Made by a program: the position numbers and the translations under genes. Shown here piece by piece: positions 1 through 64,000 of a stretch of DNA of 64,000 bases. Every line of letters starts with the position of its first letter. Positions within the stretch are counted from its first letter, which is position 1. Source of the stretch: Chiloscyllium plagiosum (Eukaryota); NCBI RefSeq assembly GCF_004010195.1, contig NC_057749.1:11513540-11577539 (forward strand). The letters run 5' to 3'. The notes beneath the pieces were generated by a model. The model saw nothing but the letters and a program-made list of their open reading frames with translations. It searched no databases and was not told the origin of the DNA.

Positions 1-250
1 GGGAGTTTGCACATTCTCCCTGTGTCCTCCGGGTGCTCTAGTTTCCTCCCACAGTCCATAGATGTGCAGGTTAGGTGGATTGGCCATGCTAAATTGTCCA
101 TTGTGTCCAGGGAGATACAGGCAAGGTGGGTTGGCCATGGGAAATGCAGGGTTACAGGAATGGGTTGCATCTGGATGGGATGTTGTTAGGAGGGTTGATG
201 TGGACCCAATGGGCTAAATGGCCTCCTTCCACACTGTAGGGATTCTGAGA
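1..250 (+). mobile_element. V-SINE (HE1-like), 5' part cut off by the window edge
   Basis: Core ggagtttgcacattctcc...gatgtgcaggttaggtggattggccatgctaaattg, shared with copies at 37240, 50050 and 60050. Confidence 0.8.
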
Positions 251-1049
251 TTGTTTGCGATCAAAGAATCCCTATAGTTAGCAAAATTTTTATAACAGTC
301 TGGAATCAAACACAGATTCAGTTGCTTGGGAAGCTTAATTTTTACTGTGTTAACTTGCTCTCTTGAGTGATGTCTTCAAATTAGTAGTAATTACTTTAAA
401 ATCCTGTTTATGCAGCATGCTTTTTAATTGGCCTCTAAATGCCCCAGGATGCTGAGTGCTAGTGTAAATCAGTGATGTTTACAATTTTAAATCTCCATGC
501 ATTAATCTGTCTGACTCCACTGATCCATTACATTGATTTTAGTGAGTCACATGAGCCATTCACAAACAAAACAAATGGAGTCTGTCAGCAACATTTGGTG
601 CTGTCTGAGTGGGTGTGTCACGATTAAATCAAACCGTGGAGCTTCTAAATGTCAAAAAGTTAAATTGAAGTAAAAGAAAGATAACTGAAATATGCAGTGT
701 TGATCTTGACCTGCATTGTACAATCATTACATTATTCTAGAACAAAACAAAGCAGTAAATCCTTCATAATAAATACTTTACGAAATATCTTTGAATGTGA
801 TTTACTATATTTTCCTACATTTTGTTCAGTGAAGATGTGGCAGTGATTTTCTCATCTCTTGTGCTATTTGCCAAGCAATTCTAAATTGGGCTCTTCCTAG
901 AAAATAATATGGAAGAACCAGTCCCCTGAACTATTCCTGGTAATGAGGTTGTGGAATGGTTAGCTTCACTGTTCACTGCAGCTGTCTTAGAAAAGATAGA
1001 AATCAAGAGACAAAAGCTTGAAATTCTGTCTAAAATGAATTTTACTTCC

Positions 1050-1280
1050 ATAAGATGATAAATCTTGAGAAATTTCTTCACCCAGAGGGTGGAATTCTCC
1101 AGAGAAAGAAGTTAAGGCCAAAATTGAATGTTTTCAAGGAGTTAGAGAAGTTCTTAGACTGAATGGTATGGGGTGAAACTGGGTACAGGGTCCTGAGTTG
1201 GATGATCAGTCATGATTGTATTGGATGGCAGAGCAGGCTTTAAGGACTAATGGGCCTCCTACTCCTATTTTCTATCTTTG
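1050..1280 (+). mobile_element. CR1-like LINE 3' fragment
   Basis: agaaatttcttcacccagagggtg (RNFFTQRV-type ORF2 end) followed by the 3'UTR ending ggcctcctactcctattttctat. Confidence 0.7.
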
Positions 1281-1315
1281 GGGCTGTTACTTAAGCAGTG
1301 TGACACAGTCTATTG

Positions 1316-1402
1316 CTGTGTGTGTGTCTCTGCCTGTGTGTGTCTCTCTCTCCCTCTCTCTCTCTCGCTCGCGTGCTCTCTCTCGCTCATGCGCTCTCTC
1401 GC
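1316..1402. repeat. Compound (GT)n/(CT)n microsatellite
   Basis: tgtgtgtgtgtctctgcctgtgtgtgtctctctctccctctctctctctcgctc... Confidence 0.85.
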
Positions 1403-1479
1403 TTATGGGCTCTGGCTCTGTCTTTTTCCCATCCACCTACCTCTTATTTTCCTTCCCTCCTCAACAGCCCCCACTTGTA

Positions 1480-1790
1480 CATAGTCATGGAGATGTACAG
1501 CATGGAAACAGGCCCTCAGTGCAACTCCTCCATGCTAACCAGATATCCTAAACTAATCTAGTCCAATTTGCCACCACTTGGCCCATATCCCCCTCAATCC
1601 TTCCTATTCATATCCCCATCCAGATGCCTTTTAAATGTTGCAGTTGTACCAGCCTCCACCACTTCCTCTGGCAGCTCATTCTATACACATACCACCCTTT
1701 GCGTGGAAAAAGTTCCCCCTTAAGTCAGTGTTAAATCTACCCCTTCTCACCCTAAACCTATCCCCTCTTGTTCTGGACTCCCCCACTATT
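1480..1790 (-). mobile_element. CR1-like LINE 3' fragment
   Basis: Tail gtcatggagatgtacagcatggaaacaggccc and antisense ORF2 C-terminus; related copies at 19840, 44905, 47585, 54100 and 59770. Confidence 0.75.
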
Positions 1791-2299
1791 GATTTTAAAC
1801 TTGTCAACTGTTCACCAGATTAATTTGACATTAGCAACCTTCATAGTTCTCTACCTAAGGTTTTACTGAAATGCATAAAGTATATGGAATATGCTTGCTC
1901 CTCAGTCAACAGTTATTGCAAGTTTGGTAAAGAGCATTGCAAGAAATAACTGTCTTTGATTCCGTACAGACGAGTTAGCGTCACAATAGGTGATTCCAAC
2001 AAATACTGACACCTACAGTCCACGTTTATTAAAATATTCTCTTCCAAAGAATGTAAATGATGCTGAGTTAAGCCACAATCCAAGGTGAAGATCTCTGAGC
2101 ATTCTAGACACTGGCATGGAAACTTCTTGGTATTGTAGAGTTGCTTTGTTCTTTCTGTTGCAAATTTTGGTGAAAATTGTACAAAAGTAGAATCTTTAAG
2201 CCATCAACGTTTTAAAATGGGGAAATGAGTTTGCTTCCCAACTTCTTCAAATGGGTGTAATAGGTGATATTTGATTATTTTACCACATTTCTATTGGGG

Positions 2300-2525
2300 G
2301 CACAAAAACAGTTGCTGGAAAAGTCAGCGGGTCTGGCAGCATCTGTGAAGAGAAATCAGAGTTAATGTTTTGGGTCCAGTGACCCTTCAGAATTGGAGGA
2401 AGGGTTGCTCGACCCAAACTTTAATTCTGATTTCTCTCCTCAGATGCTACCAGACCTGGTGAACTTTTCCAGCAATTTCTGTTTTTGTTTCTGATTTACA
2501 GCATTAGTGATTTTTTGGGTTTTTA
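2300..2525. mobile_element. Fold-back PLE 3'-end element (family E), degenerate hammerhead motifs
   Basis: Inverted arms gttgctggaaaagtcagcgggtctggcagcatctg...cagatgctaccagacctggtgaacttttccagcaat; degenerate TSD atttctattgggg/atttcttttgggg. Confidence 0.65.
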
Positions 2526-2659
2526 TTTCTTTTGGGGAGGTTTGCTCTGGCAGACATTTAAGAAAATACTTCATGACTCAAAGCTATATCCCAGTGAAGG
2601 AGCATGATTCTGGGAAGTGGATAAACTGATGGTGGTTAATGGCAGAAGTTAACGATATT

Positions 2660-3840
2660 ATCAAATTGAAAGAAAAAGGGCAAGTAGTGGGTGTAATATA
2701 TTTGGATTTTCGTAAGGTGTTTGATAAGATCAGGCTCTGTAATGTATGAACCCAAGGTGTTGAAGATAATATATTAGCATAGCTAAAGGATTGGCTAACT
2801 AATAGAGAACAGAGTTGGGATAAGGAAGGTATTTCCAGATGGCAACCTTTCACTAGTGGAGTGCCACAGGGATCAGTGCTGGACTACAAGTTTTTACAAT
2901 AAGCATTAATGACTGAGATGAGGAAAGTGAATATACCCATCACCAAGTTTGTAGCTGACAGAAAAATAGGTGGCAGAACTTGTGGTAAGGATGACACGAG
3001 GTGTCTGCAGAGAGATATGGACAGGTTAAATAAGTGAGTGAAGTCTTGGCAGATGGAATATTAGGCGGAGAATAGTGAGGTCATCCAGGAAGAGCAGAGG
3101 TGCTGCATATTAAGTGGAGAAAGATTGTAGAAAGCTACAGCACAGAAGGTTTGGAAGAACTAGTCCATGAATCTCAAATATCTAGCAGCCAAGTTCACAG
3201 GGTAATAGGGAAGGTAAATGGAATGTTTGCCTTTTTGTCAGAGGGAATTGAGTATAAAAGTAGAGAGGCTTTGCTAAAACTGAGAGCGAGGACTGCAGAT
3301 GCTGCAGTACCATAGTTGAAAAATGTGGTGCTGGAAAAACACAGCAGGCCAGGCAGCATCCGAGGAGCAGGAGAATTGACATTTCCCTGAAGAAGGGCTT
3401 ATGCCCGAAACGTTGATTCTCCTGCTCCTCGGATGCTGCCTGGCCTGTGTTTTTCCAGCACCACATTTTTCAACTTTGCTAAAACTATATAAGGCACTTG
3501 GCGGACCACAGCAAGAGTATGGTGAACTGTTCTGAGTCCCTTTTTTCAGGGCAGATATGCTGGATTGGCAGAAGTTCAGAGAAGTTTCAGGAGACTGACA
3601 TGGTATGAAAGGACTGTCTTATGGAGAGAGGTTGAACAAGGTCTGTACTCATTGGAATTTAGAAGAATGAGAGATGACCTTATTGTAGCAAAATTCTTAT
3701 GCTAGTTGACAGGGTAGATGTGGAGACCTCATTTCTTCTTGTGGAAGTGTCTAGGACCAGACCACATCTCAAAATAAGGCGTTCAAAGACAAAAGTTAGG
3801 AGGAATCTGTGGAATTCTTTAACACATAGGGTGGTTGAAG
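2660..3840 (+). mobile_element. CR1-like LINE ORF2 (RT) fragment, interrupted by PLE insertions; its 3' end resumes at approx. 6410-6590
   Basis: Encodes decayed YLDFRKVFDK and SGVPQGSVLG motifs. Confidence 0.8.
3282..3474. mobile_element. Fold-back PLE 3'-end element (family A) with 12-bp TSD tttgctaaaact
   Basis: TSD at 3270-3281 and 3475-3486; inverted arms gttgaaaaatgtggtgctggaaaa / ttttccagcaccacatttttcaac; hammerhead core at 3387-3414. Confidence 0.85.
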
Positions 3841-3842
3841 CT

Positions 3843-6408
3843 AGGAGAAAGTGAGGACTGCAGATGCTGGAGATCAGTCAGTGTGGCAGTGTGGAAAAGC
3901 ACAGCAGTTCAGGCAGCATCTGAGGAGCAGGAGAATCAACATTTCGGGCATAAGCCCTTCAACAGGAATGAGGGGAGTGGTGAAGGGGGCGGAGAGATAA
4001 ATAGGGGGTTGGGCTTGGGGGAAGGCGATTGGTAGATGGCAGGGCTGATAGTGATAGGGTGGAGTGAATAGTTGGAAAGGAAGGTGGACATGTAAGACAG
4101 TTCAAGAGACAGTGTTGAGTTGTTAGGCCGTATCTGGGATAAGGTGGGTAGGGGAAATGAGGAAACTGGTGAAATCGATTGTTGATGCCGTGTGGTTGGA
4201 GGGTCCCAATGTGGAAGATGAGGCATTCTTCCTCCACTCGTCGGGTGGCTTGGATTTGGCAGTGGAGGAGGCCCAGGACTTGCATGTCCTTGGCAGGGTG
4301 GGAGGGGGAGTTGAAGTGATCAGCCACAGCCCAGTGGGGTTTTTTAGTTTGTGTGTCCCAGAGATGTTCCCTGAAGCATTCCACGAGTTGGTGTTCTGTC
4401 TCCTCAATGTAGAGGAGACCACATCAAGAGCAGCAGACACTGTAGATGAGGTGTTTGGATGTGCAGGAAAATGCGTGGGTGCCTTGGACGGAGGTGATAG
4501 CGGTGGGGTAGGTGCAGGTTTTACACCTTTTGCAGCAGAATGGGAAGGTGCTGGGAATGGAGGGTGGGTTTGTGGGGGGTGTGGACCTAATGAGGGAGTC
4601 GTGGAGAGGATGGTCTCTCTGGAATGTTGATAAGGGAGAGAAATATATCCCTGGTTGTGGGGTCTGATTGGAGGTTGCAGAAATGGCAGAGGATAATCCG
4701 CTGTATCTGGAATTAGTGGGGTGGAAGCTGAAGAATAGGAGAGCAGGTGGTGGTTTCTATCTTTGTTGCATTTGGAGGGGAAAGTGTGCAAAGTGGAAGA
4801 GGTGAGCAGCTGGATGGCATTATTGACCACATGGGAGGGGAAATTGTGGTCCTCGAAATAGGAGGCCATCTGGCATTTCCTAGAGTGGAATTGCTCCTGG
4901 GAGCAGACATGGAGTTGGAGGAATTGGAAGAATTGGAAGTAAGGGATAGCATTTTTACAGGAGAGGGGTGAGAGGAGATGTAGTCCAGGTAGCTGTGGGA
5001 GTTGGTGGGTTTGAAGTAGATTTGTGTTGAGACTGTCGATGGAGACAGAGGGGTCCAGGAAGGGGAGAGTGGTGTCCAAGATGGTTCAGGTGAACTTGAG
5101 GTCAGGGTGGAAGGTGTTCGTGAAGTTAATGAACTGTTCAACCTCCTTGTGGGAGCATGAGATGGCACCGATACAGTCATCACTGTAGTGGAGGAAAAGG
5201 TGGGGAATGGTGGCAGTGCAACTGCGAAAGATGGGTTGTTCCACGTATCTGATGAAGAGGCAGGCATAGCTGGAGCCCATGCAGGTGCCCCTTTGGTCTG
5301 ATGGAAGTGGGAGGTTTCTAAGGAGAAATTGTTCAAGGTGAGGACCATTCCGCCAACTGAATGAGTGTCGGTGAAAGGGTACTAGTTGGGTCAGCGGGAG
5401 AGGAACAAACTGAGGGCTTGGAGACCTTCGCTATGGTGGATGGATGTGTACAGGGACTGGCTGTCCATGGTGAAGATGAGGCATTGGGGGCCAGGGAAAT
5501 CAAAGTCATGGAGGAGATAGAAGGTGTGGGTGGTGTCCCAAATGTAATGGGGAGTCCCTGGATCAAGGGGGATAGGACAGTGTCCTGATATGAGAAGATA
5601 GGTGTCTTGATATGATAAGGTGGGGCAGGAGCATGCAGAGAAGATGGGTCAAACTGGGCAGTGAAGTTTGAATTTTGGGTAAGAGGTAGAGCTGGGCAGT
5701 GTGGGGTTCTGGGACTATGAGGTTGGAGGTTGTGGATGGGAGATCCCCTGAGATGATGAGGTTGTGGATGGTCTGGGAGATGATTTGGTGATGGGAGGTG
5801 AAGTCGTGGTCAAGGGGACAGTATGAGGAGGTATCAGTGAGTTGGTGCCTGGGTTCAGCAGTGTAGAGGTTGGTGAGCCAAACTATGACTACATCCCCCT
5901 TGTTCTCTGGTTTAATGGGGAGGTTGAGTTTGGAGCGGAGTGCTGCGCTTTGTGAGGGAGAGAGGTTGGAGCGGGTGATTTGGGTAGATAGGTTGAAGTG
6001 GTCAATGTCACAGTGGCAGTTGAAGATAGAGGTTGAGGGCAGGTAACAGACTAGCATAGGGTGTCCAAGTGGAATGGGGTATGTTGGAGGTGGGAGAAGA
6101 GGTCCTCGGAGGGTGGGTGAGAATCCTGATGGAAAAAGTAAGTCTGGTGATGGTAGAAGAAAGATTTGATGTCCCAACGCACGTTGAATTCATTGATCTG
6201 GGAGCATAGTTGGATGCAGGTGAGACCTTTTTACTCAGGACGGAGCAGTCATCCTCCATGTGGAGGTGGTCTGGGGGATGGTAAAAGCTCAGCATGGCTG
6301 GGAATGTGGCTGTGGTCAGTGTCATTGGTGAATGTCACCAAAGGAAGTGACGTAAACCATGGTGGTTGGGGTGGGGGGTGGTGGAAGCGACGTTCCATGT
6401 GATGTCAC
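3843..6408 (-). mobile_element. Penelope-like retroelement, near full length, frameshifted (RT + GIY-YIG endonuclease)
   Basis: Minus-strand fragments LYLLPKI, MGSSYACLF...YSDD (RT) and FREHL...VADHFNSPSH...LIFHIGTLQPHGIN (GIY-YIG C-terminus); 3' end matches family A hairpin arms; inserted in a CR1. Confidence 0.85.
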
Positions 6409-7063
6409 TTGAAGTGAGGTCATTAAATGGCTGATATAGACAGATTCTTAATTAGTAAAGGAATTGAGAGTAATAAGGAAAAGGCAGGAAAATGGTGTTG
6501 AGGGTCATCAAGTAATTAGATCTCATTAAATGATAGCAGACTTGATGGGCTGATTGGCCTTAGAATGCTTCCATGTCTTATGATCTGAAATGAATGTTCT
6601 GTCGCCAGGTTTGCAGGTGGCATGAGTTTACAGAGAAATACAGGGCAAAATCTTAGAAGGTGAAACATAAGATCAGAAGATATGAAGTTGTGCCCTTTGA
6701 CAAGAGGAATAAAGGAGCTGATTTTTTTTTAAATGGAAGAAAGATTAAAGAAAAGTATGATGCAGAGGGATTTAGATGCTCTTGATCATGAAATGGGAGC
6801 AGGAGGAGGCCATTCGGCTTCTTGAGCTTGTTTTGCATTCAATAGGATTATGGTTGATCTGACTTTGCTCACGTATAGTTTCCTGTGCTTTCTCTGTTAC
6901 CCTTGATTTCCCCTACTGATCAAGAATCTATTTATCTTGGCCTTAAATTCATGCAAGGACTCTGTCCTCACAGCATTCTGCAGAAAGGAGTCCCAAAGAT
7001 TCTCAACCTTCTGAGAAGAAATTCCTTTTCATCTCAGTCTTAAATTGGCACTCCTTTATTCTG

Positions 7064-7327
7064 GAGCAAAGGAGAAAGTGAGGATAGAGATGTACAGCAT
7101 GTAAACGGACCCTTCGGTCCAACTCGTCCATGCTGACCAGATGCTGGAGGTAAGAGTCAAAAAGTGTGGTGTTAGAAAAACAAGCCGATCAGGCAGCATC
7201 CGAGGAGCAAGATAGTTGACATTTTGAGCATAAGCTTTCATTCCTGATGAAGAGCTTATCCTCGAAACGTCGATTCTCCTCGAATGCTTCCTGACTGGCT
7301 GTGCTTTTCCAGCACCACACTTTTTGA
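7064..7327. mobile_element. Fold-back PLE element (family A) with 13-bp TSD ctcctttattctg and a nested CR1 tail
   Basis: TSD at 7051-7063 and 7328-7340; inverted arms; hammerhead core at 7244-7271; host is an antisense CR1 3' end (approx. 6790-7400). Confidence 0.85.
7240..7275 (+). ncRNA. Minimal type I hammerhead ribozyme motif
   Basis: CTGATGA-a-gag-cttatc-ctc-GAAA-CGTC: conserved core, stem II and GUC cleavage triplet. Confidence 0.7.
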
Positions 7328-9177
7328 CTCCTTTATTCTGAGACAGTAGAGCTGAAGATTATCAGATCTGCCAAGATCCCATTGAATTTCTAAGTAGATT
7401 TGGTGGACCAAATAACCTAAAAGATAGTTAGAAAATTTCTCTAGGTGTGGCCCCAGAAAAACTGTATTCAAAAATCTAAGTAAACATCAAATGGCTGCCT
7501 AAAAGTCACTAATGAATCATTGTAAAATTTATAAGTTCAATCTTGGTGATGGATAGAACTGACATTGAATTATCAGTGATTGCTGTGCTATGAGTGCCTT
7601 GCTGCCACAAGCCAACTGGCCATGTACCTTCTCTGATGTTTTATGGTTATAACCCAAAAAGTGAAGAGGATCATATTTTCATGATAATACAAGGCTTTAA
7701 TTTTTTAAAAAGTCTGTATTAGGCCTAGAATTGGTAAAGGTTTCTCCCTTTCTCACCCACTGGAAAAGTTATGTTCATGACATTTTTAGCAAAATATAAT
7801 GGTAGCTTGCTGAAATGTACCTGCAATGTCCTGTTCAGCTGTGGATGAAAGACATCAAAAGATTCATTATAGATACTTCCCTTGATACATGGATCAAGTG
7901 TTTTGTCAAGATCTTCTGAGCTATGTACGCACTTGATTGAAATGCAAACGATGGGGACAATTTCGGGTGATTAAATTGCCACTAAAGATTAAGATGTACT
8001 GATTTAAGTAAATATTGGAAATATAAATATAGCTCTTAAAGTTCACTGAAGACACAAGTATCTAATTTTGACTTGATGTCTGCAATAGAAAATTGATGCA
8101 TTAAAATTTTTAATGCATACAGATTTAATTGTAGTATTTTGAACCCTTTATACAAAGCACTCCTCCTGCTTTGAAATTGCTTTGGTTATGTTTCACATTT
8201 GTGGCACTGGATAAATGCAAGTTACTGTAGGCTCTGTGGATAAATATAGACTGATAGACTGTGGTGCTAAGCCATACAGACCAGGAATGTCTGAGTTTCG
8301 TTGTGTGGTCTGTGCTGAGCTGGCTGATGTTGACTGCAGCAGGGAGGGAGAAAGTTCTAATTAGCTTCATCACCTCAGGGAGAGAAATCAGCAAGTTTTC
8401 CTGTCCTCAGTACTGTGCAGCAATCCCTCCTAAGCACTTAATTGCCTCTATACAGTACTTTTAACATTCTAAGAAATTTAAAGTTGGAGGGAGTAATAGA
8501 ATTGCAGAAATGAGCACCTGTAGTCTTCTATTTGAAGATAATTAAGGCTGATTTAGGACTTAATGTTGGTGAGATTGAGAGGAGTGATTGACTGTATGCC
8601 TGTGGGTAGCTAGTAAGCTATTACTGACCAAAGAGGTGGCAGCATAACTGAGGTTGGGGAAGGGAATAGACACCGGATGTTGGGAAGCAGCAAAGAGAAC
8701 CCTGGGTATTGGGGAGGCAGGGGACTCCAGGTGTTGGGGAGAAAATGGATTCCAGGTGTCGGAAGTGGGGGATTGGATTCTGGCTGTGGGGGAGATGGAG
8801 GAAAGGAATGGATTTTGGTGTTTTGTCATGGGGAATGGGTTGGGTGGTGGAATGGACTGTAGTGCAGCCCCTCAATGTTCAATGGAAAATTTCCTTTGTT
8901 TTGGGAGGAATGTACAGACTACAGAAGTGGGTGGGGTAACTGTCTCCATGTGATGGGGAGGGTGGTATTAGGGAGGAGTGGATGTAGTCTTCAGGTATTA
9001 TGGGGTGTGGTGGATGAGAATGGTCACAGATGTTTGGTTGTCAAAGACCAGGCTCATTTCAGATTTGGTCTGGGACTTAAAGACTGAATATTGCGTCAGC
9101 AGGTGGACAAGTTGCAGATGCTGGAAAGGAAATTTCTGTATGAGGTGTGAGGAGGAGTTGAGGGTTGTGCGCAGATG

Positions 9178-9372
9178 GGAGAATGTGTTGTTGAAAAAGC
9201 ATAGCAGGTCAGGCAGCATCCGAGGAGCAGGGGAATCAACGTTTCGGGCGGGAGCCCTTCAAACAAACTGAAACGTTGATTCTCCTGCTCCTTGGATGCT
9301 GCCTGACCTGTTGTACGTTTCCAACAACACACTCGACTGTGTTCTCCAGCATCTGCCGACCTCACTTTCTCC
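9178..9372. mobile_element. Fold-back PLE element (family A)
   Basis: Inverted arms; long tail ctccagcatctgccgacctcactttctcc on the right; degenerate TSD ttgtgcgcagatg/ttgtgttcagatg. Confidence 0.75.
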
Positions 9373-9703
9373 TTGTGTTCAGATGCAGAATATTGAGACG
9401 GGGCCTATGAACTTAGTATTGTGGGAGAGTGATGGTAGCTTTTGGGGCTAGACATACTCTAGCTTTTATGTTATCTGTCAACTGTTATTGCAACCTCTGG
9501 AGCAGGTGGCACCTAAACCCAGGGGTGGGATCCAACCACTATGCTGTAAGAACCCTCGCACTTTAGTTTTTAGGTTTGAGGGCAGACGGTTGCTGAGTTT
9601 CAGCTTTGGAGTGTGTGCTCCAAAGTGTTGAGTTTAGAGGAAAATAAGAATTGCAGTTGAGTTTGAATAATGCTGAATAGATTGAGCTGAAAAAAAATAT
9701 AAG

Positions 9704-9910
9704 AAATAGACAGGCAGGAGGCTGGAAGAACACAGCAGGCCAGACCGCATCAGGGGTGGAAAAGTCGATGTTTCGGGTGTAACCCTTCTTCAGGATTACT
9801 TATGCCCAAAATGTCGACTTCTTTATCTGATGCTGCCTGACTTGCTGTGTTCTTTCAGCCTCCTGTCTGTCTATTTTGGATTGCAGCATCTGTAGTTTTT
9901 TTTTGCCTCA
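9704..9910. mobile_element. Fold-back PLE element (family A-related) with a minus-strand hammerhead core
   Basis: aaatagacaggcaggaggctggaagaacacagc...gctgtgttctttcagcctcctgtctgtctattt; reverse complement of 9765-9795 reads CTGAAGA-agggttacaccc-GAAACATC. Confidence 0.75.
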
Positions 9911-12097
9911 AAAGTAAAATAAGAGCAGAGTAACAATCCGAAGACTTGCATCCTGATTAAACACCACAAAACTATAATGAACAGTGTTTTAGATGGGGCG
10001 GCCAGTCCTAGATGTGGAAAAGAGATAGTAGATCTGAATGTGTCGAGGCATTTGAAAGGGGAAATTTGCAGCCATCCTTTTAAGCACTGGTCTGTAAACA
10101 GAAGGTCGTGTGGCACAGAGGCAGTGACCCTACTTCTGAACGAGGGTTTAAGTTCCACCTGTTCTGAACCTAGGTTAATTTGAAATTTTTTTTAAAAAGC
10201 ATAAAATAAAAATGGTCCTTACATGGGATTACAGCATTATTATTCTGTTCTTTTACACTCTTCTTTTTAAAATTCTAATTATATTTTAAATTAATTAAGA
10301 TTTTCCCTGACAGATTTCTTTTATTACTGTTGATGTTAGACTCTTCCATTTGGTACGATTTTCTATATTTGAGTGCTATGTTCGATATATGTAATCCACT
10401 GGAGATTCTGTTCAGCATAAACTTGTTTAAATATGCAACATACCTGGTTCAATTAATGTTGAGGCAATGCATTAATGTTCATATCTAATCTTTTGAAAAG
10501 CTAAGTGTAGCTATGGTTGTGAAAATGAAGGATTTCATGTGTATTAAAACGTGTTGTCCATCTTTCAAAATTTCTAATAATTGTAAGCTGTTAATCTCGT
10601 CACTAAAACCTAGCTCCAATAAAGACATGTTTGATTGAGGGAGGCCACATCAAGTGATGCTGTTGAGATGCTTTCATTCAGATGTTCTCATGGCTTAAGA
10701 GTATAGCTTGTTCAAACTGACTGGCTCCATCACCTGCTGCACCAGTGCCAGATTCTGTCCCTGTTAGTCCTGCCTTGTGTGTATCAGTAACGTTTAAAAC
10801 ATTTTATCAAATGTCTCCTGCTCAATACTGTTAGTTCTGGAACAAATCTGTGTATTGGAATATGCAATCTTGCACCAACGTTGTTTGAACAAAGCTTTGT
10901 GTTCTGTATTGATGAAAGACTGACTATACTCTTTGGTCATCTTTGTGAAATTAGAAAGCCTCCTATGAAATTGATCTATTAATTATGATTAAGCCACTTT
11001 CCAGTTTGTAGGAAATCATGGAGCTGAGAGTTTAAAAAGAAGCATGTTAAATAAAATCATATTTGATTTGATATGTATGTTTGGTACATTTAGTTTTTTA
11101 TATCTCGTGGTATTGGGTGGTTGTAACTTTCTTGATAAACTAAATTTAATATTTCTTGAGAGTTCTGTGCTACGTGGCTTCAGAAAATATTGTTTTGGAT
11201 TTGTCTATCCCTGTATCAACCACCAATTTATAAAGTGCACAAGAGCATCTTTATTCCTTTCCTGTCTACTTTATCAAGTGTGATCCTGGATTGAGCTTTT
11301 GCACAGAACCTTTCAAAACTGAGATATCACAAAATGCACTTCAATCAAATATTGCTTTTATGGTGAGGGTATGATTGTGAGACATGATCAAGCCAAATCT
11401 GGTGATGAAAGGGTAATCAGTTGTGAATCACGTGTGTTAGCATCTGTGTTCCTTTGGACTTGAGAGTGATGAGTTCAACCATGACAAGGAATGATCAATG
11501 TGGTTCAGGGTTTTACTGGAGCCATGGACATTTAAGTTAGAGATCATGGAATTGAGTGAGCAGTTTAACTAATGCAGAAGTATTGTTTTGAATAGAAATT
11601 CAGAGATTGAGAATTTGAAGTTTGAAATGTTTTGGTCGGTGACTTGGGAAAGATTTTTATCTGGATGCAGAAGCTTGAAGGTGTTTGAGTTTGAGGAACT
11701 GATCAGAAATTATTGAACCCTGCAAGTTTCTGCACGTTTTTGTGTAGTTTTTGGCAATTTATAATTATTTGGTCACTGGAAACAAAAAATCTGACCCATG
11801 CAATTTGTTGGAAAATGGAAAAGTTAAAAGTATTGAGATTTAAGTGCATTACTTCTGTTAATATGATTTGGTGTTGTGGATCCAGACTGATACACATTTC
11901 CAGTTGTGTGGTGTTTTGTTCCAAAATTCATCGTCGTGTTAGAAGCATTTTTATGGAAAGCATGATGTTTCCGATGAGATTTTTGTAATTACTTGACTTC
12001 TGTAGTTAATGTAGAACTCATTGGAACAAAATTTAAATGATCATTTCATAAAACAATCTCTAAATTCTAAATTTAATTGTACCTCCTTTTCTTGTAG

Positions 12098-12154
12098 ACG
12101 ACAGTTATGGAGGAAACGGTGATCTGGGAACAGCAGACAGTTACACTTCACAGG
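12098..12154 (+). CDS. TJP1: TJP1/ZO-1 coding exon (approx. exon 2): TTVMEETVIWEQQTVTLHR, start of PDZ1
   Basis: Acceptor cttgtag, donor gtgagt; 57 nt; translation matches the ZO-1 N-terminus (MEETxIWEQxTVTLHR). Confidence 0.95.
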
Positions 12155-13634
12155 GTGAGTCACCAGCTACATTTAACTATGCTGTGAATTTCAGGATATT
12201 AAGTAGTCAGTTGTACAATGGTTCAAGGCCAGATGGCAGGAAATGACAGAAGGCAACTTATTTTTTTTCCTTAAATTTCTCGAACCTGATAGATGTAGTT
12301 CCAACTGATAGAGTTCTGACAGAAAGTTGTGTGTCAAATAAAGGATGTTACCATATTAACTAAGTTGGTGAAGAAAATCTGTAACTGAGCCATTTCAACT
12401 CGGCTGATTCCTCAGCTGTTCTGATACAGAAAAGTGGTAATGGAGAGGTTTGCGATTAACTTTACCATCTAAATTAGGTAGTAGAAATATCAACCAGGGT
12501 TCGGGTTCTTTTTCTTGGTTGCGAGCCTGTGATCCCTCCTAGAAGATACAGAGAAATATAGAACGTAGGAAGAGGCCATTTGGACCTTTTGAGCCTGCTC
12601 TGCCATTCCTCACGATTGTGGCTGATTTTCCAACTCAGTGGCCTAATTCTGCTTTCTCCCCATAACCTTTGATCTCATTTGCCCCAAGTCCTATATTTAC
12701 CTGCCCCTTGAAGACATACCATGCTTTGGCATCAACTACTTTGTGGTAATGAATTCCACAGGCTCACCACTCTTTGGTGAAAAAATGCCTCCTCATCTCC
12801 ATCCTAAATGGTCTACCCTGAATCCTCAGACTGTGATACCATTGCGAACATCCTCTCTGCGTTTACCCTATCTGGTCCTGTTAGAATTTTAAGTCTCTAT
12901 AAGGTTTCCCCTCATTCGTCTGAACTCCAGCGAAAATAATCCTAACCTAGTCTATCTATTTCTCGCACGCCAGTCCTGCCATCCCTGGAATCAACCAGGT
13001 AAATCTTCACTGCACTCCCTCGAGAGCAAAAACATCCTTCCTCAGAAAAGGAGACCAAAACTACACACAGTATTCTAGGCGTGGCCTCACCAAGGTCCTG
13101 TATAACTGCAACAATGTATTGCTGTTCCTCTACTCAAAACCTATTGCAATGAAGGCCAATATACCATTCGCCTTCTTTACAACTGGCTGCACCTGCATGC
13201 TTACCTTCAGCAACTGGTGCACACGGCATCCAGATCCAGCTGCACCCCCTCCTCTCCTCTCCCAATTGATCGCCATTCAGGTAGTAATTTTCCACCTTGT
13301 TTTTGCTTCCAAAGGGAATAACCTCACATTTATCCAAATTATACTGCATCTGCCATTAAATTGTCCGTTCACCCAATCGGTCCAGATCATGCTGAAGGAT
13401 CTCTGCATCCTCGTCACACTTCGCCCTCCCACCCAACTGCAAACTTTGAGGGAACAAAATGTAACATCTCATTCAAATCAAGGAATATATATTGTGAATA
13501 GCTGGGATCCCAGCACCAATCCCCCTGACACAGTGCTCGTTGCAGTTTGAAAAGGATCCACTGATTCCTACAATTTGCTTCCCCTCTGTCAACCAGTTTT
13601 CTATCCAACTCTATACATTTCCTCCAATCCCATG

Positions 13635-14264
13635 TGTTATGGATGAGGCCAGACCACTCAAAACATACTTAAGCAGACAGCCCGGACCATAACTTTGCAA
13701 TTTGTTTTGGTATGTGTACATTGAAAATTAACTGGAGTAAGTTAGTAAGTTGACTGCTAGCTTTTAGAACAGACAAAAATTTATTTACAAAATTACACAA
13801 TGAAGCATACAGAACAGAATAAAGAACCCCAACAGAACTCAGTCTATCCAAACTAGATTTAATTATGCTATTCTGAATATACACAACAGTCCCAATAAGC
13901 AAACTCCCTTTAAAAACCAATATAAATGGAGCATATGCTTACAGGTTGATTTTTGAAGGGCAGAGAGAGTTTCCACACAGCTCACTGTTGAACTTCTCAC
14001 CAGTTCAAGACTGAACTAAACTGCTCAGCTAGAGAGCTGACCACTCTCCTTTCATTATACAGGTCACATCTAAAACATGACCACTTTTGGCTTGAAGTCT
14101 CATTTGCTTACATATAAACAAAAGGCCTCTCAAAATCCTTTTCATCTCTGTACCAAACCAGACTGATTGGAGTCTGGCCTGGTTTATTATCCCCCTGAAA
14201 AAATCAAGGACAGCGTATCCTTGAGCCAAGGAACAGCTTTTACAAGAAAAAGGGCATTGTCTCA
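13635..14264 (-). repeat. 3' LTR of the Gmr1-like element
   Basis: Begins tgttatgga, ends ctca next to the polypurine tract; aligns with 18866-19478. Confidence 0.85.
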
Positions 14265-15352
14265 CCTCTTTTTCCTCTCTCTCTCTCCCCCCCCCCCCCC
14301 CCCAACAAAAAGAAAATGAGCCATGAATACCAAAAGATGGCTTCATTTTTAATCCTTCAAAACCCGGTTAGTAGTCTGAACACACACATACACTATAACT
14401 ATAAATATACAAGCATGCACAACCCCATGCAAAATCAGGCTGTGGTGCACTCACCACCGAATCCCTCCGTATCTCATTCAAGTCTCGATAACATATTCGA
14501 GTCATGTTTTCGCGACCTTCCACTTGCACAATTGTCAAATTGAATGGCTGCAACAACAAGCTCCATCTAAAAAGTTTGGCATTTTTGTCCTTAAATTTTT
14601 CCATAAATGTCAATGGGTAGTGATCAGTGTATACGAGGGTTTCAGATGCATTGATAATTTAAACACTGCAATGTTGTACTGCCAACACCAAGCTTAAAGT
14701 CTGTTTCTCCATCATTGAATATTTCTGTTGATGAACGTTCAACTTCCCGGAACAACACCCAATGGGTCTTTCTATTTCCTTGTCATCCTACTGCAGGAGT
14801 ACCATACCGACACCCACAACACTGGCATTGATAGTCATCTTGAAAGGCTTCATGTCATCCAGTGTAACTAATACAGTCTTTAGGCTGTCAAATGCCTTTT
14901 GACAGTCCGCTGTTCGCTGAAACTTCTTGCCCTTTTCAAATAATTCAGTGAGTGGAGCAGCCAAACTGCTAAAGTTCAGCACAAACTTTCAATAAAATCC
15001 ACTTGACCCCAGGAACCGCTTTTTTTGTCGACTGTGTGGGAAATTGCCCAATTATTTTGACTTTTGCATGCCGTGGGGCCATTTGTCCATGTCCAGTAAT
15101 ATGGCCCAGGCTTGGTGACTTAGGCTTTGGCAAATTCACTTTTAGCTAGGTTTACCATTCAGCCTGCCTTCCGAAGTCAATTGCACAAGTTTGATAAATG
15201 CTGTAAATGTTTCTTCCATGAGTGACTAAAAATCACCAGGTGATCAATATACACCACACAGTTGGGTAATCCAGCGATGACCTTATTAGTCAGTCTCTGA
15301 AATGTGGCTGGAGCGTTTTTCATTCCAAATGGCATGACTTTGAATTGATATA

Positions 15353-15630
15353 GGTGAAATACAATGACTGCAGATGCTGGAAACCAAATTCTGGAGTAGA
15401 ATGGTGCTGGAAAAGCATAGCAGTTCAGGCAGCATACGAGGAGCAGGAAAATCGGCAATTTGGGCAAAATCCCTTCATCAGGAATACAGACAGAGTGCCT
15501 GAAGAGGGTGGTGCTCTCTTCAGGCACTCTGTCTGTATTCCTGATGAAGGGATTTTGCCCGAAACGTCGATTTTCCTGCTCCTCGGATGCTGCCTGAACT
15601 GTGCTTTTCTAGCACCACTCTACACCAGAA
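15353..15630. mobile_element. Fold-back PLE element (family A) inserted in the Gmr1 RT, 14-bp TSD
   Basis: TSD tttgaattgatata (15339-15352) / tttgaactggtata (15631-15644); near-perfect hairpin with a short loop; RT reads ...GLYQF / YQFKVMPFG across it. Confidence 0.88.
15537..15572 (+). ncRNA. Minimal hammerhead ribozyme motif (mirror copy on the - strand at approx. 15453-15485)
   Basis: CTGATGA-a-ggg-attttg-ccc-GAAA-CGTC. Confidence 0.7.
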
Positions 15631-18600
15631 TTTGAACTGGTATAATCCATTTGGCGTTACGAAAGCCGAGATTGCCTTTGCTCTCTCTGACAGAGGTACT
15701 TGCCAATAGCTTCTGAGCAAGTCCAACTTCGAAATATAAGTTGTCTGTCCCGCCTTTTCGATACAGTCCTCCAACCAGCATGCGCTCTATCTCCTTCTGA
15801 ACCAGTGCCAACATTAGAGGGTTATGCCGATAAGGATGTTTCTTAATCGGAACCACCATCTCCTATATCTATATCATGCACAATTAGGTTAGTACTTCCC
15901 AGATGATTTCCGTGTATCTCCCCATGTGATAGTATTAATTCTTTCAGGTCATTTTGACTTTCTTGTGGACGGTAACTTAATAATTTATCACAATTATTGG
16001 CAACTTTCTCATTTACCAATTTGATTTGAGGAATGTCCAATTCAGAATCCTCTGAACTTGGCTCTTCCTTCTGTGCTGTAATCATTAACACCTTCTTGCT
16101 TTCCTTACCTATCAAAATACCTTTTGAGTATATCCACATGACACTGAGATTTCTTCCTGTCTGGAGTCCTTATCAAGTAGTTCACCCCACTCAATTTTCT
16201 CTCTATTTGACCAGGTCTACTAAACCTGGCTTTTAAAGGTTCGCCTATCACTGGAAGTAACACCAATCCCAATGGGGCAAAATTGCAAATTTGTGACTTC
16301 TTATCCTCCTCTTGTTTCATTGTATGCCATGATACTTTTAAATGCTGTCCAGCCAATCTAGCTCTACTTAATGGTTCTCTAAAATTTGACCCATAGTTCA
16401 AATGGGTGGTCTCTGAATTCTGCTTTATTAATTTCTCCTTAATCAATTTTATCAGTCCTCTTACTTCATGCCCAAAAATTAATTCAAATGGACTGAATTT
16501 GATTCATTTGGTGCATCTCTGATTGCAAGAGGTACACATTGAACTCCCTAGTCCCAATCATCAGGCTAATCCTGACCATAAGACCTCGACATGGTCTTTA
16601 GTGTTTGATGCCATCTCTCTTGCGCTCCCTACGATTCCGGCTGGTACCAGTAGATTTGAATTGCTTTATTCCCAAGTTATCCATAACCATTTTAAATAGT
16701 TTGGATGTGAAGCTTGATCCTTGATCTGACTGGATCACTATTGGCAGTCTGGATCTCGTTTAAAAAAAAAAGTTAAGTAATTCACCTACCACACCTTTTA
16801 GCTGTGATGTTGCATAATGGGATTGCGTCTGGAAACCTAGTCGACACATCCATTATTGTTAATAAATACTTATTCCCACTTTTTGTTTGAGGTAGGGGTC
16901 AATCGATCAAGACTCTTGTGAAAGGTTCCTCAAATGCTGAAGTTGATATTAAAAGTGCAGGTTTTATTTCTGCCTGTTGTTTTCCAATTAGCTGACATGT
17001 ATGATACGTCTGGCAAAATTCAACTACATTCTTATGTAGTGCAGGCCAGTAGAAATGCTTTTGTATTTTAGCCTGTGTTTTCCTCACCCCTGAATGATCT
17101 CCAAGTGGTAGCTCATGCACCACTCGCAGCACATTCTTTCTATACCCAACTGGCAAAACAATTTGATGAATCTCTGCCCATTTCTCATGTGCTTGAATGT
17201 GTGATGGTCCCCATTTCCTCATTAAGACATCATTTGTTAAGTAATTAAGACATAACTTGTTAAGTAATAACACACACAAATGCAGTCACTTTTTATCCTT
17301 TTCTGTAAATGACTTTTGATATAATAGTTTTAACTCATCTTTCTGCTATAATTCAATCAACTTTGCAGAGCTAAAGATACTTGCACGTTTACCTATTTGC
17401 TCCTTCTCTGTTCCCCATATCTGATCAGGCAAGTTGTCGGAAAATGCAATGTCAGCTTCCTTATTTGTGCCTTTCGTTCCCTCCTGCATCAGCTTGTGCC
17501 TCTGTGATCTTGTGATCACAAAACCAGGGAAAATTCCTGGAAAAACATTCTCCATGTCTTAAGTTGCCTGCGTCTTCTGGCTTTTCAACTAGAGCAGGCA
17601 GCATGCCTACTAGTGAATCAGCTATATCATTTGCAAGGACAAATTGCATTCCTGGAGCTGAGAGTTTGTCCAGTACTCCTACCACAAATTCTCCACTCTT
17701 CTCTGGACTCTCTAGCCTCTCTTTACGTAACTGAGCACATTTTGACGCACCATGAATTCCTGTTCCCGGTACCTTTTCTGGCAATAGTTCCTCTGGAGTA
17801 CATATCTCCTCAGCACTACAGACTCAGAGAATCCTGTGGTCCTTAATGTTGTAACTTCCTTACCTATTGCTCCTGGCCTATGTGAATCAACTTTACCCGT
17901 ACATGTATATTTTTTAAGCAGGCCTGGCACTTCCTCCTTTATCAACCTCTGATCATCTTGTGCACTCTGAGGCAGTTGTCTAATTTCCCTTGAGCTTTTT
18001 GTTACTTGTCCAACAAAACTCCCAGGCTTGTCTAGTTTTCCTACATCTGGCTTTCTCTTAGCCCACAGCACTGATTTTATGTGTCCTGCTTTATTACAGT
18101 GAAAACAATGGAACTTTTTAACTTCTTTGTCTCCCTCAAGGGTTTCCTTATTACCTTGTGGTAAGTTATCCATATGGCCTTCATTGAGGTTGACCATTCC
18201 CTTTCCACGTGAGAATTTTTCTTTTCCCCAATTTCTATCCCTCATGGACTGAAATTGATCCTGGAAGCCAAACCATGTTTTATGGACCAGCTCATAAGCG
18301 TCAGCCACTTCAGCTGCTAATCTTGTTGTTTTAACTCTCTGCTCTTCCACATGAGTTTGCATTACTTCCTCACTAAACCTACCCTCAGCCTTTATCTCCA
18401 GCCTTTAAAGTGTCCGTTTTTGAAGTTCAAAAGCACTCTTTTTCTTTCTCTGTCTTTTTCCCCTCTTCTGCTTTTAATCGTAATTCAAACTGGGTCATTT
18501 CTGCTGCCTTTTCATTATCTCTTGCCTCTAACTCAAGCTGCTTCATTTGCAATTGAATTCTTGCTATCTCTATAGATTCTGAGGGTTTCTCCAGCAAGTT

Positions 18601-18865
18601 TAAATGCTGAGCTACTGCTGTAGTTCTCTCTCCTTTTCCTCACCAAAACAGCCAGTTCCAATACCAGCTTCTCTAATTCCTGCAATTTGGTCATCTTTAC
18701 TTTGTGCAAAACTTCCAAAGTCACTGCATACATATCAGTCACCAAAAGTTTTCTGGATAAGAGCCATTCCTATCCTAAGCTTTGTCTGCCCAATCAAACC
18801 AATACCCGAAGTAAAAACACTGGTACATACCACTCACTGTTTAAGATCCCAGATGTCCCCCAATC

Positions 18866-19478
18866 TGTTATGGACTGGGCGAGGCGACTCAAAACATTCT
18901 TAAGCAGGCAGCCCAGGACATAACTTTGCAATTTGATTCGGTAAGTATACAGTGATATTTACTCAGAGTAAGTTATTTGATTGACTACTAGATTTTAGAA
19001 CAAACAAAAATTTATTCGCAACATTACACAATGAAACACACAGAACAGAATAAAGAACCCCTACAGAACTCAACCTATCCAACTGGACTTAATTATGCTG
19101 TTCCGAACATACACAACAGTCCCAATAAGCAAAATCCCTTTAAAACCAGTATAAATGGAACACATTATTACAGGTTGATTTTTAAGGGCAGAAAAAGAGT
19201 GTTTCCACACAGCTCACTGTTGAACTCCTCACCAGTTCAAGACTGAACTAAACTGCTCAGCTAGAGAGCTGACCACTCCCCTTTCAATAATCCGGTCACT
19301 TCTAAAACATGACCACTTTGGCCTGAAGTCTCATCTGCTTACATATAAACAAAAGGCCTCTCAAAATCCTTTCCATCTCTGTAAAAAACCAGACTGATTG
19401 GAGTCCGGCCTGGTTTATTATCCCTCTGAAAAAATTGAGGACAGCGTTTCCTTGAGCAAAGGGACTAGCTTTGTGATA
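18866..19478 (-). repeat. 5' LTR of the Gmr1-like element
   Basis: Begins tgttatgga, ends tgtgata; PBS lies immediately internal. Confidence 0.85.
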
Positions 19479-19839
19479 CATATTCTTTAATATTGCACAA
19501 CAATATCGTATGCAGGACTTGTTAAAATACGTTCTGAAAATCCAAATATGCCACATTGACTGGTTCCCCCTTGTCAACTGTACTAGTTACTTTTTCATAC
19601 ATGTGCACGAGTAGATTTTGGATCGGTAATGCTGAAACGATTAATCTCCAGTCGAGACATCTTTTTTTAGGAGGAGTGAACTTTTGGCAAAACAAAATAA
19701 TCAGGGTACCTGATGGTCTGAGGGGTGATTTTTAAAAACAATCTTATTGGTGGATAATATGCTTGTGACTAATCATTGTGGTCTTTTGTTTTGGATGGTT
19801 TATGCAGAATCTATGATTTTTTTTTCCTTTGTCAACTGC

Positions 19840-20165
19840 AACATTATAGAGTCATATTGCACAGAAACAGATCATTTGGTCCAGCTAGTCCATGCCGACC
19901 ATAATTCCAAAATAAACTGGTCCCACCTACTTGCGCTTGGCCTCTATCCCTCCAAACATTTCTTAGTCCTGTGCTTATCTAAATGTCTTTTAAACGTTGT
20001 AACTGTACCTGCATCCACCACTTCCTCTCAAAGTTCATTCTACACATTAACCACTCTGTATTTTAAAAAAAATGCCCTTCATGTGTTTTTTATTTAAATC
20101 TTTCTCCTCTGACCTTAAAAATGTGCCCCTTAGTCTTGAATTCCCCAACCATAGGGAAAAAACAC
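19840..20165 (-). mobile_element. CR1-like LINE 3' fragment
   Basis: Same tail family as 1480-1790. Confidence 0.7.
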
Positions 20166-20504
20166 AGGAGAGGGTTTGAAGGTAGATTAATAGGAGGAAG
20201 ATGATTCAATTGAACTTATATATTACTGCATTGTAATTCTTCGTTAGAATAACAATTTTCACAATGTGATTTTGCTGACTGGTTAGTACAGAAGCTGAAA
20301 TTGTATTCTCCACAGAAACTTCAATAATAAGTGGCTGAGATTTTTAATCCTTCAATGATCTGTCTAAACACTGGTTAGCACTGTAGCTTTTACATAGTGA
20401 AGCAACTCTTTGCTGGTAATTACTTGCAGTCTGCACAAGAAGAGTTTTGCTCTAATTTGGACAGATGCTGTGAATTCTGAATAAGCCCCACTTCATAGGT
20501 TGAG

Positions 20505-20652
20505 AACTGAAGAAGGGCATGAGCCCTTCTTCAGGAAAAAGGGCTCATGCCCGAAACGTCGATTCTCCTGCTCCTTGGATGCTGCCTGACCTCCTGCGCT
20601 TTTCCAGGAACACATTTTCAGCTCTGATTTGCAGTCTTCACTTTCTCCTAGA
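20505..20652 (+). mobile_element. PLE 3' end (family A) with a locally inverted hammerhead segment
   Basis: ctgaagaagggcatgagcccttcttcagg palindrome followed by aagggctcatgcccgaaacgtc and the family A tail. Confidence 0.7.
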
Positions 20653-21629
20653 GGTACAGGACATCTGTCTTATTATTCTATTATTGGGCTAATAGCTTCA
20701 GTTGTCATTTCAAGTCTAATTTGCCATTCAGACTCTGCAAGGAGTTGATTTACACTGAATATTTGATGTTTTTGTCATATGTAAGTGTATTAATTTAATT
20801 TTGTTGATGACTTGAACTACCTGTCAGCTTTGGTTTTCACTTCAAGTGTATCACTTCAGTTGTTTCCCATTTACAGCAACAAGCTTGAAATGATTTTCAG
20901 TCCATTTACCTCTGGATGCATGTCCAGTGGACTAAATTGCAGCTCTAACTATTACTATAGTAACTGCAGGTAATGAAATTTATTTCAAAGATCAAACAGC
21001 CTTGGAAAGCAGTTCTTAGTCACTCCTGTTTCATTTGGCCTGTAATAATGCAATGAAAAACTGGAAGCTGATTATTGAGCCGAGTTGAAATTGTTATATG
21101 ACGTGGTACTTTACTGTGGATATCTTGCTTTCATTGTGCCATAATGGAACCATTGACATCCCCTGTTGCTTCTGCCTCTGCCTATCAGCAGATCAGCATG
21201 AAAAATATAGTAAGTACTGAGCAAAACCAAAGCTCAGATATTATACTGTAGTCTTTGAAGCGCATGAGCACAGTTGTAAAAGCATCTTGTCATCCAATGC
21301 TTTTTTATCCCCCCTTGCATCTTGAATGATCTGTCAGATAATGCCTCTTCATGCTGATTCTTCTGCTTGAGTATTTGAGTCATATAAATTCTATGGATAA
21401 CAACTAGTCAAAAAGTGAGGCAGATGGAAGTGGATACAATATTTGGAAAATCAAATATGATTATGGATCAAAAAATCACTTGGCAAGATAGTGGGAAAGG
21501 GGATAGTAAAGCTTTGCCCTTTATTTATGGACCTGGTTTAATGTTTCTTATGTTGTGGCCCATCTGAGGCAATATTATTAGGTGTTAACCATTGCATCAA
21601 CAAGGTAGTTACTGGATTAAAATAAAGAG

Positions 21630-21790
21630 CTCTAGTAGAAATTGCTAGAGAAATTTAGCAGGCTTTGTAGTATCAATGGAAAGAAAGCAGAGTTAATGTT
21701 TCAAGTCTAGTAGCCTTCTTAAGAACAGAACTGTATGTCCATAGATGCAGTCTGCTGAGTTTCTCCTCCAATTTCTGTTATTGTTTTTAG
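21630..21790. mobile_element. Old fold-back PLE element (family E)
   Basis: agaaattgctagagaaatttagcagg...ctgctgagtttctcctccaatttct inverted arms, heavily decayed. Confidence 0.5.
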
Positions 21791-21852
21791 TTAATATTGA
21801 AAGTTGCCATTTGCATGTCACAATGTTGTTTGCCCCTTTCATTGAACTTTAG

Positions 21853-21977
21853 GCTCCTGGATTTGGGTTTGGAATTGCCATATCCGGAGGAAAAGATAAT
21901 CCACATTTCCAAAGTGGGGAAACTTCAATTGTAATTTCTGATGTTTTGAAAGGAGGCCCTGCTGAAGGATTGCTACA
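21853..21977 (+). CDS. TJP1: TJP1 exon (approx. 3), PDZ1: [41 protein letters not shown]
   Basis: tttag/gtgagt boundaries; 125 nt; carboxylate-binding GFGF loop of ZO-1 PDZ1. Confidence 0.97.
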
Positions 21978-22103
21978 GTGAGTACAGTTAACCACATAAT
22001 TTCTCCTCTCTTACCATCTGATGAACTTGTGTGATTGTTGCCCTTATTGTTAGCAAGTAATGCTAAATATTGGATGTAATCAATACACTGTTGACTGTGT
22101 TCT

Positions 22104-22193
22104 CAAGAAGGGTCACTGAACTCAAGGTTAACTTCCCTTTCTCGCACTGATGCTGCCAGACCTGAATTTTTCTAGTGATTTCTGCTTTTGTTT
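22104..22193 (+). mobile_element. Single PLE 3' end (family E) with degenerate TSD
   Basis: aagaagggtcactgaactc...gatgctgccagacctg...; flanks cactgttgactgtgttctc / cactattgattgtattttc. Confidence 0.55.
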
Positions 22194-22289
22194 CACTATT
22201 GATTGTATTTTCTAAATTTGTAATCTATCAATTACTTCTCAATTACCCTGGGAAGTGTAGATATACTTCAGTAAAATAAGATTCCCCAT

Positions 22290-23380
22290 GGTAGGCTACT
22301 GCACAAAATATGGAGGCATGGATTGTGGGTGATTTAGCAGAAATTGGATCAGAAATTGGCTAGCTGAAAGAAGACAGAGGGTGGTGGTTGATGGGAAATA
22401 TTCATCCTGGAGTTCAGTTACGAGTGGGGTACCGCAAGGATTTGTTTTGGGGCCACTGTTTATAATTTTTATAAATGACCTGGTTGAGGGTATAGAGGGA
22501 TGGATTAGTGAATTTGCGGATGACACTAAGGTTGGTGGAGTTGTAGATAGTGATGGAGGCTGTTATAGGTTACAGAGGGACATAGATAAGCTGCAGAGCT
22601 GGGCTGAGAGGTCGTAAATTGAGTTTAATACGGAAAAGTGTGAGGTGATCCACTTTGGAATGAGAAACAGGAATAAAGAGTACTCAGCTAATGGTAAGAT
22701 TCTTGGCAGTGTAGATGAGCAGAGAGATCTCAGTCTCCAGGTACATAGATCCTTGAAAGTTGCCACCAGGTTGATAAGGTTGTTAAGGTATATGGTGTGT
22801 TAGCTTTTATTGGTAGAGGGATTGAGTTTTGGAACCAAGAAGTCATGCTGCACTGTACAAAACTCTGGAGCAGCCACATTTGGAGTGTTGCGTACAGTTC
22901 TGGTCACCTCATTATAGGAAGGATGTGAAAGGGTATAGAGAAGATTTACTAGGATGTTACCTGGTATGGAGGGAAGGTTTTAAGAGGAAAGGCTAAGGGA
23001 CTTAAGGCTGTTGTCGTTAGAGAGAAGGAGATCAAGGGGTAACATAGTTGAGACATATGATTCGAGGGTTAGATAGGTTGGACAAAGAGCCTTTTTCCTC
23101 GGATGGCGATGGCTAGTATGAGGGGACATAACTTTAAATTGAGGGGTGATAGATATAAATAGGTGTCAGAGGTAGTTTCTTTACTCAGAGTAGTAGAGGC
23201 GTAGTGCACACTGCCTGCAACAGTAGTAGACTTGCCAACTTTAAGGGCATTTAAATGGTCATTGGATAGGCAAATGGATGCAAATTGAATAGTGTGGGTT
23301 AGATGGTTCAGATTGGTTTCACAGATTGGTGCAACATCGAGAGCCGAAGGGCCTGTAGTGTGCTATTATGTTCATGTACT
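22290..23380 (+). mobile_element. CR1-like LINE ORF2 3' part
   Basis: [23 protein letters not shown]...FADDTK (ORF 22381-22617). Confidence 0.88.
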
Positions 23381-23450
23381 TGGTGTCCTTGTCAATAACT
23401 CATTGTGTTGGATCTTGATTGGACTGCAGCTGGAGTACTTAGTGTAGTTT

Positions 23451-24620
23451 TAAGACCATAAGTCATATGAGCAGAGAATGAGGGGGGAATCTTATAGAAA
23501 CATATGAAACTATGAAGGGAATAGATAAGATAGAAGTAGAGAGGGTGTTTCCACTGGCAGGTGAAGCTAGGTCAAGAGGGCACAGCCTCGAGGTTAGAGG
23601 GAGCAGATTTAGGACTGAATTGAGAAAGAACTTCTTCACCCAGAGGGATGTTAATCTAGGGAACTACTTTCCCAGTGAAGTAGTTGATGCTACTTAAGTA
23701 AATGTTTTTAAAGCTCAAGTAGATTTTTTTTGAACAACAAGGGAGTTAAGTGACATGGTGAGAGCGTGGGTAAGTGGATCTGAAAAGACCAGCCATGATC
23801 TTACTGAATGGTGGAGCAGACTCGAAGGGCTTGGATGGCCGCCTCCTGCTCCTAGATTTTATTAGGCTGTTCAGCCCATCAATTCTGCGCTGTCATTCAG
23901 CCGTAGCTGCTGGGTTTCCCAAATCCATCCTCCTGCCTTCTCTCTGTAACCCTTGATCTCCTTGAAAATCAAGCACCTATCTATCTCAGTCTTAAATATA
24001 TTCAATGACATGGCCTCCACAGCCTTCCATGACCATGAACTCTGGTTGAAGAAGTTTCTCCTTATCTCCGTTCTAAAGGGTCTTCCCTTTACTTGAAGGC
24101 TGTGCCCTCTGCTCCTAGTCTATCATACCAATGGAAACATCTTCCCAACGTCCACCCTGTCCAGGCCATTCAGGATTTTGTAAGTTTCAGTCAGATCCCA
24201 CCTTGTCCTTCTAAACTGCATAGAGTATAGACCCAGAGTCCTCAAATGTTCCTCATATGTTCAGCTTTTCATCCCTGGGATCATTCTCAGGAACCTCCTT
24301 TGAACATGCTCCAAGGTCAGTATATTGTCTCACTTTCTAATGTTGTTTTCCATCTGTCACTTCTTTGCCCACTCTCCTAACCTATTCAAATCCTCCTGCA
24401 GCTTCCCTGCCTCCTCAATACTATCTGTCCCACTACCTATCTTTGTATTGTCTGCAAACTTAGCCAGAATGCCCTCAATTCCTTCATCTAGATTGTTAAT
24501 GTATAACGTGAAAAGTTGTGGTCCCAATACTGGACCTTGCGGAACACCACTTGTCACTGGCTACCATCCTGAGAAAAACCCTTTTATCCCCACCCTCTGC
24601 TTTCTGCCAGACAAGCCAAG
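23451..24620 (-). mobile_element. CR1-like LINE (-) with a nested CR1 3' fragment (+, approx. 23478-23860)
   Basis: TSGVPQGPVLGPQLFTLYINNL...FADNTK on the minus strand; RFRTELRKNFFTQR on the plus strand. Confidence 0.8.
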
Positions 24621-24829
24621 CTTCTCTCCATGCTTTGTTCTCCTTATCTCAGAAAAGGTGTCATTACTTTCGAAGTGCAACAGTAGTTCGTGAGACTTGT
24701 TCCTAAGATGGCGGGACTATCCTCTGAAAAGACATTGGGCAAACCAGGCCTGTATATTCTAGAGTTTCAAAGAGAGGGAGGTAATCTCATTAAAATGTAC
24801 CAATATTTAAAAGAGACACGCAAGGTGGA

Positions 24830-25999
24830 CAAAGTTTAAAAATCACACAACACCAGGTTCTAGTCCAACAGGTTTATTTGGAAGCACTAGCTTTCGGAGC
24901 ACTGCTCCTTCATCAGGTGGTTGTGGGGGATAAGATTGTAAGACACAGAATTTATAGCAAAGGTTTACAATGTGATGTAACTGAAATTATATATTGAAAA
25001 AGACCTGGCTTGTTTAAGTCTCTCATCTTTTAGAATGACCATGGTGGTTTTCGTTCTTTTATATGTAAATCACAAAATTTTTTTTAAAGTTACATTCTCA
25101 AGTGAACGTCAACAATTGGTGTCATGTTGGCCCAAATAATGTATTGAAGGTGTTAACTCCCTGTGTGAGGCTGTCCACAATGGTCACACAGATTCTAATC
25201 TAAAAAAACGGATTTACAGAATCTTACACGGATTCATGCAGTTTTTGAGCAAAGCAAAATGTAATTTTACTTCGGTACCCATGGGGATGGCCTCAACCAT
25301 GACCTTTGGTTCATGCCACACTCCAGGTGACCCCATTGCACTATACACACTCCCAGACAGATGGACTCGCGCACACACGCGCTTTCACGCGCACCCTCTC
25401 ACAGACTAAACCCCTTTGCACATGCTCTCACCCTCTCACAGACACTCATAAACCCCCCCCACAACCACCACCATCATCGCACGCAAATGCACACATAAGC
25501 ATATAAGTTGTACTTTGTACTTGTAGAATTACATTTTACTTTCCTCAAAAACTGCATGAATCCATGTGAGATTCTATAAATCCATTTTTTAGATTAGAAT
25601 CAGTCTGACCATTGTGGACAGCCTCTCATAGGGAGTTAACACCTTCAATACATTATCTGGGCTGACATGACACCAATTGTTAAAGGTCAGTTGAGAATGT
25701 AACTTTTTAAAAAAAAAAATTGTGATTTACATATGAAAGAACTGAAACCACCATGGTCATTCTGAAAGATGAAAAACTTAAACAAACCAGGTCTTTTTCA
25801 ATATATAATTTCAGTTACATCACATTGTAAAACACAGAATTTATAGCAAAGGTTTACAATCTTCTCCACAACCACCTGGTGAAGGAACAATGCTCTGAAA
25901 GCTAGTGTTTCCAAATAAACCTGTTGGACTATAGCCTGGTGTTGTGCGATTTTTAACTTTGTACACCCCAGTCCATCATCAGTGTCTCCGAATCATGAT
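24830..25999. mobile_element. Large fold-back PLE element (family B), arms approx. 440 bp, TSD gcaaggtgga
   Basis: TSD at 24820-24829 and 26000-26009; spacer encodes GIY-YIG C-terminus-like FGTHGDGLNHDLWFM; hammerhead cores at 24885-24919 (-) and 25873-25907 (+); inserted in a + strand CR1. Confidence 0.88.
24885..24919 (-). ncRNA. Minimal type I hammerhead ribozyme motif
   Basis: Reverse complement: cac-CTGATGA-a-ggagc-agt-gctcc-GAAA-GCTA-gtg (stem I cac/gtg, perfect 5-bp stem II). Confidence 0.78.
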
Positions 26000-26950
26000 G
26001 CAAGGTGGATGAAGGTAAGATGTTGGGAAGTTAGAACCAGTGGGCACAATTCAAAAATAAGAGTTGGGGCAGGGAGTGTCATTTTAGGTCTGTGATGTGC
26101 AGAAGGTTGCGAATCTTGCGCATTCTCTACCACTTAGGGCTTTGGAAGCTCAATATGGCGCGAATATAAAAAGCATGGATGTCCATTTGAGGCTTCATAA
26201 GGCTCTGGTCAGGCCACATTAGGAGTATTGTGCAGAGTTTCAAGCCCCATATTTGAATATATTTAAAGTAAGGATTGATAGATTGATAAATTTCTGATTA
26301 CGAATAGTGTACAGGGCTATGGGGGGATGAGGTGGGTAAAGGCATTGAAGTAATTCAATCAACGATGATCATATCAAATGATGGTGCAGGTTCAGCTGGC
26401 TGACTGGCCTATTCCTGTTCTGATGTTAAATTAAAACATTTATAATACAGAGGAGACTCTCTTAAGTATAAGCAATAATTTGAAGTTAAGCAAATCTGCT
26501 GTAAACTAGCATTGCTTATTTAATGGACAGCTTTTGTCATTAACTTTCTTGGCAAATGGGCCATCTCTGCATTAAAGTTATAAAGCGTATCACTATTTTG
26601 GGTTGGATTTGCAATAAAACTCCCTCTGGTAACACTACATGCAATAATTTTTAAAAAGAATGCTTGGATTGGATCAAGGGAGGTTTTGTTTCATCTGTGA
26701 ATGCTAACTTGGCTCATTTAACTGCAAAATGACCGAAGACTTCCATTGAACAAAATGAAGGTTGACTGTGAGAAGTCCAATGTTAAAAGCGCTTTCCCTG
26801 TTTGCAATGGTAATGGGGAAAAAAAACCCAAAATCCTCTGTTCAGGTGTGCATGAGAAGCAAATGGAAGAAGTTATATTTGTCAACCTTTACCTATGCAG
26901 TGGTTTGTTAAGTGCTGTTTGTGTCAGTTCATATGTTTTTGTTTTGGCAG

Positions 26951-27053
26951 TGAGAATGATCGGGTCGCGATGGTTAATGGAGTTTCAATGGATAATGTTG
27001 AACATGCTTTTGCTGTCCAGCAGCTACGGAAAAGTGGAAAGAATGCAAAAATT
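26951..27053 (+). CDS. TJP1: TJP1 exon (approx. 4), PDZ1: [34 protein letters not shown]
   Basis: ggcag/gtaagt boundaries; 103 nt; phase matches the preceding exon. Confidence 0.97.
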
Positions 27054-28709
27054 GTAAGTAAAGTTACAAAGTTTAATTCTGTTCAGACAATCGATTTAGT
27101 GAAAGCTGTCACTGCATTTAACAGACAATGGGAAGCATTATTAGATACATTTGCTAATATGTGTATTTTTCATCAATTTTATTGGAATTGTAGATCATAA
27201 TATTGGAATTATGTTGTTGCCTGTTTCACATGTCACAACATCTTCATTTAACAGTCCTGTCCCAATAGGAAGTATGGAAGTGCAGACACTACATGGGGTG
27301 TAGTACTATGTAAACCTAATTCGCTGAACTCCAAGCATTTGTATTGCAATTATACGAAACAATCAACTTAAACAAGAGCTGTTTAGTTCAGGGGATTATC
27401 TCTTTGGAGCAAATGCAAACAAAGGTCATGAGTGCAAAAGGATAGGTTAACAATATAAATGCTGAAGTTGCAAGAATGTTTATATGGAGGCTTGAAAGGA
27501 CAGAATAAGAGCATTGCTTAAACAAATGCTGTCAAAGCTTTTAGTTCTGCACTTGACAGAATCACGAGAATGCCAAATCTCAAGGGAACAGCAGTTTATA
27601 CTATTGAGTGGAGGATACTGATTGATTGGTAAAGGCATTGCTATGAAGAGTGCACCAGCTAACAGTTAACTGCTCAACCTCAATTTCAAACCAGGCGTTT
27701 TGATTTTGATCAAAGCACAAGGTCTACGAGGAGTGCACCAGGGAATGGCAGTTCCCTAAACTCTTGTTAGTTGAAAAAGATGCACTGCATGTTCTTGTTC
27801 TTGTTCTTTCTGTCTTCAAAAGTCAGGACAGATTGCTTCTAGCATGTGCAAGTGAGCCAGACTTGATCTAAAATTGGTTGTTAGTGTAACTCTTAACACA
27901 GTCAAGGCTGTCCAACTCAAAATCACATCTGATGGAGGACACTACGTTCTGAGTTTTATAAGCGTAAGCTGTTGCAAACAGTGAAAGAACACACTGATCC
28001 TCCAGCCTCAAATTTACACCCTGCAAGCTTGGCATTGCACTGACAATGCAACTCTCAAATCACATTAATCATTAGTATGTTAGGCAGTGTGTTTTTTTGG
28101 CTTGATTGCAGTATTCTGTTTGTGAAGAATGCGTTCATGTTGCTGTTGCAGTATAGCAGGGTGAAATTACTGTTTCACTTACTCATGTTTTGAAACATCT
28201 CACCTTTCCAGGGTAATTTGAGGTAAACATCACATTCCTGTCCATTTGTGAGCTTGAATAATGTATACGGTACAATGATCTTTTTAAGGTAACTATTATC
28301 CCAACTATGTCACTACCTCCCTGCATTGGCAACAGTATTCATCACAGCCCAGTACAGGTTGTTCTTCATTGGTTTCATTAATCTTTGTCATGTGTACCCA
28401 AGTAAAGTGAAAAGGCTTGTTTTGCATGCAGTACAGGCAGATCATAACACACTGTTCAATCATCCTATGATCTTTGAGTGAAATCAAGAGCAAGGTCAAC
28501 ATGAGATTTGAAATTTGAGAGGTCAGTTCAGAAGTCTAACAACAACAGGGAAGAAACTGTTCTTGAATCTGTTAGCATGTGTTTAAGCTTTTGTATGTAC
28601 TGCCTGACAGAAGAGGTTGGAACAGAATATAACTGGGGTAGGAAGGGTCTTTCATGTTGGCTGTTTTACCAAGGTATCGTGAAGTGTAAATTGGCTCGCC
28701 TGATAGTGC

Positions 28710-28913
28710 AGTGCAAGTGAAGACTGCAGATGCTGAAGATCAGAGTTGAGCGTGTAGTGCTGGAAAAGCACAGCAGATCAGGCAGCATTTGAGGAGCAGG
28801 AGAATTGATGTTTCGGGCATAAGATTCCTGATGAAGGGCTTACGCCCGAAATGTCAATTCTCCTGCTCCTCAGATGCTGCCTGACCTGCAGTGCTTTTCC
28901 AGCACTACACTCC
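28710..28913. mobile_element. Fold-back PLE element (family A)
   Basis: Inverted arms; hammerhead CTGATGA-agggcttacgccc-GAAATGTC at 28828-28855; degenerate TSD gcctgatagtgc/gcctaaaagtgc. Confidence 0.8.
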
Positions 28914-30358
28914 TGCCTAAAAGTGCGGGCTGTATTCACAACTGTGTCGTTTCTTATGATCCAGGGCAGAACAGTTGCTATAGCAAGCTATGATGCATCC
29001 AGGTAGAATGCTGTCTATGGTATATTTATAAAAGCTGATGAGAGTCCTTATGGACATGCCAAATTTCCTTAGCCTCCTGTGGAAGTAGAGACATTTTTGT
29101 GCCGCCTTGACCGTCTCATCAACATGTGTGGTCCAGGACAGATTATTGGTGATCAGAACTTGATGCTATTGACCATTTTTGCCTCAGCTCCATTGATGTA
29201 GTTAGAGGCATGCCTTCCTCCTTGCTTCCTGAAGTCGATCTTTCATTTTGCTGACATTGACTGAGAGATTGTTGTCTTTGCACCACATCACCAAGCACTC
29301 TGTCTCATTCCTGCATTCAGTAATGTCATTGTTTGATATCTGGCCTACAATGATGGTGTCGTAAAAGAACTTGTAGATGGAGTTTGGGTTAACTTTGGCT
29401 ACACAGTCAGGAGTGTATAGAGAGTACTGTAAGTGGCTAAGTATGTGGGATGCGAGTGTTAAGGATTGTCATGGAGGAGATACTGTTGCCATTCTTTGCT
29501 TGTGGTTTGTGGGTCAGGAAAGTGAGGATCCAGTTGCTAAGGGCGGAGCAGAGATCTAGGCCTCAGAGTTTGGTTGGGATTCTGAAGTTGAAGGTGGAGC
29601 TGTGGTCAATAGTAGAAGCCTGACATGGATATCCTTATTATCCAGATGTTCTAAGGATGAGTGTAGGGCTAGGGAGATGGTGTCTGCCAATGATCTGTTG
29701 GACCCGTAGGCAAATTGTAATGGATCGAGTCAGGCTGGGAGTTGAGAGTTGATTTGAGCCATGACAAACCTTTCAAATACTTCATGATTATGGAGGTCAG
29801 AGGCCCTGGCAGTAGACATGGAGGCACATTGCATGTGTTTTCTTTAGTATGGGATGATGTTGGTGGTCTTGAAGCAGATGGGATCTTCAAATTGTAAGAA
29901 GAAGAGGTTAAAGATGTCAGCAAATACTCTGATCGTTTGGTCCACGCAGGATCTGAGTGCACAGCCAGGTACTCTATCCGAGCCACTTGCTTTCTGTGCG
30001 TTCACTATTGAGTGAACCCATGGATGTCTGCAGTGATGACAGAAGGAACAGGTGCATCTGAGGCTATCTGGGCAGTGACACCATTTCACGAACATTATAT
30101 TCAAACTCAGTAAAATGACTTGAACACATTAGGACAGGATGCGTTTTTGTCTGCTGTTCTGCTTCATTTTGCAGCCTGTTATGTTGTGTAGGCCTTTCCA
30201 CAGATGACAGGTGTTTGTATGATTAGTTTGGGATTCAAATTTAGTCCGGTTCGCCTCTTGGTATCTCTAATGGCTTTACACATTTCCTGTAAATGTCCAG
30301 GTCGTCTGACTTGGGCACCGCATGCCGAGTCTTCAGTAGGCCGTAGATTTCCTGATTT

Positions 30359-32435
30359 ATAGAACATTACAGCGCAGTACAGGCCCTTCGGCCCTCGATG
30401 TTGCGCCAACCTGTTATACCAATCTGAAGCCCATCTAATCTACACTATTCCATGTACGTTCATGTGCTCGTCCAATGACGACTTAAATGTACTTAAAGTT
30501 GATGAATCTACTACCGTTGCAGGCAAAGCATTCCATACCCTTACTACTGAGTAAAGAAACTACCTCTGACATCTGCCCTATATCTATCACCCCTCAATTT
30601 ATAGCTATGCCCCCTCGTGCTCGCCATCACCATCGCTGGAAAAAGGCTGTCCCTATCCACCCTATCTAACCCTCTGATTATCTTATGTCTCTATTAAGTC
30701 ACCTCAGCCACCTTCTCTCTAACGAAAACAGCCTCAAGTCCCTCAGCCTTTCATCGTAAGACCTTCCCTCCATACCAGGCAACATCCTAGTAAATCTCCT
30801 TTGCACCCTTTCCAAAGCTTCCACATCCTTATAATGCGGTGACCAGAACTGTACACAGTATTCCAAGTGTGGCCGCACCAGAGTTTTGTACAGCTGCAGC
30901 ATAACCTCATGGTTCTGGAACTTGGTCCCTCTATTCATAAAAGCTAAAACACTGTGTGCCTCCTTAACAACCCTGTCAGCCTGGGTGGCAACTTTCAAGG
31001 ATCTGTGTACATGGACACAGAGATCTCTCTGCTCATCTACGCTACCAAGAATCTTACCATTAGCCCTTACCATTAGTACTTTGCATTCCGGTTACTCTGA
31101 CCAAAGTGAATCACCTCACACTTGTCCGCATTAAACTCCGTTTGCCACCTCTCAGCCCAGCTGTGCAGCTTATCTATGTCTCTCTGTAACCCACAACATC
31201 CTTCGTCACTATCCACAACTCCACCAACCTTCGTGTCGTTTGCAAATTTACTAACCCACCCTTCTACGCCCTCATCCAGGTCGTTTACAGAAATGACGTA
31301 CAGCAGTGGACCCAACACCGACTCTTGCAGTAACCGCTAGTAACTGGACTCCAGGACGAACATTTCCCATCAAGCACCACCCACTGTCGTCTTTCAGCTC
31401 ACTAATTATTGATCCAAACTGCTATATCTCCCACAATCCCATTCCTCTGCTTTTTGTACAATAGGCTACTGTGGGGAACCTTATCAAATGCCTTGCTGAG
31501 ATCCATATACACCACATCAACCGATTTACTCTCATCTACCTGTTTGGTCACCTTCTCAAAGAACGCAATAAGTTTTGTGAGGCACGACCTACCCTTCACA
31601 AAACCGTGCTGACTATCCCTAATCAAATTATTCTTTTCTAGATGATTATAAATCCTATCTCTTATAACCTTTTCCAACACTTTTTACCAACAACTGAAGT
31701 AAGACTCATTGGTCTATAATTACCAGGGTTGTCTCTATTCCCCTTCTTGAACAGGGGAACCACATTTGCTATCCTCCAGTCTTCTGGCACTATTCCTGTA
31801 CACAATGATGATTTAAAGATCAATGCCAAAGGCTCAGCAATCTCCTCCCTGGCTTCCCAGAGGATCCCATCCAGCCCAGGGGACTTACTATTTTCACACT
31901 CTGCAACATTTCTAATACCTCTTCCTTGTGAACCTCAATCCCACCTAGTCTAGTAGCCTGTATCTCAGTATTCTCCTCGACAACATTGTCGTTTTCTAGA
32001 ATGAATACTGTCGAAAAATATTCATTTAGTGCTTCCCCTATCTCCTCTGACTCCACACACAACTTCCCACTACTATCCTTGATTGGCCCTAATCTTACAC
32101 TCATCATTCGTTTATTCCTTAAATACCTATAGAAAACCTTAGGGTTTACCCTGATCCTATCTGCCAACAACTTCTCATGTCTCCTCCAGGCTCTTCTGAG
32201 CTCTCTCTTTAGGTCTTTCCTGGCTACCTTGTAACCCTCAAGCGCCCTAACTGAGCCTTCACATCTCATCCTAACATAAGCCGCCTTCTTCCTCTTGACC
32301 AGAGATTTCACTTCCTTCGTAAACCACTGCTCCCGCACGCTACAGCTTCCTCCCTGCCTGACAGGTACATAATTTTCTAGGACACACAGGAGCTTTTCCT
32401 TGAATAAGTTCCACATTTCTAATGTGCCCATCCCC
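30359..32435 (-). mobile_element. CR1-like LINE, relatively well preserved ORF2 (RT) 3' 2 kb
   Basis: QHGFVKGRSCLT...[40 protein letters not shown]. Confidence 0.92.
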
Positions 32436-32442
32436 TTCAGGA

Positions 32443-32557
32443 CCCCGAAACGTCGATTATCCTAGTCCTCTGATGCTGTCTGACCTGCTGTGCTTTTCCA
32501 GCACCACTCTAATCTTGACTCTGATCTCCAGCATCTGCAGTCCTCACCTTTGCCTAG
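32443..32557 (+). mobile_element. PLE 3' end (family A), single arm
   Basis: cccgaaacgtcgatt...ctccagcatctgcagtcctcacctttgcctag. Confidence 0.75.
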
Positions 32558-34129
32558 CATTCTCATTGCAATAGAGTTCTCATGTGGACCAGTCCACCAA
32601 TTCCATGCAGTCCTGCAGAAGCTCCTCTTCTGCCTCAGACCAGCGCTGTACTACTTTCTGTACTGGGTCCTCACATTTCAACTTCTGCTTGCAAAGTGGG
32701 AGGCGGAACACAGCATTGTGATCTGATTTTCCAAAGTGTGGAACGATAGGCATCTTTGGTTGTGTAACAATAATTAAGAATGTGCGATCCTCTGGTAAGA
32801 GATGTATTTTGATAGCACTCTCTTGAGGTTTGCCTGATTGAAGTCACCAGCTGCAATGAATGAACCCTCAAGTGCATTTGTCAGGGTGTAAATTTCATCC
32901 AGACCAGCCTTCACTTTTGCATGGGGTGGTATGTTGACTGCTGTTAGGATGGCAGAGGTGAACTCTCGTGGCAGTAATAAGGATGGTGTTTCAGTATGGA
33001 TACTCTAGGTCCTGTGAGCAGTGATCTGCCAGGGTCACCACTTCTGAGCACCGGGGGTGTTGATTAGGAGGCAAATTCCACTGCCCTTTGCCTTACGTGA
33101 GCATGCCATGTGGTTCGTGCTGTTAAGTTTTTTTTTCTGAAGTTCTTTACGCACTTGATGCAACTGCAATGTCAACTTCTGTGAACAACAACCAAATTTA
33201 TTAAACACAGTACAAGCTTTCTGGAGGAACCTTTAACACACCTTGCAGGGCTAATGGGGTTGTGGCAAAAGCTCTCCCTGAACCAAGGAAACAGTCCTTC
33301 CTTTATACAAAATCTTTGCATCACAGTTAGTAATGTCTACAAGACAACCCCCACAGTCACATGCCTTTCAAGGCACAATGCAATGACTACTTCACCTGAG
33401 AAACAATGTAATGCAAATCATTCCATAATGGTCAAATCAGTCGTCAATCTTTTTTTGTAACTATTGGGCAGTAGTCAAATTCCAACTGTAATGTTCTTAT
33501 TGACTTCTGAATAGCGGATGAAAATGTAAATTATAGGATATGACAATGTAACTGGCTTTTGAATAATTTGGCCATGCAAAATGGATTTGAATGCCAAGAG
33601 ATGGGATGTGATTTCCTTACAGACTACCTGCAAATCAGAGACATCCCATCCTAGCCTCGGGACATAGAATTTCCTGAAGGTCAACAGAGCAAATGAACTC
33701 TTTAATATCTCAATGTCATGCATAGAGAAAGCCTCAAATTGTAATTCATTGGGAATTATTAAAGTTTCACCTTGCCTGAAATAGTTGGCATTCAGTTTCC
33801 CAGCATTGTGCATGAGTGAAATAGCCTTACTGAATTGAATTTACATTTATTGTTGCGTGTAGTCGCAGGAGTACAGTGAAAAGTTTACAAATCATCACTT
33901 AAGGTGCCATCTTAGGTACAAGGGTACCTTGGTATGGAATCTTAGTACCTTACTAGTAGATGAAAGGCACAAATAGCCCAAATGAAATTTTCTCCACCTC
34001 AACTCTGGTGTAAAAAGTATTCAAATCTTTCAAATGAGAGTGTTTCCTTTATCATGATTGGAAACATTGTCAATTGCAGTTCTATTTATGTATTACCATT
34101 ACTACCTCAGAACAGCAAATTGTTTTACA

Positions 34130-34432
34130 GCTGATAACATGTTTTTGCAGTTTAGTCACTATAGGAAACACTGCTGTAGGTTTCCATGCAGTGAGACAGA
34201 CAACTACATCTGCTTTTGAGTGCATATTGACACACAAATGTTGGTCAGAACAACAGGAACAACTGCCCTGCTCAGCTTAACATCTCATCCAAAAGATGAT
34301 TGCAGTAACATTGCAGCACTCTCTCTCAGTACTGAACTGGAGTGCCAATATGGATCATTTGGTTAAATGTTTAGAGTGGGACTTGAATCCACATCCCCTG
34401 ACTTAAAGTCAAGAGCACTATCCGCTGAACAC
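34130..34432 (-). mobile_element. Deu-SINE (SacSINE1-like), old copy
   Basis: Reverse complement has a tRNA-like head (...ggattcaagtcccact) then ctccagttcagtactgagagagagtgctgca...tttggatgagatgttaa. Confidence 0.65.
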
Positions 34433-34513
34433 ATTTCAATGGAAATCTGTAAGAGTAGGCAAAGTAAGAACTCTTGATCTGTCAACTGATGCTATACTTT
34501 TTAATGTTCTCAG

Positions 34514-34805
34514 ACAATTAGGAGAAAACGAAAAATTCAGATGCCAGTCTCAAGACCGGAGCCAGACCGTCAGCCCATTTCAGAACCTGAGGATGACAGT
34601 TATGAGGAAGAGGAAGTGTACGATCGAAAAAGTGGAAGAAGTGGACCAAGTCCCTACAGTGGGAGGCGGAGTGAGAGGAGCATTGGGAGGAGAGAAGGGA
34701 GCAGAGAGAGAAGCTTGTCACCAAGATCAGAACGACGATCAGTGTCATCAAATCTTCCACCAAAACCCATCAAAGTGACATTGGTCAAATCTAGGAAGAG
34801 TGAAG
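34514..34805 (+). CDS. TJP1: TJP1 exon (approx. 5): TIRRKRKIQMPVSRPEP...RERSLSPRSERRS...KPIKVTLVKSRKSE, linker and start of PDZ2
   Basis: ctcag/gtgagt boundaries; 292 nt; ORF 34541-34816 overlaps it. Confidence 0.96.
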
Positions 34806-35256
34806 GTGAGTGTTGATCAGGAAAATGCAAAAGGTTAGATAATTATCTTAAATTGAGATTGAACAGATTTATGTGATGTTTATGGCCAAAATTGCTCATT
34901 TCTCCAGTTAAACCAAACTTGAGAAAATAAAATACTTCTAACTATGAAGTATCACTGTTAAGCTGGTCATTGGTCAAGGTGTTTATGTATGTATGTTTAA
35001 CACTTTTCTGCTAGTGATAAGCGATAGGTGCTCAGTATAATCTCTTACCATTGTAGCATTACTTGAGCAAAATGATAATTATCCTCCAGAGCTCTCACAT
35101 GAGCACAGTATGGTGCTCAGTGGAGAAATCATGGTTAGCTGCCCTCTATCCAGGGACTATTGCTGGAAACTCTTTATGTAGCAGATATCAGCAGAATTCT
35201 GTGTGGCTTAATTTTTTTTTTCAAGAATATCTTCCAGAATTCACCATCTTCATTCA

Positions 35257-36432
35257 TGCTTATGCAGATGTTGGTGTACTGTACCCTTAAAGTCAAAAGC
35301 TAGCAGAATTACCTGACAACACCGAGTGTTTTGAACAAGATATAATGTAACCTTCTGGTCCCGCAGTGAGTGTAGCTGGTTGCCTGGAGGCAACAAAAAC
35401 AAATTTGAATTGGGCCAATCTGTTTAAATGATATCCAAAAAAAAAACCAAACTCCATCAAGTTTGAATTTAGTATATTGACAATATTAAAAGCCAGTGAC
35501 ACAACCTGATGCTGTGGGGGTATAAGACTGGGAAAAATTGAACAGTTGAGAGGAAGATCAACAGATGTAGACTCCTAGTCAGAACTGTCTGAGAGGAACC
35601 TGTCTAGAGAAGGAACTTGCACAGAGAAAAACATTGACACCAACCTGGAGAGCAAATCTGCAAAGAGAAGATTCGACAGGTTTTACTTTTTTAAAAAGAA
35701 TTACTCCATGACACAACAGTTGGGGCCTCGTCCGGGATATCAAATGTTATATCATAGGGTAAACTCTCCTGCTTAATTTAAACCTGCAACACAGAAAAGA
35801 TTTATCTCGTGCAGTAATCTGTGAAACTTCGGGGCCAAAAACTAGTTAAAGTAAAAGTAACCACTTTATTTCTTAAAGTATAACAGCGAATAATTAACTA
35901 ACAGCTATTTATAACTCCTTCCTCTAACCTATCTTTTATTTTCCCTTCTAAAATAATAGTCTAAAAAAAACCCCGATTTAACATTTACTGAAAAATTCCA
36001 ATTTAAAAACCAGCCAGCTGTCGAATCTTCTCTTTGCAGACTTGCTCTCCAGGTTGATGTTTTTCTCTGTATAAACTCCTTCTCCAGACAGGTACTTCTC
36101 AGACACTTCTGATGAGCAGTCTACATCTGTTGACCTATTGGCTGTTCTTTCTCAACTGTTCAATTTTTCCCGGTCTTATACCCCACAGCATTGGATTGTG
36201 TCATTGGTTTTTAATATTGTCAATATACTAAATTCAAACTTGATTAGTGTTTAGTTTTTTTGGGGGGTATAGTTTGAACTGTCCCAATTCAAATTTGTTT
36301 TTGTTGTCTCCAGATAACCAGCTGTACTAGTTGTTGGACGAAAGATCACATTATATCTTGTTCCAAACAGGCTGTCAGGTAGTTCTGCTAGCTTTTAACT
36401 TTCGAGTACAGAACACCTACATCTTCATAATA
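35257..36432. mobile_element. Two LTRs of one family in inverted orientation separated by a tRNA-Pro PBS
   Basis: LTR(+) approx. 35257-35718; tggggcctcgtccgggat at 35721-35738; LTR(-) approx. 35745-36432; 35260-35575 is the reverse complement of approx. 36115-36430. Confidence 0.75.
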
Positions 36433-37241
36433 ATACATGCTGAATGTATGATGCGGTATTCAAAAATCACTGGTAACTTCAGGCTGAGATGCAAACTAGT
36501 GCTTTTCTGATGGGAGAGCGTTGATTAGTGTGAGGCAGTGGAAACTGATATGCTGGCTAAATACCCAAGAGTGGTCAAAAGTAAAAATCTAAACTGTAGG
36601 ACCCCTGCACTGTCACCTGACACAGGGGAGCCGCTCAAGTGGTCAAAGGTTTAGAGAATGGGACAATTCAATGCAGTACAGTTGGATACTCATATCAAAC
36701 AGGATGGTCACAAAATTGTAGGTTATTAAGAAAAAGCTTTTATGCAGGGCTCCACTTTGTGGTCAGCATGCTTCCTGAGATAGATGGTTCTTTATTTTTA
36801 AAGTGGTTTCCTACTTTGCCTATGGGAGCAGAATGGTGCAAACAGGGTTCAGTCTGCTCCGTGGTTGATTTTTGTTTTGTTTGTTTTTGACGTTGGTCAG
36901 AGTCCATTATGGCAGTGAAAAAGTTAAGAGTGAGAGTTTAAGTGCAGTGCTGAAGATTACAGTTGAGCAATTGCAAATGTGAAGTTCTGCTCTGATAGCC
37001 ATTTTGCTGTAGATTGAGAATGGTGTCCATAAATTTCTAAATTTTTTTGTTATTTCACAATACCTTCTCTGAAGTTAATGCAAATCATGTAGTTTAGCCG
37101 TTAGAGAGTTGGCAGGGATCAATCTACAAGTCACAATTGCATTCACAAATATTGAAATTTATTCATTATCCATCCTTATTATAAACTGATATATAAACTG
37201 CAATATAAATATATTGCACTAGCAAATTAAAGGCTTAGAAC

Positions 37242-37582
37242 TGGGTAGCACAGTGGCTCAGTGGTTAGCACTGTTGCATCACAGCGCCAAATCCAGTCTC
37301 TGGCAACTGAATTGTGTGGAATTTGCACATTCTCCCCATATCTGCATGGGTTTCTTCCGGGTTCTCCGGTTTCCCCCACAATCCAAAGATGTGCAGGTTA
37401 GGTGAATTGACCATGTTAAATTGCCCATAATATTCAAGGATGTGTAGTTGGTGCATTCGTCAGTGGAAATTTGGAATAATAAGGTAAGGGAATTGATCGG
37501 GGTGGAATACTCTTTGGAGGGTCATTGTGAACTTGTTGGGCCAAATAGCCTGTTTTCACACTGTAGGAATTCTATGATTCTA
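37242..37582 (+). mobile_element. V-SINE (HE1-like), near full length
   Basis: tRNA-like head gtggctcagtggttagcactg, V core, tail cactgtaggaattctatgattcta. Confidence 0.85.
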
Positions 37583-37977
37583 ACTGGTTATGTCGAAAGG
37601 ACCCAGGTCTCTGGTATGAGGTACACACGTGAACTGTCAGCTGCTGCAACGTTTGGTCCTTTTTTTTTTTAAAAAAAAGTAATATTTTAGTTTGAAATCT
37701 GTTCCTACTATTTGGTTTTGGGTTTTTTAAAATAGAAAATTCAGAAAGGTGTGTAAGTTGCTGGCTTCTTGTTTGTACGTGGTTCCATAGCTATCTGTTG
37801 ATCTTGGTATTTATCAAAGTTTGTCTTTGTGTGTGAGCTTTTATCATGAGTTACAACAACTGTTCACCATTTCAGCAACATAACCCAAGTTTTTGTTTTT
37901 CTTCATTGTGTTCTGAGCTCTGCCGGATGCTCTGTTCTTCATGACCTTGATAGCACGTCGGTGCAAATCAACATTCA

Positions 37978-38770
37978 AATAAGGAAAAGGAGTAGGCAAC
38001 TTCTCACTTCAAGCCTGCTCCGACATTCAATAAGTCATGACTGATCTGATTTTAACCTTAACTCTACATTCCTGCATATCCCTGATAATCTTTCATTCTC
38101 TTGGTAATCAAAAATCTGTCTCTCTCTCTTTCTTTAGAATATTTAAGGGTTGTGCATCCACTGCCTTTTGAGGAATTCCAAGGACAGTCAACCCTCAGAG
38201 GGAAAAAAAATTTCTTCACTGGTCTTAAATGGACACTCCCTTATTCTTAATCTATGACCCCGAGATGTGGAGTCTCCCACAACAGGAACCATCCTTTTGA
38301 CATCCACCCAATTAATCTTCAGGATACTAAGTTTCAGTTATGTCACCTCTGACTCTCAATGTACAGGCCCACTTGTCTAGTCTTTGCTCATAAGGCAATC
38401 CACTCATTTCAAGTATAAATTGAATAAACCTTCTTCTCTGAACACCTTTGAATGCATTAACAACCTTCTGAAAATATGGTCATCAGTGTTGTACACCAGA
38501 TGTGGTTTCAATAATGTTCTATATAATTGAAGCATAACCTCCCTACTGCTGTATTCAATTCATATATTAGCTTTCCTGACTACTTGCTGTATCTGCATTC
38601 TAACCTTCTGTAATACATCCAGAACTTTTTGGATTCAGAGCTCTGCAACATGTCATCTTTTGGACAATGTTATTTTAAATATTTTTTCTGCCAGTGTGAA
38701 CAATTTCTTACATCATGTTCCATTTGCTAGATCTATATCCCTTTGTAGGCGCCTTATGTCCTTTTTGCAA
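37978..38770 (-). mobile_element. CR1-like LINE 3' fragment, old
   Basis: Antisense 3'UTR and ORF2 end similar to approx. 6790-7060 and 12545-13100. Confidence 0.65.
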
Positions 38771-39225
38771 CACTTCCCTTTTTGTATAGGGGGAGCGGCT
38801 CAGGTGGTCAAAGGTTTATGTTTAACCTCTGCTCTGCTGGAATTTTAGCATATCATTCAAGTGACAAATAAATAAATTGTTTAGTAGATGTCTGAAAGTT
38901 GGAGATGCAGATGTTGATTACTAAATTACAAAAGCTGTGCTGGCACTTGCTTTAGTATTGCTAGTATTGCACAAGCAAGCATCTGCCTCTTCATGACATT
39001 GCTATTTGTGCTCAGTGAAAAATGTGAAGAGAAGATGGCTTGATCTAAACAGATAAGAGACAATTTAATGGTAATGATGCCTGCAAAATTTGATTTTGAT
39101 TCATGGTGTTTTGAAACTGTTTATCTGAAGAATTTCTGCCTTGGAATATCCTGTTCCATGGAGCAAAGTACAATTTTCTGTCCAATGTCAATTTCCTTTG
39201 TCAGTAACTGTCAGTTGTTTTTCAG

Positions 39226-39329
39226 AGTACGGTCTGCGATTAGCAAGCCACATTTTTGTAAAGGAGATTTCATCAGAGGGGCTGGCTGCCAAGGACGGCA
39301 ACATTCATGAGGGAGATGTAGTATTGAAG
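39226..39329 (+). CDS. TJP1: TJP1 exon (approx. 6), PDZ2: [35 protein letters not shown]
   Basis: ttcag/gttggt boundaries; 104 nt. Confidence 0.97.
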
Positions 39330-40267
39330 GTTGGTCACTTTTCTAGTTCCCATCTTAAAAACATGAAAATGTCCCTCCTCTTCAGATTTGACACCAAACC
39401 TTGATTTTGAAAATGCATTATCTAGTCAGTGTTCAAGTGGTTCGACAGGGAGGCTTTGATCCCGGCTGTTTACTGCTCTTTCGGATGAAAATAACGTGAA
39501 ACAATTTTGTAATTGTCCCATAAATGCCAGTTCGATAATATTTAAATATATGTCATTTGATAAGGAATCCAGCGCTTTTATTGTTTAGAGAACATCTAAA
39601 GCAATAGGTGTTCTTGATGGCAACATGAATTTATTCAGTACATAGCTGAACCCTGTAGCTCAAGCAAGTTTCATGCCCTAATTCTGGTCTCCTAAGTTGG
39701 CATCATCTAGGCACCTGGTGAGAATCCAGAATATGCCTTCATTTCTAAATTAGGATTAAAGTTGTGTCATGCCTGATGGCATTCAAGTGTAGATACAACA
39801 GAATTGGATTCTGTTTGTAATGAAATAATTTACTGCTTCTCATTGTCTATTCTGACATGGAGAAATGGGCAAGATAATGGAGGTTGACTGATGATCATAG
39901 AATTTGTGCTCCAGCTGGGATGAGTGAGAGAACAGAAGAAAGAAAAAGTATGTTGGAATTCACATTCATCTGAACACGTTGGAAGTCTTTCTGCAGTGAT
40001 TACCAGTTAGGGAAGACACTTGTGTCTGAAGTCTCTGGCAGTTTAAAGGGCTGTCACTGTTTCATTCAACTAAAGGGCACTTTGACCAAACCTTTCTCAA
40101 CTTGAAAATATAGTTCATAACAGTCCAAGCTCAACAGAAAAAAAATCTTGTTTTATTAAATTAATTGACAAATGTTTTTCTAATCTTGGCTCTATTTAAA
40201 CAATTCTTGTGGTGTAGAGGGTTTTGCACTACTATAACTGAAGTTAATGTTGATACATTTGAGGGTA

Positions 40268-40365
40268 TGATTAGATTAGATTACTTAGTGTGGAAACAGG
40301 CCCTTTGGCCCAACAAGTCCACACCGACCCACTGAAGCGCAACCCTCCCAGACCATTCCCCTACA
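40268..40365 (-). mobile_element. SINE/LINE 3' tail fragment
   Basis: (ttaga)n tail then tggaaacaggccctttggcccaacaagtccacaccgacc. Confidence 0.65.
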
Positions 40366-40546
40366 ATGGGTAGGGACTGCTGACGGGGAAGAGAATGTTT
40401 GCTGTATGAGAAAATGTTAGTACTGTTTTAATTTTTAGTACATAGAAGAAGCTATTGTATCACTCTGACTGCTGCCTTCAGATGAAGACCTATTTATGGT
40501 CAGGCACCAGTTTCTTCCTTATTGTGGTTCTTTTGTTCCGTTATAG

Positions 40547-40715
40547 ATCAATGGTACTGTGACAGAAAACATGTCACTAGGAGATGCAAAGAAGCTAATT
40601 GAGAGGTCAAAGGGGAAGCTTAAAATGGTGGTGCAGAGAGATGAGAGAGCCACTCTCCTTAACGTGCCTGATTTGGATGACAGCATTCCCTCTGCAAATG
40701 CTTCTGAAAGAGATG
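40547..40715 (+). CDS. TJP1: TJP1 exon (approx. 7), end of PDZ2: [56 protein letters not shown]
   Basis: tatag/gtaagt boundaries; 169 nt. Confidence 0.97.
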
Positions 40716-41068
40716 GTAAGTTTTGAACTAAAAGTCTTTCAAGGACAGTGGTGTAATTGCTTACCTTTTAGACCTTTTCAATGCAAGTGACATGCTGAGC
40801 CTAAACTTAATGTGTTTAGTTGTTCACCAGAGGAATACTGAGCGTGTACTAGGAAATGTCAGGCTTTCATTGTCAGCTTCGTTCCTAATAGAATTCAAAT
40901 TGTTCTCTTTGGGACTTGAACAGTTACTGTGTGCACGATGTGAAGATACTCAATATTTTCCCAAGTTAAATGTTTTATTGTAGAAATACGTTTTTGTGAA
41001 ATCAGTGAATAGTTTTTGTATTTTGAGTTTTTCCTGTAGTAACAAGATGATTTGTGAATTTTGTTTAG

Positions 41069-41216
41069 ATATTTCAGAAATTCATTCATTGGTATCTGAT
41101 CATTCCAACCGTTCAAATGAAAGACCACGGCTACGCAATCGTTCACGTTCGCCAGACAAACGGTCAGACTGGTCTGACCATTCACACCATTCTCCACAGC
41201 CCATCAGTAACGGGAG
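41069..41216 (+). CDS. TJP1: TJP1 exon (approx. 8): DISEIHSLVSDHSNRS...RSRSPDKRS...HSPQPISNG
   Basis: tttag/gtaggc boundaries; 148 nt; frame continuous with neighbours. Confidence 0.95.
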
Positions 41217-43498
41217 GTAGGCTTTTTGCCCTTTTTAATGAGGCCTTACCTTGCGTCAAGGTTTGCACTGCTCTTGGACATATTTTGTAGCTTTTGCTTC
41301 ACATGAAATTCTAGATGGTAAGACCATAGAACAAGTCAATAACTTTTTAACCTACCCATAACAGCTGCAAAGTTACTAATCTGTTTGGATATTCAAAGGT
41401 CTGGGGAAAAATCATCCTTTTAATCATTTCTCTTACTGTGTCTGTACTATCTCTGGTTTGATAGTAACTAATTTAATTCTGTTGGGCAGCTAGATAGACC
41501 TTCGAAATCTGTGTGAAGGCAGCGCATTTCTCTTAAAATAATTTAAAAGTTTAAAGGAAAGTGGAAAGGATTGTCATATTATTACCAAATGCTTAATGTG
41601 CATGTGTTTGCCTCTGTAAAAAGATTGGATTGAGCTAGATACGTGATCAATTAGGTGGATAAGAGACAGCAGTGAGAACAGCTGCATGCAGTTGAAAGGC
41701 CTCCCTGTGTTTCAGGTTATTGGCACTCGAGTCAACAACAAGTCATTTTCAGGTTTTTCTTAAGCTGTCCAGTTTTTTTTTTGGTTTGTTGTGTTCTCTG
41801 AGCTCCCCTGACAGCAAATTCCATTCTACAGGATTGGCACAATACTTCTGTGTGGGTATAGAGTTCCACTTTTGAGTCCTTTGGTTCTTGTCACCCTAGC
41901 ATGTATATTAACAAAGGTTAAATTTGGGATGCTGCACAAAGCTAAATATTGATTGCTTTAGCTTCCTACCATTTAGATTGTCAGTGAGAATTTTGACCAC
42001 ATACACAGTGCATTATTTTTGGCACTGTTTAGTGAATGACATGAATGCACAAAGAATGAGTGAACATTGAAGGTATAATATTGAAATATTAAATAATACA
42101 CTCCAGTTATTTCAGGCCTTTGTGCAAGTCAGCAAATAACATTTTATGTTGTTACATGTCTACCGAAGAATAAAATGGCTTGATACCAATAGTATTCTTA
42201 ATTTAAGAGTGTATGCACATGCAGTGATATGTAGCAGCAGCCATGTTGGTTCACATAACTTGTTAAGATCCCCCAGATTCTGTCAAGGAGCCATGCTTGA
42301 TAGCGTCAGTGTGGCTGCTGCTTCACATCACACAAATTAACGTTTGTTCACTTTCTTCTTTCTTCAGTATCATCGGAAAGACAACCTAATGCTAACATGG
42401 CTGAATTGCAGTTTAAGTTTGTAGTTTTGTCATTGTTGGTTTTATATCAATGTACAAACCATTTTCAGAAGCTATAATTAAACAGCACTAAGTATCTTTG
42501 GAAAATGTCCCCATGTGCTTTCTGGCACAAACTATATTTTGTGCTGGCAGAGCTAAATTAATTTGTTTGACAAACAATGACAGTGTTTTTCCTTTGCAAT
42601 GCTTCCTGTTCTGAAAGTTAGGATAATGTTGGCTATTTTGCTTGAAAGCTGAATGAAAACAAAACAGATCAATAATAATTCAGGCATTGGGTCAAATTTG
42701 CTGTCTAATGTAAAGATAAATTTATTTTAACTGGCACACTTTATTTTAGCTGGCACACTTAATAATAATACTCAAATATCCAAAGTTTTTAATGGATTAG
42801 CATGATGTCTCAGTAGTCAGTTGAGGATGCAAGTGAGAAGGATGTCTGCTGGTAAGTTTAATACAAAGTTGCATTATTATTTAAGTGATTAATGCAATAA
42901 GTAAAGCATAACAGTGATGTTTATACCTCCTGCATCATGTTTCAATTATCTTAGTGTATGATTTTATATTTATTATTTGTGGATCTCTTGATTAACTGCA
43001 ACATTTGATCAATCGGCGCAAATCTGGTTCCATACGGTTGGTTAATAAAAGGTTTACTGCATAACTGGAAGAGAGTAGGTAAGATGAATGCTGATCACTT
43101 GGATAGTGAGACTGGAGAGTTGATGATGAAGAATACAAATGGCAAAGTTACTAACTCAATGTTTTACTTCAGTTTTCATTGTATAACCTGTTATTGGGGT
43201 GGTGCACCCACAAAGATTGTAGAAAGGGAGGAACTTAAAACAATCATCACTGGGGAAAAGTACTGAGCAAACCTTTAGGATTGAAGGTGAACAAGTTCTC
43301 AAGCCCTAATGGCCTACATCCTAGGGTCATAAAGGAAATGGCAGCAGAGACAGTGGATCCATTGATTAGAATTTTCCAAAACTCCCTGGATCTGGGAAAG
43401 GTTCTAGTGGGTTGTAAAAAAAATAGTACTCAAAAATATGGCTGGCGCATAGTCCAAATATGTGATATCTGAGCTCTGACTCACCAATGTTTCCTTAA

Positions 43499-44048
43499 AG
43501 TTTGTGAAAAGATTTGTAGCTCGGGTGCTCATTGTTGTGGTTCTGTTCGCCGAGCTGGGAATTTGTGTTGCAGACATTTCGTCCCCTGTCTAGGTGACAT
43601 CCTCAGTGCTTGGGAGCCTCCTGTGAAGCGCTTCTGTGATCTTTCCTCCGGCATTTGTAGTGGTTTGAATCTGCCGCTTCCGGTTGTCAGTTCCAGCTGT
43701 CTGTTGCAGTGGCCGGTATATTGGGTCCAGATCGATGTGCTTATTGACTGAATCTGTGGATGAGTGCCATGCCTCTAGGAATTCCCTGGCTGTTCTCTGA
43801 ATTCCTAGAGGCATGGCACTCATCCACAGATTCAGTCAATAAGCACATCGACCTGGACCCAATATACCGGCCACTGCAACGGACAGCTGGAACTGACAAC
43901 CAGAAGTGGCAGATTCAAACCACTACAAATGCCGGAGGAAAGATCACAGAAACGCTTCACAGGAGGCTCCCAAGCACTGAGGATGTCACTTAGACAGGGG
44001 ACGAAACGTCTGCAACACAAATTCCCAGCTCGGCGAACAGAACCACAA
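43499..44048. mobile_element. Fold-back PLE element (family C), arms approx. 255 bp, 14-bp TSD caatgtttccttaa
   Basis: TSD at 43485-43498 and 44049-44062; mirror ORFs REFLEAWHS...RRLPSTEDVT on both strands; hammerheads at 43570-43609 (-) and 43974-44013 (+). Confidence 0.92.
43974..44013 (+). ncRNA. Minimal type I hammerhead ribozyme motif
   Basis: gca-CTGAGGA-t-gtc-(loop)-gac-GAAA-CGTC-tgc (stem I gca/tgc). Confidence 0.75.
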
Positions 44049-44904
44049 CAATGTTTCCTTAATTTCAGTAGTCCTCTCTCCTCATTTCCCAAAAACTAAT
44101 CCAAATGGACTGAATTTGGTTGGTGTTTTTGGTGCATCCCTAATTACAAAAATTACAAATGTAATTCCTTTATCCCAGTCCTCTGAATAGTCTTGACTAT
44201 AAGCCCTCAATGCAGTTTTTAAAGTTTGATGCCACCATTCTAATGCTGCTTGCGATTGTGAATGGTACACAGTGGGTTTGAGTTATTTTATTCCTAAGTT
44301 ATCCTTCTTTGTAAAAGTTGACCCTTGATCCAGTTTTATCTCTGAGGGTACTCTATATCTAGTGGGAAAAAAAAGAGTACCTCTGCTACAGTCCTTTTAG
44401 CCATGATGCTGCATAATAGAAAGGCCTCTGGAAATCTAGAACTAACATTATGGTCAGCAAATTGTTTAAGGTAGGGCTCCTGGCACAATCAATAAAGACC
44501 ATTGTAAAAGGTTCCTCAAATGCAGGAATGGGTATTAAGGGTGTTGGTTTTATCACTGCCTATGGTTTTCCAATTACTTGACACACATGACATCTCCAGC
44601 AAAATTCAACCACATCCCTATGCAGTCCAGGCCAGCAAAAATATTTCTGTATTTTGGTTTAAGTTTTCCTTCTTTGCAATTGACCATCATCTGGTAATTC
44701 ATATGACAAACTATCTTCAGTGAGATTTCCTTTTCTCTCACCACCTGAAGATTTCTCTCTCCCCCTATTTCTATCCCTCACAGATCAAAATTGATGTCAG
44801 AAGCCAAATTTTTTTGATTTATGTATCAGCTCACAATCATCTGCCATTTCTGCTGCTTATTTTGGAGTTTTAAGTCTCTGCTCTTCCACGTGAATTCTCA
44901 CTAT

Positions 44905-46150
44905 TTCATAGAGAAACACAGCATGGAAACAAACCCTTCGGTTCAACTCGTCCATGCTGACCAGACATAGCAGCCTAATTAAGTCCCATTTGCCAACACT
45001 TGGCCCATATCCCTCCATCCCTCCAAACCCTTCCTATTCATATACCCATCCAAATGCCTCTTAAATGTTGCAATTGTACCAGCCTCCATCACTTCCTCTG
45101 GCAGCTCTTTCCATCCATGCACCACCCTCTGCGTGAAAAAGTTGCTCCTTAGGTCCCTTTTATATCTTTCCCCTCTCACCCTAAACCTAAACCCTCTAGT
45201 TCTGGACTGCCCCAACTCGGGGAAAAGACTTTGTTTATGTTATCCATGCCCCTCATGATTTTATAAGCCTCTATAAGGGCACCCTTCAGTCTCTGACGCT
45301 CTAGGGAAAACTGTTGCAGCCCCTCCCTATAGCTCAAGTCCTCCAATCCTGGCAATAAGCGAGTTTTGAGAAGATTTGTAGTTCAAGTTGAGGTTCTGGA
45401 TGTAGGTTTGCTCGCTGAGCTGGAAGGTTCGCTTTCAGACGTTTCGTCACCATACGGTAACATCTTCAGTGAGCCTTCGAATGAAGCACTAGTGGTGTAA
45501 CCTGCTTTCTGTTTCTATGTTTGGGTTTCCTTGGGGAACCTTCCAGTTCAGAGAGCAAATCTACATCCAGAACATCCTTGTAAACCTTTTGTGAACCCTT
45601 TCAAGTTTCACAGCATCCTTCCGATAGGAAGGAGACCAGAATTGCATGCAATATTCCAAAAGTGACTTAACCCATGTCCTGTACATCTGCAACAAGCCCT
45701 CCCAACCCCTATAGTCAGTGCTCTGACCAATAAAGCATGCCAAATTTCTCCTTCATTAACCTATCTACCTGCGACTCTACTTTCAAGGGGCTATGAATCT
45801 TCACTCCAAGGTCTCTTTGTTCAGCAACATTCCCTAGGACCTTACCATTAAATGTATAAGTTCTGTCCTGATTTGCTTTCCCAAAATGCAGCCACCTCCC
45901 ATTTATCTAAATTAAACTCCAACTGCCTGTCCTCAGCCCATTGGCCCATTTGCTCAAGATCCCGTTGTAATCAGAGATAAGCTTCTTCATTGTCCATTAC
46001 ACCTCCAGTTTTGGTGTCATCTGCAAACTTACTAACTATACCTCCTATATTCACATCCAAATCCTTTATAAAAGTGGCAAAGCAGTGGACCCAGCACTGA
46101 TCCTTGTGGCACACCACTGGTCACAGGCCTCCTGTTTGAAAAGCAACCCT
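44905..46150 (-). mobile_element. CR1-like LINE 3' part nested in the Gmr1-like element
   Basis: RSNFFTQRVVHGWKELP and LLEYCMQFWSP on the minus strand. Confidence 0.85.
45357..45572. mobile_element. Asymmetric fold-back PLE element (family D)
   Basis: gttctggatgtaggtttgctcgctgagctggaaggttc versus gaaccttccagttcagagagcaaatctacatccagaac; minus-strand hammerhead tca-CTGAAGA-t-gttacc-gtat-ggtgac-GAAACGTC-tga at 45435-45472. Confidence 0.78.
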
Positions 46151-47510
46151 CCACCACCGCCCTCTGTCTTGTGTGAACTGAATTTTTTAACTCCTCCTCA
46201 ATAATTGTCTAAGAATGTCATATATTTGATGAATTTTATCCTCTTTCTTTGTTTGATTCTTTCACACTCAATATACATTTGACCAAGTTCTCTCCTTAAG
46301 TTCCTGAAATGTTATCTGTAGGCTTCTGGTACATGTTCATATAATACTACATATAATTCTTATAATACGATGGCATTTTTTCACCTCGTTGTACTCCCCA
46401 AAGACCTCTGTTTGATGGTGATGCAATTACTTCAGTAGCTCTGCTACCAACTTTCGTTTGGATCAAAAATACCCACATGGCCACCGTCCATTTAATTTGT
46501 TTTACCACTTTCTCAAATGAAATGAAAAAGGTTTCGACATCCTTCTCATTGAACTTAGGCAACGCTTGGATAGATTTAAACAGATCCCCACTGGGCTGTT
46601 GACTATGATGGAATTGCTCTCCATCACTGTCCTCATTACTACTCTTTCATTTGATATCTATAACCCTTAGTTTAAGTCGACTGTGAGTTCTCCGTTCCAA
46701 TCTCTGAAGTTCAACAACTCTGTTTCTCCTTTTCGTCTGTCTTTCTCTGGTTTTCCCTCTTGCTCCTTTTTCGTCTGGGACTCTTGCTGTTGCTCCCTTT
46801 CGTCTCGGGCTCTGGTCTCTCCTTTTTCTTTGGCTTTAAATTGTAATCCAGTCTGTTTAATTTCCCTTTCACATTCAAGCTCCTGCATTTGCAATTTAAT
46901 TTTAACAATTGAATTTAATTTTCCAAAGAGTCTAATGGCATTTCTGGCAATTCTAAATACTGCATTATTGCCTCAACTATCTCCCCTTTCCTTGTAGACA
47001 TAGGAAACCCCAATTCCAGCTTGTTTGCTACATCCAAAAGTTTTGCTTTGCTCCTTTTCCATAAAAGTCATGAAGTACTTCTTCCACACCCCCCTCCCGA
47101 AACCTCTTAGTGCCTGAAAGAGCCATTACCACACAATTATACCCTGTGTAAACCAACTGAATTCACCTCCTGAAATTAAGACCAGTAACACTTGCCACTC
47201 TCTGCCTGAGAGTTCAATAATCCAAAGCCTAACCCGGACTTAGATATTTTGATTCTGACGAGCCCCCCGTTTGTCATGGACCAGACCCTGCCTTTTTCTT
47301 TATTAGAAAGATAATTTTAAGATGTTGTGTTCCAGATGCAATTCGATTGCCCAAACTGCTCAATGTTATGTAAGACACAATTTATTCATAGCTGTGGTTA
47401 AAATACATCAAAACAAAGAAATAAAAGAATTGGCTGAGCTGTAATTCTATTGGCGAACTTAACAGAATAATAGATACAGTAACTGTTACTAATTAACTGT
47501 TCCAATATAG

Positions 47511-48301
47511 TATTATAGACCAGGCCAGAACCCTCAAAACGTTTCAAGAAGGTGTCCCAGACCCTAACTGTGCCAGTTGTTTTAAAGTCCTAGAAATGTA
47601 CAGCATGGAAACAGACTCTTTGGTCTGCTCATCCATGCTGACCGAATATCCCAACCCAATCTAGTCCCACCTGCCAACTCCCGGCCCATATCTCTCCAAA
47701 CTCTTCCTATTCATATACCCATCCAGATGCCTTTTAAATGTTGCAATTATACTAGCCTCCACCACTTGTTCTGGTGTAAAGTGGGTATTCCAGGAGAGAA
47801 TCAGCTGGTCAAACCACTTAGTTTTAAACAAAACAGAATTTATTTACAAGATTACTGAACGAAACACAAGGAGCAGGAAGCAGAATGCCAAATAACTAAT
47901 CAGAAAACCAAACCAATCATCCCACCTAATGATGCTGTTCGCAACAATCCTCATAAACATCCCTTGGCACAAAAGGTTAAATCAAATACAAGTCCTTACA
48001 GGTAGGAATTGGAGAGAGAACCAGCCTGAGCTTGCTTCTGAATTCCAGCAGCGTTTCCATACCAAAAAAACCAAACCAGAGAAAAGCTGAGCTGGGAGAA
48101 CTGGCCACTCCCCTTTCATTATACAACTTTTTTTTCGTAACTTGAAAGCCGTGTGCCTGAGGCAGTATCTGTTAGCTGTAAACAAATTAGCCCATAAACT
48201 CATCCAAACTCAGACTTTTTGGAACCTGTGTTTTTACGACCTCCTGAAGGGAAAAAAAACCAAGGACAACCTAACCTTGTTAAAGGAGCAGCTTCATCAC
48301 A
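47511..48301. mobile_element. Solo LTR nested in the outer LTR, itself carrying a CR1 tail (approx. 47585-47772)
   Basis: Starts tattatagaccaggccaga (compare tgttatggatgaggccaga at 13635), ends catcaca; flanks atag/gtag. Confidence 0.65.
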
Positions 48302-48746
48302 GTAGTTACATCCCATAAACTCATGCTTGGCAAAATGCAAATTCAAAACAGATTGTCTCACATGCAACTCTGGCCCAAGAGGAAATGCTTCAAGAGAACT
48401 CCGAGACTGTAGCAAGAAGAGATTTCCAGCAAAACTAAGAAACTAAAAATTCGGGTTCTGTGAGAGTTTGACCAGACCCATTCAGGCTGGTTCTATTATT
48501 CTAACTTTAAAAAGAAACCCAAAGCCCCTCAAGCTGTTAACTTGTCAATTTTTTAATGGACATCTTGGCATTTCTGTCTTAAAAACCTTTCTTCGATAAA
48601 AGACTAGGACATAATCCTTTTAACCATAGTTTTATGACACTATAATAAGTTATTCAAAGCTTCAATGTCACTGAGTACTCACCAGATGCATAGAGTTTCT
48701 TTGTTTGAAAAGTGAACTAGTGATAACTTTTCAAATTTGTGTTTAG

Positions 48747-48907
48747 TCAAAGATCTCGTGAAGATGATGTGATTAGAGGACCCAAGGCTGGAGCTGTGTC
48801 CACACCAGTGAAAAATACCGAAGAGTTGTTTGTAGCTAAAGCTGTCGAAGAGCCTATGACTGCAGTTGTTGACGAGAGAACAGAGAAACAGGTTCCTCCA
48901 TTACCAG
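48747..48907 (+). CDS. TJP1: TJP1 exon (approx. 9): SQRSREDDVIRGPKAGAVSTPVKN...EKQVPPLP
   Basis: tttag/gtctgt boundaries; 161 nt; GAVSTPVK and EKQxPxLP motifs of ZO-1. Confidence 0.92.
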
Positions 48908-49213
48908 GTCTGTTGTAAAAAAATCATTATTGTTCAGAAGGAAATTATGCTATTTTCAGAAGCACTGTTGGGAGAAGGGACAGCTGGAGAGTTTAGCAGG
49001 TGTAATTGATCGATTCTGCACGTTGCTACATGACAAGATTACTGTTAAGAAGACATATATCACTACAGTCACATTAGTTCAGACTTTTACATCTTTTGAA
49101 ATTCTTCTGTAAATATAACTAGTTAGGACACAATTAAGGTTTAAGAATGCCCTTACTTTTAAATTTGAGAAGTTATATTACAAAACAATACCTAACATGA
49201 ACTATTTCTGCAG

Positions 49214-49319
49214 AACCGAAGCCTGTGTATGCTCAACCTGGTCAGCCTGATGTGGATTTGCCTGTTAGCCCATCTGATGCACCTATTCCAAACTCGTCGC
49301 ATGATGATGGAATGTTGAG
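49214..49319 (+). CDS. TJP1: TJP1 exon (approx. 10): EPKPVYAQPGQPDVDLPVSPSDAPIPNSSHDDGML
   Basis: tgcag/gtaatt boundaries; 106 nt. Confidence 0.96.
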
Positions 49320-49676
49320 GTAATTCAGCAATTCTGCCCACGCCAGTGTAGTGCTGCTAAGAAATGATGTGATTGTTCCACGACCTATAACACAGAACTT
49401 GATGTGTTTGGATAATTTAGCTGAAGTTTTCTTCTCTTCACGATTTACACAAGATATCATCTAAATCTTAATCCACAGGGCTTCAGATAATTATTAATTT
49501 GTTTATTTTGGAAACTGCTCAATGGTCTCATGCTAGAAACACCAGGAAGCAATGAATATCCATACATTGTATGTACGTTCCGTTTACGCCAAAAAACTTG
49601 AGCATGTTTTGCCAGTGGAGTTAACAGTTTAACTGTTCTTTACTGTGGTCTCACACCACACAATGTTCTCTTTCAG

Positions 49677-49827
49677 ACCAAGTATGAAGCTTGTGAAGTT
49701 TAAGAAGGGCGAAAGTGTTGGGCTGCGCCTGGCTGGTGGAAATGATGTGGGAATATTTGTTGCTGGAGTATTGGAAGATAGTCCTGCAGCTAAAGAAGGT
49801 TTAGAGGAAGGAGATCAGATCCTCAGA
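49677..49827 (+). CDS. TJP1: TJP1 exon (approx. 11), PDZ3: [51 protein letters not shown]
   Basis: ttcag/gtaaga boundaries; 151 nt. Confidence 0.97.
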
Positions 49828-50049
49828 GTAAGACAACATATTTGCAGTGAATTCTGTTGGTTGACTGAGTGCAGTCCTAATGAAATTTGATTCTTTCCAT
49901 GAATGAAGTAAAATTGTCATGTGACTTTTGGAAAGTTGTATTTTGTATCTAACCACTTAACTATAATGCTGTTTGACAATGTTATCAGGGAGATGCAATA
50001 AAATCCAGAGTCCTCTAATCCTTAGGAAAGGAAATCCTCCACCTTTTAA

Positions 50050-50765
50050 TAGAATACAATCCCTGCAGTGTGGAAACAGGCCCATTTGGCCTCGTGAGTC
50101 TACACCGACCCTTCGGAAAGCATTCCACTCAGATCCATTCCCATACATTATCTCTGTAACACTGCATTTCCCATAGTTAACACACCTAACCTAATTCGGA
50201 TATGCCGGTGTTGGACTGGTGTACAAAGTTAAAAATCACACAACATCAGGTTATAGTCCAACAGGTTTAATTGGAAGCACACTAGCTTTCGGAGCGACGC
50301 TCCTTCATCAGGTGATTGTGGAGGGCTCGATCATAACACAGAATTTATAGCAAAAGTTTGCAGTGTGATGTAACTGAAATTATACATTGAAGAATTGATT
50401 AACAGACAATCAATTCTTCAATGTATAATTTCAGTTACATCACACTGCAAATTTTTGCTATAAATTCTGTGTTACGATCGGGCCCTCCACAATCACCTGA
50501 TAAAGGACTATAACCTGGTGTTGTGTGATTTTTAACTTTGTACACCTAACCTACACCTCCCTGGACACGGCAGGGTAATTTAGCATGGCCAGTCCTCCTA
50601 ACTTGCACATTTGTGGACTGTGGGCAGAAGCCAGAGCACCTGGAGGAAACTCATGCAGACATGGGGAGAGCATGCAAATTCCACACAGGCAGTTGCCTGA
50701 GGGCAGAATCAAGTCTAGATCCCTGGTGCTTGAAGCAGCATTGCTAACCACTGAACCACAGTGCC
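50050..50765 (-). mobile_element. V-SINE (HE1-like) split by a PLE hairpin
   Basis: Tail at 50050-50193; body and head resume at 50542-50765. Confidence 0.8.
50194..50541. mobile_element. Fold-back PLE element (family B), 12-bp TSD acacctaaccta
   Basis: TSD at 50182-50193 and 50542-50553; near-perfect arms; minus-strand hammerhead cac-CTGATGA-a-ggagc-gtc-gctcc-GAAA-GCTA-gtg at 50280-50314. Confidence 0.9.
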
Positions 50766-51109
50766 TTTTTTTAGTTTATGCTACATGTGTCCTTAGACCT
50801 AACTACTCTCTGAAATGTCCTAATAAAAATAAAATCATTTAAAATAACTAATCCAAATATTTAAGTTTTCTTCAAAACTGCAATTCAGAATAGGAACTGA
50901 AATTTAAATTGATGTTTATTATGGTTCATGAAAATATAATGTTATTGGTGAGACTTTCAAAACCCATTTAAAGATAGTAAGTAATTCAACTTAGCTGGGT
51001 GTGGACAGTATTTTATGGAAAGTCTTGAAAAGAAATATTTAAAACGGGCATCTAATATTTTTAATGCACTGGGAAGTATGACATTATCATTCAGATGTCG
51101 TCTTCACAG

Positions 51110-51218
51110 GTAAATAATGTGGACTTTGCAAATATCATCCGTGAGGAAGCTGTCCTGTTCCTGCTTGACCTTCCAAAAGGAGATGAGGTCACTATTCTTG
51201 CACAGCAGAAGAAAGATG
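51110..51218 (+). CDS. TJP1: TJP1 exon (approx. 12), end of PDZ3: VNNVDFANIIREEAVLFLLDLPKGDEVTILAQQKKD
   Basis: cacag/gtgagc boundaries; 109 nt. Confidence 0.97.
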
Positions 51219-51439
51219 GTGAGCTGTTCCGTTGTACTTTCTCATTCACTCCAAGCTTGATGTGGAAGCTTCAAAGTGGAAGTTTTAGAATTGTTCCAAA
51301 GCAAGTGTAACCAGTTGTTGAAATTATCCTACAGATCCTTAATGCAAGAAAACTTTAAGTTTGGAAAGAGAAATGTTACTTAAGGAATTGATTGACCTAC
51401 TCCTGTTCCTATTATTAAATTTTCAAATTTGGCCCATCT

Positions 51440-53550
51440 TAGACCAAAGACATGGCAGCAGAAATTAGGCTGTTCAGGCCACCTAGCCTGCTCCGCCATT
51501 CAATCGTGACTGATAAGTTTCTCAACCCATTCTCCCGCTTTCTCCCCATAACCCTTCACTATCAAGAAGCTATCTATCTTTGTCTTAAATATACTCCAGA
51601 ACCTGGCATCCACAGCTTTCTGTGGCAGTGAATCCCATAGATTTGCTACTCTCTGACTGAAGAAGTTTCTTGTGTTCTAAAAGGTCTTCCCTTTACTCTA
51701 AGGCTGTGCCCTCGGGCCCTAGTCTCTCCTACTAATGGAAACATCTTCCCAACATCCACTCTGTCCAGGCCATTCAGTATTTAAACTTTCAATTACATCC
51801 CCCATCATCCTTTCAAACTCCATCGAGAATAGACCCAGAGTCATCAAATGTTCCTCTTATGTTAAGCTTTTCATTCCAGGGACCATTCTCGTGAAACTCT
51901 TCTGAACACTGTCCATGGCCAATACATCATTCTTGAGATATGGGACCCAAACCTATGAAACTGCTCCAAATGTGGTCTGATTAGACCATCAGAAGTACAT
52001 CCCTGCTTTTATATCTCAGAATAAATGCCATTGTTACATTTGTCTTCCTAACTACTGATTCAACCTGCAAGTTTAATTTGAGGGAATCTTGGACAAGAAC
52101 TCCCAAGTCTTTTTGCACTTCAGACTTCTGAATGTTCCCCCCCCTTTAGAAAATAGTCCATGCCTTTGTTCTTTCTACTAAGGTGCATGACCACACGTTT
52201 TCCCACATTGTACTCCATCTGTCACTTCTGTGCCAACTCTCCCAACCTATCCAAATCTTTCTGCAGCATCCCCACCTCCTCAGTGCTACCTATCTTTGTA
52301 TCGTCTGCAAACTTAGCCTGAATGCCCTTGGTTCCTTCATCGAGATCTTTAATGTGAAAAGATGTGATCCCAACACTCGCGGAACACCACTTGTCACTGG
52401 CTGGCACCCTGAGAAGGGCCTTTTTATCCCCATTTTTCGTCTTTCTGCCAGATAGCCGGGTTTCTATCCATGCTGGCACCGTACCTGTAGACCATGGAGC
52501 CCTTGCCTTACTCATTAGTCACCTTGTCAAAGGTCACCTTGAGTCTAAGTAGATAACATCCATTGGTTCTCCTTGGTCTAATCTGCTTGTTACTCCCTCA
52601 AAGAATTCTGGAAGATTTGTCAGGCATGATCTACCTTTGATGAAACCATGCTCACTCTGCCCTATTTTACCATATGCTTCAAAGTATTCAGAAATCTCAT
52701 CCTTCGCAATGGGTTCCAGGATCCTACCCATGTCCAAGGTTAGGTTAATTGGTCTGTAATTTTCCGTTTTCTGCCTTATTCCCTTTTTAAACATGGTTGT
52801 TGCATTAACAATTTTCTAGTCCTCTGGGACCTTTCTGATTCTAGTGATTCCTGAAAGGTTGCCACTGACCCTTCCACTATCTCTTCAGTTTTGTCTCTTA
52901 GAACTTTAGGGTGCAGTCCATCTGGTCCAAGTCATTTATCCACCTTCAGGCCATTCAGTTTTCTAGCACCTTCTCCTTGGTGATGGCCGCTATACTCAGC
53001 CCTGCCCCCTTACTCTCTAACTTCTGGGAAATTACTCTTGTCTTCCACTGTGAAGACTGATACGAAGTAATTATTCAGTTCCTTAGCCATTTCCTTGTTC
53101 CCCATTACTATCTCATCTATATTATTTTCCAGCAGACCACTGTCCACTTTTCCCTTTCTTTTGTTCTTTATATATCTAAAGAAACTCTGACAGTCTACCT
53201 TTACATTACTGGCTTGCTTACCCTCATTTTTAATCTTCTCCCTTTTTTTTGTTTGTACCCTCTTGGTCTTTGTAAGCTTCCCAATCCTCTGGTTTCCCAC
53301 TGCCCTTTGCCACATTATATGCTTTCTCTTTGATGCTATCCCTGACCTCCCTAGTCACCTGTGGGTTGCCTCATCCTCCCTGTGTCATTCTTCTTTTTCT
53401 GTAGGATGAATCTCTGCTGTGTCTCCTGAATTACTTCCAGAAGCTCTTGTCATTGCTGTTCCACTGTCTTTCGTGCTAGGCTCCTTTCCCAGTCGATTCT
53501 GCCCAGTTGCTCCCTCATGCCTCTGTAGTTTCCTTTTATTCAGCTGAAAT
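51440..53550 (-). mobile_element. CR1-like LINE ORF2, approx. 2 kb
   Basis: ENYRPINLT...HGFIKGRSCLTNL...DVIYLD; FADDTK. Confidence 0.88.
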
Positions 53551-53636
53551 ATTGTTACCTGAGATTGTATTTTTTCTCTCTCAAATTGTCCTTATCTTAA
53601 ATGCTGCTTTCATAGCACATTATTTATTTGTTCTAG

Positions 53637-53856
53637 TTTACCGGCGTATTGTGGAATCTGATGTGGGCGATTCTTTCTACATACGGACTCACTTTGACTA
53701 TGAAAAGGAATCGCCGTATGGTTTAAGTTTTAACAGAGGCGAGGTATTCCGAGTGGTGGATACACTGTATAATGGGAAGCTGGGTTCCTGGCTTGCAATT
53801 CGAATTGGCAAAAACCATAAGGAGGTGGAAAGGGGCATCATTCCAAACAGAAACAG
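53637..53856 (+). CDS. TJP1: TJP1 exon (approx. 13), SH3: [73 protein letters not shown]
   Basis: tctag/gtgtgt boundaries; 220 nt. Confidence 0.97.
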
Positions 53857-54099
53857 GTGTGTGATCAGAACTTACACCCAGTGAACATTTTTGTTTTTGT
53901 TAATATGATTTTATATCTATGGTAAAACGTGAGGAATTCCCACCTAAAATTACAGGATTTTACTATTGTCAATGAAATGTCCCAGTAGCAGCCTGGAGAA
54001 AAGATGGATTGGAATGAAACCAAAGCAGTCAGGGTTAGGGCTTTGTTTGTTTGTCAAACCAATATATTTGTAAGGATTGTTTTAAAACAGAATTTACAT

Positions 54100-56480
54100 A
54101 CAGTCATAGAGATGTGTAGCAGGGAAATTGATCCTTTGGTTTAGCTCATCCATGCCGACCAGATATCCTAAATAAATCTAGTCCCATTTGTCAGCATTTG
54201 GCCCATATCCCTCTGAACCTTTCCAACGACATGCCCATCTAGATGCCTTTTAAATGTTGGAATCATACCAGCCTCCATCACTTTATCTGGCAACTCATTC
54301 CATACACTCAGCACTCCCTGCATGGAAAATTGCCTATTGAGTCTCTTTTAAATCTTTCCCCTCTCACCGTAAACCTACACCCTCTAGTTTAGGATTCCTC
54401 CTACAGGGTAATAAATCTTGTCTATTTACCCTAACTGTGCCCCTCATGATTTTATAAATCTCTAGAAGGTTATGTCTCAACTTCTAGCACTGTATGGAGA
54501 ATAGCCCCAGTCTGTTCAGCCTCTCCCTATAGCTCAAACCCTCCGACCCTGGCAACATGTTTGTAAATCTTTTCTGAATCCTTTCAAGTTTCACAATGTG
54601 CTTCCTTTTGCAGGGAGACTAGAACTGCATGCAGTATTCCAAGAATGGCCTAATCAATATCCTATACAGCTGCAATATGACCTCCCAACTCCTATATTTG
54701 ATGCTCTGACCCAGGAAAGGAAAACAAACCAAATGTTGTCTTCACTATCCTACCTGCGACTCCACTTTCAAGGTGCCATGTATCTGCGCTCCAAGGTCTC
54801 TTTGTTAAGCAACACTCCCCAGGACCTTAGCATTAAGTGTATAAGTCCTGCTAAGATTTGCTTTCCCAAAATGCAGCACCTCACACTTATCTAAATTAAA
54901 CACCATCTGATCAAGATCCCATTGCAGTCTGAGGTAACCTTTGCTATTCACTACACCTCCAATTTTGGTGTCATCTGGAAACTTACTACACTTCCTATGT
55001 TCACGTACAGATCATTTATTTAAATGATGAAAAGCAGTGGACCCAGCACCGATCCTTGTGGCACTCTGCTAGTCATGGGCCTTCAGTCTGAAAAGCAAAC
55101 CTCCACAGCCCTCTGTCTTCTACCTTTGAGCCAGTTCCATATTCAAATAGATAGTTCTCCCTTTCTGGTGTTACCTAACCTTGCTAACGAGCCTATCATG
55201 AGGAAATGTATGGACTGCAGTAGGCGTTTGACATAGATCATGTTCACTGTTCTGCCTCATCAATCCTCTTTGTTACTTTGTCAAAGTTTGTGAGACATGA
55301 TTTCCCATGCACAATGTTAACTATCCCTAATCAGTCCTTGCTTTTCCAAATACATATAAATCCTGCCCCACAGGATTCCCTCCAACAACTTGCCCATCAC
55401 CAATGTCAGGCTAACCGGTGTATACTTTTCTTAAATAGTGACACCGTGTTAGCCAACCTCCCCTCTTCTGTCACCTTGCCTATGGCTATCGATGATACAA
55501 ATATTGCAGCAAGAGATCCAGCAATCTCTTCCCTGAGCTTCGCATACAGCTCTAGGTACACCTGACCAGGTCCTGGGGATTTATGCACCTTTATACATTT
55601 TGGACATTTTTCAAGATGTCTCTATTTATTTCTCCACGTTCGCTATCTTTCATATCCATCTCCACAATAAACACTGATGGAAAATACTCATCTAGTATCT
55701 CCCCCATCTGTTGTAGTTCCACACATCGTTGACTGTGCTGATCTTTAAGAGACCCTAATCTCTCCCTAGTTATCCTTTTGTCCTTAATGTATTTGTAGAA
55801 TCCCTTTGGATTCTCCTTAACCCTATTTGCTAAAGCTACCTCATGTCCTCATTTACCCTCCTGATTTCCTCCTACTTGCCTTTATACTTTTCTAGTGAAT
55901 TACTAGATTTCTGCTGTATATACCTAACATATGCTTCCTTCCTATTCTTGTCTAAAACCTCAATTTCTCTAGTGATCCAGCATTCCCTCCACCTCCCAGC
56001 CTTGCCGTTCACACTAACAAGAACATACTGTCTCTGGAATCTTACTGCGTCATTTTTGAAGGCTTCCGATTTTCTAGCCCCCTGTCTTTACCTGTGAACA
56101 TCCGCCCCCAATCAAGGTTTGAAAGTTCTTGCTTAATGCTGTCAAAATTGGCCTTCCTCCAGTTTAAAACCTCAACTTTTAGATCTAATCTATTCTTTTC
56201 CATCACTACTTTAAAACTAGTACAATTATGGTCACTGGCTGCAAAATACTCCCCCACTGACACCTCAGTAACTTTTTAATTCCCAAGAGTAGATGCAACT
56301 TCATTCATAAATACATCTACATCAGATACTGTGTTAGACAATATTTGTGTACACACTTAACAAATTTCTCTTCATCCAAGCCCTTAACACTATGTCAGTG
56401 TCAGTCTATGTTTTGAAAGTTAAGATCCCCTACCATAACTGCCCTTTTACTCTTACAGATAACTGAGGTCTCCTTACAAA
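54100..56480 (-). mobile_element. CR1-like LINE ORF2, approx. 2.4 kb
   Basis: SDHN endonuclease motif, NWRKANFD, KSPGPG...REEIAG; CR1 tail at 54100. Confidence 0.85.
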
Positions 56481-56594
56481 TTAAGTGCTCAAGAAAAAGA
56501 TTAACTCCACCATCAAGTCATTGTTTAGATCTATGGTTTAACTACTGAGTAACTTGATTAATATTATGTACTTTTCATACATTGTGCTAACCAG

Positions 56595-56779
56595 AGCTGA
56601 ACAGATGTCTAGTGTGCAGTACACACTACCCAAGACTGCTGGTGGGGATCGGGCGGACTTTTGGCGGTTTCGTGGACTTCGTAGTTCAAAGAGAAATTTG
56701 AGAAAAAGCAGAGAAGATCTTGCAGCTCAGCCAGTTCATACCAAGTTTCCAGCTTATGAGAGAGTAGTCCTTCGAGAAG
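56595..56779 (+). CDS. TJP1: TJP1 exon (approx. 14), U5 region: [62 protein letters not shown]
   Basis: accag/gtaaag boundaries; 185 nt. Confidence 0.97.
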
Positions 56780-57633
56780 GTAAAGGGAAAGGAACTGAGT
56801 GTTTACTGGGGTGAGCAAAATCACTCTCTGCTCACTTGGGGAGAGACCCTGTCAACCTCATTTTCTTTATTATTTGTTCTCGATGGGAGTACGTAAAATC
56901 AATTCCATTTCATCAGAATTTCCTTTAGAAAGGACAGTTAAACTTAATTCACATGTAATCGAACCAATCAGTATTGATTCTCTTAAGTATTAGGTTGTGA
57001 TTAATTTAAATAAATGAATACCTCAACCTTTTGGGAAACATTGAAGATTGTTGAAGCTGGTGTAATCTCAAAGGTTTTGCCTTTACCTGGTCCCTGACCA
57101 GGGCAGGAGTACGTCATACCTCACTCAGACAGTTGACAGGAAGCAGAGAGCCGGCAGATGGAGTACATCAAAATACTTGCTGTTCCTATTGCAGCATTGG
57201 TCACTGTTCCCAACAGACTAGAGATATGATTACCAATAGATTGGGGATATGATTACCACTTTATGCAGTTTTGTGTGTTGCTGAGAAAAACACTTTTAAA
57301 TGAAGACATGTAAATGATTGTTATTGTAGTGCCTGATTTGCATGTTCAATCCTGGAATGATTAAATCCACTGATGTGCAGATGTCTTTGAGATTTTTAAT
57401 CTTTGTCAGTTATACATCTATCAGTCCTATACATTGTAAATGCCTTTGGTCCCATATTTCCTCCTGTCCTCCTCCCTCCCCCGAATTAATAGCTTTTTTT
57501 CATCTTTTCTAGGCCGGATGTAGTGCAAATTCAATGTCTAAACAAGTCAAATTGTGTTTAAATAATTAACAGTGATTTACAATATACAATGTACAATATT
57601 GCTTATGATAATTTTGGGTTATCTTTTTTAAAG

Positions 57634-58376
57634 TTCTGTTCACCGAGCTGGGAATTTGTGTAGCAGACGTTTCGTCCCCTGTCTAGGTGACATCCTCAGT
57701 GTTTGGGAGCCTCCTGTGAAGCTCTTCTGTGATGTTTCCTCTGGCATTTATAGTGATTTGTCTCTACTGCTTGCGATTGTCAGTTCCAGCTGTCAGTTCC
57801 AGTTGTCCGTTGCAGTGGCCGGTATATTGGGTCCAGGTCGATGTGCTTATTGATTGAATCTGTGGATGAGTGCCATGCCTCTAGGAATTCCCCGGCTGTT
57901 CTCTGTTTGGCTTGTCCTATAATTGTAGTGTTGTCCCAATCAAACTAATGTTGCATGTCATCTGCGTGTGTGGCTACGTAGGATAGCTGGTTGTGTCGTT
58001 TCGTGGATAGCCACACACACAGATGACACGCAACATGAGTTCGACTGGGACAACACTACTATTATAGGACAAGCCAAACAGAGAACAACCAGGGAATTCC
58101 TAGAGGCATGGCACTCATCCACAGATTCAATCAATAAGCACATCGACCTGGACCCAATATACCGACCACTGCAACGGACAGCTGGAACAGGCAACCGGAA
58201 GTGGCAGAGACAAACCACTATAAATGCAGGAGGAAACATCACAGAAGCGCTTCACAGGAGGCTCCCAAGCACTGAGGATGTCACCTAGACAGGGGACGAA
58301 ACGTTTGTAACACAAATTCTCAGCTCGGCGAACAGAACCACAATGAGCACCCAAGCTACAAATTTTCTCACAAACT
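57634..58376. mobile_element. Fold-back PLE element (family C) inserted at the TJP1 exon-15 acceptor; TSD ttatct(6-7)aaag
   Basis: TSD at 57619-57633 and 58377-58392; arms 57634-57976 and 58008-58337; GIY-YIG C-terminus HEFDWDNTTII...REFLEAWHS; hammerheads at 57663-57702 (-) and 58269-58308 (+). Confidence 0.92.
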
Positions 58377-58392
58377 TTATCTTTTTTTAAAG

Positions 58393-58488
58393 CTGGTTTC
58401 CTGAGGCCAGTAGTCATCTTTGGACCTCTTGCTGATGTTGCTCGAGAGAAACTTGGACGGGAAGAACCAGATTTGTACGAAATTGCAA
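58393..58488 (+). CDS. TJP1: TJP1 exon (approx. 15), start of [35 protein letters not shown]
   Basis: ttaaag/gtaaga boundaries; 96 nt; the acceptor is the second copy of a TSD (see findings). Confidence 0.96.
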
Positions 58489-59769
58489 GTAAGATTTTCT
58501 GTTCAGTTCCTTAAAATCATCGTCACTTACTGCGCAGTAGGCCATTTGGCCATCAAAATTAATCTGGCTTCTCACTGCAATCTGGTTCAACTCCCCTACT
58601 CCATAGTCCTTCAAAAGTTCATCCAGTTTTCCTTTGAAATCTATGACTGTTTCTACATTGCATGCCTTTGTGGTCAGCAAGTCTTTATCTGCATTTCTTG
58701 GCAATGATTGGTGTTGGGGAATGTTCTTTTAAGTGAGGTTTGACCTCCGATACTTCATTCAAGTGGCCATAATTCAAATGAGCATGGGTATTAAATTTCA
58801 TAGCTGAGGCTATTTGAGCAGAGCTATCATCATTATGATAGAGACTTACACAGATGCCTGCCAATGTGTTAGCTTCCAGGAGCAGTGTGTATCAGGTATT
58901 AACCTTGGTGTTTCTTAATAACCATAAAAATATGCAACTAAACTGGATATTTCTTGTAATTCACCATATTGCAAAGTAATTCATCCCAAAGTTACATTTA
59001 GGTGAGACTCCGCAATGCTGCATTTTATACCAACATTGAGTTAAACTGAACTCTTTCAATTTTGATCTTTTGTCAGTTATATATGTATCAGTCCTATGAA
59101 CTATAAATGTCTTTAATCCCATATTTCCTGTTGTCCTACTCCTCCCCCAGAATAACAATGACCTGATGAATCTTTTCTAGGCCAGATGTGGCACACAACT
59201 CAATGTCCAAAGAAGTCGAATTGTGTTTAAGTAATAAACAGTGTTTTACATTTGAAATTTAGTTCAGGTTCCTAGCGTCCCTTTGTCTGAAGGCAACCTG
59301 CAATTAACCAAGCTTTCTAAGTATGAGTCAACCCAAATGTTTCAAACTGCTAAGTGGAGGTTTAGATCTAATTTCAAGCTACAGTGCGCATACAGTCTTG
59401 TAGGTAGTTCCTTTGCAGACCCAATACTCTCATTTCACTGAACTGAATTTGCTGCAATTTTGTCCCATTAGTATTGATATTTTCTTAGAATTGCAGAAAT
59501 TTACAGCATGGAAGAAAGCCATTCAGCTCAATATATATGCACTGGTCGAAAACAGCTATGCAAATAAATTCCACTTTCAGGCTCTTGGTCTTATTGTCTT
59601 AGAGTGCCTATCCACTTTTTTTCCTCAAAATGTTATGAGGGTTTCTATCTCTGCCACTGTTTCCAGACAGTGAGTTAGTTCCACATCCCATCACTTGCTC
59701 GATGAAATATTTCCCTTTGTAACTCCTCTAAACCTCCTCTCTCTTCTTTTGAATCTATGGTGTCCTGGT

Positions 59770-59945
59770 TATACAGTCATACAACATGGAAACAGACCCC
59801 TCAATCCAACTTGCCCATGCTGACCAAGTTTCCAAAATTAAACTAGTCCAACTTGCCTGTGTTTGGCCCACATCCCTCTAAGCCCTTCCTATTCATGTAC
59901 CTGTCCAAATGTCTTTTAAATGTTGTAACCGTTCCGGCATCTAGA
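59770..59945 (-). mobile_element. CR1-like 3' tail
   Basis: gtcatacaacatggaaacagaccc...; same family as 1480 and 19840. Confidence 0.65.
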
Positions 59946-60044
59946 TCTTTTAAACTAAGCAGAGCAGTGACTTTTTCTATTCACACTATCTAGACCTTTT
60001 AAGCTCCTGTAAGTTGCATCTAGCTGACTCCTTAACATCCTTTT

Positions 60045-60365
60045 GAATCCCTACTGCATGGAAACAGGCCCTTCAGCCCAACAAGTCCACACCGACACTC
60101 TGAAGAGTATCTCAACCAGACCCATTCCCATACATTTTCCCCTGACTCATGCACCTAACCATACATCCCTGAACACTATGGGCGATTTAGCAGGGCCAAT
60201 TAACCTAACCTGCCCATCTTTGGATTGTGGGAGGAAACCGGAGCACCTGGAGAAAACCCATGCAGACACTGGGAGAATGTGCAAACACCACACAGACAGT
60301 TGCCTGAGGCTGGAATCAAACCTGGGTCTCTGGTGCTGCGAGCAGCAGTGCTAACCACTGTGCTA
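60045..60365 (-). mobile_element. V-SINE (HE1-like)
   Basis: Antisense core ggattgtgggaggaaaccggagcacc...gggagaatgtgcaaac and head cagcagtgctaaccactg. Confidence 0.85.
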
Positions 60366-60844
60366 TTGCGAGCTCAGAAAACAACCCAGCCTATCCAATC
60401 TTTCCTCAGTACTAAAATTCTCTCTTCAGGTATTTATGGATTGTAGTGCTTGAGGTATGGTGGATTACAGATTACCGAAGTAAATAAACACCTGAAGATA
60501 AAATTTGTGGAATAAGAGGGAGAGATGGAGAATTGGTTATTTGAGTTATTTATGTATTGTCATGTATTTAGAAAAGTAGTGAAAAATTTATTGTTGCTAC
60601 AATCCAGCACTATTTTGAGTTATAAAAAAAATTGCATAAATAGAGTTCATCCTCTGTATAAGGGGTACTAGCTGAATTGCTCTTGGAAAGAGCTGGAATA
60701 GACTTGACGGGCTAAATTGTTTACTGCTTTAATGTATAATATTCTGATGAATGAAGGGGAGTTAAGTGAATTGGAAATGAGACAAAAGTTTAATTGTTTG
60801 ACTTTAAACTGTTCTGCTTTTCAAATGGCATTATTTGATCACAG

Positions 60845-60927
60845 GGAGTGAGCCCAGAGATGCTGGCACTGATCAACGCAGTTCTGGAATTATTCGACTA
60901 CATACAATCAAACAAGTCATTGACAGG
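60845..60927 (+). CDS. TJP1: TJP1 exon (approx. 16), GUK: RSEPRDAGTDQRSSGIIRLHTIKQVIDR
   Basis: cacag/gtaagg boundaries; 83 nt. Confidence 0.97.
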
Positions 60928-61019
60928 GTAAGGTTGATTCCTGTGTCTAAGCAACTTTTGATTGTAAATGAGGTGTACTTCATATTTATAAGTGTCTATT
61001 TGCCTTTGTGTTACATTAG

Positions 61020-61230
61020 GATAAGCATGCAGTATTGGACATTACTCCAAATGCAGTGGACCGTTTGAATTATGCACAGTGGTACCCAATCGTAATTTTC
61101 CTAAATCCTGATTCCAAACAAGGTGTTAAGATCATGCGGCAAAGACTTTGTCCCGAGTCCCGAAAGAGTGCTAGAAAGTTGTTTGAGCGTGCTTTGAAAC
61201 TACGTAAAAACAATCATCATCTATTCACAT
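61020..61230 (+). CDS. TJP1: TJP1 exon (approx. 17), [73 protein letters not shown]
   Basis: attag/gtgagt boundaries; 211 nt; preceded by a 92-nt intron. Confidence 0.97.
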
Positions 61231-61312
61231 GTGAGTATAATACACCATTCCTAAATGTATAGCAAATATTGCTGGACTTTTGTGTAATTGAGGGTTTTAT
61301 ATTTGTATTATA

Positions 61313-61610
61313 CTAAATCTTATGGAGTAGATTCATATATAATTTTAAATATTATGAGCCCAGCCACCATTTATCCATTTTTCTTGATGTCAGATGATTT
61401 TAACTTGCTGCGCAGGCAATGAAATATTTCTGAAATTTTCCACTTGGACAGAATATTTAAAATCAAGACAGAAACCCATATATGTCAAGGAGCAAATGGT
61501 TATAAATGAATGAGGACTGGTAAAATCATCTGACATCAAGAAAAATGGATAAATGGTGGCTGGGCTCATAATATTTAAAATTATATATGAATCTACTCCA
61601 TAAGATTTAG
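61313..61610. repeat. Perfect 90-bp inverted repeat with a 118-bp spacer
   Basis: 61313-61402 is the exact reverse complement of 61521-61610. Confidence 0.95.
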
Positions 61611-62100
61611 AGTTCAAGCAGCAGAGCTTTGGCTGGGCATAGGTTCCCAGGGATGTAGCATTCGTGGCCAGCCAGGGGAGAGCACTGGAGTAATCCAGTC
61701 TGGAATAACAGCGGCATGGATGATGGTTTCTGCAGCAGATGAGCTGAGAGTTGGATAGAGATTCAAAGATGATGGTTTGTGAACTTGATGGTAAAGCGGA
61801 CGTGGTATCAGAAAATCATCTCCAGAGTTATAAACAATCTGATTCAATGGTGATCCAGGAGAAGGGTTGTTTTTGATATTTAGGAGCCAGTGTTTGTGAT
61901 TTCAGGCTGATCCATTATTAGATGACAGTCATGCAGTGTGACTTATCATACACAATAGATGTATTCAGAGAGATGGTGATACAGAAGAATTTCTTGCCAT
62001 TGGTGCATATTTGGGATATATGTTTTGGTGATATCACCATAAGATCAGCTTGTGGTTGAGAAATTGGAAGAGGTCAATGGACATTGAAGTATCTCAAGAA
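61611..62100 (-). mobile_element. L2-like LINE ORF2 fragment, old
   Basis: LSSSAAETIIHAAV... resembles the L2 motif AETLIHAFVTSRLDY. Confidence 0.6.
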
Positions 62101-62379
62101 AAGCAGAAAAAATAATTGTCTAATAATTATCAATATGAAGGAAAGTGATATTTGTAATGCAACATCATCCATCATGAAGCAGATACTTGTCACTATGCTT
62201 TGCAGGATGTGGTTATTACAGCTTGATTCCAATTTTGAGTGAAAATTCTAATTAATCAAGAAGCAAAAGAATAAGAAGAAATAATTAAATGACTGTTAGT
62301 GGAGAAAATGTACTGAGGAAATTAATCGGCATAAAAGTTGATTTCCCTCAACTTGGTGGGTTGCATCCTAGGATATCAC

Positions 62380-64000
62380 ATAGGAGATTCTCTGGACATG
62401 AACATGAATTCAGGATGGTATGTTGATCCTGGTGCCAGGGTCAAGGCTGCAACAAAATGGTTGCAGCAAATTATCAAAGGGGAAAGTGAGAAACTGGAAG
62501 TCGCTGTACACATTGGTAAGAATGACATCGTTGGGGAAAGAGTTGAGGCTTTGCAGAGTGACTATGGGAAGTAAGGTGGAAGGTTAAAAAGCAGAACCTT
62601 AAAGGTAGGTAGTAATTTTTGGATTACTCCCAATGCTATGTGCTAGTGAAAGTTGGAATAAGAAGATAGGGCATATAAATCAATGGCTGAAAAGGTAGTG
62701 CATTTGGCAAGTATTCAGATTTTTGGATCACTGGGATCTCTGGGCAGAAAAGAACTGTTTAAAAGTGACGGATTTCACCTGAACTGGAAGGACCTATTTC
62801 CTCTCTGGGAAATTTGCTAATGCTATTCGGGAGTCTTTGAACTGATCGGGAAGTTCGGGGGATCCTAAGTAGTGAGAATAGAAAGACGGATGAGGATGGT
62901 TCTGAATTTAAAAAAAGAGCAAGTTAATTCGAAAAGGCAGGAAAGACCAAGTCTGAAAATGAGGTAACTCTGGATTAAACTACATTTATTTCATTGCAGG
63001 GGTCTTACAGGTAAGGTAGATGAACTTGGGGCATGTATGGGAGCATGGGACTGGGACATCATAACTATTACAGAAACGTGATTGAGGGAGGGACAGGACT
63101 GGTAGTTCAATGTTCTGGGGTTTAAATACTACAGAAGGATAGGAAGGCAAGAGAGGAAGGGGAATGGCATTTTTGATTAGGGAAAGCATTATTGCTGTAC
63201 TTGGATGATATTCCTGGGGAGTCATCCAGTGAAGCTGTATGGGTGGAACTCGGAAATAAGAGGAGGATGGTCACCTTAATGGGACTGTACTACATTTCCC
63301 GATAGTCAAAGGGAAATTGAGGAACAAAAATGTAGAGAGATCATCTGTGTAAGAATAATAAAAGTTGTAATTGAGCACTGGCAAGCTAATAGATGACAGG
63401 AGTTGGGATAAGGGTTGGCATTTTCAGGATGTCAATATCTAACTCGTGGATCACCACAGGGATCAGCATTGGGGCCACAATTCTTTACCATATATATTAA
63501 TGACTTGAATGAGGGAAACCAATGTACTATTGCTAAGTTAGCAAATGACAAAAATAGATGGGAAGGCAAGTAGGATAGCACAAAGTGTGTGGAGATATAT
63601 GGGAAGGTTGAGTGAGCAAACATTTTGCAAAGGAGAAAATGTGAAGTTGTGCACTTTGGTAGGAACAGTTGAGCTGAATATTATTCAGACTGTAGGAATC
63701 TACAGCAGAGAGGGTTTGGGAGTCCTTGCATATAATACTCAAAATCATAATCCAAGTCAAGCAGATAAATGGGGACGTCAGAAGAAAAGTTGGGTTTGAT
63801 TCCAAAGAGTTTTAAAATGGGGACGTCTTACTAAAATGATACAAGGTAAAAGTTAGACCACACCTAGAATACTGTGACCAGTTTTGGGCTCCTTATCTAA
63901 GGAAAGATATGCTGGCATTGGAGGCTGTTAGTGAATGGATCCCAGACATGGAGGGATTTTTGTAAGAGGAGAGGTTGAGTAGGTTTGACTTTTATTGTTT
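62380..64000 (+). mobile_element. CR1-like LINE fragments: ORF1 SGNH-esterase, ORF2 endonuclease start, then RT fragment
   Basis: PGARVK...VAVHIGKNDI and DGFHLN (esterase); WDIITITE (endonuclease); GSPQGSALGP and VRPHLEYC (RT). Confidence 0.78.

Follow-up and report, generated by a model that had tools for sequence, protein, structure and literature searches.

Fold-back insertions in a shark genome look like by-products of Penelope-like element integration

Penelope-like elements (PLEs), as PMC8557442 describes them, carry a pseudo-LTR, an adjacent inverted, 5'-truncated copy and a tail of 30 to 40 bp at one end. Their integration is poorly understood; in the account given by the only biochemical study (PMC11167929), the purified PLE protein cuts both strands and extends each of them, and two adjacent internal start sites on the RNA define the tail. 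Pairs of minimal hammerheads lying 100 to 700 bp apart on opposite strands are described from Schistosoma, and published minimal PLE hammerheads cleave poorly in vitro, both according to the account in PMC4209133. Non-LTR (metazoan) retrozymes, in the description of bioRxiv 10.64898/2026.07.22.740005, consist of tandem hammerhead repeats and are proposed to be nonautonomous PLE derivatives.

Here we analyzed a window of 64,000 nt from the genome of Chiloscyllium plagiosum (GCF_004010195.1, contig NC_057749.1, positions 11,513,540 to 11,577,539, forward strand). An earlier note on this window had listed 13 loci as insertions of one common design, and 12 of them proved to be inverted pairs of 5'-truncated retroelement 3' ends (see the table, in which F1 denotes the most abundant short family and F2 a young PLE family). 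Inverted PLE end pairs with a tail and a hammerhead are an already known kind of PLE insertion. We read the hairpins in the window as two PLE 3' ends joined head to head, by-products of PLE integration that arose without a hairpin master, and give this reading a probability of roughly 0.7. The hairpins look like the usual landing mode of PLEs in a shark-type genome, not like a new self-copying RNA element.

Table. Fold-back insertions and related PLE sequences in the window (positions counted from its first nucleotide; TSD, target-site duplication; a dot marks features given without a strand)
Element	Positions	Strand	Inverted-repeat span	Features
Fold-back insertion	2299..2526	.	2319-2467	Helix II GGGUC/GACCC, core decayed; right-arm tail; TSD 13 bp, 1 mismatch
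F1 fold-back mini-insertion	3282..3475	.	3345-3447	Tailed left arm from G12 of ribozyme; exact 13-bp TSD
3282 element, right arm	3387-3414	+		Whole minimal hammerhead
Sole long PLE copy, decayed	3846..5946	-		3' end with tail at 3846; mutated hammerhead near 3960
Long PLE copy, coding remnant	from 5946 down to 4184	-		Five collinear PLE RT/EN profile matches
F1 fold-back	7064..7326	.		Arms by blastn 7138-7235 (-) and 7238-7311 (+); left-arm tail; hammerhead 7244-7271 (+); exact 14-bp TSD
F1 fold-back	9178..9372	.	9181-9334	Right-arm tail; right arm from G12; mutated core in left arm
Fold-back, F1-like variant	9704..9876	.	9704-9876	Cores decayed; tail-like extension on right
F1 fold-back	15353..15636	.	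15421-15601	Within RT region of decayed LTR retrotransposon; left-arm tail; both arms extend ~35 nt upstream of ribozyme; intact core 15541-15568 (+)
F1 copy	20500..20606	.		Complex small fold-back within ribozyme
Inverted pair, decayed and unequal	21630..21790	.		Related to 2300 family
1.17-kb fold-back	24830..25999	.	24836-25956	Helix II GGAGC/GCUCC family; right-arm tail; exact 10-bp TSD
24830 element, intact core	24888-24916	-
F1 fold-back mini-insertion	28712..28912	.	28752-28910	Tailed left arm from loop II; right arm from 5 nt before C3
Solo F1 3' end with tail	32444..32550	+		Start within ribozyme
F2 fold-back	43499..44048	.	43530-44053	255-nt arms (97%) encoding C-terminal end of PLE ORF; hammerhead 43977-44010 (+) includes ORF start codon; 35-nt tail, left arm only; TSD 14-17 bp
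Unequal fold-back, related family	45357..45580	.	45390-45576	Left-arm tail; hammerhead GUUACC/GGUGAC at 45438-45469 (-)
Fold-back, GGAGC/GCUCC family	50194..50541	.	50207-50557	Core 50283-50311 (-); left-arm tail; exact 12-bp TSD; internal 44-nt deletion in right arm takes out core
F2 fold-back	57634..58378	.	57633-58338	Right-arm tail; TSD 13-14 bp; intact cores 57666-57699 (-) and 58272-58305 (+)

An inverted-repeat search (minimum 40 nt, distance up to 1500) recovered 11 of the 13 listed loci; the arms at 7064 were delimited by blastn, and at 21630 one side of the decayed, unequal pair is 73% identical to the 2300 family by blastn while the other arm was recognized by eye. Two related elements, the complex fold-back at 20500 and the solo copy with a tail at 32444, were absent from the earlier list. 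Target-site duplications (TSDs), which had been described as usually 10 to 15 bp long, were found by script at six loci (2300, 3282, 7064, 24830, 43499 and 50194; 10 to 17 bp with 0 to 1 mismatch), but the remaining loci were judged partly by eye (57634, 13 to 14 bp with one indel; 15353, 12/14; 9178, 11/13) or are too decayed. Across copies in the window and elsewhere in the genome, duplication length varies from 10 to 17 bp.

Judged by their coding content, both families are PLEs, F2 by way of open genomic frames and F1 by way of a decayed collinear ORF in the window. Genomic F2 copies run on from the arm into open frames, one of which (copy L039) encodes RVT_1 with YVDD, and the endonuclease motif CxxC...YIGQTGRQL...EH lies downstream of the RT; the Pfam GIY-YIG model itself gave no score on the 207-amino-acid frame. 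Relatives of F2 include RT proteins of a bamboo shark (90 to 93% identity) and of flatworms (45 to 56%), and some F2 homologues bear PF00078 and PF01541. A profile built from 35 homologous proteins matched both F2 hairpins and five collinear pieces of the long F1 copy (i-E values 1e-6 to 3e-3). The layout is that of one ORF in which the GIY-YIG endonuclease comes after the reverse transcriptase, open in F2 and decayed in F1, and the copies are 5' truncated, with arms of 75 to 1,074 nt in 18 sampled F2 hairpins and 12 inverted pairs in the window. When 9 plus 51 window ORFs were searched with Pfam, no PLE domain turned up in the long copy, and all matches belonged to an LTR element, a LINE-like element and host exons; scanning the genome with the Pfam GIY-YIG model returned one marginal match and nothing useful. 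Homologue searches with the 320-amino-acid frame at 4126-5085 (-) found nothing, and this frame is probably not the real one.

The shark insertions resemble the canonical PLE insertions described in PMC8557442 in their outward 3' ends, one-sided tail, variable TSD, terminal hammerhead and parental RT plus GIY-YIG ORF. They differ from that description in that the inverted pair usually stands alone, without a full-length copy, and is the main outcome in F2 (18 of 22 classifiable loci), and in that the F1 junctions lie inside the ribozyme and recur.

A strict descriptor of the hammerhead (CUGANGA and, optionally, one bulged nucleotide, then helix II with 3 bp or more, GAAA, a palindromic A-NN-U, and H) matched 10 times in the window, whereas 100 Markov shuffles gave 0.34 matches on average and never more than 3. 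In all 10, a bulged base stands unpaired where helix II begins on its 5' side, helix III is an A-U pair closing a palindromic loop of 2 nt (ACGU or AGCU), and helix I is short. Each of the family-specific stems II that had been claimed (GGGC/GCCC, GGAGC/GCUCC, GUUACC/GGUGAC and GUC../..GAC) was seen; helix II spans 4 to 7 bp, and its sequence differs by family while pairing is kept. The CUGANGA/GAAA cores, bulged base, vestigial helix III and short helix I are common to the metazoan PLE minimal hammerheads as presented in PMC4209133, and on motif the shark sequences match the published minimal hammerhead of PLEs and qualify as candidate ribozymes. The claim that cores often occur on both strands did not hold, since strictly intact cores in both arms were seen at 57634 only; the junction of most short hairpins falls within the ribozyme, so that at most one arm has a whole core. 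The covariance-model check of the hammerheads likewise came out negative, with no Rfam hammerhead match at the gathering score nor at E<=10 across the 64 kb, and no hammerhead family on pieces of 61 to 66 nt around two cores, a silence that is expected if the Rfam models require helix III. The only weak Rfam matches in the window are microRNA-like and are caused by the hairpins themselves.

Ribozyme monomer segments are predicted to fold no better than shuffles (z between -0.7 and +0.7), and the 28710 transcript is predicted to form a near-perfect rod (-142.6 kcal/mol, z = -18); in the folding model, such a rod would bury the hammerhead core. With the retrozymes of bioRxiv 10.64898/2026.07.22.740005, as characterized there, the shark units share short non-coding sequence, a PLE-type type I hammerhead and dependence on PLE machinery, but those units are direct tandem repeats that would give circular RNA after double cleavage, whereas the shark units are inverted and have mostly one whole core or none. 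In F2, the ATG runs from A9 through the bulged base into helix II, whose first base it includes, and lies ~28 nt before the cut site. This compares with the account in PMC11167929 of PAc, a Poseidon element of Anolis carolinensis, whose ORF starts inside the hammerhead 26 nt before the cut and which likewise has an AC-rich 3' end and two alternative 3' termini differing by the tail.

Both of these known kinds of PLE 3' terminus coincide with the outer ends of the hairpins, and one hairpin carries almost always one tail (~35 nt in F2, ~45 nt in F1). A single tail was found in 12 of 12 scorable window hairpins and in all 13 F2 hairpins whose two ends could both be seen, the latter from a sample chosen by the 3'-terminal 119 nt only; two-tailed exceptions are L017, from the alignment of F2 look-alikes, and L090, among copies of the 3282 junction. 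Of the copies with that junction, 10 have a left-hand tail, 2 a right-hand tail and 1 a tail on each arm. In F1 the tail belongs to the arm that is shorter at the center in 25 of 27 scorable hairpins, compared with only 7 of 12 in F2, so that one simple order of events fails to fit both families. In the in vitro data presented in PMC11167929, PAc start sites are used alike on both strands, whereas the shark hairpins, known from sequence alone, are almost always one-tailed; the strict one-tail rule thus finds no explanation in those published data.

How far the hairpin is the dominant insertion product, as had been proposed, depends on the family. Among 27 independent F2 loci, chosen by the 3'-terminal 119 nt only, 18 were hairpins, 4 were solo copies and 5 were unclassifiable owing to N runs, and the proposal stands for this family (18 of 22 classifiable loci). 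For F1 it stands only in part: inverted forms make up 7 of 9 elements in the window but 6 of 18 in an independent sample drawn from sequence next to loci that had been retrieved for another family, and hence the hairpin is not always the main product. Hairpins lie beside assembly gaps in 11 of 29 sampled loci.

Six central junctions were searched genome-wide, with junction-spanning queries of 81 to 83 nt for the unique-junction tests, and the answer was divided: four (43499, 57634, 50194 and 15353) are unique and two (28710 and 3282) are shared. For 43499, no other locus has this junction, nine loci align end to end over 71 to 108 nt compared with 81, and most others match one half of the query only; for 57634, 38 of 39 other loci match one half only, and no other genomic locus has the junction of 50194 or 15353 either. 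Many full-length look-alikes had raised the possibility that the 43499 junction was shared, which we rejected because alignment showed differing junctions: none of 18 look-alike F2 hairpins, which are the matches closest to the query and for that reason appear clustered, has the window's junction, and each has its own TSD of 10 to 14 bp. The 28710 junction, in contrast, gave at least 34 gapless matches among 39 other scored loci (1,501 first-look candidates) and is identical in 12 of 12 fetched copies, and the 3282 junction agrees to within one base in 12 of 12. Both recurrent junctions are short, lie inside the ribozyme and occur at dozens of loci. Judged by whether junctions are shared or unique, the criterion set by the earlier note, an independently replicating hairpin class fails for the four unique junctions and formally passes for 28710 and 3282, although these look re-created; on their own, shared junctions are what a replicating unit would be expected to leave. 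F1 arm ends are confined to ~35 nt and the copy number is very high (the arm sequence occurs so often that its words are passed over in the genome search), so that chance must produce the same junctions repeatedly.

Substitutions mirrored in both arms bear directly on this question. The 13 copies of the 28710 junction hold 15 mirrored variants, 8 in one copy only, compared with ~0.2 private ones expected by chance, and 7 shared, which implies at least about six separate births of this junction; 11 copies of the 3282 junction hold 11 mirrored variants, 8 of them outside CpG. These copy-specific variants indicate, at the level of sequence, that both arms of a copy derive from the same template sequence, and together with the variable tail side they suggest that the same junction was re-made many times rather than inherited. 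As two independent RNAs would give no private mirrored variants, the proposed model would need a single RNA that serves twice, or else several RNAs transcribed at one locus. One-arm variants common to several copies fall almost only at CpG sites in the 28710 set, and within the recurrent-junction sets some are common to 4 to 7 copies. Such variants could reflect descent from a hairpin master, but we tentatively put them down to the choice of query-like matches.

With true PLE 3' ends, four of six junctions unique, one tail and mirrored substitutions, the alternative proposal of the earlier note, a systematic by-product of PLE integration, is supported. The reading agrees with the data in PMC11167929, in which both target strands are extended from two start sites, and, leaning on that study, the following scenario can be drawn. 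The GIY-YIG endonuclease of the PLE would nick both target strands, 10 to 17 bp apart, and each nick would prime reverse transcription at the 3' end of PLE RNA, the outer start site leaving an arm with its tail of 35 to 45 nt and the inner one a tailless arm. Both cDNAs would end early, a template jump would join their ends head to head, and gap repair would create the TSD. If F1 cDNAs end within the 35-nt hammerhead, a few junction types would recur many times. The hammerhead itself may simply be part of the copied 3' module, in F2 one that overlaps the start codon of the PLE ORF. From the observed anatomy, PLE identity, junction state, one-sided tail and mirrored variants, we infer double priming, a template jump and the use of a single RNA. 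Twin priming of LINE-1 is a comparable process, in which both target strands prime cDNA in one event and head-to-head segments lie within one TSD. It inverts part of a single copy without duplication, however, whereas PLE hairpins carry the same 3' segment twice; one F1 copy (L034:627) does have the nonoverlapping inverted layout seen in LINE-1 twin priming.

A self-propagating hairpin class is possible only for the shortest family. In that scenario, the ~200-nt F1 hairpins are a nonautonomous fold-back retroposon that is transcribed as a whole and copied by the PLE RT from a 3' end on either strand, the arms being kept complementary by copy-back synthesis or by selection on the rod-like RNA. 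Although we consider this unlikely, it would account for identical junctions and ends within different TSDs at 12 of 12 fetched loci per junction type, for the many gapless matches to the 28710 junction, for the predicted rod, for subfamily differences that preserve arm complementarity and for the shared one-arm CpG variants. It does not sit well with the repeated births of one junction, with a tail on either arm at one junction or with the occurrence of both junction types on the same subfamily backgrounds; moreover, the ribozyme positions at which solo F1 copies start are also those of hairpin arms, and no two of the five F1 hairpins in the window have a junction in common. Weak counterevidence comes from polyA RNA reads, which are equal in both orientations and run into unrelated sequence in 98% of cases; at 90% likeness, these single-cell reads showed no pile of starts or ends, and none at the cut site, in a library blind to small and circular RNA. 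Should the F1 mini-hairpins nonetheless form a shark fold-back retroposon lineage, which we doubt, its rod RNA would present a PLE 3' end in either polarity, the second arm would be re-synthesized each cycle, and the ribozyme fold or a dimer would set the turning point.

A single cDNA that copies back on itself by snap-back self-priming, as in copy-back defective genomes, would explain at once why private variants occur in both arms and why the inverted-repeat search found tiny loops of 7 to 15 nt at 15353, 28710, 43499 and 50194. We regard this as less likely still, because a copied-back arm cannot hold sequence absent from the first arm, yet only one arm carries the tail in all scored window hairpins and all 13 F2 hairpins, and in F1 it is usually the tailless arm that extends further into the ribozyme. 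Furthermore, the outer ends match the two known kinds of PLE 3' terminus, and at the two recurrent junctions a reading of the sequence reveals no base pairing in which the 3' end could be anchored. Simple snap-back and the annealing of cDNAs at the palindromic helix II were each rejected as sources of the recurrent junctions, the predicted products differing from those observed. Long terminal inverted repeats between direct repeats also recall MITEs or Foldback-like DNA transposons, which would be moved by a transposase and resemble PLEs only secondarily. This is very improbable given TSDs of no fixed length (10 to 17 bp among copies of one family), arms that are collinear with the 3' end of an RT/GIY-YIG ORF and range from 75 to 1,074 nt among copies, asymmetric outer ends with one tail, and solo 5'-truncated copies that share the same 3' ends.

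If the hairpins are by-products of integration, the shark insertions provide natural end products of the PLE integration reaction in large numbers, and with them four regularities for integration models to explain: each hairpin has a single tail, its two arms come from the same template sequence, the cDNAs end at hot spots that differ by family (inside the ribozyme in F1), and the hairpin share lies between about a third and four fifths. Even without self-propagation, the one-tail rule and the private mirrored variants would imply a dimeric integration complex whose two halves each read the same PLE RNA molecule, from two different start sites. Since the hairpins yield false microRNA-like matches, repeat and small-RNA annotation of shark genomes should model them explicitly. 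In the window, such hairpins take up several per cent of the sequence.

An inverted-repeat search found 23 inverted pairs in the 64-kb window, among them 11 of the 13 loci that an earlier note had listed as hairpins, i.e., two 5'-truncated 3' ends of Penelope-like elements (PLEs) joined head to head. The locus at 7064 was picked up by blastn, and that at 21630 holds only a decayed, unequal pair, while the list had lacked two related elements, one at 20507 that forms a complex fold-back and one at 32444 that is a solo (single, uninverted) copy. The hairpins had been described as usually lying inside target-site duplications (TSDs) of 10 to 15 bp; TSDs of 10 to 17 bp with at most one mismatch were found by script at six loci, and three further ones, with one or two differences each, were recognized by eye.

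Judged by sequence, the arms of F2, the young family represented at 43499 and 57634, are Penelope-like ends. In the 3.56-Gb assembly, which was the scope of our genome searches, longer F2 copies run from the arm into open frames, which in one copy contain RVT_1 with YVDD and in one copy the endonuclease motif CxxC...YIGQTGRQL...EH. The C-terminal part of this ORF is encoded in the arms, as is, beyond the hammerhead, its N-terminal part. The start codon sits within the ribozyme motif, as described for the Anolis element PAc (PMC11167929). The relatives of a 207-aa F2 frame are reverse transcriptase proteins from Chiloscyllium (90 to 93% identity) and flatworms (45 to 56%); these proteins contain PF00078, and a few of them contain PF01541 as well. 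Dozens of tapeworm proteins (Spirometra, Sparganum) rank next after those of the shark, at this latter identity and over the whole query. Such closeness between vertebrate and parasitic flatworm PLEs is striking and would be worth a tree, with horizontal transfer as a candidate explanation. For F1, the most abundant short family (3282, 7064, 9178, 15353, and 28710), the evidence for PLE identity comes from a single long copy in the window, where a profile from 35 PLE proteins gave five collinear minus-strand matches, from 5946 down to 4184; a second analysis lent weaker support. The lineage of this copy is old, since its other genomic copies are 73 to 79% identical.

The earlier note had left it between an independent class of ribozyme hairpins and a by-product of PLE integration. 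Searching the genome with 81- to 83-nt pieces spanning the center of six hairpins (see the table) gave results against a replicating unit at 43499, 57634, 50194, and 15353 and revealed shared junctions at 28710 and 3282. The whole 43499 hairpin, used as a query, retrieved about 40 full-length look-alikes, a clustering that arises because scoring was restricted to the candidates nearest the query. The shared junction that they might have indicated was ruled out by aligning 18 of them: their arms stop at differing positions, the TSDs are distinct from locus to locus, and even the nearest look-alike differs by three bases at the center.

We read the shared F1 junctions as re-created repeatedly. 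All 12 fetched copies of the 28710 junction are identical in junction and ends and differ in their TSDs, and all 12 fetched copies of the 3282 junction agree within one base. Nevertheless, 15 substitutions among 13 copies of the 28710 type are mirrored in both arms, 8 of them private to one copy (versus about 0.2 by chance), and the 3282 set has 11 mirrored variants among 11 copies, counted without L093 and L100, in which the right arm is truncated or replaced. These mirrored variants speak against unit copying, because copying of the whole hairpin would transmit one-arm changes rather than mirrored ones. It is possible that part of F1 descends from a hairpin master; shared one-arm variants do occur among the 28710-type copies, almost confined to CpG sites, and could reflect either such descent or the choice of the best query matches as fetched copies. 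The same subfamily backgrounds host both junction types. Of the copies with the 3282 junction, 10 have the tail, a 35- to 45-nt extension at the PLE 3' terminus, on their left arm, 2 have it on their right arm, and 1 has two tails. Solo F1 copies begin at the same ribozyme positions as hairpin arms, and the five F1 hairpins of the window have five different junctions. As arm ends are confined to about 35 nt and the copy number is very large (F1 arm words are so common that the genome search skips them), F1 junctions must recur.

How, then, would the hairpins arise? We infer that two cDNAs are primed per integration event, one from each of two start sites, and that they may be joined head to head through a template jump, the template for both being one RNA or RNAs from one locus. 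The published PLE insertion unit likewise consists of an inverted 5'-truncated copy with a tail at one side (PMC8557442), and the hairpin anatomy matches the in vitro reaction of a PLE protein, in which both strands are cut and extended and two adjacent start sites define the tail (PMC11167929). The tail is present on exactly one arm in all 12 window hairpins that could be scored and in all 13 F2 hairpins that show both ends; two two-tailed exceptions (L017 and L090) were seen elsewhere. F1 arm ends cluster within the hammerhead, and in 25 of 27 F1 cases the arm bearing the tail extends less far toward the center. F2 arm ends cluster 230 to 275 nt from the 3' end, and only 7 of 12 F2 cases follow this pattern. 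Pure snap-back of a single cDNA would also yield an inverted pair but is unlikely, because either arm has sequence that the other is without. A 1.7-kb F2 hairpin (L033:3283-4984) has its junction within a 73-nt inverted repeat native to the parent element, which suggests a homology-guided template switch. One F1 copy (L034:540-760, match 627-659) has only its last 60 nt or so, tail included, inverted ahead of the rest, all inside one 13-bp TSD, and is a twin-priming-like product without duplication.

The hairpin had also been proposed as the dominant insertion product, which is borne out for F2 and partly for F1. Of 27 independent F2 loci drawn by the last 119 nt, 18 proved to be hairpins and 4 solo copies, while N runs prevented classification of the other 5; as each hairpin can be drawn twice, hairpins make up roughly two thirds of F2 events. 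Among 18 well-matched F1 elements in sequence flanking loci that had been retrieved for other reasons, 6 were inverted (5 with TSDs of 10 to 16 bp), 7 were short solo copies, and 5 were long copies of unclassified form; within the window, 7 of 9 F1 elements are hairpins. N runs lie at or beside the F2 hairpin center in 11 of 29 sampled loci (L051, L054, L058-L061, L063, L064, L069, L071, and L074), a possible sign that inverted repeats of this kind disrupt assembly.

The window motifs fit putative PLE-type minimal hammerhead ribozymes. A strict descriptor found 10 of them versus 0.34 expected (100 shuffles, maximum 3), and all 10 leave a base unpaired between A9 and helix II and have a helix III of A-U around a 2-nt palindromic loop, like the bulged base and reduced palindromic helix III of published PLE minimal hammerheads (PMC4209133). 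The suggested covariation of helix II holds: its four versions (GGGC/GCCC, GGAGC/GCUCC, GUUACC/GGUGAC, or GUC../..GAC) differ wholly in sequence between families and stay complementary; pairing has therefore been kept. Several results count against the ribozyme call. Rfam covariance models, the hammerhead search that had been proposed, gave no hammerhead match in the whole window or in short core pieces; isolated motifs show no better predicted folding than shuffled sequences; cores said to occur often on both strands are intact on both in only one hairpin (57634); and a folding prediction buries the core of the hairpin transcript within a rod (-142.6 kcal/mol). At relaxed thresholds, plant and animal microRNA precursor families matched hairpin centers (50336-50472, 15473-15550, and others) with E values down to 6e-12, yet below gathering scores; the fold-backs themselves give rise to these false positives.

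PolyA single-cell reads (90% likeness) cover both orientations of the repeats about equally, 98% of them continue into unrelated sequence, and they form no pile of starts or ends over the repeats, which fits passive co-transcription in a library blind to small or circular RNA. All defining traits fit endonuclease-bearing PLEs with minimal hammerheads, unlike retrozymes, which are tandem direct repeats (preprint 10.64898/2026.07.22.740005). The main texts of the Penelope-like and hammerhead literature that we consulted describe neither these shark families nor a rule of one tail per hairpin.

Features of the window and outcome of the genome search for six hairpin junctions (named by hairpin start)
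Feature	Position	Strand	Observation
Long F1 copy	3' end and tail at 3846	-	mutated hammerhead inside
Decayed LTR retrotransposon	13400-19600	-	RT, RNase H, integrase zinc-finger and C-terminal domains; several broken frames
Weak hAT dimerization domain match	19729-20094	+	E = 0.003
Frames with PDZ and SH3 domain	26856-27197 and 53480-53881	+	domain matches
Second decayed retroelement	28920-32843	-	RVT_1 pieces 31076-31683; ALKBH8_N-type domain 28920-29165
Fold-back of about 1 kb	35358-36339		arms 82-85% complementary; flanks likewise inverted
Perfect inverted repeat, AT-rich	61313-61610		90 nt, 100% complementary, 118 nt apart
Junction	3282		12/12 fetched copies agree, within one base
Junction	15353		unique in genome search
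Junction	28710		no length change in 34/39 other loci
Junction	43499		end-to-end alignment at 9 loci, but over 71-108 nt; one half only in most
Junction	50194		unique in genome search
Junction	57634		one half only in 38/39 other loci

As for the surroundings, the 15353 hairpin is inserted within the RT region of the decayed LTR retrotransposon, and the second retroelement, probably a LINE, is adjoined by the 28710 hairpin and contains the 32444 solo copy. The hAT match is probably a DNA transposon relic. The 1-kb fold-back has no hammerhead and no kinship with the PLE families. The perfect inverted repeat has no likeness to them either and may represent a recently inserted MITE or else an artifact of assembly. 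The PDZ and SH3 frames are probably host gene exons, in which case the hairpins would be intronic.

Follow-up and report, generated by a model that had tools for sequence, protein, structure and literature searches.

A classic route to exon skipping and to disease is the insertion of a retroelement into the polypyrimidine tract or the AG, with human NF1 as an example (PMC3219598); in that gene 4 of 14 Alu insertions fell in the AG or the tract and the downstream exon was skipped. Penelope-like elements (PLEs), as portrayed in extracts of two further reports (PMC8557442, PMC11167929), carry an inverted, 5′-truncated copy next to a sense copy and have tails of 30-40 bp at one end. The window that we have analyzed, a stretch of 64,000 nucleotides from Chiloscyllium plagiosum, contains in an intron of TJP1 (ZO-1) a 743-bp element, 57634-58376, flush against the start of the downstream exon at 58393, which is, on the evidence of its sequence, a 5′-truncated PLE inserted as an inverted pair. 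We consider it probable that this copy of an endonuclease (EN)-bearing PLE is old and fixed, and that its insertion has been tolerated and is roughly neutral, not a regulatory device. Coordinates are collected in Table 1.

Table 1. Features of the TJP1 locus within the window (positions counted from the first letter of the window).
Feature	Position	Strand	Remarks
Upstream TJP1 exon ("exon 14" of the original prediction)	56595..56779	+	donor GT 56780-56781
Native branch-point-like CTTAT	57602..57606	+	A57605 precedes the upstream AG by 28 nt; read from sequence
Upstream TSD copy, polypyrimidine tract + AG, ttatcttttttaaag	57619..57633	+	direct repeat; decoy acceptor, unused in the data seen
Putative 53-nt cryptic exon with terminal TAG	57634..57686	+	from translation; inside the predicted stem; gtgaca next
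Left PLE copy, inverted, tail-less	57634..58007	-	complementary to the right arm at 57634-57976
Right PLE copy, TJP1 sense	58008..58338	+	end of the GIY-YIG endonuclease ORF and 3′ untranslated part
Minimal hammerhead-like core	58269..58308	+	gca / CUGAGGA / u / gucaccu-agac-aggggac / GAAA / cgu / u / ugu; manual match to PMC4209133 features
38-nt PLE tail, right end only	58339..58376	+	holds branch-point-like CTCAC 58367-58371, A at 58370
Downstream TSD copy, polypyrimidine tract + AG, ttatctttttttaaag	58377..58392	+	direct repeat; acceptor in use
Downstream TJP1 exon ("exon 15" of the original prediction)	58393..58488	+	start of the GUK region; donor GT at 58489
Second foldback of the same PLE family, other TJP1 intron	43499..44049	-	TSD aatgtttccttaa at 43486-43498 and 44050-44062

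The exon numbers 14 and 15 are labels taken over from the original prediction; what was checked is the identity of the gene as ZO-1 and the continuity of its exons. The 3′ edge of exon 14 is fixed by the RNA joint that leaves from it, while its 5′ edge is placed from the AG at 56593-56594, the RNA contig ending at 56592. The peptide encoded by 56596-56778 scores 115 bits against the ZO-1 chains 3tsw/3shw and 41 bits against ZO-3, one of three such ZO-1 versus ZO-3 comparisons for the exon peptides (139 versus 85, 115 versus 41 and 48 versus 28 bits); no ZO-2 chain occurs among the hits. Exon 14 aligns with residues 160-220 of 3shw_A and exon 15 (peptide 58395-58487) with residues 222-252, residue 221 being encoded by a split codon. 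Joining 56779 to 58393 leaves the ZO-1 protein sequence unbroken, and spliced RNA contigs continue from the downstream exon into the next one. Of the MAGUKs, ZO-1 is the one that the exon peptides match best, and the genome has a single locus of this kind. Because the exon-14 peptide finds three ZO paralogues, at 100, 70 and 52% identity, TJP1 is judged to be a single-copy gene in this 3.56-Gb genome.

A repeat search establishes that the element is flanked by direct repeats of the form ttatctttttt(t)aaag, with 14 nt in register and one extra T. Since G57633 can equally well be read as the first base of the element (the reverse complement of ...GAACAGAAC), the duplicated target amounts to 14-15 nt, with 1 nt of microhomology at the junction. 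The original prediction held that the target-site duplication (TSD) comprises the polypyrimidine tract plus the AG, the acceptor having been duplicated by insertion of a mobile element, and this is confirmed by both copies and by the exon start at 58393; its further statement, that the upstream copy retains the native intron context, agrees with the sequence. The branch-point consensus yUnAy was used for motif calls. The upstream copy is a complete native 3′ splice site, with branch region, tract and AG, and it is the first to be transcribed. The cryptic frame that starts from the upstream AG reads (V)LFTELGICVADVSSPV-stop, with the TAG at 57684-57686 followed by gtgaca, and the 53-nt stop-containing cryptic exon that had been proposed is, from its translation, present as sequence.

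The family to which the element belongs was identified through longer genomic copies, the copy in the window being itself 5′-truncated and made up of approximately the last 370 nt, doubled. A search with the element in its own genome listed at least 101 matches, from 40 scored of 7091 first-look candidates. Longer foldbacks, at loci L036 and L033, contain a reverse transcriptase (RT) and then a GIY-YIG-type ORF. The RT is recognized at positions 5168-5581 of L036, with an RVT_1 score of 31.6 bits (cutoff 29.6, E = 1.7e-07). Pfam scores for GIY-YIG in the longer copies, 15.5 and 15.2 bits, lie under the 22.6 cutoff; the ORF shows the pattern ...VVYKIPC..C..YIGQTGR...EH, and a protein atlas places it closest to clusters of animal GIY-YIG proteins (score 0.95, 202 features in common), which we treat as a lead only. 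A GIY-YIG domain C-terminal to the RT is found in this way, each individual score being weak. Over 93 aa, the arm ORF at 57929-58288 shares 85 residues (91%) with the C-terminal end of the L036 GIY-YIG ORF, and Pfam returned no meaningful match for the arm ORFs of the window itself. An inverted, 5′-truncated partner lies beside the sense copy in the window, in L033 and in L036, and a one-sided tail of the published length is present, 38 nt on the right arm only. It is because of the endonuclease-end arms, the one-sided tail, the TSDs of the sister foldbacks described below and the published architecture of PLEs that we assign the element as a PLE inverted pair.

The inverted arms, 57633-57976 and 58008-58338, are ∼340 bp in length (the repeat search returns overlapping segments of 199 nt, 92% complementary, and 178 nt, 88% complementary), and when aligned to each other they show 27 mismatches over 330 aligned positions (8.2%) and 2 gap events. 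The loop is formed by 57977-58007, a further 5′ extension of the left copy by ∼27-31 nt whose reverse complement, read manually, carries on the endonuclease reading frame; the left copy also has a 13-nt tandem duplication at 57778-57803. In an alignment of 45 rows none of the left or tail-less arms carries the tail, and the tail-less arms end near ...GAACAGAACCACAA. RNA fold prediction gives −611.2 kcal/mol versus −240 kcal/mol for shuffled sequences (z = −39.9), with a stem that starts from G57633, additional pairing between flank and tail, and the A of the upstream AG unpaired. That the arms form a hairpin, as had been claimed, is thus supported by a predicted RNA fold of very high stability. 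What the original prediction had missed is that this hairpin represents the standard inverted-pair form in which PLEs insert, and no special kind of hairpin element.

Sister foldbacks elsewhere in the genome illustrate this form of insertion. All 16 sister loci have foldback structure, a count that is biased in that the loci were picked by full-length match to the hairpin. Flanking direct repeats of their own, 10-17 nt in length with at most one mismatch, were found for 14 of the 16, versus 2 of 240 in a control where left and right flanks from different loci were paired. The mean divergence between arms is 6.5% within a locus versus 8.1-9.5% between loci, a difference which implies that each foldback arose at its own insertion. 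We also considered a "master hairpin" with a fixed centre from which all foldbacks were copied and rejected it, as hairpin centres vary by locus and arms are closer within loci. A match start shared at query position 375 in the genome search reflects the centre of the query itself. The second foldback in TJP1 has 255-nt arms that are 97% complementary and a 14-nt loop; it is opposite in orientation and younger. The TJP1 locus also documents, for this genome, a foldback mode of PLE insertion with clean TSDs.

Turning to the choice of acceptor, 56779→58393 (GT..AG; printed in the output as 56776→58390 "cut +3") is the sole exon-exon joint listed, and it is found in each of the four sequencing runs examined (24 listed). 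Support comes from contigs at depths of 232.9 (run X15) and 40.7 (run X1), from 3 raw RNA reads with 3 different starts (run X19) and, in a related organism, from a contig at depth 167 (run X2). Among the 15 joints listed of a total of 22 in these runs, the remaining 7 being weaker, none leads from 56779 into the element, and neither 56779→57634 nor 57686→58393 occurs, and the power of this result is low, as the data consist of assembled contigs, in which rare forms are dropped, and 3 raw junction reads, all obtained without NMD inhibition. Use of the upstream AG as the acceptor of a poison exon, as originally proposed, finds no joint into 57634 among those listed for the four runs. Exclusive use of 58393, one half of the outcome that the original prediction had set against itself, holds as far as the data reach, with only 56779→58393 listed. 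One X15 contig runs from exon 14 into the element, extending 28 nt past the junction, below the 31-letter criterion for bridging, with 0 mismatches and including a base that is private to this copy. Contig depth in X15 (16.4 for intron 14 versus 4.4 for intron 15) could hint at slow splicing, but such depths are poor measures and we have set this aside.

These observations are, in our view, best accounted for by a tolerated insertion. The PLE would have landed as a sense copy with its 38-nt tail, now the right arm, and an adjoining inverted, tail-less copy, now the left arm. We infer a staggered cut of the target across the final 14-15 nt of the intron, with repair copying the tract and AG to both sides and with the downstream copy left flush with the exon as the acceptor in use. 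A new branch point is most likely, and the best candidate, a match to the consensus motif, is the CTCAC of the tail, with A58370 lying 22 nt upstream of the used AG; the motif sits in an AG-free zone (58356-58390) and a 16-nt tract follows it. The upstream copy would be a silent decoy, likely because no usable exon comes after it, and likely also because the sole donor beyond it is a weak GTGACA buried in the stem and because its AG stands at the foot of the ∼340-bp duplex. For a complete native site that is transcribed first, some use would nevertheless be expected a priori, with stop-carrying products that could go to NMD, and the contigs and few raw reads leave room for use of the decoy at a low level. 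As to age, the intron of a closely related organism, B, whose intron contig ends at 57486, differs by 15 of 480 letters. Because the two arms differ at 27 of 330 positions, the insertion would predate the split from organism B if the arms started out identical.

With a branch-point-like CTCAC already present in the tail, 22 nt before the used AG, splicing can be explained without the hairpin, although the hairpin probably helps by packing away 700 nt along with the cryptic sites. This bears directly on an alternative that we regard as unlikely, namely that the arms pair and so bridge the native branch point (approximately A57605) to the downstream AG along a path of ∼28 + 54 nt, with the upstream AG and every AG within the element hidden. 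The extreme stability of the predicted fold (−611.2 versus −240 kcal/mol), its stem beginning at G57633, fits such a bridge, as does 58393 being the sole acceptor seen among the joints listed, but with a CTCAC at the canonical 22 nt and a 16-nt tract adjoining that AG a long-range bridge is unneeded, and the fold leaves the A of the upstream AG unpaired. The effective distance from branch point to AG would, moreover, be 80 nt or more, and distances of at least 80 nt are long for vertebrate introns. In yeast introns, RNA structure has been documented to bring branch point and AG closer together and to mask AGs, as described in extracts of PMC3239191.

Much less probable is a regulated switch in which folding, helicases or ADAR would set the choice of AG, a 53-nt poison exon or long stop exon would result and NMD would tune ZO-1. 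The sequence does contain what such a switch would need: the decoy acceptor is intact, and the in-frame TAG has a GT behind it. ADARs edit long near-perfect RNA duplexes, and the predicted stem is of this kind; NMD would, in addition, keep such products out of sight in steady-state RNA, the kind of RNA analyzed. Yet there is no 57634 junction among the joints listed in any of the 4 runs, and GTGACA, which is part of the predicted stem, has no G at position +5. The RNA shows apparent A>G and T>C differences (58088, 58239, 58305, 58308 and 58320) that we considered as possible ADAR editing; they match the family-majority bases at depths of thousands, probably stem from cross-mapped paralogues and are not to be read as editing. 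With a second family copy harmless in another intron, and with the foldback being the default form of the family, the structure needs no functional explanation. The structure-, ADAR- or NMD-dependent switch suggested in the original prediction is, in short, unsupported. We see only a very slim chance for a conditional ZO-1 gate, where the duplex would hide the decoy and stop exon and leave the tail-proximal AG to be used, and where unwinding or heavy editing of the duplex, or a hammerhead-like core on the sense strand, would free the decoy or cut the intron and lead to NMD; were it true, this would be a transposon-born structural switch placed exactly on the acceptor of a conserved junction gene.

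By manual reading the hammerhead-like core fits the description of the minimal hammerhead motif (min-HHR), including the four extra features named in PMC4209133. In the region of the cleavage triplet most family copies read GAAACGTC, with GUC as the family majority. Neither the window copy nor a younger copy was matched by Rfam hammerhead models at E ≤ 10, no covariation was found in the core among the family copies seen, and Rfam at the gathering threshold returned 0 matches on the whole window. For single motifs of metazoan PLE min-HHRs, in vitro cleavage is reported to be undetectable (PMC4209133). Apart from trivial hits, region scans with Rfam at E ≤ 1 and E ≤ 10 brought up only mir-466, at the centre of the palindrome and on both strands, with 28.7 and 25.3 bits where the gathering score is 85; we read these weak matches as palindrome and CA-run artefacts.

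That the locus is an artefact, a palindromic chimera created in sequencing or assembly, is scarcely credible: foldbacks are known to trouble assemblies (as noted in excerpts of PMC8557442) and no independent contig among those listed bridges the right junction of the element, but the arms, which should be identical in an artefact, differ by 8.2% and two indels, the element has a TSD of 14-15 nt around it, its sister loci share the design and bring TSDs of their own, and the contig from an independent run enters the left arm for 28 nt with no mismatch.

As a probably tolerated insertion, the locus offers a natural substrate for studying how the spliceosome chooses between two identical acceptors and how a long intronic duplex affects that choice. 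Among described systems it is closest to the EN+ PLEs (Penelope/Poseidon, Neptune, Nematis), with which the family shares severe 5′ truncation, an inverted truncated partner, a tail at one end and, in its longer copies, an RT followed by GIY-YIG, to which a manual reading would add a hammerhead-like motif near the 3′ end; what is unusual is the position of the window copy, flush with a splice acceptor in use, and not its structure. Intronic inverted SINE pairs, for example inverted Alus, form long dsRNA and are ADAR substrates. The TJP1 element resembles these in that transposon sequence would form, within one pre-mRNA molecule, a duplex several hundred bp long, and differs from them in that both of its arms would have been made in one insertion event and in that paralogues cross-map to it in RNA data.

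The min-HHRs of PLEs (PMC4209133) are, on a manual reading, matched in the CUGANGA...GAAA core, the extra base between 9 and 10.1, the G10.1-C11.1 pair, the long helix II, the palindromic ACGU in the place of helix III and the family-majority GUC triplet; unlike them, the motif in the window has a helix I of only 3 bp by the same reading, no covariation among family copies seen and no match to Rfam models. The stems of yeast COF1 and UBC13, as presented in extracts of PMC3239191, exemplify the mechanism originally proposed for TJP1, with a shortened branch-to-AG distance and masked AGs; these stems are short, native and verified by mutation, whereas that of TJP1 is a 340-bp transposon duplex, predicted only, with an alternative branch-like site next to the AG. 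Finally, the Alu and L1 insertions of NF1 (PMC3219598) are likewise TSD-flanked retroelements in an acceptor tract or AG, while the TJP1 exon is joined normally in all runs examined and the insertion appears to be old. The TJP1 element thus provides a natural counter-example to insertions that destroy acceptors, the TSD having rebuilt the tract and AG, the tail offering a branch-like site and the exon being retained, and it illustrates how a splice site that has been hit can be rescued by insertion geometry, which comprises the length of the TSD, the orientation and the sequence of the tail.

The direct repeat flanking the insert bears out the target-site duplication (TSD) of the polypyrimidine tract plus AG at the TJP1 (ZO-1) acceptor, and every coordinate of the original prediction proved correct when the sequence was read again. 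In a repeat search the duplication spans 14 nt in register, the second copy carrying one extra T, and the inverted arms (57633-57976 and 58008-58338) are recovered as two segments that overlap, one of 199 nt (92% complementary), the other of 178 nt (88%). G57633 can be assigned to the duplicated target as well as to the element, which leaves a junction microhomology of 1 nt. Arm-versus-arm alignment gives 27 mismatches over 330 aligned positions (8.2%; 6 are CpG transitions) together with two gap events, the left arm having a 13-nt tandem duplication at one of them. The 38 nt that lie 3' of the right arm (58339-58376, the tail) have no counterpart on the left side.

Features of the window and splice joints across the intron
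Feature	Position	Strand or orientation	Remarks
Upstream TSD copy, intron end	57619-57633	+	ends ...gggttatcttttttaaag
Insert	57634-58376		743 bp
Downstream TSD copy	58377-58392	+	ttatctttttttaaag; exon from 58393
Hammerhead-like core	58269-58308		right arm; gca/CUGAGGA/u/gucaccu-agac-aggggac/GAAA/cgu/u/ugu
Second, younger foldback of the same family, other TJP1 intron	43499-44049	opposite orientation, tail on minus strand	
Retroelement fragments with RT-like or integrase-like open frames (examples)	44082-44282, 45971-46208, 52222-53354, 54805-55011		
Joint, run X15	56779 to 58393		1 contig, depth 232.9
Joint, run X1	56779 to 58393		1 contig, depth 40.7
Joint, run X19	56779 to 58393		3 raw reads, 3 starts
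Joint, run X2	56779 to 58393		1 contig, depth 167

We aligned four of 24 listed sequencing runs, of which X15, X1 and X19 (raw RNA reads) carry the species label of the window and X2 comes from a close relative, organism B. The exon-proximal AG is the acceptor in use: all four runs contain the GT..AG joint from exon 14 to exon 15, as numbered in the original prediction, and the contigs of X1 (1768 nt) and X2 (1734 nt) extend into neighbouring exons. A joint from 56779 to the upstream acceptor (57634) is absent among the 15 best-supported of the 22 joints in these runs, as is a joint from 57686 to 58393, in data where contigs lose rare forms, three raw reads have no power and transcripts with the stop would be depleted by nonsense-mediated decay (NMD). 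The remaining joints listed all lie inside the element and derive from other family copies. A switch dependent on ADAR or NMD finds no support: mismatches of the A>G and T>C kind in these runs coincide with the majority bases of the family and were not taken as editing. One 912-nt X15 contig (depth 16.4, 0 mismatches) extends from exon 14 across the intron and reaches 57661, 28 nt inside the left arm and under the 31-letter bridging criterion; it matches a base private to this copy. Unspliced X15 contigs have a depth of 16.4 over 56784-57564 versus 4.4 over 58488-58600 in the next intron, with exons at ∼233-245, a contrast that might reflect slower removal of the foldback-bearing intron, contig depths being poor measures.

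Exon peptides score much higher against solved ZO-1 than ZO-3 chains (139 vs 85, 115 vs 41 and 48 vs 28 bits). Exon 14 aligns with residues 160-220 of 3shw_A and exon 15 with 222-252, and because the alignments meet at the split codon 221 the junction 56779|58393 gives an unbroken protein. A search of the genome with the exon-14 peptide returned three loci (100, 70 and 52% identity) that we read as TJP1, TJP2 and TJP3; on this reading the insertion lies in the sole TJP1 copy. Exon 15 of organism B differs at 58443 and 58456, one change being synonymous and the other Gly to Ala by codon reading, and the solved ZO-1 chain likewise has Ala there.

The insert is a Penelope-like element (PLE) foldback with a TSD. 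Searching it against its own genome (3.56 Gb) produced 7091 first-look candidates, and the 40 scored gave at least 101 matches; among the matches listed about 16 distinct loci, including that of the window, match the whole foldback (82-91% identity), and many other copies (94-95%) match only the right arm and reach further 5'. Two loci with longer foldbacks, L036 (4208-6591) and L033 (4223-5578), contain open frames with reverse transcriptase (RT; RVT_1 31.6 bits, cutoff 29.6) followed by an ORF with the pattern ...VVYKIPC..C..YIGQTGR...EH, whose GIY-YIG match is weak (15.5 bits, below the cutoff of 22.6); these RT and GIY-YIG frames are broken by stops. The nearest neighbours of the downstream ORF in a protein atlas are animal GIY-YIG clusters (0.95, 202 shared features), a pointer to endonuclease identity rather than proof. 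The hallmark of PLEs is an RT with a GIY-YIG endonuclease downstream of it (PMC8557442). The right arm of the window element encodes the last part of this ORF (85/93 residues identical), and the 31-nt 'loop', reverse-complemented, by our reading carries on the endonuclease frame, so that the truncation point of the left copy simply lies ∼27 nt farther toward the 5' end than that of the right one. The inverted copies of L036 are longer (>600 and about 980 nt, by homology), and the tail is on only one end. An inverted 5'-truncated partner beside the sense copy (PMC8557442) and a one-sided tail of 30-40 bp (PMC8557442, PMC11167929) are published features of PLEs. PMC11167929 links the PLE tail to two reverse-transcription start sites and shows a PLE protein cutting, and then extending, both strands of the target. 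Among the raw RNA reads, 23 from family copies depart from the window just past ...GAACAGAACCACAA, the tail boundary (58343), and a few enter A-runs near 58307 and 58316 (region 58296-58316), a pattern reminiscent of where reads stop at the RT start sites of that paper.

Flanking direct repeats (10-17 nt, no more than one mismatch) occur at 14 of 16 foldback loci versus 2 of 240 mismatched flank pairs, hairpin-centre positions vary between loci, and mean arm divergence is 6.5% within a locus and 8.1-9.5% between loci; by these sequences every foldback is a separate insertion event. The loci were chosen by full-length similarity to the foldback of the window, and it is this selection, not a hotspot, that keeps the centres a few tens of nt apart at most. 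The tail-less arm varies at its outer end, which reads ..gttgttgtgg or ..tgtgg or, in the window and another locus (L003), has neither. The second TJP1 foldback has 255-nt arms (97% complementary), a 14-nt loop and a 13-nt TSD, aatgtttccttaa, spanning 43486-44062 with its TSDs; the TJP1 introns between 43200 and 56300 hold many further retroelement fragments. By hand tally the TSDs of the 14 loci are ∼71% A+T (140/197 bases, raw composition); under the A/T-rich target preference that they hint at, insertion into polypyrimidine tracts would be natural.

That within-locus arms are closer than between-locus arms, each foldback being its own event, suggests that arms are identical at insertion. 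On this assumption the 8.2% divergence corresponds to ∼4% per arm, compared with ∼1.6% per lineage between window and organism B introns (15/480 letters differ). On such a rough clock the insertion would predate the split from organism B, and a functioning TJP1 would long have carried it.

How is the acceptor preserved? A staggered endonuclease cut across the terminal 14-15 nt of the intron would have left the downstream TSD copy directly abutting the exon. The stretch before the used AG (58356-58390) is free of any other AG and includes CTCAC (A58370, 22 nt from the AG) and TTTAT (A58379, 13 nt). Branch points follow the yUnAy rule, by which the tail can supply one, and tail plus TSD copy may thus form a complete new 3' splice-site module. 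The upstream site retains a native branch-like CTTAT (A57605), and the predicted cryptic frame is there as well, translation in the exon-14 frame from the upstream AG reading (V)LFTELGICVADVSSPV-stop, then gtgaca. The site is nevertheless unlikely to be defined as an exon, since what follows is either a weak donor (no G at +5) in the predicted stem or an 855-nt pseudo-exon. By fold prediction the arms can form a very stable duplex, 57590-58420 folding at -611.2 kcal/mol versus -240 ± 9 for shuffled sequences (z = -39.9), with a predicted stem that begins at G57633, encloses the cryptic TAG and following GT and leaves the A of the upstream AG unpaired. While a hairpin that places the native branch beside the second AG, as originally modeled, has a yeast precedent (PMC3239191), such a bridge is not needed when the tail can supply a candidate branch point, and we consider it unlikely. 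We favor the tail-plus-TSD module.

By manual reading a candidate motif in the right arm also fits the hammerhead catalytic core together with four extra features of PLE minimal hammerheads, listed by Cervera and De la Pena (PMC4209133) as a base between 9 and 10.1, a G10.1-C11.1 pair, a long helix II and a palindromic 15.2-16.2; most family copies have GAAACGTC here, giving a GUC triplet. Helix I has just 3 bp by our reading, no covariation occurs in the core among family copies and Rfam hammerhead models do not match the element even at E ≤ 10; in the same paper single motifs gave no detectable cleavage.

As a PLE insertion form the element is ordinary, and what is noteworthy is the position of the insertion together with its benign outcome. 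In human NF1, Alu insertions in the acceptor AG or tract lead to skipping of the next exon (PMC3219598), whereas the TJP1 exon that follows the PLE foldback is spliced in.
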